From an uncultured Gemmatimonadales bacterium (GTDB lineage: Bacteria > Gemmatimonadota > Gemmatimonadetes > Gemmatimonadales > Gemmatimonadaceae), in NCBI GenBank assembly GCA_963793305.1, contig CAWBZV010000003.1, positions 224,001-288,000 of the forward strand: DNA of 64,000 bases. Reading direction: 5' to 3'. How positions within the stretch are numbered: the first letter of the stretch is position 1; every line of letters begins with the position of its first letter. Shown here one piece after another: positions 1-64,000 of this stretch. The notes under the pieces were generated by a model, which did not search any database, was not told the origin of the DNA, and was given only the letters and a program-made list of their open reading frames with translations. Position numbers and translations under genes: made by a program.

Positions 1-2
1 TC

Positions 3-1157
3 GTCGGCGAGGAGCCGTGGTTCCCGAAGGTGCCTGGCATGAGCTCGTTGCGCCTCCGCGGCGCGTACGGCGAGTCTGGCCAACGCCCCGCGTTCCTGCA
101 AGCGCAAACGTTCTACAACCCTATCGCGCAGTCACGCCTTGGCGTCAACGAAGGCGGATTGAGCGTCGGCGGCTTCGGCTTCACGAGCCTCAAGCCCGAG
201 ATCTCACGCGAGATCGAAGGCGGATTGGACGCCGGATTCTTCAAGGATCGCATCAACGTCACGTTCACGGCCTACAACAAGACCACGAGCGACGCGCTGA
301 TCCAGGTCCAGGAAGCGCCGGACGTCTGCGGCAACAACTTCGTCACCGTGGAGCAATGCCAGCTCTTCCAGAACCTGGGTGAGGTCAACAACAACGGGTT
401 CGAGCTCGGGGTGAGCGGCGTCGTCGTCGACACGAAGCCATTCCGGTTCGACATGTCCGTCAATGGGTCGGAGAACAACAATAAGCTGCTCAAGCTGGGC
501 CTGTCCGCGCCGATCTTCTTCAACGCGGCGCAGAACGGCAACGTCCAGCAATTCAGCGAGGGACATCCCCTCGGCGTGTACTACGCCATACCGTATACGT
601 ACAACCATCATCCCGCCGGCGGCATCCTCACGCCGAACGATCTCACGCTCGGCACCAACCCGGTGTACCTCGGCAGCCCGAATCCCAAGGGTGAGTGGAC
701 GCTGGCGCCGGAGTTCACGTTCTTCGGCATCGTCAAGGTGAACTCCACGTTCGACCGACGGTACGGCAGCCGGACTCTCAACGAGACCGAGGAGTTCCGG
801 TGCTTCGCGTCATTCCTGTGCAGCGCGCAGTACAACCCGCACGCGACACTCCAGGCGCAGGCGGCGTACCTCGGCGCGCAAGAAGGCACGGACTTCGGCT
901 ACATCGAGAACAACGCGTTCTGGAAGTGGCGCGAGCTCTCGGTGACGCTCATGGTCCCAGAACGATTCGTCCGCCGGACCCCGTTCTCGACGCTCAACAT
1001 CCAGCTCGCCGAGCGCAACGTGGCAACGTGGACCAAGTACTCCGGGTTTGACCCGGAGATCAACTTCATCTCCACCGGGTCGAACTTCACGACGGCGGAT
1101 TTCTTGACCCAGCCGCTCGTCCGGTATCTCACCATGCGCGTCAACGTCGGTCTATGA
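3..1157 (+). CDS. SusC/RagA-family TonB-dependent receptor, C-terminal part (5' truncated by window edge)
   Basis: Frame open from base 3 (VGEEPWFPKVPGMSSLRLRGAYGESG); motifs LKPEISREIEGGLD, QNLGEVNNNGFE, YIENNAFWKWRELSVT, WTKYSGFDPE; followed by a SusD-like lipoprotein. Confidence 0.9.
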   Translation, partial: VGEEPWFPKVPGMSSLRLRGAYGESGQRPAFLQAQTFYNPIAQSRLGVNEGGLSVGGFGFTSLKPEISREIEGGLDAGFFKDRINVTFTAYNKTTSDALIQVQEAPDVCGNNFVTVEQCQLFQNLGEVNNNGFELGVSGVVVDTKPFRFDMSVNGSENNNKLLKLGLSAPIFFNAAQNGNVQQFSEGHPLGVYYAIPYTYNHHPAGGILTPNDLTLGTNPVYLGSPNPKGEWTLAPEFTFFGIVKVNSTFDRRYGSRTLNETEEFRCFASFLCSAQYNPHATLQAQAAYLGAQEGTDFGYIENNAFWKWRELSVTLMVPERFVRRTPFSTLNIQLAERNVATWTKYSGFDPEINFISTGSNFTTADFLTQPLVRYLTMRVNVGL

Positions 1158-2519
1158 AAAAATATATCGCCTTGAGCCTCGGCCTTCTCGCGATTGCGGC
1201 GTGCAATCCGAACGCGGCCTTGAGGCCGAAAGAGAAAGGCGTCGTGACGACCATCGGCGCCTCCGCGCTGCCGGGTCTCTATATCGGCGCGCTGAACGAC
1301 TTCACCATCGCGTGGTCCGGAGGAGGAGACGGAGGGAACGGCTCACACGAAGGGGGCGTCGGCTTGTCGGCGCTCTTCACCGATGAGCTCACGTCGGAGT
1401 TCCTGGACGAGTTCACCTTCCGTCGAGCCCTCGACACGGGCCAGGCCACGCCTCAGAACACGCAGCTCTTTGGGATCTTCAACGACCTGTCGGCGTCGCG
1501 TCACTCGGCGGAGGTCGCGGCGTCGAGCTTCGCCACCCTCGCGCCGCACGACGTTCGGCCGGGCGGAAATGCTGAGCATCGAGGGATACACCTACATCCT
1601 CTTCGCCGAGATGTGGTGCTCCGGCGTGCCGTTCGGCGAGCTCAATGAGACGACCGGCGCACCGATCTACGGGTTCCCGACGACGACCGGCGGCATGGAT
1701 TCGATCGCGCTCGCGAAGTTCGACACGGCTAGCACCTTGGCCGCGGCGGACACGACCACGGAGATCCTGGGCGCGTACGCCACCAGCACCGCCGAGATCC
1801 TGGCGCTCTCTGAGGTGGGACGCGCTCGCGTGCTGCTCGATATGGGGCAGTTCGCGGCCGCGCAAGCCGCCGCCGACTCGGCCGTGTTGAACTTCCCCAC
1901 GCTCAACTACCAGATGGAGAACTCGCTCAACTCGCCGCGCCAGTACAATGGCGTGTGGCAGTACACCTTTGCCGATGACGCGTGGGGCGTCGTCGATCGG
2001 AAAGGCGGCAATGGGCTCGATTACGAGTCCGCCAACGACCCTCGCGTCCTGTGGGTCGACGGTCACCAGAACGGCTCGCTCGGTGCAACGCCGACTGGGT
2101 TCGATACCATCTACTTCCAGCTCAAGTATCCCACGAAGGAGACCTCCGCCACGTTGGCCAGCGCCACCGAAGCGACGCTCATCAGCGCCGAGGCCGATTT
2201 GCATGCCGGCAACATCGGGTCGTGGGCCAACAAGCTGAATATGCTCCGCGCGAACTCGGGACTGGCGCTGCCGCCACTCACCGCGGACTCAACGTCGCTC
2301 GCGTCGCAAGACATGCGCGTCGAGGTGCACTTCCGCGAGCGCGCGTTCTGGCTCTGGCTGACCGGGACTCGGCTCGGCGACCTACGCCGGATGATACCTG
2401 AGTACGGGCACAACGACTTTCCGGCGAACCCGACACGGGATCTCCGGTTCTCGATACCGGTGCAGGAGACGAACAACCCGCATTTCACGGCGTGTCTGGA
2501 CGTAGGGCACGAGCACTAG
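1154..2519 (+). CDS. RagB/SusD-family lipoprotein (one frameshift at ~1555)
   Basis: Lipobox LAIAAC; ORFs 1154-1648 and 1383-2519 join by removing one T (D-V-G-R-A-E-M-L); C-terminal ERAFWLWLTGTRLGDLRR SusD motif. Confidence 0.85.
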
Positions 2520-2527
2520 CAGTGAGC

Positions 2528-3334
2528 CTACCGCGACCGGCGACCGTGCAACGGGAGCCGGTCGCGGTAGGTGCGCGACAGTTTCAGGCGAGTCCCGTCG
2601 CGCAGGATCACGACGTAGTTGCCAGCGAACCACGGCTGCAACTCTTGGATGCGATCCACGTTGACGATGATCGTCCGATGGATGCGCACGAACACGGCCG
2701 GGTCGAGGGACGCTTCCAAGCCGTGCATCGTCTCGCGAAGCAACGACGCATTCTTCCCAACGTGTAGCCTGACGTAGTTGCCGGCCGCCTCGAACCAGTC
2801 GACCTCGGCCACGCGGACAAAGACAACGCGCCCGTCGCGCCGAACAGTCAGACGGGAGATGTACTTTCCGGGTCGTGGCTCGGTCGCGACGATGGACTGC
2901 TCCGGCGTCATCCCGAACTGATTCTCAACCAGCGCCTTCAGGCGCCGTCCGAGCTCGGCCGAAGAGACCTGGTCGATGTGCGCCCGCGCGCGACGAAACG
3001 CGGTCTGGAAGCGCTCGGTGTCGAACGGCTTGAGGAGATAGTCCGTGGCGTGCACCTCGAATGCCCGCACCGCGTGCGCGTCGTGCGCGGTCACGAAGAT
3101 GACCGGTGGCATAGACTCAGCGCCCACCTCGGCCACGACACCGAAGCCATCGATGTCCGGCAGCTGGACATCGAGGAGCACCAGATCGGGTGTCGCCGTG
3201 CGGATCGCGTCAATCGCGGAGCGTCCAGTCGGACACTCGGCCACGACTTCGACGTCGGGCTCCGCACTCAGTAATCGCATCAATCGCCTGCGGGCGATCG
3301 CCTCGTCATCGACAATTGCTACGCGTATGGTCAT
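2528..3334 (-). CDS. LytTR-family response regulator
   Basis: REC domain (IVDDE, LLDVQLP, FVTAH, YLLKP) plus LytTR domain (FVRIHRTIIVN, LSRTY). Confidence 0.95.
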   Translation of the reverse strand: MTIRVAIVDDEAIARRRLMRLLSAEPDVEVVAECPTGRSAIDAIRTATPDLVLLDVQLPDIDGFGVVAEVGAESMPPVIFVTAHDAHAVRAFEVHATDYLLKPFDTERFQTAFRRARAHIDQVSSAELGRRLKALVENQFGMTPEQSIVATEPRPGKYISRLTVRRDGRVVFVRVAEVDWFEAAGNYVRLHVGKNASLLRETMHGLEASLDPAVFVRIHRTIIVNVDRIQELQPWFAGNYVVILRDGTRLKLSRTYRDRLPLHGRRSR

Positions 3335-5556
3335 ATCCCCCCCAGGGGGCTATCGATCACAAACACCACCTCGTGCGCATCCACCACCCGCACCGACACC
3401 CGCTCGGTGGACAGCGCCTGCCGCGCCATCTCCGCCGCGTCATCCATCGGCTGATCTGACCGCACCGCAATGCGCGTCCCACGCGGCACCTGCGTGACGT
3501 CGATCTTGACCGTCGCCGGACCGGCGTCCTCGAGCAGGGCGCGCAGGAGCCGATTGGGGATCCGTCGCTCGCCATAGCGCTGGGCCCCAACTACTTGGAC
3601 GCGGATGCACCCCCTGCCGGTTTCAATCGTGCGTTTGAGATCCACATACGCGGTGAGCAAACTGAGCTCGCGCTCGAGCGGCAACCATGGTTCCGCCGCT
3701 GTATCGAGAGTCAACCGGAGGAGGTCCGCCAAACGCGTCGTCAGTCGCTCGGCCTGGGACGGATCGTCGTCGATGAGCGCCGAGATGATGTCGAGCGACT
3801 CGCAGACAAAGTCGGGGCGCAGGTTGACGCACAGCGACCGCCACCGCGCACGCATAATCGCGCCCTCGAGGCGCAGGCTCTCGAGCTCCCGTTCGCGGCG
3901 CCAGGCGTAGTAATCGCGGCCGTTCGACCAGGCGACGAGCGCGGCATACACGAACAAGTTCCAGATCAGCGACTGCGGTTGCTGGGCGAACCGGAAGTCC
4001 CGCGGCTCGACGTCGAGCGCGATGATCGCGCCGGTCTGAATGGCCGAGAAGACGACGGCGCCAATGACGTGAAAGAGCACGGGCCGCCATCCATCGCCGA
4101 CGCCGACTCGGACCCGCCGGGCGAGCGCGATCACCGCCGGCGTGAGTGAGGCCCATACGAGCACCAGCGCGATGTTGAGCGGGCCGAACTCGAGCATCAT
4201 GGCGACGGGATGCCCGTTCTTCCACGGCAACTCGCCCAAGTACGGTTGCAGGAACCAGAACGTGCCGAAGAGCGCCCAGCCGGCCGCGAGGAACGCCCAC
4301 TCTTTCCCGGTGAGCGGCGGCGAGGGTGAGCGTCGGACGTAGCTCGTCGCGTTCCCGTGGGGAACCGGCATCTCCGCGGTGACATTGTCCGGCGGAAGCG
4401 GCGTATCGACAATGTGGTGGCCGTTGGAATGGCCGTTGCCGTTGCCATTCGCTGATACCGCGGGCACGACGGGGGCGAGTCGATACGGGATGCGGATATC
4501 GACGCACGTACCGCCCCCCGGATTATCCCCGAGCGAAAACCAGTGCTCGGGCCCATAGAGGAAGCGCAACCGCTCCCGCACATTGCGCAACCCGATCCCT
4601 TGGCGTCGCGTGTGCGCGGCGGGCCCTTTGGCCAATCCCACGCCATCATCGCGAACGCGAATGGAAAGCCACGGGCCGTCGACGCGCGCGCTGATGCCAA
4701 CCGTGCCGGGTCCGCCGCGCGGGGTGAGCCCGTGCCGAATCGCGTTCTCGACCAGCGGCTGCAGCACGAACGGCGGCATGAGCGCCCGCCGCGCCTCGGC
4801 GTCGACGTCGGTGTCGACGGTCAGCCACTCGCTAAACCGCGCACGCTGGATCGCGACGTACGGCCCCAGCGTGTCGAGCTCTTCACCGAGCGGCACCTCG
4901 TCACGTCCGGCTTTCGCGACGGCGGAGCGGAGCAGCGACTGCAGGTCGCCGATGATGCGTCGCGCCGCGGCCGGCGCTTCGTACGCCAGCTCCGAAATGA
5001 CGTGCAGGCAGTTGAACAGGAAATGCGGCTGGAGTTGGCGCTCGAGATATCGGAGCTGCGCGCCCGAGAGCTCCGCCTCGAGCGCCGCTGCGCGGAGGGT
5101 GCGGTCCTGATACTCGCGCAGCTGATCCGCGGCTCTCGTGATGCCGATGATCACGAAGTAGAGGACGGTATCGAGATCGGCGCTCATCACGATGGTCGAG
5201 AACACGCTCGTCGCGGCGGCCGCCCCGTACATGTGGAGGATCAGGCTCTCCAGCACCGTGCGCAGCGCCGCGAACACCATCATGATCGAGCAGGCGGCAA
5301 GGAGATGGAGCGCCACGGTCCGCACCGTCGCAAACCGGCCCGTGAGCCGGCGGCGGGCGAGCCACACGACGACCGGGGTCAACGCGGCCCACGACCATGC
5401 GATGACGAGGTCGAGCAGCAGCTGCCGCTCCCAGCTCGGTTTCCGGGGCCGGGCTGAGATCAGCTGAGCGACGAACTCGAGCAGCGCGATGATCGTCCAC
5501 GCGGCGATGAGCCAGGCGGCACGCCGTGAGACGGCGGCCCGGCGCTCCGATTCCAT
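3331..5556 (-). CDS. LytS/YehU-type sensor histidine kinase with a second, degenerate TM+kinase module
   Basis: TM helices, QLQPHFLFN H-box, LQPLVENAIRHG, DDGVG, GIGLRNV; second module NLRPDFVCESL; start at 5556 chosen because TATCGT lies 6 nt upstream. Confidence 0.9.
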   Translation of the reverse strand: MESERRAAVSRRAAWLIAAWTIIALLEFVAQLISARPRKPSWERQLLLDLVIAWSWAALTPVVVWLARRRLTGRFATVRTVALHLLAACSIMMVFAALRTVLESLILHMYGAAAATSVFSTIVMSADLDTVLYFVIIGITRAADQLREYQDRTLRAAALEAELSGAQLRYLERQLQPHFLFNCLHVISELAYEAPAAARRIIGDLQSLLRSAVAKAGRDEVPLGEELDTLGPYVAIQRARFSEWLTVDTDVDAEARRALMPPFVLQPLVENAIRHGLTPRGGPGTVGISARVDGPWLSIRVRDDGVGLAKGPAAHTRRQGIGLRNVRERLRFLYGPEHWFSLGDNPGGGTCVDIRIPYRLAPVVPAVSANGNGNGHSNGHHIVDTPLPPDNVTAEMPVPHGNATSYVRRSPSPPLTGKEWAFLAAGWALFGTFWFLQPYLGELPWKNGHPVAMMLEFGPLNIALVLVWASLTPAVIALARRVRVGVGDGWRPVLFHVIGAVVFSAIQTGAIIALDVEPRDFRFAQQPQSLIWNLFVYAALVAWSNGRDYYAWRRERELESLRLEGAIMRARWRSLCVNLRPDFVCESLDIISALIDDDPSQAERLTTRLADLLRLTLDTAAEPWLPLERELSLLTAYVDLKRTIETGRGCIRVQVVGAQRYGERRIPNRLLRALLEDAGPATVKIDVTQVPRGTRIAVRSDQPMDDAAEMARQALSTERVSVRVVDAHEVVFVIDSPLGGI

Positions 5557-5662
5557 CCCGCCACGATACTGTACTGTGTGACCATTCGCCACGCGGGCGC
5601 GGTGACGAATTATTGATCACCGCGCAGGCGCTTTTCGGCCCTGCTACGCCGCTAGTTCGTCC

Positions 5663-6481
5663 CTACTTGGGCCCAGGAGTTCCGACGATCACAATGCGGC
5701 CGGTTGGCTGCGGTGCGCCGCCGGTTGGCTCCTCGCTTACCGCCACGCCTTTGAGTGCGTTGGGCGGGAGCGCGTATGTCGCGTGGACTTCGACGCTCGA
5801 ATCGGACGCTGGGGTGAATGTGCCGGCGCTGATCTTCTGCGTTGGGGTGATCAGCCAGATCTGATACGCCTTGCCCGCCGGCAGCGGGGCCACGTGATGG
5901 GCGTAGAACGCCCAGTTGTTGTTCGTCTTGTCCCAGAACATGAGCGCCGTGGCTTCGGCCGCGCCCGTCGTATTCAGCCCGACCACTTCCGTCGAGGGAC
6001 CCGTGAGGTCCTTAATCTCGCGCTGATCCTGCGCGATCTTGGCTTGGGCGGTGTCGAGTGCGGCCGTCGCGGCAGCCGCTTTCTGATTGGCCTGGGCCAA
6101 AGCCGCCGTCGTCGATCGCCCTTGGTTCAGCAGCAGGACGACAATCACGATCGCCGCCGCGAGCGCCAGCCACGTCCCCATGCTTGAACGCCGAGGGCTC
6201 TTCGGTGCTACGCTGATGTCGATTGGCGCGCGATCAGCCTGAGCCCGTGCCAGTAGCCGCATCCGAATGCGCTTGAGCCGTTGCTCGACGTCGGGCGACG
6301 CCGGAGCGCGAACCGGAGGCGTCGAGTTGCCGAGCTCCGCCATCGCCTGGCGCAAGCCCTCGAGCTCGGGCCCACACTGCGGGCACGTCGCCGCATGGGC
6401 AAGCACCGCCGCTTGCTCGTCCGCGGACAGCGCGTCGAGCGCGGCGGCGGCGAGCGATTCGCTCGCTTCGTCGTGGCTCAT
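5663..6481 (-). CDS. Anti-sigma factor (RskA-like, N-terminal zinc-finger anti-sigma motif)
   Basis: HAATCPQC (HxxxCxxC), one TM helix, C-terminal KAYQIWLI...VAVSEEPTGG..PTG; ATGA overlap with the ECF sigma gene. Confidence 0.9.
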   Translation of the reverse strand: MSHDEASESLAAAALDALSADEQAAVLAHAATCPQCGPELEGLRQAMAELGNSTPPVRAPASPDVEQRLKRIRMRLLARAQADRAPIDISVAPKSPRRSSMGTWLALAAAIVIVVLLLNQGRSTTAALAQANQKAAAATAALDTAQAKIAQDQREIKDLTGPSTEVVGLNTTGAAEATALMFWDKTNNNWAFYAHHVAPLPAGKAYQIWLITPTQKISAGTFTPASDSSVEVHATYALPPNALKGVAVSEEPTGGAPQPTGRIVIVGTPGPK

Positions 6482-7170
6482 CTCGCGCCGCCGCTCCGCG
6501 GCTCGTCGATGCGGCGCTTCGCACCGCTCGACTGGTCGGTTGACCTGCGCTCGGCTTCGCCGATCGCTGCCTCATCGTGCAACATAGACAGTCGTTCCCG
6601 TAGTTTCTGCCCGGCGAGACGCGTACGCGTCTTCACCGTGCCAAGCGGCTGACCGGTCCGCTCGGCGATCTCGGTCTGACTGAGCCCTCCGAAGTACGCC
6701 AACTCCAGCACTTCTCTCTGCTCAGGCGGCAACTCCTTGAGCGCCGCCGCCACGCGCTCGCGACGTTCCGCCTCCTCGGCGCCAGTCGCGGGATTCGGAG
6801 CCGCGCCATCCGACAGGTCGTCGACCACCGAAATCGGCGTCAGCGGCTCCTCCCGAAGCCGCCGCCGCGAGCGCAGCCGGTCGAGGGCGCGGCTCCGCGC
6901 GATCGTGACGATCCACGTCGAGACCGCGCCGCGCGAAGACTGATACCGCGAGGCCTGCCGCCACGCTTGATAGAACGTGTCCTCCACGACATCGTCGGCA
7001 TCGTCTGGGTCGCGCACCAGTCGCACCACCAGTGCATGGATTGGGCGAGACCACCGCTCGTAGAACTGCGACAGCGCTTGGGTCTCGCCCGCGCTCATAC
7101 GCCGAACGAGCTCGCGATCTTCGTCCACGTTGTCCGAAGGATACGCGGACGCGGGCGACAGCGGATTCAT
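6478..7170 (-). CDS. ECF RNA polymerase sigma factor (SigK-like); C-terminal 27 aa derive from a repeat element
   Basis: DADDVVEDTF, WIVTIARSRALD, LAYFGGLSQTEIAERTGQPLGTVKTR. Confidence 0.93.
   Translation of the reverse strand: MNPLSPASAYPSDNVDEDRELVRRMSAGETQALSQFYERWSRPIHALVVRLVRDPDDADDVVEDTFYQAWRQASRYQSSRGAVSTWIVTIARSRALDRLRSRRRLREEPLTPISVVDDLSDGAAPNPATGAEEAERRERVAAALKELPPEQREVLELAYFGGLSQTEIAERTGQPLGTVKTRTRLAGQKLRERLSMLHDEAAIGEAERRSTDQSSGAKRRIDEPRSGGAR
6487..6567 (-). repeat. Multi-hairpin repeat element, copy 1 (inside the sigma factor 3' end)
   Basis: Minus strand TCGGC-GAA-GCCGA ... CAACCGACCA GTCGA-GCGGTGC-GAA-GCGCCGC-A-TCGAC GAGCCGC-GGA-GCGGC. Confidence 0.88.
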
Positions 7171-7199
7171 CTGCTCGTAAGTATAGTACTTTTCCCCCC

Positions 7200-7985
7200 A
7201 TGACGACCCCCGCGAGCTGCCCTTCGTGCAGTGCCCCGTCGACCGGCGGCCGCTTCTGTTCTTCATGCGGCGCGCCATTCGAGGGCGCGTTGTGCGGCGC
7301 CTGTCGCTCCTCACTCTCGGCCGGCGCAAAGTTCTGTCATCGCTGCGGCGCCGCCGTCGGCTCCCGCCCTACCTCGGACCCGCGCATCTCTGCCACTCTG
7401 CCATGGGCGATCGCGTGTATTGCCGTTGTTGCATTAGTGGCACTCGTCGCCGGTCGAGGCATTGGCGCGCGCCGCTTCGCGACCGCGCAAGCAGCACCCG
7501 TTGCGGCACCGACCGACGACTCGACGCAAGAAGCACCCGTGAGAGCGCCGGATATCTCGACCATGTCTCCGGCGGAGCGAGCCGACCGGCTGTACGATCG
7601 CGTGATGCGGTTGCATAGTGAGGGGAAGGACGACAGCGTGAAGTTCTTCTCCCCGATGGTGCTGCAGGCCTATCAGATGCTCGGCCCACTCGACGCCGAT
7701 CAGCACTATGACCTGGGCCGTATCGGCGAAGTGCTCGGCATGGCGGATCTCGCCCGCGCCGAGGCCGATACGATTCTTAAAGTCCAGCCAACGCACTTAC
7801 TCGGCTTGACCTTGGCGGCGCGAGCCGCGATGCTCGACAAGCAACCGGCGAAGGCACACGATTTCTACAAGCGGCTCCTCGCCGCCGAACCCGCGGAGCG
7901 CCGCAAGGCGCTACCTGAATACGACCGTCACCGAGATGACATTGATGCCGCGGTCGCCACTGCACGCGGCGAGCTCAAAGCATGA
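7200..7985 (+). CDS. Double zinc-ribbon membrane protein with C-terminal TPR-like helices
   Basis: CPSC, CSSCG, CGAC, CHRCG motifs, a TM helix, then helical repeats; ATG at 7200. Confidence 0.8.
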   Translation: MTTPASCPSCSAPSTGGRFCSSCGAPFEGALCGACRSSLSAGAKFCHRCGAAVGSRPTSDPRISATLPWAIACIAVVALVALVAGRGIGARRFATAQAAPVAAPTDDSTQEAPVRAPDISTMSPAERADRLYDRVMRLHSEGKDDSVKFFSPMVLQAYQMLGPLDADQHYDLGRIGEVLGMADLARAEADTILKVQPTHLLGLTLAARAAMLDKQPAKAHDFYKRLLAAEPAERRKALPEYDRHRDDIDAAVATARGELKA

Positions 7986-8843
7986 CCACTATTCGCATCG
8001 CCCACAGCCCCGACTCCGACGACGCGTTCATGTTCTACGCGCTGGCCGAGGGGAAAATCGACACCGATGGGATCGTCTACATCCACGAGCTCGCGGACAT
8101 CGAGACGCTGAACCAGCGCGCGCTGCGCGGCGAGCTCGAAGTGACCGCGGCTTCGATCCACGCGTACGCGTACCTCGCCGATCGCTACGTCCTACTGCCG
8201 CACGGCGCATCGATGGGCGATCGATACGGGCCCCGGTTGGTCGCCACGAGTCAGATGTCCCGCGCCAATGTCCGCGGCAAACGCATCGCCGTCCCTGGGC
8301 CGCTGACCACGGCGTACCTGACACTCAAACTCTACGAACCGGATTTCGTCGCGCTGCAGACCCCGTTCGACAAGATCGAAGAGGCGGTGCTCAACGGGGA
8401 CGCAGACATGGGACTCCTGATCCACGAAGGCCAGCTGACGTACGCCGAGGCCGGCTTGTCGCTGGTCGAAGACATGGGCGAATGGTGGTACCAGGAGACC
8501 GGCCTGCCGCTCCCATTGGGCGGAAATGTTGTAAGAAAGGACCTAGGAGCCGACTTAATAGCGACAATATCGCGCCACTTATACGCGAGTATCTCGTATG
8601 GATTGAGCCATCAGACACAAAGCGCTCGATCATGCGATGCGATACGCGCGGGGACTCGAGAGGGAGCAGGCCGACACGTTCGTCGGCATGTACGTGAACG
8701 ACCTCACGCTCGACTACGGAGAAAAGGGACGTGAAGCCGTACGTCGGCTTCTGACGAGAGGGGTGGAGGCCGGCATCATCCCGCATCCAGTCACAGTCGA
8801 GTTCGTCGCCGATGCTGTCGATAATAGGGGTCGTGGCCAGTAA
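7982..8843 (+). CDS. mqnD: 1,4-dihydroxy-6-naphthoate synthase (futalosine menaquinone pathway), frameshift at ~8620
   Basis: IAHSPDSDDAFMFYA, LLIHEGQLTY, TGLPLPLGG; continues in another frame as ALDHAMRYARG...FVGMYVND. Confidence 0.9.
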
Positions 8844-8894
8844 ACAGTTCGTTGGCTAGCGTTACACAATGTCCCTCTCGCGGTCTAGAGCGTA

Positions 8895-11501
8895 GTGACG
8901 TCCTCGGCGCCTCATCCGTACTTCGCTACGCGATCCACGCCACCCGACGGAGACGCTCATCCGTCCGGTCGTTTTGCCGCGCTCGCTGATCAGGTCGCGG
9001 AAAGCGAGACCCTGACACAGATCGCCCGCCAGATCGCGGGCGCGGGCAGTGACCGTGGCGCCACGTTCGATCTGTTGGCCGCCGGCGCGGTCTCGCTCGT
9101 TGGCAGCGATGGAGCCATCGTCGCGCTCTTATCACATGACGGACATATTCGCGTCGAAGCCGCGGCCGGCACGCTGACGCCGATGCTCGGCTTCACGGCG
9201 CCGCTCGCTGGCTCACTCGCGGCCGAGTCGCTCGCCTGTTTCCACCCGCTGGTTCTGAACGACGCCGCTGGGGATTCGCGCGTCGAAGCGCACTTTCTGT
9301 CGCCCTTCAGCCCGCGCCAGGTCGTCGTCGCACCAATGCTCGTGGCGGAAGAGCCCCGCGGGTTCTTGCTCGCGCTCAACTGCGGCAAGGGGTACTTCTC
9401 GCCGGCCGACGGCGCGCTGTTGCAACGGCTGGCCGATCACGGGGCGATCGCGGTGAGGCACGCCGAGCTTCTGTCCCAGACTGAAGCAATAGCGAAAGAA
9501 GCACGAACGCTCGCCGACATCGTCCAGCAGATCAATCAGTCGCTCGAGCTCGAGCGCGTGGTGTCGCTGCTCGCCCGCCATGCCGCCGGTCTCCTCGGCG
9601 CGCGCGGCGCGCGGGTCGGCGTCCTGGACGGCGACGGCACGCGCCTCATCACGTCGGCGACATTCGGGGACGCGATCGATCGCATCGGCTCGGTCGTCGA
9701 TACCTCGACCGTGTTCGCCGGCGAGGCGGTGCGGCTGCGCCGGGCCGTGCTGACGACCGATCTCCGCCCATACGCGGACATGTGGGTGCGCACGAAGCGG
9801 GGCGTCTCGCTCGGCGAGGGTCGACCGAATGGCGCCGCGGCGCCACTCCTCGTCGGCGGTCGCATTATCGGAACGGTGACCGTGTTCGGTCGCGAGAACG
9901 GCGAGTTCTCCGATAAGGATGGCGCGGTCCTCCACGCCCTCGCGAATCACGCGGCGATTGCGATCGAGAACGCCCGACTGTATCGGGCGGCGGCGTACAC
10001 CGCGCGCCATGCGAGCATTCTCGCGGCGGCGGGACGGGCGCTCGCCAATAGCGCGACCGCGGACGACGTGTACCGGGGCATTGGCGAGATCGCCTTCGAG
10101 TCACTTGGCGCGAACGGCTTCACGGTCACGCTCGCCGATGTGGGGACGCGGCACGTCGAGCGCGCGCACGCCGAAGGACCCGGGTCCGGCGGCATGGCCC
10201 TGCCGCCCGACGTGTACTGGCTCACGCCGAACGGGCGCGCCGTCGAGTCGGGCAGGCCGTACTACGCCTCCGATATCGACGAGATTCCGCTCGACTGGGC
10301 GCCGCCAGGTTACGACCTCTCGAAGTACGAGATGCGCTCGGTGGCTATCCTGCCGCTCGTGGCCGAGGGCAGGCCACGGGGGATACTCTCGGTCCGGTTT
10401 CCAACGCTGCACAAGTTCGAGGATCACGAGCGGCGCCTCCTCGAGGATTTCGCGACCCAGGTCGCCGTAGCCGTCCGGAATGCGGAGCTGGCGGCGGCGA
10501 GCGAGAGCGCGCGGGAGCGCGAGCGGATGCTGGCGACCGCGCTCGCCACGATGGAAAACCCCGTGTTCGTTCTGGCCGCGGACGAGCACATCCGCTACGC
10601 GAACGTTGCTGCCTCGCGCGAGTACGGCTACCCGGTCGACGCGTTCATCGGCATGCCGTTCAGCCGCCTGCAAGCCGACGGCGAGTTACATCGCCGGGCC
10701 GATGACTCGGAATTTCCCGCGACCGTGGTGTCGAGTCCGTTCCGCGATGGGCAAGTGGTGAGCGTACGAAACACGACCGAGGAACGGCGGATCGCCGAGA
10801 CGCTGCTCCAGACCGAGAAGCTCGCGGCGATTGGCGAGCTCGTGGCGGGCGTCGCGCACGAGCTCAACAACCCCCTCACGGGCATCTCGACATTCGCCCA
10901 GTTGCTGCTCGAGGAGCGACTTGGCGAGGAACAGCTCGACGCCGTGCGCAACATCAAGCGCGAATCGGATCGGGCGGTATCGGTGATTCGGGATCTGCTC
11001 GTGTTTTCGCGCAAGAGCGACCCCCGTTACGGACAGGTCGATCTGCGGTCGCTGATCGAGCAGACGCTCCGGTTGCGGAGCTACACCCTCCAGTCGGCTG
11101 GGATCACGGTCGAGCGCGATGTCGATCCCAACCTGCCCACCGTGATGGGCGACGACCGGAAACTGCAGCAAGTGATCATGAACGTCATGGTGAATGCCGA
11201 GTACGCCATGCACCGCACGGACATTCGGCGTCTGGTGGTGCGAGCGAGAGGCGACGCCACGCACGTGGTGGTCGAGATCGCCGACACCGGCATCGGGATG
11301 ACCCCTGACATCGTCAAGCACGTCTTCGAGCCCTTCTACACGACGAAGCCGGTTGGCGTCGGGACCGGGCTCGGTCTGTCCGTCAGTTACGGTATTGTGA
11401 AAGCACACGGTGGCTCGATCGAGGTCAGCTCGACCGCGGGACTCGGTACCACGTTCCGGATCGCCCTGCCGCTCACCCCCGCCTCCCCGCCCCCAGAATG
11501 A
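8895..11501 (+). CDS. Multi-GAF/PAS sensor histidine kinase
   Basis: Three GAF-like repeats, PAS, then ELVAGVAHELNNPL, QVIMNVMVNA, DTGIGM, FYTTKPVGVGTGLGL. Confidence 0.93.
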   Translation: MTSSAPHPYFATRSTPPDGDAHPSGRFAALADQVAESETLTQIARQIAGAGSDRGATFDLLAAGAVSLVGSDGAIVALLSHDGHIRVEAAAGTLTPMLGFTAPLAGSLAAESLACFHPLVLNDAAGDSRVEAHFLSPFSPRQVVVAPMLVAEEPRGFLLALNCGKGYFSPADGALLQRLADHGAIAVRHAELLSQTEAIAKEARTLADIVQQINQSLELERVVSLLARHAAGLLGARGARVGVLDGDGTRLITSATFGDAIDRIGSVVDTSTVFAGEAVRLRRAVLTTDLRPYADMWVRTKRGVSLGEGRPNGAAAPLLVGGRIIGTVTVFGRENGEFSDKDGAVLHALANHAAIAIENARLYRAAAYTARHASILAAAGRALANSATADDVYRGIGEIAFESLGANGFTVTLADVGTRHVERAHAEGPGSGGMALPPDVYWLTPNGRAVESGRPYYASDIDEIPLDWAPPGYDLSKYEMRSVAILPLVAEGRPRGILSVRFPTLHKFEDHERRLLEDFATQVAVAVRNAELAAASESARERERMLATALATMENPVFVLAADEHIRYANVAASREYGYPVDAFIGMPFSRLQADGELHRRADDSEFPATVVSSPFRDGQVVSVRNTTEERRIAETLLQTEKLAAIGELVAGVAHELNNPLTGISTFAQLLLEERLGEEQLDAVRNIKRESDRAVSVIRDLLVFSRKSDPRYGQVDLRSLIEQTLRLRSYTLQSAGITVERDVDPNLPTVMGDDRKLQQVIMNVMVNAEYAMHRTDIRRLVVRARGDATHVVVEIADTGIGMTPDIVKHVFEPFYTTKPVGVGTGLGLSVSYGIVKAHGGSIEVSSTAGLGTTFRIALPLTPASPPPE

Positions 11502-12550
11502 CCGAGCCCACCTACACGGTCCCGCGTCTGCTCCTGGTCGACGACGAAGCGACTATAGTCACGGCCCTGGCCAAGTTTCTTCGGTCCCGTGGCTTCGACG
11601 TCCTCACCGCCTCCTCCGGCGAGGAGGCCGTCGCGAAGCTATCCGCATCCGGACCGTTCAAGCTGATGCTATGCGATGTGCGGATGCCCGGTATGACCGG
11701 TGTCGAAGTCGTGTCCAAGGCGCTGTCGATCGATCCCGACCTGGCCGTCGTCATGTTGACCGGCGTGAACGACGCGCCCACGGCAACCGAAGCGCTTGCC
11801 AGAGGTGCGTTTGACTACCTGTTGAAACCGGTCGAGTTGGCTGACCTCCACCAGGCGATCGAACGCTCGCTCCATCGCCGGGATCTGTTGATCGACCGGC
11901 GCAACATTGACCGGGTGATCCGCGAGGAGGTGGACGCCCGGACGAAGGACCTGCAGGAGATGAGCATCGGAACGGTTACCGCGCTGATCAACGCCATGGA
12001 GGCGAAGGACATATATCTCCGTGGGCACTCCGAGCGCATCGCCGAGCTCGCCGCGTCGATCGCCGAGGTACTCGGGCTGGATCCTGACACGGTGGAAAAC
12101 GTCCGCGTCGCGGGTCGGCTTCACGATGTCGGCCAGATCGGCGTTCGCGAGTCGGTTCTGAACAAGCCGGGGCCGCTCACCCCGGAGGAGTACGAGCACG
12201 TCAAGGAGCACGTGTGGATCTCGATTGACATCTTGAAGTCGCTGACGATCGTGCGGGGTGCGCTCGACTACATCCAGGACCACCACGAGCGGTGGGATGG
12301 CCAGGGATACCCGAAGGGGAAGGCGGGGGAGGATATCTCGATCGGCGGCCGCATTCTCGCGGCGGCGGATGCGTTCGACGCGCTCACCTCGCACCGCGCC
12401 TATCGCGAACCGCGGTCACCGAAGGAAACGCTCACGTATCTCGAATCGCATGTTGGCGGTCTCCTCGACCCGCGCATCTACGAGGCGTTGACGAGCGTTG
12501 TGCGGGGGAGAAAAACGCTCGCGTTCTCGTTCATCGACGACACCCATTGA
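11498..12550 (+). CDS. Response regulator with HD-GYP domain (putative c-di-GMP phosphodiesterase)
   Basis: REC plus GHSERI, LHDVG, HHERWDGQGYP, ADAFDA. Confidence 0.93.
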   Translation: MTEPTYTVPRLLLVDDEATIVTALAKFLRSRGFDVLTASSGEEAVAKLSASGPFKLMLCDVRMPGMTGVEVVSKALSIDPDLAVVMLTGVNDAPTATEALARGAFDYLLKPVELADLHQAIERSLHRRDLLIDRRNIDRVIREEVDARTKDLQEMSIGTVTALINAMEAKDIYLRGHSERIAELAASIAEVLGLDPDTVENVRVAGRLHDVGQIGVRESVLNKPGPLTPEEYEHVKEHVWISIDILKSLTIVRGALDYIQDHHERWDGQGYPKGKAGEDISIGGRILAAADAFDALTSHRAYREPRSPKETLTYLESHVGGLLDPRIYEALTSVVRGRKTLAFSFIDDTH

Positions 12551-12612
12551 CTTCGATGCCCTCGGCGTTGTATTTCCGGGCGACCTGAAATTCATACTTT
12601 GAGGAGGCGGTC

Positions 12613-13152
12613 ATGCCGCGCGGCGATGAACTGAACGAAGAGCTCCGCTTCTCCGACCGTGACGACGAAGGCGACGACGTTGGATACGGCGGCGGGGGCG
12701 CAGGCGGAGGCGGGGCTGCCTACGACGACGACGAGGAGGAAGAGGACGGCGGGTGGGCGATCACGAAAGACCACAGCGAGGAGCTGTGGGATTCCGCCGA
12801 GGATGGTGACGATGACGACGAGGAGGAGGGGGAAATAGTCGTCGCCGAGGTTGAGGGCGAGGAAGAGGACGGCGACCTGTTCGCCGAGCCGAAGCCGAAA
12901 GCTGCTCGCTCGCCTGCCAAACAGCCGGCTAAGGCTGCGGGCAAGAAAGCAGCGGCCAAGAAAGCGGCGCCGGCGAAGAAGGCTGGCGTGAAGAAAGCAT
13001 CCGCGAAGAAGGCGCCGGCGAAGAAAGGCAAGAAAGTCGCGAAGAAAGCTGCTTCTTCTAAGAAGGCCGCCAAGAAGGGCAAGAAGGCCGTGGCCAAGAA
13101 AGGCGGCGGGAAGAAGGCCAAGAAGGGCGGGAAAAAGGGTAAGCGCCGCTAG
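12613..13152 (+). CDS. Acidic N-terminal / Lys-Ala-rich histone-H1-like protein
   Basis: SD GAGGAGG; D/E-rich first half, AKK repeats in second half; hairpin downstream. Confidence 0.75.
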   Translation: MPRGDELNEELRFSDRDDEGDDVGYGGGGAGGGGAAYDDDEEEEDGGWAITKDHSEELWDSAEDGDDDDEEEGEIVVAEVEGEEEDGDLFAEPKPKAARSPAKQPAKAAGKKAAAKKAAPAKKAGVKKASAKKAPAKKGKKVAKKAASSKKAAKKGKKAVAKKGGGKKAKKGGKKGKRR

Positions 13153-13170
13153 TCCGGTCGCTTTCCAGCC

Positions 13171-13203
13171 AAAGGGGGCGTTCCCACTCGGACCGCCCCC
13201 TTG
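13171..13203 (+). terminator. Probable intrinsic terminator
   Basis: AAGGGGGCG...CGCCCCCTT inverted repeat just after the stop at 13152. Confidence 0.55.
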
Positions 13204-13300
13204 TTGCATCGCGGCCGAGCTCGGCGGCGGGATGGATCCATGCGCTAGCGACCAAGCGTAGTTCTCGCTGCCTGCAGCAGTGGCCGTTATTGTAGATCCT

Positions 13301-13849
13301 ATGAACGAATCGCCCGTGACCTTGCTCCGTGCGCACGCCAACCACGCGCCGTGGAACGCGCGCGGCCTCGCGTCGCACGCCACAGCGCTCGTCGACGCCG
13401 CGGGAGTCCGCCCGACGAACGCGTCGGCTCGAGCGGCGCCGAGCGCACGCGCGATCCGGTTCTACGTGGCGAGCGGCCTGTTGGACCGCCCGGAGGGCAC
13501 CGGGACAGCGGCGACGTACCATTACCGTCACCTGCTGCAGCTGCTCTCGATCAAGATCCGCCAGAGAGAAGGCCAAACGCTCGATCACATCAAGCGCGAG
13601 CTGACGGGAGTCACGGGCGATGCCCTCGAGCGCCGGGTTGCCCAGTCCCTGGCGCCGGCGCTCAATGCGGGAAGCATGAGCGTGAGCCTCCCGCGTGAGG
13701 TGTCGTCCGTGCTGTCCTGGCGACGGCTGCCGGTAGCCGACGGCGTCGAGCTGCACGTCCGCGAAGACTCCCCGGCAGCGCGCGACGACGCCCTCGTCGC
13801 GATCCGCGAGGCGGTCCGCGCCGCGCTCGGTCGCCCGGAAATCCGATAG
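13301..13849 (+). CDS. MerR-family helix-turn-helix protein
   Basis: PSARAIRFYVASGLLDRP...YHYRHLLQLLSIK..QREGQTLDHIK. Confidence 0.8.
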   Translation: MNESPVTLLRAHANHAPWNARGLASHATALVDAAGVRPTNASARAAPSARAIRFYVASGLLDRPEGTGTAATYHYRHLLQLLSIKIRQREGQTLDHIKRELTGVTGDALERRVAQSLAPALNAGSMSVSLPREVSSVLSWRRLPVADGVELHVREDSPAARDDALVAIREAVRAALGRPEIR

Positions 13850-13854
13850 CCACC

Positions 13855-14563
13855 ATGCGCTTCGCCGACAGCCTCATCGTCATCACGGGTGTCGGCCGTG
13901 AGGAACAGGTCGGCGACGCCGTCGCTCACGCCTTCGCGGCCGAGGGAGCATCCCTGGCGCTGCTCGACCTGAACGCCGACGCGCTCAATGCACGCGCCGC
14001 CGCGCTCCGAGCGGCGAGCGCACGCGTCTCGGCGTATCCCTGCGACATGACCGACGTCGGCCAGGTGACTGCCGTTGCCGGGCGTATCAGCGTCGAGTTC
14101 GGCCGGGTCGACGCGTTCGTCCACGTCGCCGGCGGATTCGCGCTCAGTGGACCGATCGGCGACAGCGACCCGGCCGTATTCGCGAAGCAGATCGCGATCA
14201 ACCTGACCACGGCCTACGTCGCGTCCCGCGCATTCGTCCCTTTGCTCAAGGACACCGTCGGCAGCGCCGTGTACTTCGCCTCGGCGACGGTTCTCCCCGG
14301 GAGCCCGACGTCAGGTCTCGCCGGCTACTCCGCCGCAAAGTCGGGTGTCGTGGGCCTCATGCGCGCAGTCGCGGATGAGGGAAGAGCACGGGGCGTCCGC
14401 GCCAACGCCGTCGCCCCGATAGCGATTCGCACCGGCGACAACCTGCGGGCGATGGGCGACAAAGCGAAGTACGTCGAGCGACAGGCCGTCGCCGACGTTC
14501 GTGTTATACCTCTCGTCGCCAGCCGCGCGGGCGATCACCGGCCAGGTGATCGCTCTCGCGTGA
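13855..14563 (+). CDS. Short-chain dehydrogenase/reductase (frameshift at ~14498)
   Basis: VITG, VHVAGG, YSAAKS; removing one T gives VADVVLYLSSPAARAITGQVIALA-stop at 14563. Confidence 0.88.
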
Positions 14564-14564
14564 C

Positions 14565-15396
14565 ATGCGCAAGAGCGCAACGCGCCCGGTTGTCCTCGAT
14601 CGATCGATCGAAGCCCTCCCGCTGTTCCGACTCAGCGACTCGTCGGACAGCGACGCCGCGCTAACGTACGAGCCCTCGACCGGCGGTAGGTGGCGGGTGC
14701 TGCCGGCGCCCGGCGACCGGCTGCCCGGAACGTTCGACCAGGACGTTTACGTCGAGATCCTGCACCGTTACGCCACCGCGGGCGGCGACGGCGTCGTCCA
14801 CTTCACGTTGCACGCGTTTCTTCGATCAATGGGACGGCGTGTGGACGGCCGGACCTACGAGCAACTCCGGGGGGCGTTGAGTCGACTCGAACGGACCGTT
14901 CTCGAGTCGACCCAAGCCTATTTCGCCGCGCCGGCCGGCCGGAATATCGACGCCCGTTTTACCATTCTGACATTCTGTGGCGATCGACCGTCGACGCTCG
15001 GCGGACAGGGAGCAGCTCCCGCTCTTCGAGGCGATAGCGGCGGCTGAGCCCGGCGACGCCCGTGTGACTTTGTCTCCCGTGTTGAGAGCCAATCTCCGTG
15101 CGGGCCACACGATTACGCTCTCGGGCGCTGCCTATGCGGCTCTGGCCTCACCCACGGCCCGGCGACTCTATAGGCTGCTGGAGGTGGCCCGAGCCGACGG
15201 CCGGGTCGCATGGCGAGTTGCGCTCGACGCCCTGGCTGGACAGCTTCCGCTGAGTCAGCGGTACCCGTCGCATCTTCACCGGGTTCTGCAGCCGGCGCAC
15301 GACTTGCTGGTCGGGGCGGGAATCGTTCGTGATGCCGTGATTCGGCAACATCAGCGGGATTGGTTCGTCGATTACGTGCTGGCGTCGCGTACCTAG
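14565..15396 (+). CDS. Replication initiator protein A (RepA/RPA)-like winged-helix protein (frameshift at ~14973)
   Basis: ALPLFRLS, LPGTFDQDVYVEIL, FTLHAFLRSMG...YEQLRGALSRL, YAALASPTARRLYRLL resemble plasmid RepA initiators. Confidence 0.7.
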
Positions 15397-15438
15397 CACG
15401 CTTGCACCTCTGACTACCCGAGACGGAGCAACCCACCA

Positions 15439-15657
15439 ATGGCCACGAAGCTAGACAAGACGATCAAGCGGGAGCTGGACATGGAAGGCCACGCCTATAC
15501 GGTCGCGATCTCACCGGACGGCGTGAAGTTGACCCAAAAAGGCTTCCGAAAGGGGCGTGTGATGTCCTGGAAGTATTTTTGGGAACATGGTACTGATGAG
15601 GCAAGCAACGGCGAGCACGCCGGCTCCGGAACTCCTCAGTCGCCAGCGAGTAAGTAA
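15439..15657 (+). CDS. Small hypothetical protein
   Basis: SD GGAG; 72 aa MATKLDKTIKREL...KGFRKG. Confidence 0.7.
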   Translation: MATKLDKTIKRELDMEGHAYTVAISPDGVKLTQKGFRKGRVMSWKYFWEHGTDEASNGEHAGSGTPQSPASK

Positions 15658-15723
15658 CATATTCGTGAGCAATAACTTGGCTGTTTAGCTGGCATTTCTT
15701 TTTCCTTTCGTCACCGAGCCCGT

Positions 15724-17319
15724 ATGTCCCGCCGTACTCTCCGTTCCGCGACCGTGGTCGCCTTAGGGTTAGTCGTCCTGGTCGCCGGGGGCTTCATCGT
15801 TCAGGCGCGAGCGGTGCACGATGGTGCACGCCTGTTCGACCAGGTCCTGACCCTCGTATCCGACCGCTTCGTGGACACGCTCGACCAGGGCGCCTTGTAC
15901 GAGAAGGCGGCCGAAGGGTTGGTCCATGAGCTGAACGATCCGTACACCGAGCTCCTGCAGCCGAAGAAGCTGACCGAGTTCTCGCGACGGACGGGCGGCC
16001 GCTACGGCGGCGTCGGCATGGAGATCGGCGAAACGCCGCAGGGCCAGATCATCATCAATCGGGTCTTCCCCCATACGCCGGCCGAAGAGGCGGGCGTCCA
16101 AGAGGGGGACCATATCATTGGCGTCGACACCATCAGCACGATCGGCTGGAAGATCCAGCAGGTGTCCGACTACCTCGTCGGAACCCCGGGGACCAAGGTC
16201 TCGGTCAAGTTCTCGCGCCCTGGAGTCCCCGAGCCGCTGGTCGACCACTTCGCGCGGGCGATCATCCATATCCCGGCGGTCCCGTACGCGATCATGCTCG
16301 ATGGCAACATCGCGTACATCCCGCTGCAGCAGTTCAATGAGGACGCGAGCGACGACCTGGAAGCCGCGCTCAAGAGCCTGGTCGTCAAACAAGGCGCCAA
16401 AGGCGTTGTCCTCGACCTGCGTGATGATCCAGGCGGGATCCTCGACCAGGCGCTCATGGTCAGCAATCTCTTCCTGAAAGAAGGCCAGGAGATCCTGAGC
16501 GTCCGCGGCCGCAACACGGAGCCGCAGGTCTATCTTGCAAAGGCGAAGCCGATCGCACCGTCAGTGCCCCTCGTGGTTCTGACCAACGGCGGCAGCGCCT
16601 CGGCCTCCGAGATCGTGGCCGGCGCGCTCCAGGACCACGACCGCGCATTGGTCGTCGGCCAGACCTCGTTCGGCAAGGGGCTCGTGCAGACCCTCTTCCC
16701 GCTCGACGGTGGGTACGCGCTCAAGATGACGACGGCCAAGTGGTATACGCCGAGCGGGCGCTCGATCCAGAAGGAGCGGAAGCTGCTGGCCGATGGCGAG
16801 TTCGTCGAAGTCCATCCCGACTCGCTCGAGACCGACTCGGCCAAGAAGGCGCGCCCGGCGTTCAAGTCCGACGCGGGTCGCACGGTCTATGGCGGCGGCG
16901 CCATCACGCCCGACGTAATGGTCAAGCCGGATACGCTCACCACGGCCGAGCAGCAGTTCATCAAGACCGTCTCGCCCAAGGGGCAGATCGTCTATCAGAC
17001 CCTGTCGGCCTACGCGCTCGATCTCAAGCCAAAGGCCGCGACCAAGGACTATAAGTTCCAGCCCGCGTGGCATGACTCGCTCTACAAGCGCCTGACCGAC
17101 GCCGGCGTCACCGTCTCGCGTGCGTCGTATGACTCGGCTTCGCGCTATGTCGATCGGCTGCTCGATCTGCGCATCGCGCGCTATGCGTACGGGGATTCGA
17201 CCGCCAAGCGGCGCGATCTCTCGGAGGACCCGCAGCTCAAGAAGGCTGTCGAGTTGCTTCAGAAGGGGCAGACGCAGAAGGATCTGTTCGCGGTCGCGCT
17301 CACTAGCGCGACGAAGTGA
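15724..17319 (+). CDS. S41 C-terminal processing protease (PDZ + S41)
   Basis: LNDPYT, LDLRDDPGG, SASASEIVAGALQD, SFGKGLVQ, TTAKWYTPSGRSI. Confidence 0.95.
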   Translation: MSRRTLRSATVVALGLVVLVAGGFIVQARAVHDGARLFDQVLTLVSDRFVDTLDQGALYEKAAEGLVHELNDPYTELLQPKKLTEFSRRTGGRYGGVGMEIGETPQGQIIINRVFPHTPAEEAGVQEGDHIIGVDTISTIGWKIQQVSDYLVGTPGTKVSVKFSRPGVPEPLVDHFARAIIHIPAVPYAIMLDGNIAYIPLQQFNEDASDDLEAALKSLVVKQGAKGVVLDLRDDPGGILDQALMVSNLFLKEGQEILSVRGRNTEPQVYLAKAKPIAPSVPLVVLTNGGSASASEIVAGALQDHDRALVVGQTSFGKGLVQTLFPLDGGYALKMTTAKWYTPSGRSIQKERKLLADGEFVEVHPDSLETDSAKKARPAFKSDAGRTVYGGGAITPDVMVKPDTLTTAEQQFIKTVSPKGQIVYQTLSAYALDLKPKAATKDYKFQPAWHDSLYKRLTDAGVTVSRASYDSASRYVDRLLDLRIARYAYGDSTAKRRDLSEDPQLKKAVELLQKGQTQKDLFAVALTSATK

Positions 17320-18344
17320 CACGGTCACTGCTAACGGCGGTCGCCCTCGTGGCGGCCGCCGTTTTCACATCGCACCAGGACGAAGGGCGCCACCTCGCCA
17401 ATATCCGTCGCCTGACGCACACCGGGGCGAACGCCGAGGCGTATTTCAGCTTGGACGGCAAGTGGCTGACGTTCCAGTCGACCCGCGATGGTCGTGCGTG
17501 TGATCAGCAGTACACCATGCGCACCGATGGCTCGTCGTTACACCGTATCTCGAACGGCACAGGCAAGACGACGTGCGGCGCTTTCTTCGACAAGGACCGA
17601 AAGATCTTCTTCGCCTCCACGCACGCGGCCGACACAGCCTGCCCGCCAAGACCCGACCCGTCTAAGGGTTATGTCTGGGGCCTCGACGCGTTTGATATCT
17701 ATACGGCGAATCGGGATGGATCTGGCCTGAAGCGACTCACGAATTACGGGACGTACACGGCCGAGGGGACGCTCTCGCCAGACGGCAAGCGGATCGTGTT
17801 CACGAGCCTGAAGGATGGAGACCTAGAGCTCTACACGATGAACGTGGACGGCACCGACGTTCGCCGTCTCACGCACACACTCGGCTACGACGGCGGCGCG
17901 TGGTTCTCGCCCGACGGGTCGAAGATCGTGTATCGTGCGTATCACCCGACCGACTCGGCCGAAGTGGCCGACTACAAGGCGCTCTTGGCGCAGCACATCG
18001 TGCGGCCGATCAAGATGGAAATCTGGATCATGAACGCTGACGGCTCGGACCAGCACCAGATCACGCACTTGGGCGGCGCCAACTTCGCGCCGTACTTCAC
18101 GATCGACGGCAAGCGGATCATCTTCGCGTCGAACTACCTGCATCCGCACGGACCGGAAGCGAAGAACTTCGACCTCTATCTCATCGACCTCGACGGGTCG
18201 CGCCTCGAGCAGGTGACGACCGACCCGGGGTTCGACGGTTTCCCCGAGTTCAGCCCCGACGGTCGCCAGATCGTGTGGGAAAGCAGCCGCGGCACCACCG
18301 GCCCCTCGGATCTCGACATATTTATAGCTGACTGGAAACCGTAG
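17316..18344 (+). CDS. TolB-like PD40 beta-propeller protein
   Basis: Signal peptide, repeated SPDGKRIVF / FSPDG motifs. Confidence 0.9.
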   Translation: MTRSLLTAVALVAAAVFTSHQDEGRHLANIRRLTHTGANAEAYFSLDGKWLTFQSTRDGRACDQQYTMRTDGSSLHRISNGTGKTTCGAFFDKDRKIFFASTHAADTACPPRPDPSKGYVWGLDAFDIYTANRDGSGLKRLTNYGTYTAEGTLSPDGKRIVFTSLKDGDLELYTMNVDGTDVRRLTHTLGYDGGAWFSPDGSKIVYRAYHPTDSAEVADYKALLAQHIVRPIKMEIWIMNADGSDQHQITHLGGANFAPYFTIDGKRIIFASNYLHPHGPEAKNFDLYLIDLDGSRLEQVTTDPGFDGFPEFSPDGRQIVWESSRGTTGPSDLDIFIADWKP

Positions 18345-18353
18345 GAGAACACT

Positions 18354-19376
18354 ATGTTCGCCATTTCGCTGTTGGTGGCCTTCCTGGTAATTGCTGGCCT
18401 CTTCACGCTCACGAGCTCGATCAAGATCATCGGCCAGGCCGAGGTGATGGTGATCGAGCGGTTTGGCCGGTTCAATCGCGTCGGACGATCCGGCTTCAAC
18501 CTCCTGATCCCGTTCATCGACCGCCCGCGGACGATCGATGTGCGGGTGTTCGACACCGATGTCAACGGCGTGAAGCGGATCACGGCCGGGTCGACCGCGC
18601 GCATCGATCTGCGCGAGCAGGTGCTCAACTTCCCGACCCAGCCGGTGATCACGAAGGACAACGTCACGATCGACATCGACGCCGTCATCTACTATCGCGT
18701 GGCCGACCCGCAGAAAGCGACCTACGCGATCCAGAACCTGCCGTTCGCCCTCGAGACGCTGACGCGGACCACGCTCCGGAACATCGTTGGCGAGATGGAG
18801 CTCGATCAGACGCTGGGCTCACGCGACACGATCAATCGGCGCATGAAGGACGTGATCGAGGAGGCGTCGATCGGCTGGGGCGTCGACGTGACGCGCGTCG
18901 AGCTGCAGTCGATCGATCCGCCGCGTGACATACAGCAGTCGATGGAGCTGCAAATGCGCGCCGAGCGCGAGCGGCGTGCCGCGGTGACGAACGCCGAGGC
19001 CGGGAAGCGCGCGGCGATCCTCGAGGCCGAGGGCGTCCGGGAGTCGGCGGTGCTACGCGCGCAGGGCGCGGCGGAGGCGCGGTTGGCGATGGCGGCCGCC
19101 GAGGCCGAGACGATCGCGAAAATTCGGGCCTCGCTGCCGCCGGGCGAAGCGGCGATCTATCTGCTCGGTCTCCGGTACTTCGAGGCGCTGCCGCAGCTGG
19201 CCGCGGGCAAAGGCTCGACGGTGTTTATGCCGGCCGATGCGGCTGGTCTCATGGGCGCGATCGGCAGCTTGCGCGAGCTGCTCAAGATCGGCGCCGCGAC
19301 GTCGCCCGTACCGGACGGCACGACTCCGCCAACGGCCCGCACATCCACTGTGCCGCCGCCAGCGCTCAAGCCGTGA
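18354..19376 (+). CDS. SPFH/band 7 (paraslipin-like) protein
   Basis: VITKDNVTI, TTLRNIVGEMELD, QMRAERERRA. Confidence 0.93.
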   Translation: MFAISLLVAFLVIAGLFTLTSSIKIIGQAEVMVIERFGRFNRVGRSGFNLLIPFIDRPRTIDVRVFDTDVNGVKRITAGSTARIDLREQVLNFPTQPVITKDNVTIDIDAVIYYRVADPQKATYAIQNLPFALETLTRTTLRNIVGEMELDQTLGSRDTINRRMKDVIEEASIGWGVDVTRVELQSIDPPRDIQQSMELQMRAERERRAAVTNAEAGKRAAILEAEGVRESAVLRAQGAAEARLAMAAAEAETIAKIRASLPPGEAAIYLLGLRYFEALPQLAAGKGSTVFMPADAAGLMGAIGSLRELLKIGAATSPVPDGTTPPTARTSTVPPPALKP

Positions 19377-19588
19377 TCTCGCAGGATCGCGCCACCCGCA
19401 TCGCTCGCGCGCACGCGTGCGAGCAATGCGGGGAGTACAACTACAAGCGCCTCGTCGTCAAACCCGCGACCGACACCGACCGAACCGAGCTCGGCGAGAG
19501 CTGGCACGCCTTCAAGACCTGCGGCGTGTGCGGGATGGAGCACGAAATGGGAATAGACGACGAGGGCGAGATCGTCTACGTGACGTAG
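19373..19588 (+). CDS. Small zinc-binding hypothetical protein
   Basis: CEQC...CGVC; GTGA overlap with the SPFH stop. Confidence 0.7.
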   Translation: MISQDRATRIARAHACEQCGEYNYKRLVVKPATDTDRTELGESWHAFKTCGVCGMEHEMGIDDEGEIVYVT

Positions 19589-19753
19589 GACGCGCAGCGG
19601 CCAACGGAAGTGGCCACTGGAACGTTCTCCACATTACCCCGGTATAAGGGGCGCTGGGTGTCCCCCGTACCCAGGGAAGCACCTGAATCACTGTGAACGC
19701 CTGCCTTAGGCGGTTACTTTTCTTCACAGTGAGTGCACTCTCGAGGAGGTAGG

Positions 19754-19963
19754 ATGCGGAAGCCACGCCCGAACACATACAATCCAGCCCAGGCGCTGCA
19801 TTTGATTGCCAGCGACCGGAACGGATCTCCACTGAGTTGTCCGTCTTGCTCCGGTCCAATCGAGCGCGATCCGGGCCGATTTCCGCCCCCTCCCAAGTCT
19901 CACGTCACGCTGAAGTGCACCCGCTGTGGCCGGTTCGCCCGCTATATCGCCGGGGCCGCCTGA
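19754..19963 (+). CDS. Small zinc-ribbon protein
   Basis: SD GAGGAGG; CPSC...CTRC. Confidence 0.65.
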   Translation: MRKPRPNTYNPAQALHLIASDRNGSPLSCPSCSGPIERDPGRFPPPPKSHVTLKCTRCGRFARYIAGAA

Positions 19964-20078
19964 CCCACTCTTCCCCGTTTCGGCAGGATTTTTGCGCTCT
20001 CCGTTTAGCTTGGATGTATGGAGGCCCAGGTTAGAGCGTAACAGTCAGCCCCGGTAGGGGAAGAAGAGGAATGGTTTC

Positions 20079-20285
20079 ATGGCACGTCTCAACGGCACTG
20101 TGAAGTGGTTCAACGACGCGAAGGGCTTCGGCTTTATCTCCCGTGAGGGAGGACCGGACGTCTTCGTCCACTTCAGCGCGATCCAAGGCAACGGGTTCAA
20201 ATCCCTGTCCGAAGGCGACCGCGTGGAGTTCGAGATCGTACAGGGTCAAAAGGGTCCGCAAGCCGCAGACGTTATCAAGGCGTAA
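20079..20285 (+). CDS. Cold-shock protein (CspA family)
   Basis: [23 protein letters not shown]. Confidence 0.97.
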
Positions 20286-20304
20286 CGGCGCCCGAGTCAC
20301 TGGT

Positions 20305-20336
20305 GACGCCCCAGGGCCTTTAGGCCATGGGGCGTT
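20305..20336 (+). terminator. Hairpin after csp gene, probable terminator
   Basis: CGCCCC-AGGGCC TTTA GGCC-ATGGGGCG. Confidence 0.5.
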
Positions 20337-20389
20337 GCCGTTAGGGGGCGCCGTGTTACGCATTGGCCCGGGTGGTCGTCCAATTCCAG

Positions 20390-21004
20390 ATGCGGTCCAT
20401 CCGTGTGCGTCACCTATTCGCGGGGTTAGCCGCCTGCAGCGCGGGCGCGGTGAGCGTTGGCGCGCAAGCGCCACGCGCTTTTCCGGCGCACATGCACCCG
20501 ACGGCCGTGACGACCACGCACCTGGTCGCTGTCCGCGGCGAGATCGACGGCGAGACGATTGTGAGCACGGCGAAGCACTATATCGGCGTGCCCTACGTCT
20601 TAGGCGGAACCACGCCGCGCGCATTCGACTGTTCCGGCTTCGTGCGCTACGTCTTCGCGCAGCACGGCATCCTGCTCCCGCGCACCGCCCACGAGCAGGC
20701 CGCACTCGGCGAAGCCCCGAACCCGGGTGACACCCTGCAAGCCGGCGATCTCCTGTTCTTCTACGGCGGCGAGGGCGCCCAGCACATCGCGATGTACGTG
20801 GGCGGCGACACGATCATTCACGCGTCGAGCGTCCACCATCACGTGCGGCTCGATGTGCTGACCCACTACGGGGTCCGCCGCAGCTGGTTCAACCAGCGCC
20901 TGATCGCCGTGCGCCGGCTGCTGCCGATGGAGGGCCTGTCGTACATCCGGACCTCGGCCCCGCCGTCGTACTCGCTCACCACCGCGAGCAGACCCGCACT
21001 ATGA
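20390..21004 (+). CDS. NlpC/P60 (C40) peptidase; start uncertain
   Basis: YIGVPYVLGG..FDCSGFV, GDLLFF, HIAMY, IIHASS. Confidence 0.92.
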   Translation: MRSIRVRHLFAGLAACSAGAVSVGAQAPRAFPAHMHPTAVTTTHLVAVRGEIDGETIVSTAKHYIGVPYVLGGTTPRAFDCSGFVRYVFAQHGILLPRTAHEQAALGEAPNPGDTLQAGDLLFFYGGEGAQHIAMYVGGDTIIHASSVHHHVRLDVLTHYGVRRSWFNQRLIAVRRLLPMEGLSYIRTSAPPSYSLTTASRPAL

Positions 21005-21270
21005 CGCTCGATCCCGAGCCGCTCTATACCCGCCAACTCCCTGGTGGCGGTTACGTCGTCATCGAGGCGACGCGGCACGACGCCGAGGTCAGCCTGCGCC
21101 TATACGTCGAGCGCCGGGTCGACCCGAAGCGCCGCACCGGCCACCAGCCACCGGTCGTGGCCGAGATCACGGGCGTCGATCGCGAGCGCGGGGTCCGCCA
21201 ACTGGTGCGGATCGCCGAGAACAACGTCGAAGTCGCCCGCGCCCTGCAGCGCTGGCAAATTAGTCGCTAG
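21001..21270 (+). CDS. Hypothetical protein
   Basis: ATGA overlap with the upstream gene; 89 aa. Confidence 0.65.
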   Translation: MTLDPEPLYTRQLPGGGYVVIEATRHDAEVSLRLYVERRVDPKRRTGHQPPVVAEITGVDRERGVRQLVRIAENNVEVARALQRWQISR

Positions 21271-21935
21271 TTGTAACTTATTAAATCGAACCGCAGCCCA
21301 CGCCGGACGCGACGCCGGCGCTTCGGCGCATAGCGAAAGAGCTGCGCGGGTCGTCCGCGTCCTTCGCTCCGCCACTCGTCCGTCGGCTCGACCAATGTCG
21401 CCGCCTGCAGCGCGCGCCGAAAGCTCGCCTTGTGCAGCCGCCGCCCAAGCATGATCTCGTAGACGCGCTGCAAGTCGCTCAGCGTGAACCGTTGCGGCAA
21501 AAGCCGAAACGCGACCGGCGTCGAATCGATCTTCTGTCGCGCGGAATCTGTGGATGCCTCGATAATGGCTCGTTGCCGTGGCGATAGTGGTGGCAATTCC
21601 ACTACTGGGAACCACGCACTCTCGTCATTCGATCGCGTGAGCGTCCCCACTGGTACCGCGCCAACGAACGCGATCGACAACTCGGCATCGCTCGGATGCC
21701 GCCGGCTATCCGCGAACGCGCCCACTTGATCCATCCAAGCGACCTGAGCCGTGACGACACTCCTGGCGACCCGTGCCGCCGCGTCCTCGAGCGTCGCGTC
21801 CCCGGCTTTGGCGACGCTCCACGGCAGCGACCACCGCTCGGCCGACCCCTGTGGTGATCGAACCAGCAGGACAGCCAGGTGTCGATCAAGCGGGGTCAGC
21901 AATACGACATCGACGGAGTAGCTCGGGCTACGCAT
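21267..21935 (-). CDS. NrtR-type Nudix-related transcriptional regulator
   Basis: Degenerate Nudix fold plus wHTH FTLSDLQRVYEIMLGRRLHKASFRR...GRPAQLF. Confidence 0.85.
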   Translation of the reverse strand: MRSPSYSVDVVLLTPLDRHLAVLLVRSPQGSAERWSLPWSVAKAGDATLEDAAARVARSVVTAQVAWMDQVGAFADSRRHPSDAELSIAFVGAVPVGTLTRSNDESAWFPVVELPPLSPRQRAIIEASTDSARQKIDSTPVAFRLLPQRFTLSDLQRVYEIMLGRRLHKASFRRALQAATLVEPTDEWRSEGRGRPAQLFRYAPKRRRRVRRGLRFDLISYN

Positions 21936-21968
21936 ATGCCCACTATTAGTTCTCCGTCGCGACTTAAA

Positions 21969-23729
21969 TCAAGGGGTTGACCCGGCTCCGTACGGCGCGT
22001 AAGGAGGGATCGAAATCGGCAGTCTCCCGGTCGCGGGCGCGAGCCCCAGGATCACTCGCGCGGCGGCTTGCTGCGACACGGGGAATCCGCCCCAGCCGAC
22101 GACATAATTCTGGGCCCACGGGATCTGCTGCAGGAAGTACGGGTTGCCGAGGGCGACGATGATCGGGCGCCGGAGCTTCTGCAGAAAAGAGATAACCGAT
22201 CCCGGCGCGTTGAGGCTCGCCGCATCCCAGCTCTGGGCGACATACGACGACACGATGACCACGTCGGCCGAGTCGGCCGTCGCCATCAGCGCATACGTGT
22301 CGCCCGGCTGGTCGGCGTCGACATACTCGGCCCGCAATCCGGGAAAATTCTGTCGCAGGACCGCGTTGAACGTGATGCCCGCGCCAAGGTCCGCCCGGCG
22401 CGCCACGGTGATGCTCAGGACCCGGGCATTCTTATTCAGTCTGCCAATCGGCAACTGGTGCAGCGAGTCCCGGACGATGGTTATCGACCGCTCGGCCACA
22501 GTTTTGGCCAGCGCCTGGTCGGCCGAGTCCCCAACGATATCGCTGATGCTATCGAGATCGACCAGCCGGTGCCGGTCCAAGTGCAGCGCGTGTTTCATGT
22601 TCAGCAGTCGCCGCACCGACTCGTCGAGCCGTGCCTCGGTATACCGCCCCTCGTGCACCCCATCGACAATCGCATTGATGGCTTGAGCCACGTCCTTCGG
22701 CTGAATGAGCACATCAGCTCCAGCCGCCACGGCGCGCTTCGCCGCTTCGACGGCGCCGTACTGTACCAGCACACCCTGCATATCCATGGCGTCAGAGATC
22801 ACGACCCCTTTGAACCCCAGCTCGCCTCTCAACAACCCGGTCAGCACCTTGGGAGATAACGTCCCGGGTGCGCCAGATGAATCGAGCGCCGGCATCGATC
22901 CATGGAACGACATAATGGCACCAACGCCAGCGCTGACCGCCGCACGGAATGGGACCAGTTCAACGGTGTCTAGACGAGCGCGCGAGACGTTTACGACCGG
23001 GAGTGCGAGGTGCGAGTTCGTCTCCGTGTCGCCATGACCGGGAAAATGTTTTCCGGTGGCGATCATCCCGTGATCTTGGAGTCCAGCGATAAACGCCCGG
23101 CCGAACGCTGCGTCGAGCGAGGGTGACTCTCCGTACGATCTCGTGTTGATCACCGGGTTGCTCGCGTTGTTGTTCACGTCGAGCACCGGTGCGTAGTCGA
23201 TATGTATGCCGAGCGCGCGCCCTTCGGCCGCCGTCACTCTGGCCTCTTCGTAGGCGAGCATCGTGTCGCGCGTAGCCCCGAATGCCATCTCCGGGGGAAA
23301 CACGACGGCGCCGCCCAGGTCTATGGCATTGGGCAGGAAGTACCCGCCCCGCGCCCGCTGGCCAGCGCCAAACTCCAGATCGGCGCCCACTAATAGAGGG
23401 ACCGCGGCGGATCGCTGCAGTGCGTTCAGCTTCTCGGCGATCTCGAGTGGGGAGCCTACCGAGACCGTGAGTCCGCCGACGCCTTCATCGACGACGTAGT
23501 GCCGAATGGCTCGCCACTGCGGCGAATCCGTGCTGACGAAGTCGCCGATCATGCTCGGCCAGACCATCTGCGCGGCCTTCTGGCGCAGAGTCATGCTCGC
23601 CATCACGGAATCCACCCACACGGCAGGTGGTGGCCTAAGCGCAGACGGCTGTGTCACGACAGGTCGAGTCCGTGCACAGCCGAGGGCGAACAGCGCGGCA
23701 GCCAGAGGCGCAGCGCGAAGCGCGCGCAT
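21969..23729 (-). CDS. GH3 beta-N-acetylglucosaminidase (lipoprotein)
   Basis: Lipobox LFALGC; APVLDVNNN, KHFPGHGDT..NSH, ISDAMDM. Confidence 0.92.
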   Translation of the reverse strand: MRALRAAPLAAALFALGCARTRPVVTQPSALRPPPAVWVDSVMASMTLRQKAAQMVWPSMIGDFVSTDSPQWRAIRHYVVDEGVGGLTVSVGSPLEIAEKLNALQRSAAVPLLVGADLEFGAGQRARGGYFLPNAIDLGGAVVFPPEMAFGATRDTMLAYEEARVTAAEGRALGIHIDYAPVLDVNNNASNPVINTRSYGESPSLDAAFGRAFIAGLQDHGMIATGKHFPGHGDTETNSHLALPVVNVSRARLDTVELVPFRAAVSAGVGAIMSFHGSMPALDSSGAPGTLSPKVLTGLLRGELGFKGVVISDAMDMQGVLVQYGAVEAAKRAVAAGADVLIQPKDVAQAINAIVDGVHEGRYTEARLDESVRRLLNMKHALHLDRHRLVDLDSISDIVGDSADQALAKTVAERSITIVRDSLHQLPIGRLNKNARVLSITVARRADLGAGITFNAVLRQNFPGLRAEYVDADQPGDTYALMATADSADVVIVSSYVAQSWDAASLNAPGSVISFLQKLRRPIIVALGNPYFLQQIPWAQNYVVGWGGFPVSQQAAARVILGLAPATGRLPISIPPYAPYGAGSTP

Positions 23730-23734
23730 GGCGC

Positions 23735-24004
23735 TTACCAGTTGATAGTTCCCTGCTTCGACGTGTCCACGTCTTCCTGACGCCCGGACTTGAACAAAAA
23801 CGCGTCCAGGTTCCGCGTCAGGAATTGTCTCGCCTGGGGATCCATGACATTCAACCCGTAGTGGTTGATGAGCATAGTCTGCTGTTTGAGCCACTGACCC
23901 CAGCACTCTTTGCAGATCTCCGCGACGATGCGCTGCCCCAGGGCGCCGGGAAATGGCGCCTTCTCGAATCCCTCGCGAGACTGGCCGCAACGGGTACAGG
24001 TCAC
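23735..24004 (-). CDS. Fe(II)-trafficking / oxidative-damage protection protein (YggX family)
   Basis: PFPGALGQRI...CWGQWLKQQTMLINHYGLN. Confidence 0.88.
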   Translation of the reverse strand: MTCTRCGQSREGFEKAPFPGALGQRIVAEICKECWGQWLKQQTMLINHYGLNVMDPQARQFLTRNLDAFLFKSGRQEDVDTSKQGTINW

Positions 24005-24005
24005 T

Positions 24006-24761
24006 TTACGCGGTCACACGGGCGTATTGGACCTTGGCCAGGCGAACGAGCGCCAGGAGGCGGATATAGAACCAGCCCACATCGAACTCGAACCACTTGG
24101 CCTTGAACTTGGCCGAGTGCGGATCGGCGTGGTGGTTGTTGTGGAGCTCTTCGCCGCCGAGCCAGATCGCCAGTGGCACGATGTTCCGGCTCTCGTCCTT
24201 GACGTCGAAGCTCCGGTAGCCGATCGCGTGGCCAATGCCGTTGATCACGCCGGCAGCCCAGAACGGGATCCAGATCATCTGCACGGCCCAGACGATCGCG
24301 CCGATCATGAGGCCGAAGAGATAGAGGTCGATCCCGAGGAGCAGGACAATGCCGAGCGTGTTACGGCGAGTCAGGAGGTGGCGCTCGAGCCAGTCGTTCG
24401 GCGTGCCCTTGCCGTACTTCTCCAGCACGCCGGGCTGGCCAATGGTCTTCCGGTAATAGAAGGCACCCTTGATCAGGATGTTGCGCAGCCCTTCGAGGAG
24501 CGGGCTGTGCGGATCACCCTCGCGGTCGGCAAACGCGTGGTGCTTGCGGTGCACGGCGACCCACTCCTTCGTGACGATCGACGTGGTCAGCCAGAGCCAG
24601 ATCCGCATGGGGATCGACGCGATCGCGTGGAAGGTCACGCTGCAATGCGTTTGCGAGCGGTGCAGAAACAAAGTCACGCACACGTTGGTGATGTGTCCCA
24701 TCACGACCACGACCACGATCGGGATCCACCAGTGTGACGACAAGATGCCGTAGAAGGGCAT
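24006..24761 (-). CDS. Fatty acid (delta-9-type) desaturase
   Basis: His boxes LHRSQTH, HRKHH, LHNNHH. Confidence 0.93.
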   Translation of the reverse strand: MPFYGILSSHWWIPIVVVVVMGHITNVCVTLFLHRSQTHCSVTFHAIASIPMRIWLWLTTSIVTKEWVAVHRKHHAFADREGDPHSPLLEGLRNILIKGAFYYRKTIGQPGVLEKYGKGTPNDWLERHLLTRRNTLGIVLLLGIDLYLFGLMIGAIVWAVQMIWIPFWAAGVINGIGHAIGYRSFDVKDESRNIVPLAIWLGGEELHNNHHADPHSAKFKAKWFEFDVGWFYIRLLALVRLAKVQYARVTA

Positions 24762-24828
24762 TCACATTCCTCGAAGATGAGTCGACGCTACTTGAACTTA
24801 GCGGATTTTCCCGCTTCGCGCGACCGGC

Positions 24829-26691
24829 CTACTTATTGACGCTCGGTGCGTTCAATCCGGCACTCGGTGGAGCGCCCCACGTGTCATTCGCCGGATTCCA
24901 GTCGGGCACCATGCCATCCGGCCAGAGCCGCGCGCCAGTCACCGCGCTTTTGACAGTGACTACCGCCTTGAACACGTTTCCGCGCGACCAAATGTCGACG
25001 GGCAGGTGAACGTCTTGCGTCGACCCATTGGCGAGCGCCAATCGCATGGACACGGGAAACACGATCGACGTGTTCTTGCTCAGGGTCACGACCGCCACCT
25101 CCGCACCGTCCTGCTCGCTGTTCACGACGTTGTCGATGCCGATATCCAGCACGTCGGTCGAGTAAAAGAACCCGCGCCAGAACCACGACAAATCCTGTCC
25201 CGACACGTTCTCCATCGTCCGGAAGAAGTCGGCCGGTGTTGGATGCTTGAACGCCCAGCGATGGACGTACTCCCGCATGGCGCGGTCCATGGTCTCGCGA
25301 CCGATGACATTGTTCCGCAGCGTGAGCAGCACCGCGCCGGGTTTGCGGTAGCCGACCGCGTCGTAGCCCTTTTCGCTGATGTGGTCGGGCGCGGTCATGA
25401 GCGGCGTCTGGGAGCCGTTGTCGACGGCGGCTTTCCAGTCAGCCAGGTATGTGCTCCAGACTGACGTCCCGGGATACCGGGCGTCATTCGCGAACGCATT
25501 CATGTACGTGTTGATCCCTTCATCCATCCACGCATAGCGCCGCTCGTTCGACCCGACGATCATCGGGAACCACTCGTGCCCTTGCTCGTGATTGAGCACG
25601 CGGAAGATCGATTGCGGATCGTCGGTGCCGTAGGGCACCATCACGAACATCGGATACTCCATCCCCGTGAGCGTCCCCGTGACCGTGGTCGCTTGCGGGT
25701 ACGGGTATGGATACAGAAGCTCCGAGTACTGCCGGATGGTCCACTGCGTCATCTCGGCGGCGGACTCCCAGCTTTTGTGTGCCTTGGCGATCTGGTAGTA
25801 CGCCTGGCAGAGAACGCCGTGCCAACTCGTCGCATCCCACCGGAAATCCGGCGCGGCCGCCCACGCCACATCTCTCACGCGCACGGCTCTGAATCGCCAC
25901 GTTTTCGTGCCCCGCGTCGTCTTGGCGACCGCCTCTGAATCCGCGATGATGGCAATGACCGCGCTCGATTCGCTCGCGCGCGCCAATCGCGACTGTTGGG
26001 TGGATGTCAGGACGTCGCGAGCATTTTGTAGAGTCCCGGAGCCCGCGACCGTGTAGCCGGCCGGTACCGTTACCGAGTAGTCGATATCCCCGTACTCGAG
26101 ATAGAACTCGCCTTGGCCGAGGTACTGATCGACGTTCCACCCGCGAACGTCATCATAGACGGCCATGCGGGGATACCACTGGGCGATCGTGTACAATGTC
26201 CCGTCGCGACCCATGCGATCCGAGCCGTGCACCGGCACGACGAACGAGTACGCCACCGCAATCGTGATCGTGCCGCCATGCGGCGGAAGCGGCGACGCGA
26301 GATCGAGCCGCATCATGGTGTCGTGGATCTTGGGCTCGACGCGCACCCCATCGACCTTCACGTCGGACAACGTGTACCCGCCATCAGTGTCCGTGGCGAA
26401 CAGGTACGACCCCTCGCTGCCCGCACGAAACAGATTCTGATCGAGTTGCATCCAGACGAACCGCAATGTGTCCGGCGAGTTGTTCGTGTACCGCACGGTC
26501 ACGGATCCGGTCACACGCTTTGCCCCGGTGTCGAGCGCGGCGGCGATCGTGTAGTCGGCCCGCTGCTGCCAATACTCTGGGCCGGGCTCGCCCGTCGACG
26601 ATCGATACGCGTTCGGCCCAGGCCAATCGTCGCGCTCTTGAGCCTGGGCCGTCACCGCGCCGAGGAGCAACACAGCGATCAGAGCTTTCAT
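24829..26691 (-). CDS. M1-family metallopeptidase
   Basis: YWQQRADY, GMEYPM, HEQGHEWF...WMDEG. Confidence 0.93.
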   Translation of the reverse strand: MKALIAVLLLGAVTAQAQERDDWPGPNAYRSSTGEPGPEYWQQRADYTIAAALDTGAKRVTGSVTVRYTNNSPDTLRFVWMQLDQNLFRAGSEGSYLFATDTDGGYTLSDVKVDGVRVEPKIHDTMMRLDLASPLPPHGGTITIAVAYSFVVPVHGSDRMGRDGTLYTIAQWYPRMAVYDDVRGWNVDQYLGQGEFYLEYGDIDYSVTVPAGYTVAGSGTLQNARDVLTSTQQSRLARASESSAVIAIIADSEAVAKTTRGTKTWRFRAVRVRDVAWAAAPDFRWDATSWHGVLCQAYYQIAKAHKSWESAAEMTQWTIRQYSELLYPYPYPQATTVTGTLTGMEYPMFVMVPYGTDDPQSIFRVLNHEQGHEWFPMIVGSNERRYAWMDEGINTYMNAFANDARYPGTSVWSTYLADWKAAVDNGSQTPLMTAPDHISEKGYDAVGYRKPGAVLLTLRNNVIGRETMDRAMREYVHRWAFKHPTPADFFRTMENVSGQDLSWFWRGFFYSTDVLDIGIDNVVNSEQDGAEVAVVTLSKNTSIVFPVSMRLALANGSTQDVHLPVDIWSRGNVFKAVVTVKSAVTGARLWPDGMVPDWNPANDTWGAPPSAGLNAPSVNK

Positions 26692-28052
26692 ATCACCACG
26701 GCAAGAGTGTCGACCCGTCCGGTCGCCTCATCGATGATGGCGACACGGTGGGCATTGGTGTCCGCGACATACACTTTGCCGTCGTGATACACCACACCAC
26801 TCGGCTCGGCGAGCCCACGCACCCAGGTATCAACCCGGCGCGTCGCGGGATCGACCCACTTGATGGCGTCATTGTACGAATCCGTAATGAGCAGCCGGCC
26901 ATCGGGATGCCGCGCGATGCCCTGGGGATGCTCGAGCCGGACCTCGTCGCCCACGCCGTCCTTGTCGCCGAAGTCAAAGAGCCCAGTCCCGACTATCGTC
27001 TGCACCCTCGCATTGGCTCCCAGCGTGGCGTACCGGACGGCACTCGACTCCGCGTCCACAAAGTCCAGCCGGTCGCCACCGCCCACGATGCCCATGGGCT
27101 GTGCCAGCAATGCCGCCTGAGCAGGGCCGTCAACGATGTCTTCCCCGGGCGCGCCGGCGAAGAGCGAAGCGTGGCCGCCCTCGATGCGCCAGATCTGATG
27201 TCGCCCGGCGCCGGCTACATAGACGGCTGGCCCGACGACAGTGAGGTCCCAGGGTGAAGAGATGCGTCCCGCGATGGGCTCCATAGTTCCGCGGGAGAGA
27301 TCCCCGACTACCACCCGATGGTTCGCCCGATCCGCGATGTACAGCCGGTCGCCAGCAAACGCGACGCCCTGAGGAGACGCTAGCCCGTTGAACTCGCGCT
27401 CGACCCGCATCGCAGTGCCACCCTCGCCGAGCCGGCCGACGAGCACACGGTCGTGCCCGCTATCGGCGATGGCAATGCGATCGCCGTCGATCGTGACCTT
27501 GCCGGGGTACCGAAGGACACCAGGGGCGATTGCCGGATCATCGGGCGGGAAATGCCGAGGTGTCCGGTCGATCAGCCCGTCTGGATCGAACGCTCCAATA
27601 AGCCGCTCGATAAACGGCTCCAGCATCTCGCTCGTGAACTCACCGGCATGCGACCCGACGACATACCCGGTCGGATCGACGGCCACGACCGTCGGCCACG
27701 CCCGCACGGCGTAGCTCCGCCAGATGCGAAACTGCCGATCGTTGACGATCGGATGGAGGTTGTCCAGGCGTAACGCCGCCTCGCGGATGCGCGGCGTCTC
27801 GCGCTCGGCGATGAACTTGCCGCTCTCCACGCCGATGATCGCGATCTCGCGAGGGAACTGCCGCTCGAGCTCCCGCAACTGCGGGAGTACGTGAATGCAG
27901 TTGATTCAGCCGTAGGTCCAGAAGTCGAGCAGGACGATCTTCCCCTTGAACATATCCAGGGTCAGCGCCTGCCCGCCGGTGTTGATCCAATCGAGGCCGG
28001 ACGGGAACTGCGGGGCCCGGACGCGCGGCTGCGTCATCTCTCGTTCAGTCAT
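26688..28052 (-). CDS. Thioredoxin-like + NHL-repeat protein with in-frame TGA at the CxxC site (candidate selenoprotein, UxxC)
   Basis: ORFs 27906-28136 and 26688-27878 are in one frame: LLDFWTYG-TGA-INCIHVLPQL; NHL repeats downstream. Confidence 0.88.
27870..27887 (-). other. Candidate bacterial SECIS hairpin
   Basis: CTCCCGC-AGTT-GCGGGAG, stem starting 18 nt 3' of the TGA; G in second loop position. Confidence 0.6.
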
Positions 28053-28737
28053 ATGGGAAGAGTAGCAACTCGCCCGCGGGGAAGTCGAAGACGGTGATCC
28101 ATCGACAGAAGAGGTCGGCGCCCAGCGAGCCCGCAATTTTCATATCGCTCGGTCGCACCTCGACCGACTCCGTCACGGTCACGCCGCCAGGTAGTGACAC
28201 AGTGAGATCCACGCGGCCGTTCGGTCCCGGTACAAAGGAAGTCTGCTGGTACCCGATCATGAAACGCTGACCACCGATGGTCACGAAGTTGCCCTTGAAC
28301 GGGAGGCGACTCACGGGACCATCCAGTGACAGGGCGTCGCGAGTGGTCGCGAAGGCCATGGCCGGCACGGATGCGTCGATGGCCACGACACCGTCGTGGA
28401 AAAACTTCATGCACAGGAATCCGCCAATGGGAGGATCTCCGAAGCGGTACTCTTGGCCGACCACCGCGCGCGTACCCGTGACCGTACGACCGAACGCCGA
28501 TAGCGCCCTGATCTCAGTGAAACGATTCGGGCCCTCGGCGCTCACTGCCAGCCCGCGGTCCTGAGCGTACGATTCATACAGAAAGCAATCGAACGTGCGG
28601 CCGTTCGAGAACATCAGCTGGACCGGCTCGTCGTCGATGCGCGCGGGAATGAATACGACGCCGCCGGAGTTCGTCCGACAGCGAACCATCTCCTCCACGG
28701 TGAAACCCAGCTTTTCGAGCCGCGTTGACCAGCTCAT
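28045..28737 (-). CDS. Hypothetical protein, degenerate tandem retropepsin-like fold
   Basis: VFIPARIDDEPVQLMFSNG, GGFLCMKFF, GSLGADLF...VFDFPAGELLL. Confidence 0.55.
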   Translation of the reverse strand: MSWSTRLEKLGFTVEEMVRCRTNSGGVVFIPARIDDEPVQLMFSNGRTFDCFLYESYAQDRGLAVSAEGPNRFTEIRALSAFGRTVTGTRAVVGQEYRFGDPPIGGFLCMKFFHDGVVAIDASVPAMAFATTRDALSLDGPVSRLPFKGNFVTIGGQRFMIGYQQTSFVPGPNGRVDLTVSLPGGVTVTESVEVRPSDMKIAGSLGADLFCRWITVFDFPAGELLLFPYD

Positions 28738-28747
28738 TGGTCGCCTC

Positions 28748-29335
28748 ATGTGGCGTGTGTTCCGGCACCGCGCCCATAGTATGGTCATCGGCGGCATGAA
28801 TGTCTTCACGTCCGACGATTCCGACATGGGCCGGGCGGTCGCCTTGCGCGCCCGCCTCGGACTCGCGCTGGACCTCATCGACCAATACGCGCCGCGAATC
28901 GGGGTCCGGCTACGCCGCAACGTCGTCGCCATCTTCCTCTGGCGAGTCGGAGGCACGTCGTACAACCCCTACACGCGAGTGATCCTGGTGGACGTGCGGT
29001 GGGGCATGATAGGGGAGCTCGAAGATCTGGCCCTCTCCCTGGTACACGAGGCGACGCATGCGCGGCAAATGACGATGGGGCTGCGCAAGCTGCGGCGCGG
29101 CAAAGGTCTCGAGCGGCGCATGGAGGCGCACGCGGTCGCCGCGAGCATCGCCTTTGCCGACCGGCTGCCGCCCGGCAGGTGGCGGAAGCCCACGCTCGCG
29201 GATCTCGACAAGAAGTGGTGGACGCTCGAGAACCTGGAGGCGCGACTGACGAAGGATGTGAAGGAGATTGGCGTGCCCGCCGAAGCAATCCGGATGGTGG
29301 CCGGAGCCATGCGAATGCTCGGGCTGCGGCAATGA
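28748..29335 (+). CDS. Hypothetical HExxH (zincin-like) protein; start uncertain (28748 or 28781)
   Basis: LALSLVHEATHARQ...RMEAHA; ATGA overlap with the next gene. Confidence 0.6.
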   Translation: MWRVFRHRAHSMVIGGMNVFTSDDSDMGRAVALRARLGLALDLIDQYAPRIGVRLRRNVVAIFLWRVGGTSYNPYTRVILVDVRWGMIGELEDLALSLVHEATHARQMTMGLRKLRRGKGLERRMEAHAVAASIAFADRLPPGRWRKPTLADLDKKWWTLENLEARLTKDVKEIGVPAEAIRMVAGAMRMLGLRQ

Positions 29336-30420
29336 CGGATCAGATCCCGGCCCATCATCGCCCCGGTGGCGGATTTCAGAATCCCTGGGGCCCCGGGAGC
29401 CAGCAAGCGCGGTTCGGACAATTCTTGAGGTGGGCACTGTTCGAGCGCCCACGGACGACACGTCGGGGCACTCCCGACCGGGCCACGTTCGCGGCCGCTC
29501 ACCTGCCCGTGGCGCCGAGCTTCTCGGTTCGCGAGTCGCCCGAAACGCTCGCGATCACCTGGATCGGGCACTCCAGCTTTCTCGTTCAGATCGCCGGGCA
29601 AAACCTGTTGCTCGACCCCGTCTGGGGTGACCGCGCATCGCCGATATCCTGGCTCGGTCCCCAGCAATGGACCCCGCCCGGGATTCCGTTTGACGCGCTG
29701 CCGCCGGTCGACGGGGTCATCCTCTCGCATGACCACTACGACCACCTGGACCAGCCGACTGTACGGCGTTTGGTGAAGCGCTACCCCGAGGCTCAATGGC
29801 GCGCGCCATTGGGCGTGGGACACTGGTTACGCCGAAGGGGAGTGAGCCAAGTGCAGGAGGCCGATTGGTGGGACCAGACCGACCTCGGGCCCCTCAAGCT
29901 CACCGCGACACCGGCGCAGCACTTCTCGGGTCGCCGTCTCGATAATCGAAACGGGACCCTCTGGTGTGGATGGGTCATCCGCGGCGGCGCGGCTCCGCCG
30001 CGCGTCGAGGCGGCAAACAGCGCCGCTCGACTGGTCGGTTGGACCGATCCGGCTCCGCCGACTCCTCACACGGTATTTTTTGCCGGCGACACCGGCGCCC
30101 ACCCGGTTTTTCCCGAGATCGGACAGCGCCACGGCCCGTTCGACGCCGTGCTCATGCCGATCGGAGCCTACGACCCCGAGTGGTTCATGGGCCCCGTTCA
30201 CATCGACCCGGAGCGCGCGGTCTCGGCGTTCCAAGCCCTGAACGCCGGTGACGCCACCATGGTCGCCATGCATTGGGGTACGTTCCAGCTCACCGACGAG
30301 CCAATGGACGAACCCCCCAAACGCGCGACCGCTGCATGGGCGAATGCGGGTCTCCCGCCACACCGGCTCTGGATCCCATCACTCGGCGAGACGAGACGCT
30401 GGCCGTTACACACGCACTGA
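29332..30420 (+). CDS. MBL-fold hydrolase (NAPE-PLD-like) carrying an in-frame repeat insertion
   Basis: TWIGHSS, SHDHYDHLD, PAQHFSGR, FAGDTG, MPIGAY, MHWGTF. Confidence 0.93.
   Translation: MTDQIPAHHRPGGGFQNPWGPGSQQARFGQFLRWALFERPRTTRRGTPDRATFAAAHLPVAPSFSVRESPETLAITWIGHSSFLVQIAGQNLLLDPVWGDRASPISWLGPQQWTPPGIPFDALPPVDGVILSHDHYDHLDQPTVRRLVKRYPEAQWRAPLGVGHWLRRRGVSQVQEADWWDQTDLGPLKLTATPAQHFSGRRLDNRNGTLWCGWVIRGGAAPPRVEAANSAARLVGWTDPAPPTPHTVFFAGDTGAHPVFPEIGQRHGPFDAVLMPIGAYDPEWFMGPVHIDPERAVSAFQALNAGDATMVAMHWGTFQLTDEPMDEPPKRATAAWANAGLPPHRLWIPSLGETRRWPLHTH
29987..30062 (-). repeat. Multi-hairpin repeat element, copy 2 (antisense, in-frame inside the MBL gene)
   Basis: Minus strand TCGGC-GGA-GCCGG ATCGGTCCAACCGACCA GTCGA-GCGGC-gctgttt-GCCGC-C-TCGAC GCGCGGC-GGA-GCCGCGC. 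Confidence 0.9.
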
Positions 30421-30485
30421 GCTACCCTACGGGTAGCACGTAGCAGGCGCACACATTCTCCACCCGTCACATTGGAGCACGCGCC

Positions 30486-30942
30486 ATGGCCAGTTCGAAG
30501 CGCACACGTCGTCCCACGAAGTCGGCCCGCAAACCTGCTCGCGCGAAGTCATCGAAGCGCGCGAGTGCGCGCAGCAGTTCTACGCGCAGAACGTCAGCAC
30601 GTCGCGCCGCGAGCGCGACGAAGACGGCCAAGGTTGCGAAGAAGGCAGCCGCACCAGCAAAGAAGGTTGCCGCTCCCGCCAAAGCTGCTGCACCGGCGAA
30701 GAAGGTTGCTGCACCGGTGAAGGCAGTGAAGGCCGCCGCACCAGCAAAGAAGGCTGCTGCACCGGCGAAAGCAGCTGTCGCACCAGCTACCCGCACCCGT
30801 AGCACCCGCGCCAGTCGCACCAGCACCCACGCCAGTCGTCGCCGCCGCCGACGCGGCGCCAAAGGCAACGAGCAAGTCGAAGAAAGCTGCGGCGCCTGCG
30901 CCGACACCTGGTCCAGTTACCAGCGAGCCGCCGCGCATGTAG
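30486..30942 (+). CDS. Histone-H1-like Lys/Ala/Pro-rich protein (frameshift at ~30790)
   Basis: APAKK repeats; continues in another frame as PAPVAPAP...SKKAAAPAP...EPPRM-stop. Confidence 0.7.
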
Positions 30943-30955
30943 CAGCGGAGCAGCG

Positions 30956-31483
30956 TCAGCGCTGGTTGGCTGACGCTGCCCGCTGGCGCTTCATCCGCTC
31001 GTACCGCGCGGCCGCCTTATAGCGATTGCCACACCCCTCAGCGCTGCAAAAGCGCCGCGCGTGATTCTTGGTAGTGTCGTAGAAGAACAAGACACAGCCC
31101 TTCCCCTCGCAGTGTTTCAGCAGCGAGTAGTCTCCGCTCGCCAGAAACTCCGCGGCCGAGCGCGCGACCGTTGAGAGCGCGCCGACTGGGTCCGTGAACG
31201 TGGTCACGGTGCGCAGCTCGCCTTTCGTCAACTGCGAATAGCTCGGCGCCGCCTTCAACACCCGATTGATTTCCGCCGTGGCAGAAAGCGAGCGATCGCC
31301 CGCTGCGATCGACTCGGCCTGCCGACGGAGCGCGGCCCGCAGCACGTGCGCCTCCTCGACGAGCCGCGGCGAACGCCGCACCTCTCCCCCGAGCCAGGAT
31401 TTGAGGTGGTCGAAGTCGGCGATGGCGTCGACCGGCTCGCCATGCACGACCATCTCCGTATTGACGAAGTCGAGCCAGAGCAC
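30956..31483 (-). CDS. ABATE/CGNR zinc-finger regulator
   Basis: LDFVNT; CEGKGCVLFFYDTTKNHARRFCSAEGCGNR. Confidence 0.9.
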   Translation of the reverse strand: MLWLDFVNTEMVVHGEPVDAIADFDHLKSWLGGEVRRSPRLVEEAHVLRAALRRQAESIAAGDRSLSATAEINRVLKAAPSYSQLTKGELRTVTTFTDPVGALSTVARSAAEFLASGDYSLLKHCEGKGCVLFFYDTTKNHARRFCSAEGCGNRYKAAARYERMKRQRAASANQR

Positions 31484-31511
31484 ATCGGTAGTCTATCCAG
31501 TGAATCAGGGG

Positions 31512-31557
31512 TTGACAAGGTAGAGAAATGTGCCTAGCATCATGACATATTGCTAGG
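31512..31557 (+). promoter_or_regulatory. Sigma70-type promoter overlapped by a palindromic operator
   Basis: TTGACA (31512)-N17-TAGCAT (31535); inverted repeat CCTAGCA-N11-TGCTAGG at 31533-31557. Confidence 0.7.
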
Positions 31558-31585
31558 TAGAATCGAAACCCCTTCGAGGTGTCCC

Positions 31586-32425
31586 ATGACTGTCCGATAT
31601 GGTTTCGCCGTCGCCAACGGCGCCTCCGTCTTCTATCGCGAAGCCGGTGATCCCAACGCTCCATCGCTACTCCTGCTGCACGGATTCCCGACCTCATCGC
31701 ACATGTTCCGCGACCTCATTCCGCTGCTCGCGGACCGCTACCATGTGGTCGCGCCCGATCTTCCCGGGTTCGGCTTTTCCGACTCGCCGAAACGCGCGAG
31801 ATTCAATGAGTTGGCCAAGACGGTGGACGCCTTCACCACCGCCGTCGGACTGACACGATTCGCGATCTACGTGTTCGACTACGGCGCGCCGGTCGGATTC
31901 CGTCTCGCGCTCGCGCATCCCGAGCGGATCACGGCCATCATCTCACAGAACGGCAACGCGTACGAGGAAGGCCTGAGCGCCGAGGGCTGGAATCCCATCC
32001 AGAACTACTGGCGCTCGCCGACCGCCGAGAACCGCAACGCGCTGCGCGGTTTCCTTAAGCCGAATGCCACCCAGTGGCAGTACTCGCATGGCGTGGGCGA
32101 CGCCTCGCGCCTGGCGCCCGAGGCATGGACGCTCGACTCGGCCCTTCTCGCGCGGCCGGGAAACGATGAGATCCAGCTCGACCTCTTTCTCGACTACGCG
32201 TCGAACGTCGCGCTCTACCCGAAGTTCCAGGAGTATCTGCGCACGAACCAGCCGCCCTTGCTCGCGACCTGGGGGAAGAACGACCCGTTCTTTCTTCCCG
32301 CTGGGGCCGAGGCATTCAAGCGGGATGTCCCGAAGGCCCAGGTGCAGTTCTTCGATACCGGACACTTCGCGCTCGAGACGCACGCTACCGAGATCGCCGC
32401 CGCGATCAAGGGCTTCCTGAACTAA
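31586..32425 (+). CDS. Alpha/beta hydrolase (epoxide hydrolase / dehalogenase-like)
   Basis: [36 protein letters not shown]. Confidence 0.92.
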
Positions 32426-33805
32426 ACGTTCTTGACCTCGCTCACCAACTTGGTGAGCGAGGCTTTCGCGTCCCCAAAGAGCATGCTCGTCTTTGGATCA
32501 TAGAACAACTCGTTCTCGATCCCCGCGAATCCGGGATTCATGCTGCGCTTCATGACGATCACGCTGCGGGCGCGATCGACGTTCAATATCGGCATCCCGT
32601 AGATCGGACTCCCGGGATCCGTGCGCGCGGCTGGATTCACCACGTCATTCGCCCCGATCACCAGCACGACATCGGTCTTGTCGAACTCGCCGTTGATCTG
32701 CTCCATGTCGTAGAGCCGGTCATACGGGACGTTCGGCCTCGGCCAGCAGCACGTTCATGTGCCCGGGCATGCGCCCCGCGACGGGATGTATCGCGTACTT
32801 AACGTCCCCACCGCGATGCTCGATCAGCTCGGCCAACTCGCGGACGACGTGCTGCGACTGGGCGACCGCCATGCCGTACCCGGGCACGATGATCACGCGC
32901 CCGGCGTAGGCGAGACGGAGCGCCGCGTCCTCGGCCGAGACCGGCGTGTACGATTGACCCGTGGCGAGCGTCTTCGTCGTTGTCACGACGCTGCCGAACG
33001 CGCCGAACAACACGTTCGAGAACGACCGGTTCATCGCCTTGCTCATGAGGATCGAGAGCAAGAACCCCGACGCGCCGTCGAGCGCGCCGGCGATGATCAA
33101 CACGTTGTTGCCGATCGCGAACCCGGTCGCGGCTGACGCGAGGCCGGCGTACGAGTTGAGCAGCGACACGACCACCGGCATGTCCGCGCCGCCAATGGGC
33201 AGTACCATCGACATGCCGATCACGAGCCCCAGGGCGATCATCCCGTAGAAAAACATCGTCTGGTCCGGCCGTGCGATCAGATAGATGAAGATGCCGAACG
33301 TGAGCGCGAAGAGCGTGAGGTTGAACGCGTTCTGTCCGCGGAACGTGATCGGTCGCCCGGGCATGAGCTCGGCCAACTTGAGCGTCGCCATCAAGCTGCC
33401 GGTGATCGTCAGCGACCCGAACATCACCTCGAAGCCGAGCGCCGTCATCTCACCGTGGCTGAGGATACCGCCCGAGTTGTAGTACGTGGCCACGCCGACC
33501 AGTGTCGCGGCGACCGCGCCGAACATGTGCGAGATCGCGATCCGTTGCGGCATCGCGGTCATGGGCACGAACATGCCCAGGGGGTACCCGATGAGCGTGC
33601 CGAGCGCGAGACCGGCCACGATCCATTGGTACTCGACGATCTCGTGCTTGACTAGCGTGCCGACGATGGCCAGGACCATCCCGATCGCCGCTTGCTGCAT
33701 ACCCCGCCGCGCAAACTCGGGCCGCGTGAGGCTGCGGAGCCCGAGGATGAACATGACGGACGCGGCGAGGTACGTCGCCTCGATGAAGATGTCGCGGACC
33801 GGCAT
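32422..33805 (-). CDS. pntB: NAD(P) transhydrogenase beta subunit (frameshift at ~32732)
   Basis: [37 protein letters not shown]; continues as VPYD...[11 protein letters not shown]. Confidence 0.95.
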
Positions 33806-33808
33806 CGG

Positions 33809-34132
33809 CTAGGGCTTTGGCGGCTGTTGGCCGTCGACGGTGACTGCCGGCGCCTTCGGCACGCGCTTGAACATCTTGAGCATGCGATCCGTGATCAGAA
33901 ACCCGCCGACGACGTTGATCGTGGCCGAGGTCACCGCGATGAACCCCAGGATGGTGCTCACGGGCGTCTCGTGCGCGCCCGCGGCGACCAGTGACCCGAC
34001 GAGCGAGATCCCGGAGATCGCGTTCGTCGCCGACATGAGCGGCGTGTGCAGCAATGGTGGTACGCGAGTAATGACCTGGTAGCCGACGAATGCGGCCAGC
34101 ACGAACACATACAGTTCGGTAAACGCTATCAC
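33809..34132 (-). CDS. pntA: NAD(P) transhydrogenase alpha subunit, membrane part
   Basis: LHTPLMSATNAISG, NVVGGFLITDRMLKMF. Confidence 0.93.
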   Translation of the reverse strand: MIAFTELYVFVLAAFVGYQVITRVPPLLHTPLMSATNAISGISLVGSLVAAGAHETPVSTILGFIAVTSATINVVGGFLITDRMLKMFKRVPKAPAVTVDGQQPPKP

Positions 34133-35217
34133 TTGATCGCTCCGTTGTGCGCAATCAGCATGGCCTTGGTGATCGCATCTTCGGGATCGAGCTTCAACTC
34201 TCCGTCTTTGATAAGGGCGCCAAGCAGCGTCGCGATGTTCTTGCTGAACATGAGACTCGCGTGCTGCGGCACCGTCGCCGGCAGATTCACGGCGCCGATG
34301 ATGCGCACGCCGTTCGACTCGACCGTCTCACCCGCTCTCGTCAGCTCGCAGTTCCCGCCGGTTTCGGCGGCCAGGTCGACAATGACCGAACCCGGCTTCA
34401 TGGCCGCGACCATCTCTTTCGTTATCAGGCGCGGCGCGGGTTTCCCCGGGATTTGCGCGGTGGTAATCACAACGTCGACCGTGGGCACATGCGCCGCGAG
34501 CGTAGCGAGCGTGCGCGATTGCTCATCGTCGGTCTGCGCGCGTGCGTAGCCGCCGGCCGCCTCGGCCGAAGCCGTGACGGTGTCGGACGCGACGAACGTG
34601 GCGCCGAGCGAGAGTACCTGCTCGCGCGCAGCGGGCCGGACGTCGAACGCGCTGACGACCGCGCCGAGTCGCCGAGCGGTCGCGATGGCCTGGAGGCCGG
34701 CGACGCCGGCGCCGATCACGAAGACCTTCGAGGGAATGAGCGAGCCGGCAGCGGTGGTCATCATCGGGAAGAGCTTCCCGAGCTCGTTCGCCGCGACCAA
34801 TACGGCCTTGTAGCCGGCAACCGTCGCCTGCGACGACAGCACGTCCATCGACTGCGCTCGCGTAATGCGCGGGACGCGCTCCAACGCGAGCGCCGTCACG
34901 GGGCGATTGCCTAAGTACGCCTCCGGTCCGGTGCCGAAGAGGCTGATCAGCACGACCCCGCTCGGCATCGCGTCGAGCTCGGCCTGGCTGGGTCGCAGCA
35001 CTTTGACCACGACCTGGGCGTCGCTGAGCGGGGCCGTGACCAGCGAGGCCCCAGCCGCTTCGTAGGCATCATCAGGATACGTCGCCGCCACCCCGGCGCC
35101 CCGCTCGACGCGCACCGTCGCGCCAATCTTGACTAGAGCCCTCACGCCATCCGGCACGAGGGCCACTCTTCGCTCGCCGGGCGCGGTCTCCTTGGGAACG
35201 GTCACCGTGATGGCCAT
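34129..35217 (-). CDS. pntA: NAD(P) transhydrogenase alpha subunit, NAD(H)-binding part
   Basis: GERRVAL, RITRAQSMDVLSSQ, IGAGVAGLQA, DLAAETGGNC. Confidence 0.95.
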   Translation of the reverse strand: MAITVTVPKETAPGERRVALVPDGVRALVKIGATVRVERGAGVAATYPDDAYEAAGASLVTAPLSDAQVVVKVLRPSQAELDAMPSGVVLISLFGTGPEAYLGNRPVTALALERVPRITRAQSMDVLSSQATVAGYKAVLVAANELGKLFPMMTTAAGSLIPSKVFVIGAGVAGLQAIATARRLGAVVSAFDVRPAAREQVLSLGATFVASDTVTASAEAAGGYARAQTDDEQSRTLATLAAHVPTVDVVITTAQIPGKPAPRLITKEMVAAMKPGSVIVDLAAETGGNCELTRAGETVESNGVRIIGAVNLPATVPQHASLMFSKNIATLLGALIKDGELKLDPEDAITKAMLIAHNGAIK

Positions 35218-35226
35218 GGGCCTATC

Positions 35227-36108
35227 TTACCGCTTGTCGAGCCAGTCGGCGACGTTGCCGATGACGATATCCCGGCCGACATCGACCGTGATGATGTGCG
35301 TGCCCTTGTCGACCCACACCAGTTCTTTCTCCGAGCTGCCTAGCCGCGCGAACGCCGCCTCGGCGGCTTCTGGCGCGATCCTGTTGTCGTGATGTGACTG
35401 GATAAACAGGACCGGAGCACGGACTTTTGGTTCCGCGGCCTGCGCCAGAACCACGATGCGACGCAGCTCGGCGACCAGCCGTGGGGTCACAGCGCCATAC
35501 GCGAGATTCCGTTCCGCCTCGACAGGATCGGTAATCGACCGCACCCCGCCTCCCACCATGTAGCGCACGCCGATGCCGAGCACTGGGGCTGCCATCGCGA
35601 TCAGCGCCAACCAGCGCGGCATCGCCAAATACGGCGCTATCAGTACTAACGCTGGTAGATCGGGCGATTCCGCCGCCAAGATGGTCGCGAGTGCGCCGCC
35701 CATAGACACACCGAGCACAACGGTATGGTCGCTCTTGGCTCTCAAACTCGAATACTCTTCGCGAACCGCCGCCATCCAGTCGGCCGCTCTCGTTTTAGCA
35801 AACTCTGCTATAGTCCGCCCATGCCCAGGCAACAGCGGCGCCCGTACAAACCACCCTCGCGCCGCGAGCGCTTCCGCGAGATAGCGCACGGTTTGGGGCG
35901 TATCTCCGAACCCATGTAGAGCCAGCACAGCGCCACGATGCTGCGATCCAGGCGCCGGTGCGATCTCAAAAGACTCGGCCCCGACGACGATGCCGTCGGC
36001 CCCACGCGGATGCTGCGCGTCGATCGCGCGCGCGAGTCGCCATCCCGCCACTTCGCGCAGAGCGGCCACGCCCGCGAAAAGGGCGGTGACGATAACGAGA
36101 GGGAGCAT
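35227..36108 (-). CDS. Alpha/beta hydrolase (carboxylesterase / monoacylglycerol lipase-like)
   Basis: LHGFGD, LPGHG, GVSMGG. Confidence 0.88.
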   Translation of the reverse strand: MLPLVIVTALFAGVAALREVAGWRLARAIDAQHPRGADGIVVGAESFEIAPAPGSQHRGAVLALHGFGDTPQTVRYLAEALAARGWFVRAPLLPGHGRTIAEFAKTRAADWMAAVREEYSSLRAKSDHTVVLGVSMGGALATILAAESPDLPALVLIAPYLAMPRWLALIAMAAPVLGIGVRYMVGGGVRSITDPVEAERNLAYGAVTPRLVAELRRIVVLAQAAEPKVRAPVLFIQSHHDNRIAPEAAEAAFARLGSSEKELVWVDKGTHIITVDVGRDIVIGNVADWLDKR

Positions 36109-36144
36109 ATGAGACGGCGCAATATACGCCGCCTCAGAAGGGCT

Positions 36145-36873
36145 CTAAGCGGCTGGCACCGGGCGATGCGGTTCTTTGACGATGTCCCCGATGACGCGCG
36201 GCGACTCCTGGGACCGCGCGACGAGATCCGACACGGACGGGATCACGATCGTCCCGTTGATCCGCTCAGCGAGCCCATCCGATACGAGCTTCGCGATAAC
36301 GAGCGATACCGACTCGCGCGTCGCCCCGACGAGCTCGCAAAGGACCCGGTTCTGGGCCACGTCCAGAATGATCTGACCGTCTGAATCCATGAACATTTTC
36401 TGCCGCCCCAGCCGACTCAGTACAGCGACCAATCGCTGCTCAACGGAGAGCGTCGCCAGCTCCCGCATCTTGTCGAGCAGCGTAGCGTGCTCAGCCATAA
36501 CCTGGCCGACCAACGCAAATGCCTGCGGCGGATGTTCCCGGACGAACTCTCGGAACCGAACCCCGTTGAGATAGAGCGTCTCGCTCTCATCGTCGGCCTT
36601 GGCGTCTGTAACGTAAGTGGCGCCAGTCCTTGATGTTGCGGCAAGCCCTTCGCCGCCGAACGTGCCACCAGCCATCGCCACGGCGGGGATGAATCCGCGG
36701 CCGGCCTTTACCCGGGTCCGGAGTATGACACGGCCCTTGAGTACTACAAACAGCCCCTCTGCCTCAGTCCCACGCTGGTAAATGTCAAACCCTGCTGGCC
36801 ATGTCGCCCTTGCGCCGTACCCGCTCGCGACGGCCATCTGTTCGGCGGTCAACCGGGCGGTCTCGTAGTGCAC
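36145..36873 (-). CDS. Crp/Fnr-family transcriptional regulator
   Basis: cNMP-binding fold, LSVEQRL, ELVGATRESVS HTH; GTG start with AAGGA SD. Confidence 0.88.
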   Translation of the reverse strand: MHYETARLTAEQMAVASGYGARATWPAGFDIYQRGTEAEGLFVVLKGRVILRTRVKAGRGFIPAVAMAGGTFGGEGLAATSRTGATYVTDAKADDESETLYLNGVRFREFVREHPPQAFALVGQVMAEHATLLDKMRELATLSVEQRLVAVLSRLGRQKMFMDSDGQIILDVAQNRVLCELVGATRESVSLVIAKLVSDGLAERINGTIVIPSVSDLVARSQESPRVIGDIVKEPHRPVPAA

Positions 36874-36970
36874 TGGTCGTCCTTTTTGTTTAGGTGCAAA
36901 GGCCTCCTGTCGCAATGTCCGGGCCGTCTGGACTTCTGCTGTCGAGTCAGCTTCATTTAATAATACCAAC

Positions 36971-38871
36971 ATGGAGCCGACGCCCCCGCCGTCTCGGCCA
37001 TCGTTCGCGCTGCTTGGTGCCGATGCTTTCCTGGCCGCGCGCCCAGCTACGCCCGTGCAGCTTATGCATGCCTGCACGCGCGGGGGATATGACGCGGCGA
37101 TACCCGCGACGTGGGGCGATGAGATCATCGCCGAGCGGTGCATCGAGCGCTTGGCGGAGCGGACGCTGGGACCCGCCGTCTTCTGCACCTGCTCGTATGT
37201 GCGCGACCGGTTACTGGCCCCAGGTCCAGACCTGGCGCCCTATCTACTCTCCTTCGTCGCGCCGCCCGTGGCGGCCGCCCGGTACCTGCGGCAGCTCTAT
37301 GCGGGGCGACCCATCGACATCACGTACGTCGGCGCGTGTCCATCGGCCGACGACGAAGCGATTGATCGGCAGGTCGCGGCCAAGGCGTTCTTCGCCGAGT
37401 TGCGCGGCCAAGGGATCATCCTATCGCAGCAGCCAACGGTCTTCAACTCGATGTTCGCGCCCGACCGGCGGCGCTGTCTCTCGCAGCCAGGCGGGTTGCC
37501 CACGCCTCAGTTGCTCGAGCGTCAGAGCATGCCGCGCGAGCTCGTGGAGGTCGCGGGGTTCGAGTACGCGGCGGAGTTGGCCCAGCATCTCATCCTGAGC
37601 GAGCCGGTGCTGATCGACCTGGCCACTCGCTCGGGCTGCGCGTGCAGTGGCGCCGCCGTCGGCATTCCGCCGACCGAAGCCCGGAGCTCCGTCGTCGCGC
37701 TCGAGCCTCCTCGCTCGGCCCAGCCCATCGTCGAGCACGACGTTCGAGGTTCTGGTCGACCTGCCGATCCCGGTGCCGAGCGCCGATCGCGGCCCGCCGC
37801 CGCCGCGCGACGACGCGCCGCCGCCGCGTGTACCGGTCGCCAACGACTTTCCAGATTGGCCATCGCCGAGGGCGGAGCTGGCCGACATGCCCACGAAGCC
37901 GGCGGACGTCCCGCGAGCGGCGAAGCCCGAGGTGGAAGTCGAGCTCGAATTTCGCGCGGCACCCGTCAGCGACGTGGCGTGGCAGGAGCCCCGAGTCGAG
38001 CCGCGAGCCGAGCCGAGACTCGAGCTGCGCACCGAGACCCAGCCGTTCGGCATGAACTTCGAGATGCAGTTCGACCGCGCATTCCGCTCGGCGTTCACAT
38101 CGGTACCGCTATCGCTGCCGATCCCACGCCTGCCGTCGACGGAGTCGTTCGGCTTCCCGCTGTTCGACCGCGAGGTTTCCCTGGTCGCGACGCTCGATGC
38201 GCCAGCGGACGCGTCTCGTCGCCGGAACCAGATGCCACGCACGCGCAGCGCCCAGGGCCGCACGCTACCGCGCGCCTACGTCGCCCACCGCGCGGGCTCC
38301 CCGCCGACCGGCGAGCTGGTCGTCCGCACGCTCCGCGCACCGTTGGCCAAGATCGCGCCCGAGCCTACGCCACCCGTCGTTCGCGTGTCGACACCGACGG
38401 TCCGCGCCACCGTGAGGCCGCCCGAGCACATGCCGCTCTTCTCGGCGTTCGCCGCCAGCGGCGTCCTCTCGGCAGCCACGGAAGGCGACACGTCACTGAC
38501 GCGCGACACGCTCCGCGCTGGCGCTGAGCTGCGAGCCGAGCTGAGGGCCGAGCCGGCGGCGATGCCGGTGCCGGTCGCCGAGCGTCCGGTCGCCGATCGA
38601 GCCGTGCCGCTGCAGCGGACGGTCGAAGCCCCGGTGCGGCGTCGAAGCACACCGGTGGCGCGCACTCGCGTCGTCCGCCCACCGCGCGGACTGGCGCTGA
38701 TCGGCCACTGGCTCCGCCGAGATGCGCTTACGTCACCTGGCGCTGATCATCATCGGCCTCATCACGATCGCGCTCGCCGTCGCGTTCGCGCTCGGCTACC
38801 TCCCCGAGCCCGGAGTCGCCACGGGCCCGGCGCCGATGCCAACAGTCCACCCGACTACGCCCCCGGCTTAG
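36971..38871 (+). CDS. Protein with [FeFe]-hydrogenase large-subunit-like N-terminal domain, Pro-rich linker and C-terminal TM helix (frameshifts at ~37743 and ~38730)
   Basis: WGDEIIAE, VFCTCSYV, PPVAAARYL, ITYVGACP, GCAC; third frame gives HLALIIIGLITIALAVAFALGY...-stop 38871. Confidence 0.6.
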
Positions 38872-40984
38872 CCCGTAACGCCGTCCCGGCGTCGTTGAGT
38901 GCCTGCGCCGCGGCGTTGAACCGCGCGGCGAGATCGGCGATCTCGCGAGTGACGAGCGCTTGATCTCCTGACCGGATGGCTTCGGTCACCGACGGAAACA
39001 GGACGTTCGCGTAGCCGTTATTCTCGTCGGCCGCGAAGATGAGATTGCGGAACCAGGGACGGGTGCGCAGCCCTTCCGGCCGCGTCAGCGCGCGCTCGAC
39101 CCGCAAGAGCGCAAGATTCACACTCTCGGGTACGGCCCCGTGGCCCAGCGCGTCATCGCGGCTCGTCGCGAACGCCCGCGCCGCGTGCTCGAAGTTGTCG
39201 ATGCTCGCGTTGATCGGATCGAGCGCCACGGTCATGCCCTTGGCGTTCGCCGCGCGAGTGAGCGACGCGACGTTGCCCCGCATCGTCGTGGCGTACTCGA
39301 CGTAATCGTACGGCAGCACGTCGGCATTCGCGACGCGCAGGAGCATGGCCGCCGCGATCCGCGCCGCCGCCGCGTGCCGCACATACCCCGGATCCCCGAA
39401 CCGGGTCATCCACAGGTAGTCGTCGTACGCCGAGTGATACACACCGGTCGGTCCACCGAAGCCCCAGTCCATGATGGGCACGCCGAGGTGATTGTAGAAT
39501 CCGGCGAAGTCAGACCCGCCACCGGGGTCCCCGAACTTGGGTCCGGTACTATCCGCCCCGCGCCGCCAACTGTCGTACACGGTGCCCGAGTCGGGTGCGG
39601 GAGAGGGCACTTCGCGAAGCACCGATCGCAGCGTCTCACGCAGCGACGGCGATCCCGTCGCGCCGAAATTCGGGCCGGCGGCGGCGACGTCGAGGTTGAT
39701 GTACATGACGGCCCCGCGCGCGATCCGCAGGGAATCGTCCTCGACGTACTCCGTCGACCCGATGAGCCCCCACTCCTCGGCGTCCCATGTCGCGAACACG
39801 ATCGTCCGCTTCGGCCGATGCCCGGCTTTGACTTCGGCCGCGACAGCCCGCGCGGCCTCGAGGATCGCGGTCGTACCGCTCACGTTGTCCGCGGTCCCGG
39901 GACCCCAGGCATCGCGGTGGCCACCGATGATCACCATCTCGTCGGGATACGTCGTGCCGCGCACGATGCCGAACGTGTCCCAGATGGTCTTGTAGGCCGC
40001 GGTGCCCGTGTCTATGGTGACCGCGACGCGGGCCGTCACCGGTCCCGGCCCGACGTGATACCGGAACGGCAGACCGCCTTGCCACGACGCTGGCAACTCG
40101 GGATCGCGGGCGACGCAGATCGCGAGCCCCACACCGACGCACGGCGCGCCACGATCGTGAACACCGCGCAGCAACTCGGCCGCGTTGCGATACGAGATCG
40201 GCACGACGGGAATGCGCGGGATCGCCATCTGGGCGATCGGGAGCCGCTTGGCGCCAGCGGTGCTCGGATAGCCTGGCGTCGACGGGTCGCCGTTGTCGTT
40301 CATGACGCTGCCGCGCTGGACGCCTTGCTCGGGGCGCATCGGGCCCGACGGGAACACGTCGCCTCTCGCGAAGCCATCATCGGCCGGGTCCGAGAAAATC
40401 AGCAGCGCGACCGCGCCGTGCTTCTCGGCCTCTCTCGCTTTGATGCCGCGGAAAGAATGCCCGTATCTGGCCAATACGACCTTGCCGGTCACCGACACGC
40501 CAATCGAGTCGAGATGCGCGTAATCCTCGATCAGCCCGTAGTTCACATAGACGACTTCACCGCTCACATCTCCCGCGGCGCCGTAGCCGTTGAACACGGG
40601 AATCTGAGGAAAGGCGCTTGACGTACTGTCCCCGGCCACCGGTCCTTCGGCGAGCGGCAACTCCATCTGGTCAGGCGACGTCCGCCAGACGTGAACCGAC
40701 GTCGGATACGGCATGTAGACGTTGTACGACCGGAACGATGTCTCGAGGCCGTACGATTTCATGCGCGCGATGACGTAATCCCGCGTGCGCGCCTGAGCCG
40801 GCGATCCGGCCATGTGCGGCTCGTGCGATAGCGTCCGCGAGATGGTGTCGGCGGTAGCCGGCGCCGGACGCCCGATCACGCTGGCTTCGAGCGCATGCTC
40901 GGTCGTTGCGTCGGCGGGCGTGTAACCGGGGAGTTGCGCGCCGGCGGGAATGGCGAGCAAAAGCAGGCTAAGCGTGCATCGCAT
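38855..40984 (-). CDS. M28 peptidase (glutamate carboxypeptidase II / transferrin-receptor-like)
   Basis: PA domain VYVNYG, GGHRDAW, DNVSG, WDAEEWGLIGSTE, YHSAYD. Confidence 0.93.
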   Translation of the reverse strand: MRCTLSLLLLAIPAGAQLPGYTPADATTEHALEASVIGRPAPATADTISRTLSHEPHMAGSPAQARTRDYVIARMKSYGLETSFRSYNVYMPYPTSVHVWRTSPDQMELPLAEGPVAGDSTSSAFPQIPVFNGYGAAGDVSGEVVYVNYGLIEDYAHLDSIGVSVTGKVVLARYGHSFRGIKAREAEKHGAVALLIFSDPADDGFARGDVFPSGPMRPEQGVQRGSVMNDNGDPSTPGYPSTAGAKRLPIAQMAIPRIPVVPISYRNAAELLRGVHDRGAPCVGVGLAICVARDPELPASWQGGLPFRYHVGPGPVTARVAVTIDTGTAAYKTIWDTFGIVRGTTYPDEMVIIGGHRDAWGPGTADNVSGTTAILEAARAVAAEVKAGHRPKRTIVFATWDAEEWGLIGSTEYVEDDSLRIARGAVMYINLDVAAAGPNFGATGSPSLRETLRSVLREVPSPAPDSGTVYDSWRRGADSTGPKFGDPGGGSDFAGFYNHLGVPIMDWGFGGPTGVYHSAYDDYLWMTRFGDPGYVRHAAAARIAAAMLLRVANADVLPYDYVEYATTMRGNVASLTRAANAKGMTVALDPINASIDNFEHAARAFATSRDDALGHGAVPESVNLALLRVERALTRPEGLRTRPWFRNLIFAADENNGYANVLFPSVTEAIRSGDQALVTREIADLAARFNAAAQALNDAGTALRAKPGA

Positions 40985-41594
40985 CGCGCACCCCCGTGAT
41001 CACGAACTGCACCGCGACCGCGGCCAGAAGAAGTCCCATGAGGCGGGTGACGATGCGTATGCCGGTCCGGCCGAGCCGAGCCATCAGACGATCTCCGAGA
41101 CGGAGTGAGAGCCAACAAGCGAGCGAGGTGAGTGCGATGGAACCGTAGACCACGATGTTCTGCGAAGGGCCGCGCGCCTGTCCGGCGAGCACCATCACGG
41201 TCGAGATGGCGCCGGGACCCGCGAGCATGGGCACGGCGAGCGGCGTAATCGCGACGTTGTCCTTCTCTTGCCCCTCGACGATCTCGGCGGGCGTTTCCTG
41301 CGTCGTGCGTTGTCCGCGCAGCATGTCCATGGCCACGAGCCAGAGGATGAACCCGCCCGCAATGCGAAACGCGGGCAGCGTGATGCCGAATAACTGAAAG
41401 ATGTAACGTCCAGAGGCCGCGAAAACGCTGAGCAGGATGGCCGCCGCGAGGCAGGCGCGTCCCGCCGTGCGCGCCCGCTCGTCCGGGGTCTCGCCGCTCG
41501 TGATGACGAGATACGTCGGGATCACGGCGATCGGGTCGACGATGGCCAGAACTGACGTGAACGTGATGAGGGCGAACTGGAAGTACTCGCGCAC
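40968..41594 (-). CDS. MarC-family membrane protein
   Basis: IVDPIA, FRIAGG, PLAVPMLAGPGAI, RLMGLLLAA. Confidence 0.93.
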   Translation of the reverse strand: MREYFQFALITFTSVLAIVDPIAVIPTYLVITSGETPDERARTAGRACLAAAILLSVFAASGRYIFQLFGITLPAFRIAGGFILWLVAMDMLRGQRTTQETPAEIVEGQEKDNVAITPLAVPMLAGPGAISTVMVLAGQARGPSQNIVVYGSIALTSLACWLSLRLGDRLMARLGRTGIRIVTRLMGLLLAAVAVQFVITGVRDAMHA

Positions 41595-41626
41595 GCGCGA
41601 AGTCTAGCGGCCAGCCGGTGCCGCGC

Positions 41627-42238
41627 CTACTCGTACTCGGCCAGCGCCGCGTCGATGGCCTGCCGCAGTCGCACGTCCCTGTCGGGGCCCTCCGCGATAC
41701 TGCTCACCAGGCGCGTAAACTGCCGGACCATCTCGTCAGCGACAAACCCGGGCGCATGTCCACGCGAGACGCCGAAGGCGTCGAGTGCAGTTTCGGCCAA
41801 GCGACGGAGCGCGTCGCGCGTGTCCGGATCGAGACCCTGCAGAACTGACGGGTCACGTGGTCGTGGCGCCGGCGTGCGGCGCCGGTTGCGACGCGGGGCG
41901 TCAACCAAGTCGCGGAGGGAACCCAAGCGAACGATAAACGCGCCCGCCGTATGCTCCCGCGCCTCGACAATGACGCCATGCCGCCGCAGCAGGGGAAGGA
42001 GCCGCACGATCGCCTCGCGGATGACCGGCACGCCATCCGTGCTCCCTTGACCACGTCCGGTGATGACCAGGACTTCCTCCCCGGGCACCGTCACCTGCCG
42101 CTCTCGCAACCACGCCTCGGCGCGCCGCACGGCATCGCCCCCGCTCGGCAGGCCTTCGCGCAGGTTGAGCGTGCGCTGAGGCCCGAACCGCGCCGCATCG
42201 AATGCGTGCTGGAGGCTACCGTCCGGCGGCTGCGACAA
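41627..42238 (-). CDS. Smr/MutS2-domain protein
   Basis: TLNLRE...VLVITGRGQGS...GAFIVRL. Confidence 0.75.
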   Translation of the reverse strand: MSQPPDGSLQHAFDAARFGPQRTLNLREGLPSGGDAVRRAEAWLRERQVTVPGEEVLVITGRGQGSTDGVPVIREAIVRLLPLLRRHGVIVEAREHTAGAFIVRLGSLRDLVDAPRRNRRRTPAPRPRDPSVLQGLDPDTRDALRRLAETALDAFGVSRGHAPGFVADEMVRQFTRLVSSIAEGPDRDVRLRQAIDAALAEYE

Positions 42239-43826
42239 CGGTGGGACGATGCGGCGCGGACAACGCTTCCCACAGGACGTGGCCGTCGAGTCGCTCCGAC
42301 GGCTTGACGCCGAGCACGGCCGCGAGCGTCGGCGCCATGTCGACGACGCGCACCGTGTTCGTGTACTTGCCCGGTTTGAATGCCGGACCGGAGAACAGGA
42401 TCGGGACCCAGGCGTCGTAGTCGTATACGGACCCGTGGGACGCCGACCCGCCCGGATCGCCCCAGTACCAGTACGGTTTGAGCGTCACGACGAGCTCCGG
42501 CGCAACGTCGTCCGGGAACATGTGGAACCAGCGGCGAGCGATGAAATCGTGAACGGTATCCTTCTGCGCCAGCGTTCTGACCACATCGATCCGCGCCACT
42601 CCCGGCACCGCCCGGACATTCGCGCTGAACACTCGAATGAGCGAATCCGGATCCACACCGCCAGCCCGTAGCCGGTCCTTATCGACATACAGGCACCCTT
42701 CCGAGAATCGCCATGCAGTCGAATCGACGCCATGGCGTGGGAGCGCCTGGCGGATGTACTCGAAGAATCCCGTGATGTTCACATACCCGGCGCCCGCGTT
42801 CGGATAGCGCCCAGTGTGCACCTCGGGAAATGGCGCCACCCCGTGGTCGGCGGTCAGCGCGAAGATCACCCGGGTCGAGTCGCGGATCGAATACAGCGAG
42901 TCGAGAAACGCGCCGAGGTATTGATCGAGTCGCACGATCTGATCGTGCAGTTCTTTCGAATCGGGCCCATAGCGGTGGCCAATGGCATCCGTGGTCGAGA
43001 GCGAGATCTGGAGCAGATCCGGCACGGGACCTTCGCCGAGGTGCATCGCGCGCACGCCGGCGAGCGCGACTTCGAGCGTGAGCTGATCCATCATCGGCGT
43101 TTGCGCCAGAGCCCGCGTGACGGTCGAGTCGCGCGGCAGCTTGTGCGGGAACACGAAGTCTTTCCCGCCGCTCTCGAACGCGACGGAGTCCGGCTCCGGA
43201 TACGCGCTGTCCGGCAGCAATGGCTTCCACACCTGCCCCGCAAACGAAAGTGGCAGCCGCTTCGCGTTGAACTCGGTGAGCCAGGTCGGCAGCGTATCCG
43301 AGTAGTAGGTGCTGGTCGTGAAGTTGCCGTTGGTGACGAACCACACGGCCGTCTGATGCGCCCGCCCGATCGGAAGAATCGCCGCGCGATCTTTGCGCGA
43401 GACCGAGAGCGCGCGCGAACGCCAGTCGCGCACGCGCATCCAGTCGATCAGCGTCGACCCGCGAAACCGGAACGGCGAGGCGCCGGTGTCGTTCATCGCA
43501 ATGAGCGGCGTCTGCACGTCGAGCACGCCGGCGCTATTGGCGACGATGCCGGTGTGTCGCGGGAATCGACCGGACAGCACCGCCGCGTGTCCCGGCGCGG
43601 TCTCGGTGATCGCGTGGTCCTGGTAGCCCTGCGTGAACACGGCGCCGTGGCGATAGAGCCGGCCGAGTCCGCCAGTGAGCTGCGGCAGGAAGCGCGGGAA
43701 ATAGTCTGAGCGCATCTGGTCGACGGTCAGGAACACGACCAGCGTGGGCGGCGGCGGAGCCTTGGTCTGCGCGACAGCGGCGAGCGGGAGCGTCAGCGCG
43801 GCGAGTGCCAGCGGGAGCCGATTCAC
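42216..43826 (-). CDS. Alkaline phosphatase superfamily protein (PafA/PhoK-like)
   Basis: VDQMRSDY, ETAPGHA, SRKDRAA, DAIGHRYGP, TADHG, HGSVYDYD. Confidence 0.92.
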   Translation of the reverse strand: MNRLPLALAALTLPLAAVAQTKAPPPPTLVVFLTVDQMRSDYFPRFLPQLTGGLGRLYRHGAVFTQGYQDHAITETAPGHAAVLSGRFPRHTGIVANSAGVLDVQTPLIAMNDTGASPFRFRGSTLIDWMRVRDWRSRALSVSRKDRAAILPIGRAHQTAVWFVTNGNFTTSTYYSDTLPTWLTEFNAKRLPLSFAGQVWKPLLPDSAYPEPDSVAFESGGKDFVFPHKLPRDSTVTRALAQTPMMDQLTLEVALAGVRAMHLGEGPVPDLLQISLSTTDAIGHRYGPDSKELHDQIVRLDQYLGAFLDSLYSIRDSTRVIFALTADHGVAPFPEVHTGRYPNAGAGYVNITGFFEYIRQALPRHGVDSTAWRFSEGCLYVDKDRLRAGGVDPDSLIRVFSANVRAVPGVARIDVVRTLAQKDTVHDFIARRWFHMFPDDVAPELVVTLKPYWYWGDPGGSASHGSVYDYDAWVPILFSGPAFKPGKYTNTVRVVDMAPTLAAVLGVKPSERLDGHVLWEALSAPHRPTVVAAAGR

Positions 43827-43887
43827 GCCAGTTAAGCTAGCGCAGGGCTGCAGACTCACGTATCTGATCGGCAACAATCGAGCGGAG

Positions 43888-43966
43888 GCTCGGCGCAGCC
43901 GAGCTCAGGTCAACCGACCAGTCGAGCAGTGCGTAGCCACTGCATCGACGCGCGGCGGAGCCGCGT
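43888..43966 (+). repeat. Multi-hairpin repeat element, copy 3 (intergenic)
   Basis: GCTCGGC-GCA-GCCGAGC TCAGGTCAACCGACCA GTCGA-GCAGTG-cgtagc-CACTGC-A-TCGAC GCGCGGC-GGA-GCCGCG. Confidence 0.9.
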
Positions 43967-44030
43967 CTATGTCATCCCCTTGGGACAACACTCGTGTTCG
44001 AACGACGACATTTCGCCTTCGGGCAAGCCG

Positions 44031-44075
44031 TAAGTCGTTGATTTACTTACACGACCGCCCCGGCACCGAGCCTGC
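44031..44075 (+). promoter_or_regulatory. IHF site plus putative sigma54 -24/-12 promoter
   Basis: TAAGTCGTTGATT (44031-44043) is the reverse complement of WATCAA-N4-TTR; CGGCAC-N5-CTGC (GG-N10-GC) at 44061-44075. Confidence 0.5.
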
Positions 44076-44108
44076 CTTAGACACGATGCCCCCCCGGTCG
44101 GAGGACCG

Positions 44109-44804
44109 ATGTTCCGTAAGGCGCTCTTGTTCGCGCTCGCGTTCCCGCTGGCAGTCTCGACGCTTTCCGCGCAGTGGGTCGATCGACCCTACTATCGCGT
44201 GCCAGGCTCGACGCTGCCGGCTTTCCAGATCACGCCCTATGTCGGCTATATCGACTTCGGTCGCTATATCAACGGCCCGCTGGGCCAGGATGTGCAGCTT
44301 CCGAATGGCCCGATCTTCGGCGGCCAAGTCTCGCTGTCCTTAACGCGCTACGTCGCGGTTTTCGGCGAGCTCGGGTACGCGACTTCGAACCAAAGAGTGA
44401 CGCCATACGGGTATGGCGGAGTGTTCTCCTCGAATAGCTCAGGTATCTGGGTCTACGATGGCGGACTCCAGCTCATGGCACCATTTCGCGCCGCGGATCG
44501 TCACTGGTTGGTGCCATTCGTGCAAGTTGGTGCAGGCGGTATCGACTATCGGTTGTACAACTACAACAATGGCGGTATCGCAACGGATCAACGTTTTGCA
44601 TGGAACGGTGGTGTAGGCTTTGATTATCATTTCACGCGACAAGTCGGGTTGCGCCTGATGGCGAAGGACTACATCGCGATGTTCAACGTGCCACATACGG
44701 TTATCGTACCCGCCGCCGGCGGGGGCACGACGACGACGCAAGTCACGGCGCAGAATAACAACAACAATTACGCCTTCTCAGCGGGTTTGAACATTGGATT
44801 CTGA
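44109..44804 (+). CDS. Outer-membrane beta-barrel protein
   Basis: Signal peptide, PFVQVGAG, FAWNGGVGFDY, C-terminal Phe (GLNIGF). Confidence 0.85.
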   Translation: MFRKALLFALAFPLAVSTLSAQWVDRPYYRVPGSTLPAFQITPYVGYIDFGRYINGPLGQDVQLPNGPIFGGQVSLSLTRYVAVFGELGYATSNQRVTPYGYGGVFSSNSSGIWVYDGGLQLMAPFRAADRHWLVPFVQVGAGGIDYRLYNYNNGGIATDQRFAWNGGVGFDYHFTRQVGLRLMAKDYIAMFNVPHTVIVPAAGGGTTTTQVTAQNNNNNYAFSAGLNIGF

Positions 44805-44841
44805 ACCTCAACGCCCAGCACTCGAACGTTGGCTCGCGCTC

Positions 44842-45123
44842 ATGAGTGACCAGGAAGCGCGGCGCTTATTGCGAGAGTGCGTGGACCGCTACCGTCGCCG
44901 GCCGTACGCCGAGCTCCGCCGCGCGTGCGGTGACGACCCGGCGACGGTCGACGTCGCCGGGCGCTCCGGAGCGCATTATCGGATCATGGTGCACGTCGTG
45001 CCCGACAGCAGCGACGCGCGCCCGGACGCCGTCCGCGTGATCGCGCGGATGAGCGGCGACGAGTCCCTCGAGCGTCTACGCGACGAGTTTACGGTCGCGC
45101 CGAAGAGCCACGCCGGCGTGTAG
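44842..45123 (+). CDS. Hypothetical protein
   Basis: YRRRPYAEL...GRSGAHYRI...VRVIA...DEFTVAP; fills the gap between neighbours. Confidence 0.6.
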   Translation: MSDQEARRLLRECVDRYRRRPYAELRRACGDDPATVDVAGRSGAHYRIMVHVVPDSSDARPDAVRVIARMSGDESLERLRDEFTVAPKSHAGV

Positions 45124-45591
45124 CTGTTTCGACACGCAGATCTCGTCGCACGCCATCCGGCGCGGGCAGATCACGCAATCACGGCAGATCTTCTCGGGAT
45201 ACCGCGCGCGGTCCACGACCGCGTAGTCCATCGACTCGAAGAACCCGGTCGTCAGAGTCAACGCGAACACTTCGGTGATGCCGCGCGCGGTGCCGAGCGC
45301 TTCGACGCGCTCGACGAGCTGCCGCCCGATGCCCATCCCATGGGCCGCCCGCGCGACCGCCACGGACGCGACCTCGGCGAGCGACGGCGCATACTCCCGA
45401 AGCGCGGCGCAGCCGAGGAGTCGACCGTGCCGGTCCGTGGCGACGATGAAGTCATCGATGGCCAACGAGATGGCCTCCACCGTCTTCGGCAGCATGATCC
45501 GCTCGGCCGCATACCCGTTGATCAGGGCCGCGATGTTGTTGACGTCGGAGTCACGCCCACGCCGATAGATCACGTTATTCACTCCGTTCAT
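45076..45591 (-). CDS. argA: GNAT N-acetyltransferase, probable short-form N-acetylglutamate synthase
   Basis: IMLPK, LAEVASVAV, GMGIG, FALT, PEKICRDC..C..CDE; last gene of the argCBD operon. Confidence 0.8.
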   Translation of the reverse strand: MNGVNNVIYRRGRDSDVNNIAALINGYAAERIMLPKTVEAISLAIDDFIVATDRHGRLLGCAALREYAPSLAEVASVAVARAAHGMGIGRQLVERVEALGTARGITEVFALTLTTGFFESMDYAVVDRARYPEKICRDCVICPRRMACDEICVSKQLHAGVALRRDRKLVA

Positions 45592-46766
45592 GCTAGTGAT
45601 GCCTCGAGTCGCGAGAGGCCATCGGCCAACTCATCGCGACGAATTGTCAAAGGAGGTAAGAGGCGGACCGTGTGGTCGCCGGCGGACAACACCAACAGCC
45701 CGCGCTCCCGCGCGCGCCCAACGATATCAGCGGCGGGCTGCACGGTATCAATGCCCCACATGAGCCCCACCCCACGGACGGCCCGAACGTCCGCACGCCG
45801 ACTCGACAACTCGCCGAGAGCAGCCTCCAGCCATGCGCCGTGGGAGCGCACCGTGGCCAGCAACGTCTCGTCGCTGAGCCGCTCGACGACGTAGCGCGCG
45901 ACCGCGGCGACGAACGGACCGCCGCCGAAGGTCGTGCCGTGATCGCCAGGCTGCACCGCGCGCGCGATCTCGTCCGAGAGCAGAATCGCGCCCATCGGCA
46001 ATCCGCCCGCGAGCGGCTTGGCCAGCGTCATGAGATCCGGCGTAATGCCGGACCGCTCGTGCGCAAACAGCCAACCAGTGCGAGCGAGCCCGCACTGAAT
46101 TTCATCCAGGATAAGTGCGACCTTCCGCTCGCGCGTGAGCGCGCGCAGCTCGCGCAAGAACCCTTCGTCGAGCACCCGCACACCACCTTCACCCTGCACG
46201 GGCTCGACGATGACCGCCGCCACCGTCTCGGCGTCGAGCATGCCATCGAGCTCTCGCAAATCGCGCTCGGCGATCGAGACGCCACCCGCGAGCGGACGAT
46301 AGGGCAGGCGATACGACGGCCGGTCGGTTGCCGCCAACGACGCGAACAGCCGACCGTGGAAGGCGCCGCGCAATGCGATGATCTCGTGCTTGGGCGCGCC
46401 ACCAATCGTTCGCGCCCAGCGGCGGGCGAACTTGAACGCGCCCTCGTTGGCCTCGGCGCCCGAATTGCAAAAGAACACGCGGTCGGCGAACGAGTGCTCG
46501 ACGAACCAGCGCGCCAGCGACTCGCCGGGCTCGGTGCGATACAAATTCGATACGTGCACGAGGCCATCGGCCGCGGCGTGCATGGCCTCTCTCAAGCCCT
46601 CATCGCCATACCCCAGCGCATTGACCGCAATGCCACTCGTGAAATCGAGATAGGCGTTGCCCTCGTCATCAAACAGCTCGGCGCCCTCGCCGCGCACAAT
46701 GCGCATGGGCGCGCGCTTGTACGTCGCCAGAATCGCGTCGCCAGTATCCACATATGCGCTCGTCAC
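45588..46766 (-). CDS. argD: Acetylornithine aminotransferase
   Basis: YLDFTSGIAVNALG, FCNSGAEANE, EPVQGEGG, DEIQCG, TLAKPL, HGTTFGG. Confidence 0.93.
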   Translation of the reverse strand: MTSAYVDTGDAILATYKRAPMRIVRGEGAELFDDEGNAYLDFTSGIAVNALGYGDEGLREAMHAAADGLVHVSNLYRTEPGESLARWFVEHSFADRVFFCNSGAEANEGAFKFARRWARTIGGAPKHEIIALRGAFHGRLFASLAATDRPSYRLPYRPLAGGVSIAERDLRELDGMLDAETVAAVIVEPVQGEGGVRVLDEGFLRELRALTRERKVALILDEIQCGLARTGWLFAHERSGITPDLMTLAKPLAGGLPMGAILLSDEIARAVQPGDHGTTFGGGPFVAAVARYVVERLSDETLLATVRSHGAWLEAALGELSSRRADVRAVRGVGLMWGIDTVQPAADIVGRARERGLLVLSAGDHTVRLLPPLTIRRDELADGLSRLEASLA

Positions 46767-47440
46767 GCCAGCACCTCCGGGACGACCGTCGTCCCCGCGT
46801 CCTCGTCCGCCAGCATGGTGAGATCGCCGATCCTCACGCGACCCACCCCGGATTCGGCCGCGCTCGACGCAGCGGCCATCTTCGCGTGCATGCCCCCCGT
46901 TACGCCGCCCGGAAGAACGCCGGGCACGTCGGACACGAACAGCAGCTCGTCGGCTCCGAGCGCGACGGCGATCGCCGAGGCGGCATCATCGCCATTGACG
47001 TTGAGCCCACTGGCGAGCGGCGACACAACGGGCAGGTAGCGACCAGCAAGGAGGTGCCGCAGCACGGTCACGCGCACCGCGCGCACGGTGCCAACGGCGC
47101 CGAGCGCGCCGTCCTCGGCCACCACGGCCGACAGGAGCGCGGCGTCTTCGCCCGAGAGGCCGAGCGCATCTGCGCCGACCGCGACCAGCGCGGCGACGAG
47201 GCGCTTGTTGGCCAGGCCGGAGAGCGCCATGCGCAGGCGATCGATGTCCTCTGGGGCGGTGACGCGCCGGCCATTCACGAACCGCGGCTCGACGCCGGCG
47301 GCACGCTGCAGGGACGAGACTTCGTCTCCGCCGCCATGCACGACAACCAGGGCGCTCGGCGCTTCGCGCCAGCGCGCGGCGATCGCCTGGGCGAGACGCG
47401 GATCGTTTTGGGCACGGCCGCCGACTTTAATAACCTTCAT
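46763..47440 (-). CDS. argB: Acetylglutamate kinase (short)
   Basis: VIKVGG, VVHGGG, GRRVT, NVNGD, TGGMHAK. Confidence 0.88.
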
Positions 47441-48391
47441 CGGGGCAGCCCCGCGGTCTCGTCGATGCCGAGCAGCAGGTTGGCGTTCTGCATCGCCTGG
47501 CCGGCCGCGCCCTTGAGCAGGTTGTCGATGGCGACGTGGACGATCACGACGGGCCGGCGCACGCCTTCCGCGGCGGTCACCGAGATGGCCGCGACGTTGC
47601 GGTGCGTGACGTCGCGCAGCGACGGCGCGCTCGAGACGACATTCGACAAATGGCTCGCCGGCATAGTATGCCGCGAACATGCTGGCGGCATCGTCCAAGC
47701 GATCGATGACGGGCACGGTGATCGTGGCGAGGATCCCGCGCGCGACCGGCAACAGGTGCGGCGTGAACACGAGATCCAGGTCCGCGCCGAGCGCGCCGAG
47801 TGTCGCCCGCATCTCGTCGAGGTGCCGATGGGTATTGCCGACCGCATAGGCGCGGTAATCCTCGGTCACTTCGGCGAACAGCATCTCGCGCTTGGGCGAG
47901 TTCCCCGCGCCGGTGACGCCGCTCGCGGCGTCGGCCGTGACGGTCGCGCCGGGCATGACGACGGCATTGGCGACGAGAGGCGCCAGGCCGAGCAGCACGG
48001 CGGTTGCATAGCAGCCGGGATTGGCGACCAGGTTGGCGTTGCTCACGGCCCAGCGGGTCGGGGGCCCAAGCTCGGGCAACCCATAGGGCGCCGTGGCCCG
48101 GTGGTCGGCCGAGAGATCCACGACCTTGGCGCCGGCCTCCTGCGCGCGCGCGACGTAGGGCGCCGAGGCGCCATGCGGGAGCGCGCTGAACACGAGCGCG
48201 CAATCGCCGAACGGCGCGTCATCGGTCGCCACGAACGTCACGGCGCGACCGCCAACGCGGACGCATTCGCCTTGACGCTCGTTCGCCGCCGCGAACGCGA
48301 GGGTGAGCGCGGGATGCCGTGCCGCGAGCGCGCAGAGTTCGCGTCCCGCGTAGCCACTGGCCCCCAATACGCCCACAGGGTACTTATGCAT
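47437..48391 (-). CDS. argC: N-acetyl-gamma-glutamyl-phosphate reductase (frameshift at ~47642)
   Basis: GASGYAG, ALPHG, ANPGCY, FTPHL; second frame [12 protein letters not shown]. Confidence 0.93.
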
Positions 48392-48426
48392 CGTTAATGC
48401 ATAATCTTGCATCTGGTCTCCGTCAA
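48375..48426 (-). promoter_or_regulatory. argC promoter with tandem ARG boxes
   Basis: TTGACG-N17-TATGCA, 6 nt before the ATG; box aaTGCATAATCTTGCAtc (48396-48413) and a half-match box at 48375-48392, 3 bp apart. Confidence 0.72.
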
Positions 48427-48437
48427 TACATGCGAAC

Positions 48438-48467
48438 AAAAAAGCCGCCCGTTGCATAGGGGCGGCT
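48438..48467 (-). terminator. Intrinsic terminator upstream of the argC promoter
   Basis: Minus strand AGCCGCCC-ctatgcaac-GGGCGGCT followed by a T-run. Confidence 0.75.
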
Positions 48468-48624
48468 GCGAGGAACGAGTCGGCTGACGGTTATTCGATA
48501 GTCAGTACACACCCTCCCAGGCAGCACCTTCCCCTGTCGGGAACGGTCGCGGGCTGGGCACTCGGGCGGCGTACATGTACGATAGGTACAACCGGAATAG
48601 ACTGAAAGTCAACGGAGGGAGCGG

Positions 48625-49086
48625 GTGGCGAACAAACGGGAGCGGCAGGCGACGATCCTCGAGCTGATCGCGGCGGAGCCCGTCGCGAGTCAGGAGGATT
48701 TGCGCGCGCTCCTCAAGCAGCGCGGTTGGTCTGTCACGCAGTCGACGCTCTCGCGTGACATTCAAGAGCTGCGGCTCGCCCGCGTCTCGACCGACGAGGG
48801 CACGCGCTACCAGCGTGGCGACGCCGGCCCCACCGCCCGCGAGCGCCGGGCGCTCGACGCCTTTCTTCCCCAACTCCTGACGAACATCGACGGCGTTCGC
48901 GAGTTTCTCGTCGTCAAGACCGAGCCCGGCGGCGCCCAGGCCGTCGGTGAGGCGATCGACCGCGAGCCCAACGCCGGCGTCCTTGGGACCATCGCTGGCG
49001 ACAACACCGTTCTCGTGATCTGCCGCTCGACCGAGGCCCGCGAGCGCCTCGCCCGCCGCCTCAAGTCCATCGCCGCGGATCGATAG
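48625..49086 (+). CDS. argR: Arginine repressor
   Basis: SQEDL, VTQSTLSRDI, VVKTEPG, GTIAGDNT. Confidence 0.95.
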   Translation: MANKRERQATILELIAAEPVASQEDLRALLKQRGWSVTQSTLSRDIQELRLARVSTDEGTRYQRGDAGPTARERRALDAFLPQLLTNIDGVREFLVVKTEPGGAQAVGEAIDREPNAGVLGTIAGDNTVLVICRSTEARERLARRLKSIAADR

Positions 49087-49104
49087 TTAACGTCTTGGGT
49101 CTTT

Positions 49105-49143
49105 CATGATTAATTATGCATCGTTTGCGCATGTATTCCCATC
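49105..49143 (+). promoter_or_regulatory. Tandem ARG boxes upstream of argG
   Basis: caTGATTAATTATGCAtc (49105-49122), then 3 bp, then tgCGCATGTATTCCCAtc. Confidence 0.75.
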
Positions 49144-49160
49144 TAGCGGACTTTGCATAA

Positions 49161-50378
49161 ATGCCCAGCTCAATCGTCCTCGCCTATTCCGGCGGACTCG
49201 ATACTTCAGTGATCGTCCCGTGGCTCAAGGAGCACTACCCGGGTGCCCGGGTGACGTGCGTCGCGGCTGACATCGGCCAGGGCGACGAGCTCGCCGGCGT
49301 GCGCGAAAAGGCGCTCGCCTCGGGCGCCGATGCCTGCTACATCGAGGACCTGAGACGCGAGTTCGTCGAGGACTTCATCTGGCCCACGCTGCGCGCAGGC
49401 GCGGTGTATGGCCGCAAATACCTCCTCGGCACGTCGATGGCCCGTCCGCTGATCGCCCGCCGCCAGGTAGAGATCGCGCGCACGATCGGCGCTGATGCTT
49501 TGGCGCACGGGTGCACCGGCAAAGGCAACGATCAGGTGCGCTTCGAGCTCACCTATGCGGCGTTCGCGCCGGACCTCCCGGTGATCGCCCCGTGGCGCGT
49601 CTGGGACATCCGGAGCCGCGAAGATGCGATCGCCTATGCCAAGCGCCACGGCATCCCCGTGACCGCGACGGTCGAGAAGATCTACTCGCGCGACCGGAAC
49701 CTCTGGCACGTATCGCACGAGGGCGGCGCGCTGGAGAACCCGGACTCTTTTCCGGCGAGTGATGTCTTCCAGCTCACGACCGACCCGCTCCTGGCCCCGG
49801 AAGAGCCCGAGGACGTCACGATCGACTTCGAGGCCGGCACACCGATCGCGGTCAACGGCCGCGTGCTCGATGCCGTCTCGCTCGTCGCGGCGCTCAACAC
49901 CATCGGCGCCCGGCACGGGGTCGGGCGCATCGATCTCGTCGAAGATCGGCTCGTCGGAATGAAGTCGCGCGGCGTCTACGAGACCCCAGGCGGCACGCTC
50001 CTCTTCGCGGCCCACAGCGAGCTGGAGCAACTCACGCTCGACCGCCGGACCCTCGCGTCCAAGGACCTAATCGCACCCCGCTACGCCGATTTGGTTTACG
50101 AAGGGCGCTGGTGGACGACGGAGCGCGAGGCCTATGATGCCTTTGTGGCCGTAACCCAGGCCCGCGTCAGCGGGTCGATCACGCTGCGCCTCTACAAAGG
50201 CTCCGTGGCCATTGCGGGACGGTCGAGCGACAACGCACTGTACGACGAGCGATTTGTCACGTTCGGCGAGGACGACGTGTATCAACAGAGCGATGCAGCG
50301 GGCTTCATCCGCCTGTATGGGCTATCAGCACGAGTGCAGGCCCTGAAAGATCAGGAGAAAGCATATGCCGTCGCCTGA
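49161..50378 (+). CDS. argG: Argininosuccinate synthase
   Basis: [36 protein letters not shown]. Confidence 0.97.
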
Positions 50379-51820
50379 CGACACGGCGCGAGAACGCGCC
50401 CATCGGCTGTGGGGCGGCCGTTTCGGCACGTCGAGCGCCGCGGCCCTCGATGCGCTGAACCGGTCGATCGATGTCGACTTCCGCCTCTGGCCATTCGACG
50501 TGCAGCTGTCGAAAGCCTGGGCCGTCGCCCTCTGGCAAGCGGGCGTGCTGACGCTCGATGAGAGCAAGCGCATGGAGTCGGGACTCGATGCCGTCGGGAT
50601 CGATCTCGCCGCCGGCGCGATCCCGCTGGCATCGGACGAAGACGTGCACACGATGATCGACCGGATGCTGTCCGACGAGATCGGCTCGCTCGCCGCCAAG
50701 CTGCACACGGGACGCAGCCGCAACGACCAGGTCGCGACCGCCACCCGCCTCTGGTGCGCCGACGCGGCCGCGCAGGTCGCCGAGGCCGTCCGGGCGATGC
50801 AGCGGGTGCTGCTCGCGCACGCCGAGGCCCTGGGCGACACGCTGATGCCGGCGTACACCCACCTCCAGCGCGCCCAGCCCGTCTCGGCCGCGCACTGGCT
50901 CCTCGGCCACTTCTGGCCACTCGACCGCGATCACGACCGGATCATGCACGCCGGCCGCTCCGCGGTCGCGGCGCTCCCATTGGGCGCCGGCGCCATCGCT
51001 GGCTCGGCCTATCCAGTCTCCCGCGTGCTCCTCAAGGAGAGCCTCGGGTTCACGGGCCTCACGCCGAACAGCATCGACGCGGTCGGCGATCGGGATTTCG
51101 TGGCCGAGCTGCTGTTCGCCCTGACCATGCTCGGCGTGCACGTCTCGCGACTGGCCGAGGATCTCATTCTGTTCGGCTCGGCCGAGTTCTCGTTCGTGCA
51201 GTTCGGCGAGGCGTTCACGACCGGCTCGAGCATGATGCCGCAGAAACGGAACCCAGACGCGTTGGAATTGTCGCGCGCGTCGAGCGCTCGGATGCTCGGT
51301 GATCTGGTCGCCCTTGTCACGACGCTCAAGGGCCTGCCCAGTGGGTACAACAAGGACATGCAGGACGACAAGCGGGCGTTGTTCGACGCCGTCGACACCA
51401 TGCGCCTGGTTCTCCCCGCGTTGGCGGGAGCGGTTGGCGAGCTCACGTTCAAGGCCGACCGGATGGCGGCGGCGCTCTCCAGCACGATGATGGCGACCGA
51501 CCTCGCCGATTACCTGGTGCGAAAAGGCGCAACGTTCCGCGATGCGCACCGGGCGGTCGGAGAGATCATCCGGACCGCTGAAGCGAAACGGGTCGACCTC
51601 GGCCAGTTGCCGCTCGACACGTACGTCGCGGCTCACCCCCTATTTGGCGCGGAACGTCTTCGAGGCACTCTCGCCCAAGGCGTCGACCGAGCAGCGGGAG
51701 ATCCCTGGCGGCACCGGCCCGAACGCGGTCCGCGACCAAATCGAGGCCGCAAGGGCCACCCTTCGTCCAACGCGTGAGACACCGCGCGGAAACGAGATGC
51801 CGTTGCTCGCGGTGGGGTAG
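50365..51820 (+). CDS. argH: Argininosuccinate lyase (frameshift at ~51653)
   Basis: [29 protein letters not shown]-terminus VFEALSP...GGTG in another frame. Confidence 0.95.
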
Positions 51821-51853
51821 CCAGGTCGCTCTCCCGGGGCGCAATTTAGAGGC

Positions 51854-53773
51854 ATGCTCCATCTACTGGTCGCGGTAGGTCTCGCGGCCGCCCAGCCGAC
51901 TGCGCCCCGGGACTCGGTGATCCGGGACTCCATCTACACCATGTCGGTCGACAGCACGAAGTACCCCGAGCAGGGTACCGTGCTGTTGCTCGACGACGGG
52001 GTGATCAAAGTCGAGGCGGACGGCCGGCACAGCGCTACGTACCGACAGGTCGTCCAGATCCTGCGCGAGCGGTCGGTCTCCGCGCATCAAGAACAACGGT
52101 TCGTCTACGACCCGACCCACGAAAAGCTGACGCTCAACTGGATTCGCGTCGTCAAGCCCGGCGGCGAAGTCGTGAGCGACCAACCGGCGCAGACGCAGGA
52201 GTCCGACATTCCGGCCGAGATGTCGTCGCCGGTGTACGTGAATCGCAAGGTGCTGCGCCTGTCGCTGCGCGGCGTCGCCGTGGGGACGCTCGTCGACTAC
52301 TCGTACACCCGGGAGGAGCTCAAGCCGTTCCGCGCCGGTGACTTCTTCACGTCATGGAGCGTGACGGCGGGGACGACCGTCCGCCGGTCGCGCTTCCTGG
52401 TCGACGCGCCCAAGGACATGAAGCTCCGGATCGAGGAGCGAAACCTCCCGTTCGCGCGCACGCAGAAGACGTCGGACAACCGCACGCAATACCTCTGGGC
52501 GACGAAGGATGTCCCCTGGGTCAAGCGCGAGATGTTCGCCGCCGACTCGAACGACTTGGACGAGACCATCTACATCGCCGCACCCGGCGCGTGGTCGGAC
52601 ATCGGCCGCTGGTACGCCGGGCTGGCGAAGGACCGCTACGCGCCGTCGCAAGAGCTTCGCGACACGGTCCACGCGCTCGTGGCCAACGCGAAGACATTCG
52701 AGGACTCGCTGCGCGCGATCCACCGCTGGGTCGCGCAGGACATCCGCTACGTCTCGATCTCGCTCGGCATCGGCGGATTCCAGCCGCGATCACCGGACTC
52801 CGTCATCTCCACGGGATTCGGCGACTGCAAGGACAAAGCAACGCTGTTCGTCGCCGCCCTCGGCGTGCTCGGCGTCGAAGCGTACCCGGTCCTGCTCAAC
52901 GCGGGTGGCTACGTCGACCGGGCGATGCCGACGATTGGCCAGTTCGACCACGCGATCGCGGCGATCAAACGGAACGGCACGTACGAGTACACGGACCTCA
53001 CATCCGGCGTGACGCCGCTGGGCGAGCTTCCGTATGCCGACGAGGCACAGTTCGCCCTCGTCGTGCACAAGGATGGCCGTACCGAAGAAGTCACGCTGCC
53101 GGCCGATTCGGCGGACGCGAATCGACTGGAGACGCGCCTCACGGGGAAATTGTCGACGGACGGGATCTTCGATGGCCGGCTCGAGGAACGCGCGACCGGT
53201 ACGACCGCCGACGGCATGCGGGCGATGATGCCGGAGCGGTTCGACTCCGCGCAGCGCGCGAACGCGATGCGCGCGATGGCGCAGCACGTGTATCCTGGCG
53301 CGGAAGGCGACAGTCTCGTCGCGTTCAACGGCAAAGATCTCGAGGCCGAGCCCAAGGTCTCGGTGCTGATTCGCCACGGACAGGCAACGTCGCAGTCCGG
53401 ATCGACCAATGTGCTCACCGTACCGTTCGGCGGGAACACGCTGAGTCAAACCGCGAGTCAGCTCGAGGCGGCGCCGCAGCGGCGGTTTCCGATCGATGCG
53501 AGCAAAGTCCTCGGTCGCCTCAACATGACGTATACAGCGCGTATCACGCTGCCGGACGGGTGGCACGCCCGGCTCCCGCCAAGCCTCTCGGCGATCAGCC
53601 CATTTGGCACGTACGAATCATCGTACACGCAGAATGGCAACGAGCTGGTGCTGCAACGTCATATCGAGGGTGCGTCGGGCATCTATCCGCCGTGGAAGGT
53701 CGGCGAGCTCGTCGCCTGGCTCAAGCGCGCGGGCGCTGATCGCGTCACGGTCATCTTACTAGATCACTCGTAA
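51854..53773 (+). CDS. DUF3857 + transglutaminase-like domain protein
   Basis: Signal peptide; IRYVS..G.GG, GDCKDKATL, FDHAI, YTDLT (Cys-His-Asp). Confidence 0.88.
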   Translation: MLHLLVAVGLAAAQPTAPRDSVIRDSIYTMSVDSTKYPEQGTVLLLDDGVIKVEADGRHSATYRQVVQILRERSVSAHQEQRFVYDPTHEKLTLNWIRVVKPGGEVVSDQPAQTQESDIPAEMSSPVYVNRKVLRLSLRGVAVGTLVDYSYTREELKPFRAGDFFTSWSVTAGTTVRRSRFLVDAPKDMKLRIEERNLPFARTQKTSDNRTQYLWATKDVPWVKREMFAADSNDLDETIYIAAPGAWSDIGRWYAGLAKDRYAPSQELRDTVHALVANAKTFEDSLRAIHRWVAQDIRYVSISLGIGGFQPRSPDSVISTGFGDCKDKATLFVAALGVLGVEAYPVLLNAGGYVDRAMPTIGQFDHAIAAIKRNGTYEYTDLTSGVTPLGELPYADEAQFALVVHKDGRTEEVTLPADSADANRLETRLTGKLSTDGIFDGRLEERATGTTADGMRAMMPERFDSAQRANAMRAMAQHVYPGAEGDSLVAFNGKDLEAEPKVSVLIRHGQATSQSGSTNVLTVPFGGNTLSQTASQLEAAPQRRFPIDASKVLGRLNMTYTARITLPDGWHARLPPSLSAISPFGTYESSYTQNGNELVLQRHIEGASGIYPPWKVGELVAWLKRAGADRVTVILLDHS

Positions 53774-53818
53774 GACGTAGCGCGCGCCAACGTTACGACG
53801 ACGTGGCGTGTAAAGTAG

Positions 53819-56800
53819 ATGCTAATGTTGCCACGTCTTGGGGGGTCTGGGGGGCGTAGTTGCGGTTCGCCCCCCAGAGGAGAACAGACCAGTCGAGCGG
53901 CGCGAAGCGCTGCGTCGACGCGCCGCGGAGCGGCGTCACGTCTCTTTTGGATTGCCGTGCTCGCGCTGATCCCGGCGGTAATCCGGGCGCAGGTGGGCGT
54001 GTCCACCGACATCATCACTGGACAAGTCACGTCGCCCGACGGTCATCCCGTGCCGGGTGTGAGCATTCGCGTTGTCTCGACCGAGACACAGATCGGCCGC
54101 AACGCGACGACGAACTCTGACGGTCGCTACACGGTCGTGTTCCCCGACGGTGGTGGGAATTATCGCGTCGAGGCGCGCTTTGTCGGCTATCAGCCTTCGC
54201 GCCTCATGATCGGTCGCCAGGCCGACGAAGACCGGCTCGTCGCGAACATTCAGCTCGGGACATCGATCCCGACGCTCTCCACGGTGCGCACCACCGCGCG
54301 TCGCAATCAGCCGCGCGGCGATGCCGGTGGCACGGGTCGCTCGATGACGCCGCAGCAGCTCGACCGGTTGCCGATCGACGCCACCGACCCGAACACGATC
54401 GCGACGCTCGCCCCTGGCGTCGTCGGCATCGGCTCGACGGACACGACCGCGTCGTCGTTCTCCGTCGCGGGGCAGCGGCCAACGCTCAACAGCGTGACGC
54501 TCGACGGGACGACGTTCAGCGGCTCGGCGATTCCGTCCGAGGCCATTCGCAATACGCGCGTGATCACGAACACGTACAATGTCGCCCGTGGACAGTTCAC
54601 GGGCGGCCAGGTCGCGTCGACGACGCGCGGCGGGACGAACGTGCCGAGTGGGTCGTTCGGCTACTACTTCCGGAACCCATCGCTGGCGTTCGGCGAGCAA
54701 GGACCGAGCGCGTTCAGTCAGCTCCGCAATCAGAACCAACTGTCGGGCGGCGTCGGCGGGCCGCTCATGGTCGACCACATCTTCACGTTCAGCGCCTTCA
54801 ATCTGAGTCGTCGCGCGGACGACCTCGTGGATCTCGCCAACGACGATCCGACGACGCTCGCGCAGCTCGGCGTGCCGCAGAGCACCGTGACGACGTTCTT
54901 GAGGGCGCTGCAACAGAAGGGCGTGCCGATCACGAACGCGCTCGTGCCCGACTCGCGGTCGGTCGATAATCTCGCGGCGTTCGAGCGGCTCGATTTTCTC
55001 ATCGGCGACAACAATTCCCTGGTCGTGCGCGGCGATTTCCGCGGGCGGTTGCAAGACGGGCAGCGCGTGAGCCCGTACACGATCCCGACGGCCGGCGGCC
55101 ATCTCGACGGCGCGGGCGGCGGGATCTTTGCGTCGCTCACCACGCACTTGCCCGGCAACTTCATCAACGAAGTGCGCACGTATGGGCAGCGCGACTATCA
55201 GTCGACGAGCCCATACCTGAGCGGCCTCGCGGGACGCGTCAACGTGTTGCCCGAGACGACCTCCACATCGACCGGCATCACGACGTTCGGCTTCGGCGGC
55301 AATCCGGGCCTTCCCCAGTCCGGCTATACCGATCTCTGGGAGTCGACCGACGAGGTGTCCTGGCTCTCGCCGCGAGGCGGCCACCGGGTTCGTCTCGGCA
55401 TGCTCTTCGATCTCGGGCGCTCGTCGCAGCTCTACAATTTTGGCGTGAACGGCATCTACACGTACAACTCGCTGGCCGCGTTCGACTCCAACCAGGCGGC
55501 GACGTTCACGCGTTCGTTCAATGCCAACGCCTATCACGCCGGGTCGACCAGTGGAGCGGTGTACCTGGGCGACACGTGGGTCCCGTGGTCGCCGCTTCAG
55601 CTCACCTATGGCGTTCGCGTGGAAGGAACCGAGTATACCGGCGCTCCGGCCGAAAACGCTCAGGTCGACCATTTGTTCGGATTGAATACGAACTACTGGC
55701 CGTCAGAGATCCACGCGAGTCCGCGCATTGGCTTCACGTACTTCGTGCGCAATCCAAACGGGCCACCGGCAGCGGTGATACGTGGCGGATTTGGCGAATT
55801 CAGGGCCAACGCGCCATTGTCGCTCTTCTCCTCAGCGCAATCCGAGAATGGTCTCTCGAGCGGCGAGTCGCAGCTCATTTGCATTGGCCCGGGCGTGCCG
55901 TTCAACACGACCGCGGGATGGGGCGGATACTTGAACGGATCGACGCCGATTCCCACGTCGTGCAACAGCGGCTTCGGCACGTTCGGCGACAGTGTGCCCT
56001 TGAGACAGGTCGCCGGGTTCGATCGCGACTTCGAGTCGCCGCGCGCGTGGCGCGGATCGCTCGGCATACAGAAGCGGCTGTTCGGCACCGTGAACGGCTC
56101 GGTCGACTACTCGTATGCGCGCGGAATGGCGTTGTTCGGCGTGACCGATGCCAATCTCAATACGACGCCGGCGCTGTATCTTCGCGACGAAGGCAACCGC
56201 CCGATCTACAGTTCGCAGATCGACCCGACGACGGGCGCGGTCAGCTACGTCGGATCCCGGAAGGACGGGGAATTCGGTCAGGTCTGGGACATCAATTCGC
56301 GGCTCCAGTCGGAGACGCACCAGGTCACGGTCGCGATCAATGGCTTCACCCTACGCGGGATCGCGTACTCGTTGGCGTACACGTATCAGCACGCGCGTGA
56401 CCAGTCATCGTTCTCCGGCGGGTCGGCGTCGTACGGCTTCAGTTCCGCGACGACGGGCGGCAACCCGAACAACGTCGGGTGGGGCACGAGCGACCTGCAG
56501 CGCATGCACCAGTTTATCGGGACGTTCACCTACCCCGTTACACCATCGTTCGAGATCACGTCGATCGCCCGGCTCAACTCCGGCGCGCCGTACACGCCGA
56601 TCGTCAATCAAGACATCAACGGCAATGGCACGCGGAACGATCGCGCGTTCGTGTTCAATCCCGCGCAACTGCCGACGTACGACAGCGCCTACGCCGCGCC
56701 ACTCAAGGCGCTGCTCAATAGCTCATCGTCGCGCATTCGCGATTGCCTCCAGAGCCAGCTGGGCCAGGTCGCGGGTCGCAACAGCTGCGACGGCCCGTGG

Positions 56801-57580
56801 GCGCCGGCGCTGGATCTGCAGTTCAACTATCGCCCCGCGTACTTCGGGCTCGACCGGCGGCTCACGCTGTCGATCCTGGCCGTCAATTCGCTCACCGGAC
56901 TCGATGAGCTCGTGCACGGTCCGAATCACCTCGCCGGGTGGGGGCAGTCATTTCCACCGGACAACGTGCTGCTCTACGTGAAGGGGTACGACGAGACCAA
57001 CAACCGGTTCATCTATCAGGTGAACCAGCATTTCGGCCAGCCATACAGCGCGTACGGCGCATTCGCCGCACCGTTCCAGCTCGTGTTCCAAGCGCGCTTT
57101 GCCTTTGGCAACGTCACGGATCTCCGCAACATGTTCGGCGGCGGCGGCCGTGGCGACGGCGGCCGGCCCGGCGGGCCGGAGGGCGGTGCTGGCGCCGGCG
57201 CTCAGCCGATCTCGCTCGCCGATCAGATCGCGCAGCGGTTCGCGGATCGGTTCCCGAATCCGTTCGACCAGATCCTGGAGCTCAAGGACACGCTCGCACT
57301 CACGCCTGACGAGATCGGCAAGCTGACCACGGCCTCTGACTCGCTCAAAGAGCAAATCGCGACACTCAAGGGGCATGTGTCGACACAACTGGCGAAGCTC
57401 GGCAACAATCCCGATCCCGGCACGCTCATGTCACTCCTGCGACCCGAGCTCCTCGAGGCGCGGGGCATGAGCCGCGCGGCGCTGACCCAGGCTCAGGCCA
57501 TCCTGACCCCGGACCAATGGAAGAAGGTGCCGACCTCGATCAAAGAGCCGCGCCAGGGCGGCGGGGGCGGTCCGCGTTAG
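53819..57580 (+). CDS. Oar-like TonB-dependent receptor with carboxypeptidase-regulatory-like N-domain and C-terminal helical extension
   Basis: GQVT..DG.PV.GV, TNSDGRY, NSVTLDG, TRGGTN, TYGVRVE, SPRIGF; extra domain after FQARFAFG. Confidence 0.88.
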   Translation: MLMLPRLGGSGGRSCGSPPRGEQTSRAARSAASTRRGAASRLFWIAVLALIPAVIRAQVGVSTDIITGQVTSPDGHPVPGVSIRVVSTETQIGRNATTNSDGRYTVVFPDGGGNYRVEARFVGYQPSRLMIGRQADEDRLVANIQLGTSIPTLSTVRTTARRNQPRGDAGGTGRSMTPQQLDRLPIDATDPNTIATLAPGVVGIGSTDTTASSFSVAGQRPTLNSVTLDGTTFSGSAIPSEAIRNTRVITNTYNVARGQFTGGQVASTTRGGTNVPSGSFGYYFRNPSLAFGEQGPSAFSQLRNQNQLSGGVGGPLMVDHIFTFSAFNLSRRADDLVDLANDDPTTLAQLGVPQSTVTTFLRALQQKGVPITNALVPDSRSVDNLAAFERLDFLIGDNNSLVVRGDFRGRLQDGQRVSPYTIPTAGGHLDGAGGGIFASLTTHLPGNFINEVRTYGQRDYQSTSPYLSGLAGRVNVLPETTSTSTGITTFGFGGNPGLPQSGYTDLWESTDEVSWLSPRGGHRVRLGMLFDLGRSSQLYNFGVNGIYTYNSLAAFDSNQAATFTRSFNANAYHAGSTSGAVYLGDTWVPWSPLQLTYGVRVEGTEYTGAPAENAQVDHLFGLNTNYWPSEIHASPRIGFTYFVRNPNGPPAAVIRGGFGEFRANAPLSLFSSAQSENGLSSGESQLICIGPGVPFNTTAGWGGYLNGSTPIPTSCNSGFGTFGDSVPLRQVAGFDRDFESPRAWRGSLGIQKRLFGTVNGSVDYSYARGMALFGVTDANLNTTPALYLRDEGNRPIYSSQIDPTTGAVSYVGSRKDGEFGQVWDINSRLQSETHQVTVAINGFTLRGIAYSLAYTYQHARDQSSFSGGSASYGFSSATTGGNPNNVGWGTSDLQRMHQFIGTFTYPVTPSFEITSIARLNSGAPYTPIVNQDINGNGTRNDRAFVFNPAQLPTYDSAYAAPLKALLNSSSSRIRDCLQSQLGQVAGRNSCDGPWAPALDLQFNYRPAYFGLDRRLTLSILAVNSLTGLDELVHGPNHLAGWGQSFPPDNVLLYVKGYDETNNRFIYQVNQHFGQPYSAYGAFAAPFQLVFQARFAFGNVTDLRNMFGGGGRGDGGRPGGPEGGAGAGAQPISLADQIAQRFADRFPNPFDQILELKDTLALTPDEIGKLTTASDSLKEQIATLKGHVSTQLAKLGNNPDPGTLMSLLRPELLEARGMSRAALTQAQAILTPDQWKKVPTSIKEPRQGGGGGPR
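53839..53943 (+). repeat. Multi-hairpin repeat element, copy 4 (composite, 105 bp, in the signal-peptide region)
   Basis: CTGGGGGGCG...CGCCCCCCAG hairpin plus GACCA GTCGA-GCGGCGC-GAA-GCGCTGC-G-TCGAC GCGCCGC-GGA-GCGGCG; CACGTCT direct repeats at 53832 and 53937. Confidence 0.85.
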
Positions 57581-58074
57581 AGTTGGACCCCGAACATCCA
57601 CTGCCCATAATAATTCTGGTTGAGACCGCGGCCTTCGAACGTGCGGTGGAATCGCAGCTCGCTGAAGAGCGAGACCTTCGCGGCGACCGGTACGCGCAAT
57701 CCGAATCCGACGTTTGTGCCGAAGTGACTGCCGCCACCGACGTATAAGCCGGTGTAGTAGCCGAGTCCGGCGAGAAAGTACGGGTGCACGCGCTTGGTCG
57801 GGATCGTGACGACGGCGTCCGCGCTCCCGCTCCACGCAGTGACCGCGCCGCCGCCATTGAGGTGAAACTGGTTGAACCCTCCCTCGAACCGGGCGCCCAA
57901 GGGCGAGGGGGTATCGAACCCGATGAACCCGAGTACAGAGTAGCCGACGTTGACGTTATACGTGTCGATCGGGAATGCCAGGCCGCCGCCGAAGCCGTAG
58001 TTCAGGCTCTGTGCGTTGGCGACGGACGCGAGCGCGGCGAACGCGCACGCGGTGAGTGCCGCGCGTACTTGCAT
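57577..58074 (-). CDS. Outer-membrane beta-barrel protein
   Basis: Signal peptide, PYFLAGLGYY, FGTNVGFG, FSELRFH, FGVQL. Confidence 0.85.
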   Translation of the reverse strand: MQVRAALTACAFAALASVANAQSLNYGFGGGLAFPIDTYNVNVGYSVLGFIGFDTPSPLGARFEGGFNQFHLNGGGAVTAWSGSADAVVTIPTKRVHPYFLAGLGYYTGLYVGGGSHFGTNVGFGLRVPVAAKVSLFSELRFHRTFEGRGLNQNYYGQWMFGVQL

Positions 58075-58091
58075 AGTTCGTTTTGGTTCGA

Positions 58092-58691
58092 TCAGCGTTC
58101 AGCGGTGACCGTTGGAAACGAGACGCCAAACACGAGCGGCAACATCGACGCATTGGCGTGCGGGCCAAAGTAATACAGATAGCGCGCCTCGGCGAATATG
58201 CCGATTCCGATGCCGGGACCTACGCCGAAAAGGCGGTACCGCGCACCTGCGCCGCCATCGAGGCCGAAGTGTGCGGCGGTCAGCGTCGGCACCGTGGGCG
58301 ATGGGCCGACAGCGGCCTTGGCTCGCAGGTTCTCTGACGTGTGATAATATCCGCCGCCGCCGATCACGTACGGAATGATCCCCTGTGGCGAGTTGGGGAA
58401 CGACCAGATCGCGTTACCAGAGATCGCCCAGACTTGCTGCGCGCCGAGGTAGTTGCTCGTGTGGTCGTACTCATCGTACAGACCTTCGAGTCGCACGCTG
58501 ATCGGGATGAACGGCGCGGTGTAATGCAGCCCCAATAGACCATTGAATCCCGGTGTCGCGGTGTTCGTCTTCAGTTGTCCGAACTGAAACGACGGGCCCG
58601 TGCCGAGGTCGAGGGACACCGGGATCTGCGCCGTGGCCTGGGCGGCCACGGCAGTGATACTGGCGAGTACTGCGAACCGAATCGCGCGCAT
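58092..58691 (-). CDS. Outer-membrane beta-barrel protein
   Basis: PYVIGGGGYY, FGLDGGAG, FAEARY, LPLVFGVSF. Confidence 0.85.
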   Translation of the reverse strand: MRAIRFAVLASITAVAAQATAQIPVSLDLGTGPSFQFGQLKTNTATPGFNGLLGLHYTAPFIPISVRLEGLYDEYDHTSNYLGAQQVWAISGNAIWSFPNSPQGIIPYVIGGGGYYHTSENLRAKAAVGPSPTVPTLTAAHFGLDGGAGARYRLFGVGPGIGIGIFAEARYLYYFGPHANASMLPLVFGVSFPTVTAER

Positions 58692-58718
58692 GCTCTCAAT
58701 CTATCGAGTGCGCACGCG

Positions 58719-59237
58719 CTAGAGCTGAATGCCGAATGTCAGAGGGATGTACTGGGTGTTCGCATTGATCACGTAGTGATAGCGCAGCTCGCCGAAGACC
58801 GAGAACAAGAGCGGGATGTGCGCCTTCACCCCGACCCCGGCATTGATGCCGAACTTGCTGGCGGATGTCCCGAGGCCAGGGCTGATGTCGGTGTAGTAGT
58901 ACCCCACGCCACCGATGAAGTAGGGCGCGATCAGAGGCGCCGGAATTCTGACCGTCGCGTTCGCGGTCGCGGACCAGACATTGTCGTGCCCTGCATCGAA
59001 CTTGACGGGCAGATGCACGAACGATCCATCGAGCCGCAGTCCAACCGGCAGCAGCGAAGACTCGATGCCGCCGAACACGAGCACGTTGTACCCGCTGTTA
59101 TCGATGTTGCTCGTATTGCCGACGGGCAACGCGAGCCCGCCGCCGGCGCCGAGCGTGGGGTGGATGATCTGCGCCTGTCCTCTGGGCGCGGCGATGAGTA
59201 TCCCGAAAAGTGCACAGACCAGGGCACGCGGATTCAT
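58719..59237 (-). CDS. Outer-membrane beta-barrel protein
   Basis: PYFIGGVGYY, FGINAGVG, FGELRYH, IPLTFGIQL. Confidence 0.85.
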   Translation of the reverse strand: MNPRALVCALFGILIAAPRGQAQIIHPTLGAGGGLALPVGNTSNIDNSGYNVLVFGGIESSLLPVGLRLDGSFVHLPVKFDAGHDNVWSATANATVRIPAPLIAPYFIGGVGYYYTDISPGLGTSASKFGINAGVGVKAHIPLLFSVFGELRYHYVINANTQYIPLTFGIQL

Positions 59238-59334
59238 GCGCAGGGACCTCACAAGTTGTGGTGACCAAATAACTTCAATCGCGCCGACAGCGCGCGCGAT
59301 GTCACCACAAGTGGCAAGTCTCGTGCAGAGACGC

Positions 59335-59367
59335 GAGCGGGGCGCCCGAAAACCGGACGCCCCGCTC
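59335..59367 (-). terminator. GC hairpin after csp gene
   Basis: GAGCGGGGCG...CGCCCCGCTC; weak U-tract. Confidence 0.5.
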
Positions 59368-59392
59368 ACTGACCTCTTCGTTCGCCGACGAA

Positions 59393-59614
59393 TTACCGGC
59401 CAGCGCCGCCCGACTTCACGACGTTCTCGGCTGCAGGACCCTTCTGCCCCTGCACGATGTCGAACTCGACGACATCACCCTCGGCCAGAGACTTGAACCC
59501 GTTGCCCTGGATCGCGCTGTAGTGGACGAAGCAGTCCTTCTGACCATTGTCCGGCGTGATGAACCCAAAGCCCTTCGCGTCGTTGAACCACTTCACTTTC
59601 CCGGTCGTACGCAT
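59393..59614 (-). CDS. Cold-shock protein (CspA family)
   Basis: [23 protein letters not shown]. Confidence 0.97.
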
Positions 59615-59748
59615 TCCTACTCCTGAGAGATTTTTTGTCTAGGGAGCGGAGCGCGCCGTACCCCGACAAAGCAATGACGCGGGACCTGTGAGCCCCCCGC
59701 GAACTGGACTTGTTCGCCGATTGGACGGATTCTCGGCTTACGCGCGCG

Positions 59749-59777
59749 AATATAGCGAGGACAAGTTGTCCAGGCAA
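59749..59777 (-). promoter_or_regulatory. Sigma70 promoter of the csp gene, implying a ~130-nt 5' UTR
   Basis: TTGCCT-N17-TATATT on the minus strand. Confidence 0.65.
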
Positions 59778-59801
59778 GCCCAAACGCTAAGGGTTTTTTA
59801 A

Positions 59802-60195
59802 TCAAAGAGGCGCAGGTGATACGCCGTCGACGAAGTATTCGGTCTCGCCCCAGCAGTTCGTCGGGAGACCTTTGTGCTGCCGGTAGTGCAGCGCGACGCG
59901 TTTGCCGATCTGCGAGTTGATCGCCGAGGCGATCGAGTCGCTCCGGACCGTGAAATCCCAGAATGAGCGGCTGCACACCCGGCTGCGTGGTCTGCGCCAT
60001 CTCGCCTTCCCACGTCTTACAGAGCCACCCCTTCTGCGAGAACTTCTGCACGAACCCCGCCCGCTCGCCCGTGGAATACGAGAAGAAGCGCGCGGCCAGC
60101 GTGTAGAGCACGAATACCACTATGATCGTGAGCACCAGCAACACGCCAATGTTCCGTATCGGATGCGTGCGACGGGGCTCGGCGGCTGTGGTCAT
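59802..60195 (-). CDS. Membrane-anchored hypothetical protein (frameshift at ~59963)
   Basis: TM helix, YSTGERAGFVQKFSQKGWLCKTWEGEM; continues WDFTVRSD...VALHY...CWGETEYFVDG in another frame. Confidence 0.75.
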
Positions 60196-60225
60196 GGACC
60201 CGAAACTACCAATTAAGTTTGGGGC

Positions 60226-61454
<1,229 letters not shown>

Positions 61455-61455
<1 letters not shown>

Positions 61456-62144
61456 TGCTCGCGCTGCTTCTCGTCCTTCAGACAACAGTCGGCGCAATCA
61501 AGGGAGGGGTGATCGATACAACGAGACACCCGGTGCCCGGCGTCACCGTGAGCATCGTCGGCTCGACCATCTCCGCGCGCACCGACAGCGCCGGCGCCTT
61601 TCGCCTGAACAATGTGCCGGTCGGTCGCCAGATCGTGAGCGTTGGCCATGTCGCGAAACAGGTCGACGTCAAGCCCGACACCGCCATCGGCATCGTACTC
61701 ATGGCGCGCGACGTCGCGGCCCCGAGATACGTGTGGCTGGGCTGCAAACCGTTCGGCACCTGTAGCCAGATGCGCTACGTCGCGAGCTTGTTCAAAAGCG
61801 GTATTGCCCCTGGCGCCGGCGTCATTCGCGACTCGCTAGCCTGGTCGGCATTCCTGTCGCGCTACGCCACGGGAGACAATGCCGCGATCCGGGATGACAT
61901 CATCGACTGGACGCACGAGATGCTCGTGGTCGTGTGCGACGCGGGCATCAATCGCGTCGAGCGCCACCCGGACCGGCTGACCGTGCTCCTGGGCCCGGAT
62001 TCCATGACCGGCCCGATGTTCGGGCCAAATCCCGCGTTGCTCGCGACCGTGATCGCGGTCAAACGCACGACCCTGCCAGTCGAGTATCGCGCGATCCTCC
62101 CGATCACGCATGTCCCGCCGACGGTCGACTGGTCAGGTCAGTGA
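61455..62144 (+). CDS. Exported protein with carboxypeptidase-regulatory-like domain
   Basis: GAIKGGVID..PVPGVTV...TDSAGAFRLNNVPVG. Confidence 0.7.
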
Positions 62145-62507
62145 TTTGCTCCGGACGAGCATCCAGGCAAACCCGAGCGAGATCGCGACGCCCGTGACCC
62201 CCTGGGCGATTCGACCCAGCGCGATCTGCACGAGATCACCCAGGCCGTTGACGAGAAAGACACCGAGCGCGATATACCACGCCCAACGTTTGCCCCGCAG
62301 CAATCCAACGCCAGCCGCGCCGCAGACGGCGCCCAACGCGAGCAGCAATGCGCCGGCCAGGCGACCGATCGGCTGAAGAGCGGCATAGCCCCTCGGGTTC
62401 AGCGCCCCGAGCCCATCCAACACGGTACCGGGCACCACTAGCGAAAGGCCGACCAGCACCGCCATCAGCGTCGCGAAGAATAGAAACGCACTGACGACGA
62501 CGATCAC
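62133..62507 (-). CDS. Small 4-TM membrane protein
   Basis: Hydrophobic helices, GLLRGKRWAW; GTGA overlap with the upstream gene. Confidence 0.7.
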   Translation of the reverse strand: MIVVVSAFLFFATLMAVLVGLSLVVPGTVLDGLGALNPRGYAALQPIGRLAGALLLALGAVCGAAGVGLLRGKRWAWYIALGVFLVNGLGDLVQIALGRIAQGVTGVAISLGFAWMLVRSKSLT

Positions 62508-63502
62508 GGCAATGATGCCATGAAGTCAGCGAGATAGTTCTTCCAGACCACGGCCTTCGTATGCGTGCCGTGGCCGACGGTCTGATCCGTCGTCGGCAAG
62601 AGTACGAACTTGACGCGCTTGACCCGCTTGAGCAGTGGTTCCATCGTGCCGAGCTCCGGCGGGTTGATCGCGTCGTCGGCCGAGTTGATCGCCAACACCG
62701 GCGCAACGATGCGCTCCAAGTCAGCGGACGGATCGTAGTCGCGCGACGCATCGAGCTGATAGATGAGGTCATTGGCGTCGTCCTTCGCCATGCGGCTGCG
62801 CACAATCGCCATCTCGGCGCTGTCCGCCTTATCCCGCGTCGGTCCGGCCTTCTGCAGGACCAGCGGGCTCGTTGCCCAAAGTGACAAGAGCTGCATGGCC
62901 GGCGTGTACCCGTACGGCTGCTTCGTGTACTCTCCGCCGTTGTAGTCGGGCGAGTTTCGGATATCGTCCATCGCCATGCGGCGCCACATGCGATTGCGCC
63001 CGGTGAGCTGCGTCGGATTGCACGCCAGCGGGACGGCGCCATCCATGAACGTCGGATACCGTTCCAGCCACATCCACGAGTGCATGCAGCCCATCGACGT
63101 GCCCATGACCAGCCGCAGATGGCGCACGTGCAGCCCGTCGCTCACCAGCCGATACTCGGCCTCGACCATGTCCGCATACCCATAGTGCGGAAACTTCGCG
63201 TGCAGCCCATCGCTCGGCTTGCTCGACCCGCCGTGGCCAATATCGTCGGGCAGGATCACGAAATATTTCGTCGTGTCCAGCAGCTGTCCCGGGCCGAAGA
63301 GCTCGCCGGCGAAGATCGGCAGCAGGAACTGGTCGCCCGAGCCGCTCGTGCCGTGCATGATCAGCACAGCCTTGCCGCTGGAGGGTCCAAGCGTGCGATA
63401 GTGGATCCGCAGCTCGGGCATCACCTCGCCGTCGGCGAGCTTGACGTCGCGCGTCGTATAGTTGGCGGCCTGCACGAGGAGCAGCAGTAGGAGAGGGTTC
63501 AT
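62504..63502 (-). CDS. Homoserine O-acetyltransferase-like alpha/beta hydrolase
   Basis: IHYRTLG, PDDIGHG, GTSMGCMH, INSADD, GHGTH. Confidence 0.85.
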   Translation of the reverse strand: MNPLLLLLLVQAANYTTRDVKLADGEVMPELRIHYRTLGPSSGKAVLIMHGTSGSGDQFLLPIFAGELFGPGQLLDTTKYFVILPDDIGHGGSSKPSDGLHAKFPHYGYADMVEAEYRLVSDGLHVRHLRLVMGTSMGCMHSWMWLERYPTFMDGAVPLACNPTQLTGRNRMWRRMAMDDIRNSPDYNGGEYTKQPYGYTPAMQLLSLWATSPLVLQKAGPTRDKADSAEMAIVRSRMAKDDANDLIYQLDASRDYDPSADLERIVAPVLAINSADDAINPPELGTMEPLLKRVKRVKFVLLPTTDQTVGHGTHTKAVVWKNYLADFMASLP

Positions 63503-63519
63503 GGCACTATTATGCCATC

Positions 63520-64000
63520 ATGCGAGCGATGCTGCTCGAAGAGCCCCGCAAGCCGTTACACATGGTCGAATGGCCCGAGCCGACGCCGCTCGAAGGGCAA
63601 GTTCTGATTCATGTCCACGCCTGCGGTGTCTGTCGGACCGACCTCCACATCGTCGATGGGGAGCTCGGCGGAGCCGAGATCGGTCCAACCGACCAGTCGA
63701 GCAGCGCAGCTGCCTCGACGCGCGGCGGAGCCGCGCTGACGCAACCATCGCTGCCGCTGATCATCGGCCACGAGATCGTCGGCACGGTCGCCGCTCGCGG
63801 CCCGGGCGCGAATCGGTTCGCGGTCGGCGACCGGGTCGGCGTGCCCTGGCTCGGCTGGACCGACGACACCTGTTCGTATTGTCGGAGCGGGCGCGAAAAC
63901 CTGTGTCTCAACGCCCGATTCACAGGCTACACGATCGATGGCGGATATGCCGATGCGGTCATCGCCGACGAGCGCTATGCGGTGGCGATCCCCGCGTCGT
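63520..64000 (+). CDS. Zinc-dependent alcohol dehydrogenase (3' truncated) with a 24-aa in-frame insertion
   Basis: Translated by hand (not in the ORF track): MRAMLL...CGVCRTDLH...GHEIVG...GDRVGVPW...CSYC...ENLC. Confidence 0.92.
   Translation, partial: MRAMLLEEPRKPLHMVEWPEPTPLEGQVLIHVHACGVCRTDLHIVDGELGGAEIGPTDQSSSAAASTRGGAALTQPSLPLIIGHEIVGTVAARGPGANRFAVGDRVGVPWLGWTDDTCSYCRSGRENLCLNARFTGYTIDGGYADAVIADERYAVAIPAS
63663..63737 (+). repeat. Multi-hairpin repeat element, copy 5 (in-frame inside ADH)
   Basis: CTCGGC-GGA-GCCGAG ATCGGTCCAACCGACCA GTCGA-GCAGC-GCA-GCTGC-C-TCGAC GCGCGGC-GGA-GCCGCGC. Confidence 0.92.

What the first reader, a model, noticed from the sequence alone, without database searches (positions are those of the whole stretch)
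6487..63737. Dispersed multi-hairpin DNA element that inserts in-frame into protein-coding genes (5 copies in 64 kb)
Seen: copies at 6487-6567(-), 29987-30062(-), 43888-43966(+), 53839-53943(+) and 63663-63737(+). Layout: hairpin 1 (TCGGC-GNA-GCCGR; replaced in the 53839 copy), then the core CAACCGACCAGTCGAGC (identical in 4 copies, GACCAGTCGAGC in the fifth), then a bulged hairpin GTCGA-[stem-loop]-N-TCGAC, then hairpin 3 with a GGA loop. The inner stems differ between copies but stay paired (GCAGTG/CACTGC, GCAGC/GCTGC, GCGGC/GCCGC, GCGGTGC/GCGCCGC), which suggests selection on structure. Four copies lie inside unrelated ORFs, in both orientations, and none breaks the frame. Established: GC-GNA-GC tri-loops are unusually stable single-stranded DNA mini-hairpins; REP elements are associated with HUH/RAYT nucleases; Rickettsia palindromic elements insert in-frame into genes. 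Inference: a non-autonomous mobile repeat family, possibly hundreds of copies genome-wide, that adds ~24-35-aa peptides to proteins. No mobiliser is visible in the window. I cannot confirm that the family is undescribed.
Basis: partly seen in the sequence, partly recalled or inferred. Interest (0 to 1): 0.92.

Follow-up and report, generated by a model that had tools for sequence, protein, structure and literature searches.

The report
Hairpin repeat inserting into soil-bacterium genes
A short folded DNA repeat, found about a hundred times in the genome of one group of soil bacteria, is still being gained and lost between strains and often adds about 25 amino acids to working proteins; no known enzyme for moving it was found, and in some copies one arm matches the DNA it landed next to.

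Summary
The five copies belong to a family of about 99 copies in this genome (not hundreds), confined to one genus of Gemmatimonadaceae. It is mobile: 22 of 36 scored sites are empty in a ~94% identical congener, including four of the five window copies, with net gains of 69, 75, 105 and 72 nt. Inserts in PolA, SMC and MeaB are absent from all five congeners. Net length is a multiple of three in 33 of 44 pairs, and 23 of 44 junctions lie within 10 nt of a stop codon. No RAYT was found in six genomes and no reverse transcriptase in this one. The 3' junction is sharp and the 5' junction fuzzy, with small deletions or duplications up to about 80 nt. In two-hairpin relatives, the arm behind the conserved CCAACCGAC motif complements target bases already present in empty alleles (p = 3e-4, n = 11). 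Most likely this is a single-stranded DNA element copied into nicked targets by host repair synthesis with fold-back; the enzyme is unidentified. It works like RPE, MIRU, BRE and REP repeats but fails membership in those tested: a new variant of a known kind.

The parts
6487..6567 (-). Type A copy (hp1 - CCAACCGAC - bulged hp2 - hp3) forming the C-terminal tail of an ECF sigma factor
   Evidence: empty in G001 (net 69 nt), G005, G003, G002; G004 keeps hp3 only
6478..7170 (-). Host gene: ECF sigma factor; its stop overlaps the start of an RskA-type anti-sigma gene
29987..30065 (-). Type A copy, antisense and in frame (+25 aa) inside a metallo-beta-lactamase-fold hydrolase
   Evidence: empty in all five congeners; insert falls between residues 274 and 279 of NAPE-PLD 4qn9
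29332..30420 (+). Host gene: NAPE-PLD-like metallo-beta-lactamase-fold hydrolase
43887..43966 (+). Type A copy, intergenic, shared with G001 and G004 (older insertion)
53840..53936 (+). Type B copy (G-rich 5' hairpin module plus the same core), in frame (+35 aa) just after the start codon of an outer-membrane receptor gene; 7-nt direct repeat at 53832-53838 and 53937-53943
   Evidence: empty in G001 (net 105 nt) and in a contig with 7 differences in 550 nt
53825..57580 (+). Host gene: carboxypeptidase-regulatory-domain outer-membrane beta-barrel receptor (start inferred from the empty allele)
63660..63737 (+). Type A copy, sense and in frame (+24 aa) inside the GroES-like domain of a zinc alcohol dehydrogenase
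   Evidence: empty in G001, G002, G003, G005 and in contigs of runs X2 and X3 (72-nt skip)
63529..64000 (+). Host gene: zinc alcohol dehydrogenase (runs on past the window end)

Best explanation
A genus-specific, non-autonomous hairpin element that acts as single-stranded DNA and is copied into new sites by target-primed DNA synthesis. SHOWN: it is gained and lost between close strains; the 3' junction is sharp at the last hairpin while the 5' junction is fuzzy; sites show small deletions, short duplications or (type B) 14-80 nt duplications of the 3' flank; in two-hairpin relatives the arm behind the conserved CCAACCGAC motif complements bases already present in the empty target. INFERRED: a nick at the target, usually near a stop codon with the element ending up on the sense strand, gives a 3' end that copies a donor from its 3' end. 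The copied stem-loop folds back, so the outer arm is written from the target strand and not the donor, at insertion or soon after. Synthesis then runs through the conserved motif and the 5' hairpin and rejoins the target by microhomology, ahead of the nick (deletion) or behind it (duplication). The unpaired motif is the likely protein site; the nicking protein is unidentified, and Ku/LigD-type repair is an untested candidate for the synthesis. Selection keeps the copies that preserve frame or sit at gene ends; most copies are stop-free in most frames, so many insertions survive.
For: Empty/filled alleles: 22 of 36 scored G000 sites empty in G001; 15 of 26 scored G001 copies empty in G000, a few of them extra tandem units. 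Junction profile: filled/empty identity rises at the hp3 end from about 0.3-0.6 to 0.7-0.9, but fades over about 10 nt at the 5' side (21 type A pairs). Long duplications start 0-8 nt from the 3' end at 12 of 42 type B site bins (about 11 sites) against 1 of 61 type A bins; null maximum score 9, threshold 14. Arm versus empty target: complementary run 5.3 nt (own site) against 3.5 (swapped), permutation p 2.8e-4, n = 11 of 13 tried; best cases 10, 8, 7, 7, 6 nt; two of these targets are present in three empty genomes or strains each. No type A copy is within 2 edits of another (0 of 65, median 7-10), yet seven shared orthologous pairs differ by 0-3 (read by eye). Loops are GNA/GNNA/TT types on one strand, none UUCG. 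Ku and two LigD polymerase domains are present. Frame kept in 33 of 44 pairs, p 2e-8; 23 of 44 within 10 nt of a stop against 1.8% of the genome.
Against: No enzyme is identified and nothing was assayed. In the main three-hairpin family the hp1 arm shows no excess complement to the empty target (n = 19, p 0.62), and its hp2 arms are fixed. Five of the 11 two-hairpin cases show only 3-nt runs, and two of the best targets are partly palindromic, so a direct copy fits as well. For three good cases only one empty allele is known, so deletion remnants are not excluded; remnants do occur (G004 at 6487, G001 at copy 51). The 1-68 nt between duplication and element has no found source, except one case that resembles the flank of another locus. 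Flank-carrying tandem clusters are also described for RAYT-moved REPINs (PMC3116915). Ku/LigD are common in soil bacteria (own knowledge), so their presence is weak support.
Confidence: 0.42

Rival explanations
1. An ordinary REP/REPIN-like element moved by a Y1 HUH transposase that is lost, unassembled or too divergent to detect; arms are later perfected by quasi-palindrome template switching unrelated to insertion.
For: One-strand hairpins with a bulge, an NGAG tetramer at the hp1 foot (GGAG 16, TGAG 8 of 50), closeness to gene 3' ends as for REPs (PMC3733652), flank-carrying tandem clusters as for REPINs (PMC3116915), variation coupled to integration in the BIME model (PMC3333891). The genomes are assemblies of 67-95% completeness. 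Template-switch correction is documented in bacteria (PMC5941160), and flanks are sometimes rewritten too.
Against: NF047646 0 of 6 at E<=0.1 and PF01797 0 of 5, with controls ringing, including a one-contig genome with 45 motif copies. 0 of 50 feet read GTAG or GTGG. IS200/IS605-type enzymes make no target duplication (PMC3333891).
Confidence: 0.25
2. Guide-directed insertion: the arm behind the conserved motif is an inherited guide that base-pairs with single-stranded target DNA, as in IS608 but longer, and an unknown nuclease/ligase joins the ends.
For: 5-10 nt complement to pre-existing target in 6 of 11 cases. G003 siblings share one arm (10 copies, mostly tandem units, with the same 11-mer), and several G000 empty orthologues hold a similar word (by eye, 69-78% identity). 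Longer pairing retargets IS608 (PMC5934647, abstract).
Against: The 14 two-hairpin arms in G000 are all different 11-mers, so no donor-daughter pair shares a guide. The main family has a fixed arm and diverse targets. Fuzzy 5' ends and long duplications are not explained.
Confidence: 0.2
3. SINE-like retrotransposition: an RNA copy is inserted by target-primed reverse transcription.
For: Sharp 3' end, variable duplications, extra 5' bases, 5' truncations; sense bias 25 of 30 inside genes.
Against: No RT in G000, G001, G004, G005; tblastn and motif scans of G000 negative. The two G003 RTs look like group II intron proteins, and no element was noticed beside them. Loops are DNA-type; no tail.
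Confidence: 0.08
4. Not mobile: ancestral regulatory or structural hairpins differentially lost.
For: Some type B sites are shared across strains 80-85% alike, and partial remnants exist.
Against: PolA, SMC, MeaB and the hydrolase are empty in all five congeners and ADH in four; the empty state matches solved homologues.
Confidence: 0.02

Closest known systems
Rickettsia palindromic elements (RPE; seen second-hand in PMC3184786 and PMC3733652)
   Same: Small palindromic repeats inserted in frame in conserved genes.
   Different: RPEs are listed at about 105-146 bp; this family is about 75-105 nt, GC-rich and modular, in a free-living soil lineage, with many filled/empty pairs. Sequence homology was not tested.
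Mycobacterial interspersed repetitive units (MIRU; PMC3184786 section 9, PMC12548453 passage)
   Same: 40-100 bp, tens of copies, at gene junctions in operons, ORF-bearing, no mobiliser named in the passages read; tandem arrays occur here too (62-69 nt units in G003).
   Different: MIRUs insert at start codons with 4-nt direct repeats and form a coupled mini-ORF. This element uses ATGA/GTGA overlaps but fuses in frame, has no fixed repeat, and also enters gene interiors.
Betaproteobacterial repeat element (BRE; PMC3110155)
   Same: 75-91 bp, GC-rich, chromosomal; intergenic, overlapping ORF ends or inside genes; variable tandem number.
   Different: Different sequence: neither core motif is in the BRE list; BRE has T-rich ends.
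REP/REPIN/BIME with RAYT (PMC3116915, PMC3333891, PMC6006769) and CGTC-tagged REPs (PMC3733652)
   Same: One-strand hairpins, closeness to gene 3' ends, flank-carrying tandem clusters; CGTC REPs also lack a known transposase.
   Different: No GT[AG]G foot, no RAYT found, three hairpins around an unpaired conserved motif, and copy-specific arms complementary to the target.
IS200/IS605 ends (IS608; PMC5934647, PMC3333891)
   Same: Hairpin at a fixed distance from a conserved short motif; possible base-pair recognition of the target.
   Different: No TnpA or TnpB found; target duplications and deletions occur; the pairing arm is 5-10 nt and differs per copy.

Membership tests
REP/REPIN | GT[AG]G tetranucleotide at the hairpin foot | tested here: not met
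   0 of 50 parsed type A feet; GGAG 16, TGAG 8, AGAG 3; rule from PMC6006769
REP/REPIN | RAYT (TnpA-REP) gene in the host lineage | tested here: not met
   NF047646 0 of 6, PF01797 0 of 5, controls rang; genomes 67-95% complete
REP/REPIN | Single 20-40 nt palindrome, often as inverted doublet | tested here: not met
   75-105 nt, three hairpins on one strand; the type B module may hold an inverted copy of the motif, not resolved
REP/REPIN | Close to gene 3' ends; flank-carrying tandem clusters | tested here: met
   23 of 44 within 10 nt of a stop; duplications at about 11 type B sites
CGTC-tagged REP | CGTC tag, 8-9 bp stem starting with A-T pairs, CCA tail | tested here: inconclusive
   A CGTC occurs on the lower strand beside hp2, but the layout in the text does not fit; consensus figures not visible; supplements hold neither motif
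MITE | Terminal inverted repeats | tested here: not met
   Longest complement between the 18-nt ends is at most 6 nt in 99 of 99 copies
MITE | Fixed-length target duplication | tested here: not met
   Deletions, short repeats and 14-80 nt duplications all occur
RPE | In-frame insertion in conserved genes | tested here: met
   PolA +25 aa, SMC +21, MeaB +25, ADH +24, hydrolase +25
RPE | Sequence homology to RPE families | not tested
MIRU | Insertion at a start codon with a 4-nt direct repeat and a coupled mini-ORF | tested here: not met
   ATGA/GTGA overlaps are used (copies 55, 56, 58) but without a repeated ATGA at the 3' end; 55 and 56 fuse in frame
MIRU | Tandem arrays of the unit | tested here: met
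   62-69 nt units, 2-8 copies, in G003; tandem type B units
BRE | Sequence similarity to BRE | tested here: not met
   Core motifs absent from the BRE list
IS200/IS605 derivative | TnpA or TnpB in the genus; no target duplication | tested here: not met
   duplications
Integron attC site | RYYYAAC and GTTRRRY boxes enclosing the hairpin (boxes recalled) | tested here: not met
   Both boxes together in 0 of 92 parsed copies; first box alone in 26
Retroelement (SINE-like) | Reverse transcriptase in the host | tested here: not met
   None in G000, G001, G004, G005; two intron-like RTs in G003
Rfam structured RNA | Match at gathering score | tested here: not met
   0 in the window; only a sub-threshold miRNA-model hit (23 bits against 47) over one copy in four loci

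The most novel reading that the evidence does not exclude
A mode of mobility without transposase or reverse transcriptase, in which each new copy is partly written from its own target: target-primed, fold-back DNA synthesis gives every insertion a unique arm that pairs with the flank around a conserved CCAACCGAC core. If general, it would explain how RPE-, MIRU- and BRE-type repeats spread without a visible mobiliser and keep supplying new peptide loops to proteins.
Probability: 0.2. Interest if true: 0.88.

Novelty: new variant of a known kind. Interest (0 to 1): 0.64.

Why it matters
How small hairpin repeats such as RPE, MIRU, BRE and CGTC-REPs move is an open question. This family is still dimorphic in populations about 99% alike, so its insertion scars can be read directly, and they show features that a fixed-end transposase does not predict. 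It also adds 21-35 aa to the encoded products of genes that are single-copy in the assembly (PolA, SMC, ribosomal L17, Asd), a natural test of tolerated insertion sites and of peptide birth. In practice it breaks Pfam domains and start calls in this genus and could serve as a strain marker.

Tried and rejected
Mobiliser searches: Y1_Tnp 0 of 5; NF047646 0 of 6; Y2_Tnp 0 of 5 but the control was silent, so uninformative; DUF559 none in G000, one weak hit in G003; IS110 in 3 of 6, one copy in G000; Rep_2-type 0 of 6 (108; prompted by a recalled likeness of the type B hairpin to rolling-circle origins); TnpB zinc ribbon 0 of 6; RT only in G003. A GIY-YIG gene beside copy 54 is a conserved UvrC-like gene, empty in G004 and G005. 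A Rep_1-like HUH gene (below cut-off) in a small integrated element was not found in the five congeners with this query. A relaxase is present in G000, not followed. Tyrosine recombinases were listed (48) but not tested for integron type. Genes flanked by copies look like housekeeping genes by eye. Replication-strand bias 27 against 41, p 0.11, 31 unclear. Viral collection: type B motif 0 hits; 14 hits to the 16-mer lack the hairpins and were taken as chance. Plasmids: 5 weak partial hits, E 0.02-0.3, not followed; phages none. A peptide profile against 1.84 billion proteins gave 3 hits, two with the element peptide and one unrelated repeat. No RNA holder was listed, so expression was not assessed. 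The genome contigs pattern was narrow and cannot show absence of distant relatives. In one search one stop distance was mis-entered (24 of 44); corrected to 23. Scripts 70 and 73 stopped with errors after printing the figures cited. No structure was predicted.
Full report
1. Observation. They fold into the stated hairpins as DNA (z -3.9 to -4.7). A 20-copy alignment shows 93% pairing and 11 pairs with changes on both sides. Rfam has no match.

2. Family size and range. The window is G000:C3:224001-288000 of a 5.72 Mb, 65% GC assembly. The 12-mer core occurs 78 times. A profile finds 98 hits at E<=0.01 against 2 weak hits in the reversed genome. My working set is 99 copies (E<=0.25, spanning the model): about 72 of type A (small GNA hairpin in front) and 27 of type B (G-rich hairpin in front; the script mislabelled the window's 53839 copy as A). 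Two copies are alleles or paralogues of one scpA locus. About 14 two-hairpin relatives and about 8 type B modules with other 3' parts also exist. The exact core is in 4 of 5 congeners and 0 of 35 other genomes. The broader motif is in 6 of 6 genus genomes (3-45 copies, controls 0-2) and at background (0-3, controls 0-3) in 300 other genomes of the phylum. A narrow scan of genome contigs gave 6 loci, all titled Gemmatimonadaceae. In metagenomes 84 loci hold the type B module; for 90 of 92 matches a flank maps to G000.

3. It moves. Of 36 G000 sites scored in G001 (about 94% identical), 22 are empty and 14 filled. Of 26 G001 copies scored, 15 are empty in G000, a few being extra tandem units. 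Only sites covered by fetched loci were scored, not all 99. Four window copies are empty in G001 (net 69, 75, 105, 72 nt); 43888 is shared. A contig with 7 differences in 550 nt lacks the 53839 copy, and contigs of two runs lack the 63663 copy. Inserts in PolA, SMC and MeaB (named from sequence; MeaB confirmed by Pfam) are absent from all five congeners. The ADH and hydrolase inserts fall between aligned blocks of solved homologues. Loss also happens: partial remnants are seen.

4. Where it lands. By my own simple gene caller (5,221 genes), 30 copies are inside genes (16 internal, 11 C-terminal, 3 N-terminal), 29 overlap ends and 40 are intergenic. Inside genes 25 of 30 are on the sense strand (p 3e-4). 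In 44 filled/empty pairs (partial or tandem-only pairs left out) net length is a multiple of three in 33: 14 of 17 coding and 19 of 27 other junctions; the three coding exceptions lie within 28 nt of the stop. 23 of 44 junctions are within 10 nt of a stop codon, against 1.8% of the genome or 6.0% of positions outside deep coding DNA. Type A copies are stop-free in 48-55 of 66 cases per frame. I read the frame bias as selection acting on a permissive sequence (inference). Closeness to gene 3' ends is already described for REPs (PMC3733652).

5. Junction anatomy. The 3' boundary is sharp at the end of hp3; the 5' boundary fades over about 10 nt. Type A sites show short repeats or small deletions. 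Type B sites often carry a 14-80 nt copy of the 3' flank placed upstream, starting 0-8 nt from the 3' end and separated from the element by 1-68 other bases: 12 of 42 site bins, against 1 of 61 for type A. Different strains show different lengths at the same site. G003 has tandem arrays of a related 62-69 nt unit. No two type A copies are within 2 edits (0 of 65), although shared orthologous copies mostly differ by 0-3 (by eye), so variation seems to arise when a copy is born, or donors are missing from the assembly.

6. Arms that match the target. In two-hairpin relatives the bases just behind CCAACCGAC are copy-specific and pair with the 3' flank. Empty alleles show that this flank was often there before: complementary runs of 10, 8, 7, 7, 6 and 5 nt in 6 of 11 anchored cases, 3 nt in the other five; own-site mean 5.3 against 3.5 for swapped sites, p 2.8e-4; two further cases could not be anchored. 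For C5:732346 and C14:50045 three empty genomes or strains agree, so the target is ancestral. Limits: two targets are partly palindromic; three good cases rest on one empty allele; in others the flank itself differs from the empty allele; and the same test on hp1 of the main family is negative (n = 19, p 0.62).

7. Mobiliser. None found: RAYT and Y1, TnpB (120) and Rep_2-type (108) are absent from the genomes searched; the IS91-type search was uninformative; RT and DUF559 are absent from G000; IS110 is patchy. The assemblies are 67-95% complete, so absence is not proven, though one is a single contig rich in copies. Ku and two LigD polymerase domains are present.

8. Mechanism. I favour (0.42) target-primed copying of a single-stranded DNA donor with fold-back, which accounts in one scheme for the sharp 3' end, fuzzy 5' end, variable duplication or deletion, unique copies and target-matched arms. 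All enzymatic steps are inferred. Rivals: a missed RAYT-like enzyme plus later quasi-palindrome correction (0.25), inherited guides (0.20), reverse transcription (0.08). That this is a real mobile repeat giving in-frame inserts is near certain.

9. Known systems. It works like RPE, MIRU, BRE and REP/REPIN repeats, but fails the tested defining features of REP, MITE, MIRU, BRE, attC and IS200/IS605; homology to RPE was not tested. Papers seen: PMC3733652 (passages; four supplements searched, 131; figures not visible), PMC3184786 (passages and sections 9 and 15), PMC12548453 (passages), PMC6006769 (passages), PMC12306157 (passages), PMC5941160 (passages), PMC5934647 (abstract and outline), PMC3116915 (passages), PMC3110155 (passages and supplement list), PMC3333891 (passages). 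The original RPE and MIRU papers were not read. Ten literature searches listed no description of such a repeat in Gemmatimonadota. The library holds only Creative Commons PMC papers and bioRxiv, and preprint supplements were closed, so a listing elsewhere is possible.

10. Verdict. Real, active and apparently undescribed family; a new variant of a known kind. Interest 0.64. If the arms are written from the target at insertion (probability 0.2), it would be a new mode of mobility (0.88).

Noticed in passing
window ~7185 (orthologue L049:775-900, G004): G004 carries a tandem pair of a two-hairpin relative (net 119 nt) just upstream of the ECF sigma start codon, where G000 is empty: a second, independent insertion at the same gene.
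   Followed up: partly
L039:10079-10583; L233; L133 (G003): Head-to-tail arrays of 62-69 nt two-hairpin units (2-8 copies); where units join, the end of one hairpin is the start of the next.
   Followed up: partly
G000:C14:29892-30045, C19:10038-10201; L029, L195, L210: Long type B variants with 60-70 nt of extra hairpins in the loop of the 5' module; their GNA loops read on the opposite strand, next to an inverted look-alike of the core motif.
   Followed up: no
L173; G000:C2:526556: A type B 5' module without the core sits directly upstream of a tRNA-like gene (recognised by eye).
   Followed up: no
L226:8300-13500 (G000:C5:316300-321450): Small integrated element with a Rep_1-like HUH gene, two HTH-like genes and an integrase, beside a tRNA-like sequence; the Rep was not found in five congeners.
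   Followed up: partly
G000:C5:284129-285328 (L127): Type B copy between mutM-like and UvrC-like GIY-YIG genes, empty in G004 and G005; G003 has a 66-nt array just downstream of the same gene.
   Followed up: partly
G000:C6:1472-2248 and C21:6550-7326: Two scpA-like genes 79% identical, both ending in the element at the same place with different loops: second strain in the bin or paralogue.
   Followed up: partly
G000:C21:17795-18600: A miaA-like gene appears in pieces next to two family copies; real frameshift or calling error not checked.
   Followed up: no
L166 versus G000:C5:1041511; L157 versus C5:958809: The same intergenic spots hold a type A copy in G000 and a type B copy (in one case inverted) in other strains: recurrent hot spots.
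   Followed up: no
L047, L048 (G003:C1:245-256 kb): Two group II intron-like RT genes beside a PHP-domain polymerase-like gene and IS110 copies, in a region that may be foreign DNA or contamination.
   Followed up: no
L264 (G002 smc), L258 (G002 polA): G002 has unrelated extra residues at the same positions in SMC and PolA, so these loops tolerate insertions repeatedly.
   Followed up: no
P0001, P0002: Predicted proteins elsewhere carry the element peptide, one as a 44-aa stand-alone ORF: the repeat creates spurious or new small genes in databases.
   Followed up: no

Follow-up and report, generated by a model that had tools for sequence, protein, structure and literature searches.

The closest described relatives of the protein studied here share a thioredoxin-like (Trx) domain joined to an NHL propeller and the motif FWTYxCINC. 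In Arabidopsis SOQ1 (lumenal domains, PDB 7djj and 7djk) this core is accompanied by a C-terminal nDsbD-like domain (CTD), which has been reported to serve as an electron acceptor and Msr domain, with the Msr activity residing in its cysteines (bioRxiv 2024.11.01.621559). In vitro, the C431-C434 pair of SOQ1 reduces the CTD (same preprint, section 7). Since neither SOQ1-Trx nor NHLRC2 reduces insulin, general reductase activity is not expected. Human NHLRC2 (PDB 6gc1, 6g7w) has the same two-domain core in a cytosolic form; it is an essential protein in mammals and carries mutations in FINCA disease, and its biochemical function is described as open in the sections of PMC6107167 compared here and in bioRxiv 2024.11.01.621559. 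The same sections of PMC6107167 already describe bacterial homologues that have neither a CTD nor operon conservation, and they contain no mention of a Sec form of the family. Among bacterial selenoproteins, the catalogued UxxC families of the Trx fold (PMC13188914 Table 1) are the Prx-like PF00578, redoxin PF08534, thiol-disulfide isomerase-like cd02966 and UGC-type TlpA families. They have in common a UGA at the N-terminal position of the Trx CxxC, a downstream bSECIS and widespread Cys homologues, but none is entered with an NHL propeller, unlike the protein described below.

Within the window, by which we mean the whole 64,000-nucleotide stretch analysed, a single minus-strand frame encodes a relative of these proteins and contains one internal stop, the TGA of codon 49 (Table 1). 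The earlier note had placed this TGA at the first Cys of DFWTYxCINC, and its position was confirmed. The context reads DFWTYG-U-INC; U therefore stands at the first Cys of CxxC, whereas the residue preceding it is Gly and not the extra Cys of CCINC, as is also the case in 18 of 20 Cys rows of our alignment. On genomic grounds, the internal TGA is almost certainly a selenocysteine codon, placed at the redox site of an NHLRC2/SOQ1 relative, and we regard insertion of Sec at UGA49 as very nearly assured. For the reading as a whole, a single selenoprotein gene specifying a client-specific thioredoxin-type reductase of the two-domain NHLRC2/SOQ1 form, we give a probability of about 0.9.

Table 1. 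Features of the selenoprotein locus (positions in the window).
Feature	Position	Strand	Remarks
M1 peptidase gene, downstream	24829..26691	-	its ATG overlaps the selenoprotein stop (ATGA)
Thioredoxin-like + NHL beta-propeller selenoprotein gene	26688..28052	-	454 aa, translation with TGA = U; start ATG 28052 (alternative ATG possible at 28037), end TGA 26688
Compact six-bladed NHL beta-propeller	26691..27506	-	aa 183-454, ~24 strands in model
Thioredoxin-like (TlpA/DipZ-type) domain	27582..28028	-	about aa 9-157, cis-Pro motif W119-P120-T121
Bacterial SECIS hairpin (predicted)	27870..27887	-	7-bp stem, AGUU loop after 25-nt spacer
Cys52, resolving cysteine (putative role)	27897..27899	-	sole Cys in the 454-aa protein
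In-frame TGA, codon 49, predicted selenocysteine	27906..27908	-	first residue of U-I-N-C
Upstream ORF without Pfam/NCBIfam match	28045..28965	-	stop overlaps the selenoprotein start; genus only

The architecture was assigned by Pfam (Thioredoxin_8 at aa 37-131, and NHL) and by an AF2 model with a pLDDT of 92.9, in which the propeller packs against the Trx domain and the whole chain superposes on both 7djk and 6gc1 with a TM of 0.91. SOQ1 was matched by phmmer with an E of 1e-77 and by Foldseek with 34% identity, U49-C52 aligning to C431-C434. Relative to SOQ1, the bacterial protein has Sec for C431 and Gly for C430, and it lacks the HAD domain, the membrane helix and the CTD; the chain stops 19 aa past the last blade motif, without the nDsbD-like domain, a beta-sandwich with a Cys pair, that marks the three-domain form. 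Relative to NHLRC2, Sec takes the place of C90, with GUINC instead of CCINC, and the propeller is more compact, with the cis-Pro kept, as it is in 54 of 54 alignment rows. The His of the G-V-H-S motif is found in 30 of 34 Sec rows and 20 of 20 Cys rows and is replaced by Glu or Ser in the genus of the source genome; given this replacement and the shorter propeller, the activity in this lineage may differ. No hydrophobic stretch was seen by eye at the N-terminus, and the protein is presumably cytoplasmic. It is a member of the CTD-less group described in the compared sections of PMC6107167.

The earlier note had called the gene a candidate selenoprotein gene, a proposal that is now supported: none of the three conditions under which it was to fall holds. 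The source genome contains selA, selB, selD and tRNA-Sec(UCA), and in-frame TGA codons are present in its fdh gene and in selD itself; a UxxC/CxxU motif scan found this gene and fdh only to be convincing, in addition to selD, and gives a non-exhaustive selenoproteome. The codon is also retained elsewhere: a contig identical over 27583-28200 and a contig from a second study (both assembled contigs, not raw reads) keep the TGA. RNA-run contigs of relatives span the TGA site as well, although these come from small-share holders and cannot speak to transcription. Finally, other genomes have TGA at exactly the codon-49 site. Among 40 relatives, 7/7 close orthologues (62-97% identity) keep it and continue with 404-477 open codons, and it is also present in 7 of 17 non-self matches from 300 genomes of the phylum. 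Across 80 genome loci the site is TGA in 17 (14 Gemmatimonadota, 3 Chloroflexota) and TGC or TGT in 63. Sec machinery was detected in all 28 other TGA-bearing genomes tested (selA in 25, tRNA-Sec(UCA) in the remaining 3), and selA in 15 of 32 Cys genomes.

The perfect 7-bp hairpin CTCCCGC-AGTT-GCGGGAG that had been reported 18 nt past the TGA (first base +19) was found where described, overlapping the codons for L-P-Q-L-R-E. Its pair probabilities are 1.0 and its energy is -13.9 kcal/mol. The bSECIS model (PMC13188914 section 5) specifies a loop of 3-9 nt with G among its first two bases, 16-37 nt from the UGA, on a stem of 4-16 bp with an energy of at most -7.5 kcal/mol, and the AGUU loop, 25-nt distance, 7-bp stem and energy observed here all lie within it. 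A simplified form of this rule was satisfied by 51 of 57 long TGA genes, the other 6 failing, versus 3 of 73 Cys genes. However, it also passed 153 of 1,115 ordinary TGA stops and failed the selD hairpin of the source genome itself, so the simplified rule alone is a weak test. Moreover, Watson-Crick hairpins of at least 7 bp with bSECIS spacing follow 1,925 of the 143,213 TGA triplets of the genome. The hairpin by itself is thus within chance, whereas its conservation and covariation across orthologues are beyond it. Among 56 distinct TGA sequences, 4 of the 7 stem pairs covaried, with 25 cells changed on both sides, a level reached in 0 of 500 shuffles and far above that of slid controls. The P-Q-L-R stretch was coded CCG CAG TTG CGG in 49/49 cases, where codon use in the source genome predicts 1.5%. 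In one Cys orthologue (G112), P-Q-L-R is kept with codons that now include CAA CTG, and the loop G is lost.

Could the TGA instead be a nonsense mutation or an assembly error, leaving a pseudogene or two genes? At least one apparent indel lies nearby, in pntB, where the earlier description of the other lesions in the window as insertions holds for the sole case checked, an apparent one-base insertion near 32735; and gene callers, as had been anticipated, split the gene, listing a 394-396-aa product that begins downstream of the TGA. Against this, orthologues from several genera, in two phyla, share the TGA; the two halves are conserved in frame, the contigs of two studies agree on the codon, a covarying hairpin follows it, and a split would, in the model, cut through the active site of the Trx fold. 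This explanation is in practice refuted. Decoding of the UGA as Trp or Cys, through code reassignment or a suppressor tRNA, would fit the Cys found at the site in homologues, but TGA terminates 53% of 1,270 long ORFs in the source genome, this gene included, and the UCA tRNA adjoining selD is typed as tRNA-SeC and is the top Rfam tRNA-Sec match; we consider such decoding highly improbable. It is also unlikely, if less extremely so, that the UGA and hairpin act mainly as a selenium-sensing switch on the downstream M1 peptidase, whether by alternative pairing or by translational coupling. The alternative CAACTGC/GCAGTTG pairing that had been pointed out does exist, being possible in 96% of cells, and the ATGA overlap with the peptidase occurs in 4 genomes of the genus. 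However, the alternative helix is the weaker one (-7.9 versus -13.9 kcal/mol) and shows almost no covariation (1 pair, with changes on both sides in 2 cells; 120 of 500 shuffles scored as high); its pairing follows from the fixed I-N-C codons, and it draws on bases +3 to +9, which are expected to lie inside the ribosome during UGA decoding. The overlap, too, is not a family feature and is not conserved outside the genus. A functional switch by alternative pairing has no support. A long-range helix between AACTGC and GCAGTT at +45 was likewise rejected, as it showed no real covariation.

For the favoured selenoprotein reading, the features above suggest the following mechanism. SelB and Sec-tRNA(UCA) would bind the AGUU-loop hairpin and insert Sec at UGA49, yielding a 454-aa cytoplasmic protein. 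As a selenolate, U49, the putative catalytic residue, would attack an oxidised sulfur, present as a disulfide, a sulfenic acid or a sulfoxide, on a partner bound in the cleft that separates the Trx domain from the propeller. The mixed intermediate would then be resolved by Cys52, leaving a selenenylsulfide, and the enzyme would be recharged by a reductant of the cytoplasm, either thioredoxin reductase or a low-molecular-weight thiol. Since the SOQ1-type electron-accepting domain is missing, the acceptor or client should be a separate molecule. We hold the reductase direction and the client with moderate confidence. A less probable alternative is that Sec is inserted and the protein itself directly reduces peroxides, sulfenic acids or methionine sulfoxide, the selenolate in the cleft performing the chemistry of the SOQ1 CTD. 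Msr activity has been reported for the SOQ1 lumenal domains, but the preprint assigns it to CTD cysteines and not to the Trx motif. In favour of a direct reductase, none of the 48 closed long TGA frames contains the CTD, and an HMM search of the source genome for a free CTD partner gene returned nothing significant (best E 0.37, an nDsbD-like gene). Loss of the CTD is, however, not linked to Sec. Of the best 120 database matches, 14 are full-length Cys relatives that also stop after the propeller, and one TGA gene (L179) does have the domain. The source genome also carries genes that, by their motifs, we take to be MsrA- and MsrB-like, which counts against the direct-reductase alternative.

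The recoding mechanism is textbook, and the Sec form of the NHLRC2/SOQ1 family appears to be uncatalogued. The 119 families of prokaryotic selenoproteins catalogued in 2026 include no NHL family (this comparison does not extend to Haft & Tolstoy 2025, mSystems, or to Deng et al. 2026, Cell Rep); 'NHL' occurs 0 times in the review PMC13188914, and no UINC is present in deep-Sep Table S1 or the GOS supplement text. Of the best 120 database matches, 106 are without the active-site motif and 0 carry U, so that the finding corrects a systematic annotation error by which database entries shorten the gene. A second class, short exported UINC thioredoxins, has the same SECIS core, and no NCBIfam model scored above its cut-off for either this class or the long NHL-fused protein. 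The nearest type for the short class is likely DipZ of Mycobacterium tuberculosis (PDB 2hyx, 5cyy), whose CINC-type Trx domain matched the long protein studied here with an E of 2e-19; in the part of its description compared here, DipZ is exported, uses Cys and has a carbohydrate-binding module after the Trx domain instead of a propeller. The prokaryotic selenoproteome would thus gain one, probably two, families. Trees indicated at least three Sec-to-Cys returns, two of them in genomes retaining Sec machinery, a direction termed rare in a 2026 review, and these would provide dated examples of such return with SECIS decay. For a deep Sec ancestry, whether common to the short and long classes or convergent, 4 of 44 branches are starred. 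A bolder and less likely reading is that Sec and the shared CCGC-AGUU-GCGG SECIS were ancestral to both classes, that many Cys forms arose by repeated return, also in Sec-keeping genomes, and that this uncatalogued multi-phylum family shows the Trx-propeller core of NHLRC2/SOQ1 to be a stand-alone redox enzyme, with its nucleophile at the NHLRC2 C90 position and its client in the conserved cleft without a CTD. The placing of Sec at the C90/C431 position of CTD-less proteins is an argument for redox chemistry in the two-domain core itself, and these small soluble bacterial proteins with natural Sec/Cys pairs offer a model suited to substrate trapping.

The neighbourhood comparison found no conserved neighbour indicating a client. 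When 70 of the 78 candidate neighbour ORFs taken from 33 hand-picked long-TGA loci were scanned with Pfam, no family recurred across clades, and no sigma-70 promoter consensus was found in 23000-30500. An MBL-fold hydrolase gene is present in 22 of 169 loci, all of them in the Gemmatimonadaceae-type clade, and this co-occurrence is explained by kinship within the clade.

The frame running from ATG 28052 to TGA 26688 on the minus strand of the window contains a single internal stop, TGA 27908-27906, which forms codon 49 in the context DFWTYG-U-INCIHVLPQLRE, where U is TGA read as selenocysteine (Sec). As the earlier note had proposed, this codon lies at the active-site cysteine position of a thioredoxin-NHL protein: U49-C52 aligns with the second and third cysteines of the CCINC motif, C431-C434 in SOQ1 and C90-C93 in NHLRC2. 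When the TGA is translated through, the product is 454 aa long, carries Pfam Thioredoxin_8 (residues 37-131) and NHL repeats, and has Cys52 as its sole cysteine. The thioredoxin-NHL assignment was borne out by phmmer matches to SOQ1 (7djj, E 1e-77), NHLRC2 (6gc1, 3e-58) and DipZ (2e-19), and by an AlphaFold2 model (58-row alignment, C in place of U, one extra terminal residue) that showed a thioredoxin domain with a six-bladed propeller (pLDDT 92.9, pTM 0.91; TM 0.91 to both 7djk and 6gc1). The expected splitting by gene callers was also seen, as translation table 11 cuts the gene into a 5' fragment and a product of 396 aa. Of the 120 top database matches, 106 lack the active-site motif, with their most frequent start points just past it, and none has U. 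An assembled public contig (X1), possibly from the source study, has no differing letter over 27583-28200, while an assembled contig of another study, covering 27864-28052, keeps the TGA because its two differences fall at 27952-27953. The gene is a real member of the NHLRC2/SOQ1 family, very probably recoded for Sec, by the ordinary mechanism.

The genome containing the window (G000) encodes SelA, SelB and SelD, and the tRNA adjoining selD was typed SeC with anticodon UCA, so that the machinery implied by the earlier note is present. We rejected a reassigned genetic code because TGA remains the commonest stop in this genome, terminating 53% of 1,270 long ORFs. Of 28 other genomes with the TGA form, 25 gave a selA match and 26 a selB match, and all three lacking the selA match have tRNA-Sec(UCA); selA occurs in 15 of 32 tested genomes with the Cys form. 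These counts include kin and are not independent, hence no p-value is given. The predicted TGA/Cys pairing among homologues was recovered as well. A close orthologue (62-97% identity) was present in 7 of 40 relatives, each with TGA at the site followed by 404-477 open codons. GTDB genomes gave 561 loci; in the best 80, TGA stands at the site in 17 (14 Gemmatimonadota, 2 Chloroflexia, 1 Anaerolineae), and the other 63 have TGC/TGT. One of the search patterns was biased towards Cys forms, and two of the TGA loci duplicate genomes of the 40-relative set. Sampling 300 genomes from the phylum gave 17 matches at E<=1e-38, 7 TGA and 10 Cys. Two unpublished genomes (G012, G332) contribute one row each to the counts, and the conclusions are independent of both. 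Separately, a distant thioredoxin match (31% identity) at G008 C199:19453-19938 (-) contains one TGA.

Coordinates of features discussed in the text
Feature	Location	Strand	Remark
His position of G-V-H-S, residue 76	window 27825-27827	-	Glu in G000
M1 peptidase, DesA-like desaturase (below cut-off), oxidative damage protection protein (NF003817)	window 23735-26691	-	downstream run
selD (L012)	G000 C11:59733-60940		own in-frame TGA, C-A-G-U-A-S-K; tRNA-Sec directly after
Formate dehydrogenase alpha (fdh), motif A-R-I-U-H-S	G000 C5:1225121	+	in-frame TGA; SECIS-like hairpin
Short TGA class, DipZ-type thioredoxins	loci L145-L224; e.g. L153:1421-1942, L183:1406-1939	+ (both examples)	

The noted 7-bp hairpin, CTCCCGC-AGTT-GCGGGAG, was located at 27887-27870, 18 nt past the TGA, and its pairs were predicted with a probability of 1.0. 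On its own it is modest evidence for Sec, since 1,925 of 143,213 genomic TGA triplets have a 7-bp Watson-Crick hairpin at bacterial SECIS (bSECIS) spacing. Conservation was followed in 169 genes (57 long, NHL-fused TGA; 39 short TGA; 73 Cys), left after removal of 4 duplicates and of too-short loci (13 of 80 metagenome loci). The metagenome scan used the pattern FWT-x-x-TGA-x-N-C, of which the hairpin is not part, and gave 120 stretches, 80 of them retrieved. The 57 long TGA genes comprise 56 distinct sequences, and 94% of their stem cells are paired. Four pairs covary, with 25 cells altered on both sides; none of 500 shuffles, which ignore relatedness, scored as high, and slid controls were far lower. 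Swaps at the pair adjoining the core include C-G, U-A and G-C, and stem swaps alter the residue encoded after P-Q-L-R (E, K, Q or R). The codons CCG CAG TTG CGG were used in 49 of 49 P-Q-L-R genes, whereas the codon usage of G000 would predict 1.5%. In simplified form, the bSECIS model described in PMC13188914 accepted 51/57 long TGA and 36/39 short TGA genes versus 3/73 Cys genes; it also accepted 153/1,115 ordinary stops and fdh. It rejected the G000 selD hairpin, which fails the strict SECIS energy rule, though RNAfold forms it. The alternative CAACTGC/GCAGTTG pairing is possible, as had been noted, but is weaker (-7.9 versus -13.9 kcal/mol) and lacks covariation, as does a longer-range helix; neither was retained.

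In a midpoint-drawn tree of 54 full-length rows, hand-picked from 130 long genes with the site masked, the starred branches require at least four Sec/Cys changes, and a single clade of all Sec rows was rejected (p-AU 1e-5, quick tree). The Cys genes of G112, G305 and three Longimicrobiaceae nest in a Sec-dominated clade (support 95), that of G112 (L128) as sister to the G300 TGA gene (support 99). G112 and G305 (L135) retain selA, selB and tRNA-Sec; searches of the three Longimicrobiaceae genomes, whose completeness is unstated, gave no match to either selA or selB. L128 still encodes P-Q-L-R, now with CAA CTG and the loop G gone, which we read as a decaying SECIS. The nested Cys genes point to at least three Sec-to-Cys returns, events that PMC13188914 describes as rare, with most of the documented cases in FdhA and SelD.

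None of the 48 closed long TGA frames runs more than 477 aa past the site, and each stops once the propeller is complete; of the 69 closed long Cys frames, 55 reach at least 531 aa, most with a C-terminal domain (CTD) bearing a Cys pair. An open-ended TGA gene (L179) has this domain. Loss of the CTD is a trait of the clade rather than of Sec, because 14 Cys relatives, the full-length ones in the set of 120 database matches, are also short and CTD-less. A bacterial CTD profile search found no free copy in G000; its top match, non-significant (E 0.37), was a stand-alone nDsbD-like ORF at C3:662473 (+), a 158-aa open frame. The His of G-V-H-S is kept in 30/34 Sec and 20/20 Cys rows and is Glu or Ser in the G000 genus.

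By analogy with SOQ1 and NHLRC2, the most likely mechanism is SelB-dependent insertion giving a cytoplasmic U-x-x-C reductase, in which the U49 selenolate would attack an oxidised sulfur of a client held in the thioredoxin-propeller cleft and Cys52 would resolve the intermediate. A reductant would then recycle the enzyme, for example the TrxB-like protein at G000 C5:980615 (319.7 bits, just below the TIGR01292 cut-off). In the available text of PMC6107167, conserved NHLRC2 residues map to this cleft and CTD-less bacterial homologues are regarded as NHLRC2 orthologues. The available text of bioRxiv 2024.11.01.621559 reports that SOQ1-Trx reduces the SOQ1 CTD one-way, and not insulin, and attributes SOQ1 Msr activity to the CTD. 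As the CTD is absent here, the Msr function is therefore not transferable to the 454-aa protein. Sec might instead carry out oxide reduction directly; we favour a client external to the protein. None of the gene neighbours scanned identifies this client, and the downstream run accompanies the gene in only some Gemmatimonadaceae.

The Sec thioredoxin-NHL family is apparently uncatalogued, although the unvalidated candidates of Deng et al. 2026 (44,000 MAGs) could include it. 'NHL' does not occur in the available text of a 2026 review of 119 families, including Table 1 (PMC13188914), whose table also covers the families of Haft & Tolstoy 2025, nor in the portions available of a 2022 review, deep-Sep with supplements, an algal selenoproteome paper and the GOS paper; UINC and related strings gave nothing in four GOS supplements, as far as available. 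Accessible full-text literature held nothing relevant on bacterial NHL, Gemmatimonad or DipZ selenoproteins or Sec-NHLRC2, and no NCBIfam model (June 2026) scored over cut-off. The gene offers a useful handle on the function of an NHLRC2/SOQ1-family enzyme.

The short TGA class has about 106-117 aa after U, the motif FWT[YF]G-U-INC and N-terminal hydrophobic segments, and is apparently exported. It is possibly another uncatalogued selenoprotein family; no NCBIfam model was over cut-off for the four proteins tested. The identical core CCG CAG TTG CGG occurs in 24/39 of its genes. The two classes may share one Sec origin; convergence is plausible as well, since CCG for Pro and CGG for Arg in the helix P-x-L-R come close to being complementary.

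Elsewhere in the window, 32422-33805 (-), which from its translation we take to be pntB (NAD(P) transhydrogenase beta), is split near 32735 by an apparent one-base insertion, probably an assembly error.

What the first reader, a model, noticed from the sequence alone, without database searches (positions are those of the whole stretch)
53832..53943. 105-bp insertion with 7-bp direct repeat inside the TonB-receptor signal peptide
CACGTCT occurs at 53832-53838 and 53937-53943, 35 codons apart. Removing the interval converts the odd 58-aa N-terminus into MLMLPRLFWIAVLALIPAVIRAQ, a typical Sec signal peptide. The insert combines a different G-rich hairpin (CTGGGGGGCG...CGCCCCCCAG) with the right half of the repeat family, so the element seems modular. 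It may lengthen the n-region or alter translation through strong structure.
Basis: partly seen in the sequence, partly recalled or inferred. Interest (0 to 1): 0.75.

Follow-up and report, generated by a model that had tools for sequence, protein, structure and literature searches.

The report
Hairpin repeat inside a signal peptide
A 105-base piece at the start of an outer-membrane transporter gene is one copy of a small hairpin-forming DNA repeat that is scattered through this bacterium and also sits, in frame, inside several other genes; here it lengthens the export signal, probably without harm, much as the known Rickettsia repeats do.

Summary
The insertion is real. G001 and G005 orthologues lack exactly 105 bp (43-type alignments), and independent contigs bridge both junctions.

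It is one copy of a repeat found only in this genus among those searched: 88 strong copies in this genome. The G-rich left hairpin is not peculiar to it, as 27 copies carry it.

The 7-bp repeat is no fixed target duplication (2 of 83 copies; 0.8 expected by chance). The G-rich form, however, often carries 19-119-bp duplications, and the short form never did (20 of 55 versus 0 of 64). So this repeat is probably a short one of those.

Short copies sit in frame in PolI, MeaB, an alcohol dehydrogenase and others, like Rickettsia RPEs. Loops follow the GCGNAGC/GCGNNAGC DNA mini-hairpin motif on one strand. No mobilising enzyme was found.

The receptor stays under purifying selection and has no start codon inside the element, so a tolerated long n-region is likeliest. 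Unexpected: an 84%-identical relative carries the same insert, 93 of 95 bases identical, while a 94% relative lacks it.

The parts
53819..57580 (+). Outer-membrane beta-barrel receptor ORF, 1253 aa (TonB-dependent-receptor-like; Pfam CarboxypepD_reg + OMP_b-brl_4)
   Evidence: G000 branch 39 synonymous vs 3 non-synonymous changed codons in 699
53819..53827 (+). Two in-frame ATGs upstream of the element; the second (53825) aligns with the ATG of G001, G003 and G005
53830..53839 (+). Left copy of the short duplication (8 of 10 bases match the right copy; exact 7-mer 53832-53838)
53840..53882 (+). G-rich left module (A1): G run, 11-bp stem 53846-53856/53868-53878, 11-nt loop; a T-A stem variant that is unique in G000 but present at another locus in relatives
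53883..53919 (+). Conserved linker and middle hairpin B (stem from 53892, GAA loop 53904-53906, mini-hairpin motif)
53921..53935 (+). Terminal hairpin C with GGA loop; conserved right end of the family
   Evidence: 84 of 88 copies; arms 56 of one type and 28 of the compensated type
53935..53944 (+). Right copy of the duplication, starting at the element's right end; it resembles the empty alleles
53942..53989 (+). Hydrophobic h-region and putative signal-peptidase site (mature protein from Gln58, inferred)
   Evidence: hydropathy; conserved in orthologues; SignalP not run
6490..6567 (-). Another copy, short (A2) form; ends approximate
29989..30060 (-). A2 copy in frame, antisense, inside a metallo-beta-lactamase-fold gene; net +75 bp against G001-G005
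43888..43964 (+). A2 copy, shared with G001
63661..63734 (+). A2 copy in frame inside an alcohol dehydrogenase (ADH_N) gene; net +72 bp against G001

Best explanation
The 105 bp are one copy of a non-autonomous, three-hairpin DNA repeat confined to this genus, about 97 bp plus about 8 bp of duplicated target. It landed in frame in the n-region of the receptor's signal peptide and is tolerated there: the h-region and cleavage site are intact, and the 35 extra residues should be removed with the signal peptide. SHOWN: insertion, family membership, in-frame residence in other genes, reading-frame filtering, intact receptor. INFERRED (about 0.5): copies act or move as single-stranded DNA, because loops on one strand follow the DNA mini-hairpin motif. 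INFERRED (about 0.35): they are pasted in by host repair or template-switch synthesis rather than by a cut-and-paste transposase, because the right end is constant while junctions are ragged and target duplications or deletions vary in length. INFERRED (about 0.75): translation starts at 53819/53825 and Sec export still works.
For: Empty orthologues. 88 copies at E<=1e-5 and 100 at E<=0.01. In-frame copies with empty orthologues in PolI, MeaB and the MBL-fold gene and in ADH; host names from Pfam. Net insert is a multiple of 3 at 18 of 22 short-form sites, p 4e-6, and at 21 of 31 in a partly overlapping metagenome set, versus 5 of 16 for the G-rich form. Long duplications occur in 4 of 25 G-rich and 0 of 58 short copies in G000, and in 20 of 55 versus 0 of 64 rows in 120 metagenome loci. 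Mini-hairpin motif: hairpin C 84 of 88, B 63 of 88, short left hairpin 36 of 61; the opposite-strand form in 7 and 1; about 0.03 expected per segment. Such hairpins are far more stable as DNA than as RNA and occur at ssDNA priming sites (PMC13037366, passages). Receptor purifying selection, no internal start, n-region 8 basic vs 1 acidic residue. N-terminally extended Sec signal peptides exist (PMC5422565, passages). G000 has four LigD Prim-Pol matches.
Against: No mobilising protein was found, so movement is inferred only from presence/absence. At orthologous sites the element is more conserved than its flanks (15 of 519 vs 36 expected at 10 sites; 93 of 95 in an 84% relative), which a purely neutral parasite does not predict. 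LigD is also in relatives without the family (G002, G003), so it does not discriminate. Short copies are strongly co-oriented with transcription (39 vs 6; G-rich 9 vs 9, home-made gene calls), which could point to an RNA role. Several G-rich copies with 9-43 extra bases show no recognisable duplication. My codon-usage gene caller chose GTG 53957 as start, because the element scores as non-coding. The metagenome rows include the same site from related strains, one mis-bounded row (L384) and one probably mis-typed row (L348).
Confidence: 0.6

Rival explanations
1. The repeat is a host-used cis element (protein-binding, priming or RNA-structure site) kept by selection at each locus, including this one, with occasional loss.
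For: About 2.4-fold lower divergence than flanks at 10 shared sites. Site-private variants are kept across relatives 88-91% identical. Fully compensated hairpin C. Sense bias of the short form.
Against: Presence is patchy among close relatives: of 29 G000 copies with an anchored G001 orthologue, 16 were empty. Not found outside the genus: 73 pattern hits in G000, and 0 or 1 in each of 400 other genomes of the class. Insertions lie in unrelated proteins. Part of the conservation is ascertainment, since loci were found by exact patterns; I excluded the fixed core, but four G001 loci were found with a pattern covering part of the left module.
Confidence: 0.2
2. It is a REP/REPIN-type element moved in trans by an HUH (RAYT or IS200-like) transposase that has been lost or is unassembled.
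For: ssDNA-hairpin anatomy, no fixed duplication, tandem arrays with spacers. REPtrons can be deleted from REP-bearing species (PMC3733652, passage).
Against: No Y1_Tnp in 0 of 6 genus genomes, while the control rang in 6 of 14. No conserved terminal GTAG, and CGTC at the end in only 8 of 85 copies. Genomes are 67-95% complete, so absence is not shown.
Confidence: 0.17
3. The insert tunes translation or export of this receptor, for instance by slowing export as extended signal peptides do.
For: Kept in frame in L341 (84%) and L356 (94%, 3 bases shorter). Strong mRNA structure begins about 21 nt after ATG 53825. Extended signal peptides can slow export (PMC5422565, passages).
Against: Empty alleles persist in close relatives, and both alleles occur in one run (X1). 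The DNA is conserved at non-coding sites too, so conservation is not specific to this peptide. No expression data.
Confidence: 0.1
4. It is a classical MITE with a 7-bp target-site duplication made by a DDE or IS110 transposase.
For: Exact 7-bp direct repeat here; size in the MITE range.
Against: The two ends are unrelated hairpins, not terminal inverted repeats. Repeats of 7 bp or more in 2 of 83 copies. IS110 matches do not follow the family: present in G003, which lacks it, and none in G001 or G004. DDE families were not searched.
Confidence: 0.04

Closest known systems
Rickettsia palindromic elements (RPE), as summarised in PMC10969869 and PMC3733652 (Ogata et al. 2000/2002 not read)
   Same: Palindromic repeats inserted in frame in unrelated protein genes, including N-termini; PolI is also a recorded target of intragenic REPs.
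   Different: 75-97 bp against about 150 bp; three separate hairpins with swappable left modules; mini-hairpin loops; variable long duplications with one form. No sequence comparison with RPEs was made.
GTAG and CGTC REPs, REPINs and BIMEs (PMC3733652)
   Same: Short stem-loop repeats near gene ends, clusters, intragenic copies; CGTC families also lack a dedicated transposase.
   Different: No terminal tag (CGTC 8 of 85); head-to-tail triple hairpin rather than single stems or head-to-head dimers; 3-nt GGA loop rather than 4-5 nt; no RAYT found.
DNA mini-hairpins at phage G4 and RSF1010 ssiA priming sites and N4 vRNAP promoters (PMC13037366)
   Same: Same GCGNAGC/GCGNNAGC motif; hairpin C has the GGA-loop version named for the N4 promoter.
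   Different: Here dispersed on a chromosome in many copies; no priming or promoter activity shown; RepB_primase matched only G005 of 6 genus genomes (control silent).
Extended signal peptides of type V secretion proteins (PMC5422565)
   Same: Long N-terminal extension ahead of a normal h-region on a Sec-exported protein.
   Different: Those are semi-conserved; this one is repeat-derived and polymorphic.

Membership tests
RPE-like coding palindromic repeats | Multi-copy palindromic DNA | tested here: met
   88 strong copies; fold z -4.5
RPE-like coding palindromic repeats | In-frame insertion in unrelated genes, absent from orthologues | tested here: met
   receptor, PolI, MeaB, MBL-fold, ADH
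RPE-like coding palindromic repeats | Inserted peptide is translated in vivo | not testable with these tools
   no proteomics; the RNA run laid did not cover the insert at this locus
RPE families proper (RPE-1 to RPE-10) | Sequence similarity to a Rickettsia element | not tested
   no direct comparison; no Rfam match near a gathering score
GTAG/CGTC REP | Unpaired GTAG or CGTC tag at one end | tested here: not met
   CGTC 8 of 85 at the right end; GTAG only inside the G-rich loop
GTAG REP / REPIN | Associated RAYT (Y1_Tnp) gene | tested here: inconclusive
   0 of 6 genomes, but 67-95% complete
MITE | Terminal inverted repeats | tested here: not met
   ends form separate local hairpins
MITE | Fixed-length target-site duplication | tested here: not met
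Retroelement (SINE-like, target-primed) | Reverse transcriptase in the carrier genome | tested here: inconclusive
   RVT_1 only in G003, which lacks the family; 0 in the four carriers, which are incomplete
Single-strand initiation signal | Mini-hairpin motif on one strand | tested here: met
Single-strand initiation signal | Primase-dependent priming activity | not testable with these tools
   needs an assay
Sec signal peptide | Basic n-region, hydrophobic h-region, small residue before the mature start | tested here: met
   charge and hydropathy only; SignalP not available

The most novel reading that the evidence does not exclude
A transposase-free chromosomal mobile element built from DNA mini-hairpins. 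It is copied by host priming or repair enzymes, its G-rich module drives variable duplication of the target, and it can pass between species about 16% diverged at the same nucleotide with only some 30 bp of flanking homology (homing-like transfer). The receptor copy would be an example: 7 differences in 155 bp around and in the element against 97 in 540 bp further out in L341, while closer G001 keeps an ancestral-type empty site.
Probability: 0.2. Interest if true: 0.75.

Novelty: new variant of a known kind. Interest (0 to 1): 0.42.

Why it matters
As a single insertion it is a minor curiosity: repeats in frame in genes are known from Rickettsia and other bacteria. The family is more useful. 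How REP/RPE-like repeats without a transposase spread is open (PMC3733652 says so for CGTC repeats). This family offers dozens of filled/empty site pairs, two forms with sharply different junctions, a strand-specific DNA-structure signature, and copies whose distribution conflicts with the locus tree. These make the question testable by comparative genomics.

Tried and rejected
Mobiliser searches in 6 genus genomes:
- Y1_Tnp 0 of 6.
- RVT_1 only in non-carrier G003.
- IS110 in G000, G003 and G005, not tracking the family; the single G000 hit (C3:810.3 kb) is not near a catalogued copy.
- DUF559 only a weak hit in G003.
- Y2_Tnp 0 of 6, but the control was silent, so uninformative.
- Rep_OBD 0 of 6.
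- RepB_primase only in G005.
- A GIY-YIG gene next to the copy at G000 C5:285.3 kb looked like a partner. It is a 353-aa UvrC/Cho-like gene (name recalled from the sequence) conserved in G001-G005, with the site empty there. Rejected.

Other negatives:
- Viral contigs: 98 loci matched a 15-mer; none held the element by HMM.
- Rfam: 4 chance-level hits.
- Promoter/terminator scan: nothing.
- Replichore strand bias could not be judged because GC skew is weak.

One-sided hypermutation or co-conversion on the left flank was suggested (0.28 and 0.19 mismatch in the first two 10-nt bins). In the larger set it shrank to about 30 nt on both sides, and boundary error may explain it. One search compared duplicated copies without gaps and several rows were out of register, so its totals are not used.

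The G-rich loop read on the minus strand resembles the pMV158 nick sequence (PMC1851628, passage). It differs at two of nine bases and no Rep was found, so it stays a resemblance.

RNA run X15 gave no contig across this insert, so splicing or bypass is untested. Low-share runs were not used.

Full report
OBSERVATION. The 7-mer occurs at 53832-53838 and 53937-53943, inside the first codons of a 1253-aa ORF with CarboxypepD_reg and OMP_b-brl_4 domains. G001 and G005 lack exactly 105 bp at this place, and G003 lacks the element too. Contigs of run X3, from a different study than X1 and X2, cover both junctions of the filled allele. X1 holds both alleles and X2 the empty one. All runs were contigs, so depths are not allele frequencies.

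THE FAMILY. A profile built from the right half found 100 places in G000 at E<=0.01. I analysed the 88 at E<=1e-5: 27 with the G-rich left hairpin (A1, about 95 bp) and 61 with a short, variable left hairpin (A2, about 70-85 bp). Five A1 hairpins stand alone, and three copies have extra hairpins in the A1 loop. The family has strong matches in G000, G001, G004 and G005 and none better than E 6e-5 in the other 57 of 61 relatives. A 20-base pattern hit 73 times in G000 and at most once in each of 400 other genomes of the class (5 with one hit). An exact A1 pattern across the species-level genome collection gave 26 loci: 25 from three assemblies labelled Gemmatimonadaceae, and one 5.7-kb contig labelled Bacillota. 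I infer the last is misbinned.

THE DIRECT REPEAT. Exact repeats of 7 bp or more at the junctions occur in 2 of 83 scorable copies, against 0.82 expected. There is no fixed duplication. Long duplications mostly start within a few bases of the right end. They accompany 4 of 25 A1 and 0 of 58 A2 copies in G000, and 20 of 55 versus 0 of 64 rows from 120 metagenome loci (rows are not independent, one is mis-bounded, one probably mis-typed). Lengths run from 19 to 119 bp, and some sites grow into tandem arrays with different junctions in different lineages. The window copy fits this class at the short end: 95 bp of core plus 10 bp, of which 8 match the bases right after the element. Other A1 copies have extra bases with no clear source, or lose target bases.

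COPIES IN GENES. A2 copies add 72-75 bp in frame to PolI, MeaB and an MBL-fold gene (empty in G001-G005; net +75 against G001 and G004) and to an alcohol dehydrogenase. Copies without a tested orthologue lie in open frames of MazG, SMC-hinge, nitrile-hydratase-like and L17 genes (these loci were hand-picked). Net size is a multiple of 3 at 18 of 22 A2 sites (23 rows, one duplicate site dropped). That is the expected result of selection against frameshifts. A2 copies lie in the sense direction in 39 of 45 co-directional contexts, A1 in 9 of 18 (using my own codon-model gene calls).

STRUCTURE. Hairpin C has a GGA loop in 84 of 88 copies, with 56 and 28 copies of two mutually compensated stems. 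Hairpin B has GCGNAGC or GCGNNAGC in 63 of 88, and the A2 hairpin in 36 of 61. The opposite-strand form occurs in 7 and 1, against about 0.03 expected per segment. PMC13037366 (passages) describes this motif as far more stable in DNA than in RNA and as present at G4 and RSF1010 priming sites and N4 promoters. I infer that the functional form is single-stranded DNA of one strand. The 4-nt loops also fit RNA GNRA loops in part, so this is not proof.

THE RECEPTOR. Two in-frame ATGs precede the element, and no ATG/GTG/TTG lies in frame inside it. The next GTG is within the h-region. The n-region gains charge (8 basic, 1 acidic in 41 residues) and the h-region is unchanged. On the G000 branch 39 synonymous and 3 non-synonymous codon changes were counted in 699 codons, like G001 (41 and 3). 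The gene therefore looks alive. SignalP could not be run.

THE ODD RESULT. L356 (94% identity) and L341 (84%) carry the same insert in frame. Trees of the upstream gene and of the receptor put G001 with G000 and L356, and L341 outside, yet G001 is empty. Its junction resembles G005 and the X1/X2 alleles rather than a slippage product of the filled allele (judged by eye). L341 differs from the window at 2 of 95 element bases (29 were fixed by the search pattern, so 2 of 66 free) and at 5 of 60 adjacent bases, but at 97 of 540 further out. The right flank is also conserved in G005 (3 of 30), so only the element and its left junction are exceptional. Over 13 usable shared pairs (17 found, 4 dropped for background outside 3-25%) free positions differed at 16 of 701. 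Reduced to 10 sites this was 15 of 519 against 36 expected; one site, L413, was much less conserved. Selection on the DNA or short-tract transfer between lineages could each give this; I cannot separate them.

MECHANISM. Most likely a selfish hairpin repeat, tolerated here because the n-region is flexible and discarded (0.6). No Y1 transposase, reverse transcriptase, Rep or DUF559 nuclease follows the family, in genomes 67-95% complete; DDE families were not searched. A constant right end, ragged junctions and variable duplications or deletions suit template-switch or break-repair insertion of a single strand. That step is inference only.

LITERATURE. PMC10969869: passages. PMC3733652: abstract, passages and sections 6 and 15; its supplements, which list intragenic REPs and analysed strains, were not read, and its main text does not mention Gemmatimonas. 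PMC1851628, PMC13037366, PMC5422565: passages. Ogata 2000/2002: not read. Searches listed no paper on this family; the library lacks most subscription journals. An earlier AI note (e1-3937479) reports a 90-base in-frame repeat in rarA of another Gemmatimonadaceae genome. A sequence look-up found no look-alike, so whether it is the same family is unknown.

VERDICT. Observation confirmed, interpretation partly supported. A new variant of the RPE/REP-like kind, not a member of any tagged REP or MITE family. Interest 0.42; the homing-like, transposase-free reading has probability 0.2 and would merit 0.75.

Noticed in passing
G000 C5:191.2 kb, C6:62.2-62.4 kb, C4:56.2 kb; L041, L051, L192, L238, L358, L389: Hot spots where G-rich copies form tandem arrays with spacers copied from the right flank; array length and junctions differ among relatives.
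   Followed up: partly
G000 C2:526556 and C5:378486: Lone G-rich hairpins beside sequences that look like tRNA genes by eye; not checked with ARAGORN.
   Followed up: no
G000 C19:10038-10200, C14:29995; L049: Extra hairpins of about 60-70 bp inserted in the loop of the G-rich module; the insert is shared between C14 and L049, which are different sites.
   Followed up: no
L193-L212, window 63661-63734: Most internal in-frame copies leave the element in one reading frame (14 of 22 hand-picked rows end in an RGAA/GGAA-type peptide); not tested against chance.
   Followed up: no
G000 C6:1529 and C21:7269: Two copies with near-identical flanks on different contigs; perhaps an assembly duplicate or a second strain.
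   Followed up: no
window 46763-48457 and 50365-51820: Arginine-biosynthesis-like genes (argC/argB and argH; names recalled from the sequences, from no call) seem to change frame near their 3' ends, with the expected C-terminus in an overlapping ORF; frameshift or assembly error.
   Followed up: no
window 57577-59369: Three short tandem ORFs on the minus strand with outer-membrane beta-barrel-like patterns (by eye) converge on the receptor.
   Followed up: no
window 20093-20282 and 59411-59603: Long inverted match between two paralogous genes that look like cold-shock proteins (name recalled).
   Followed up: no
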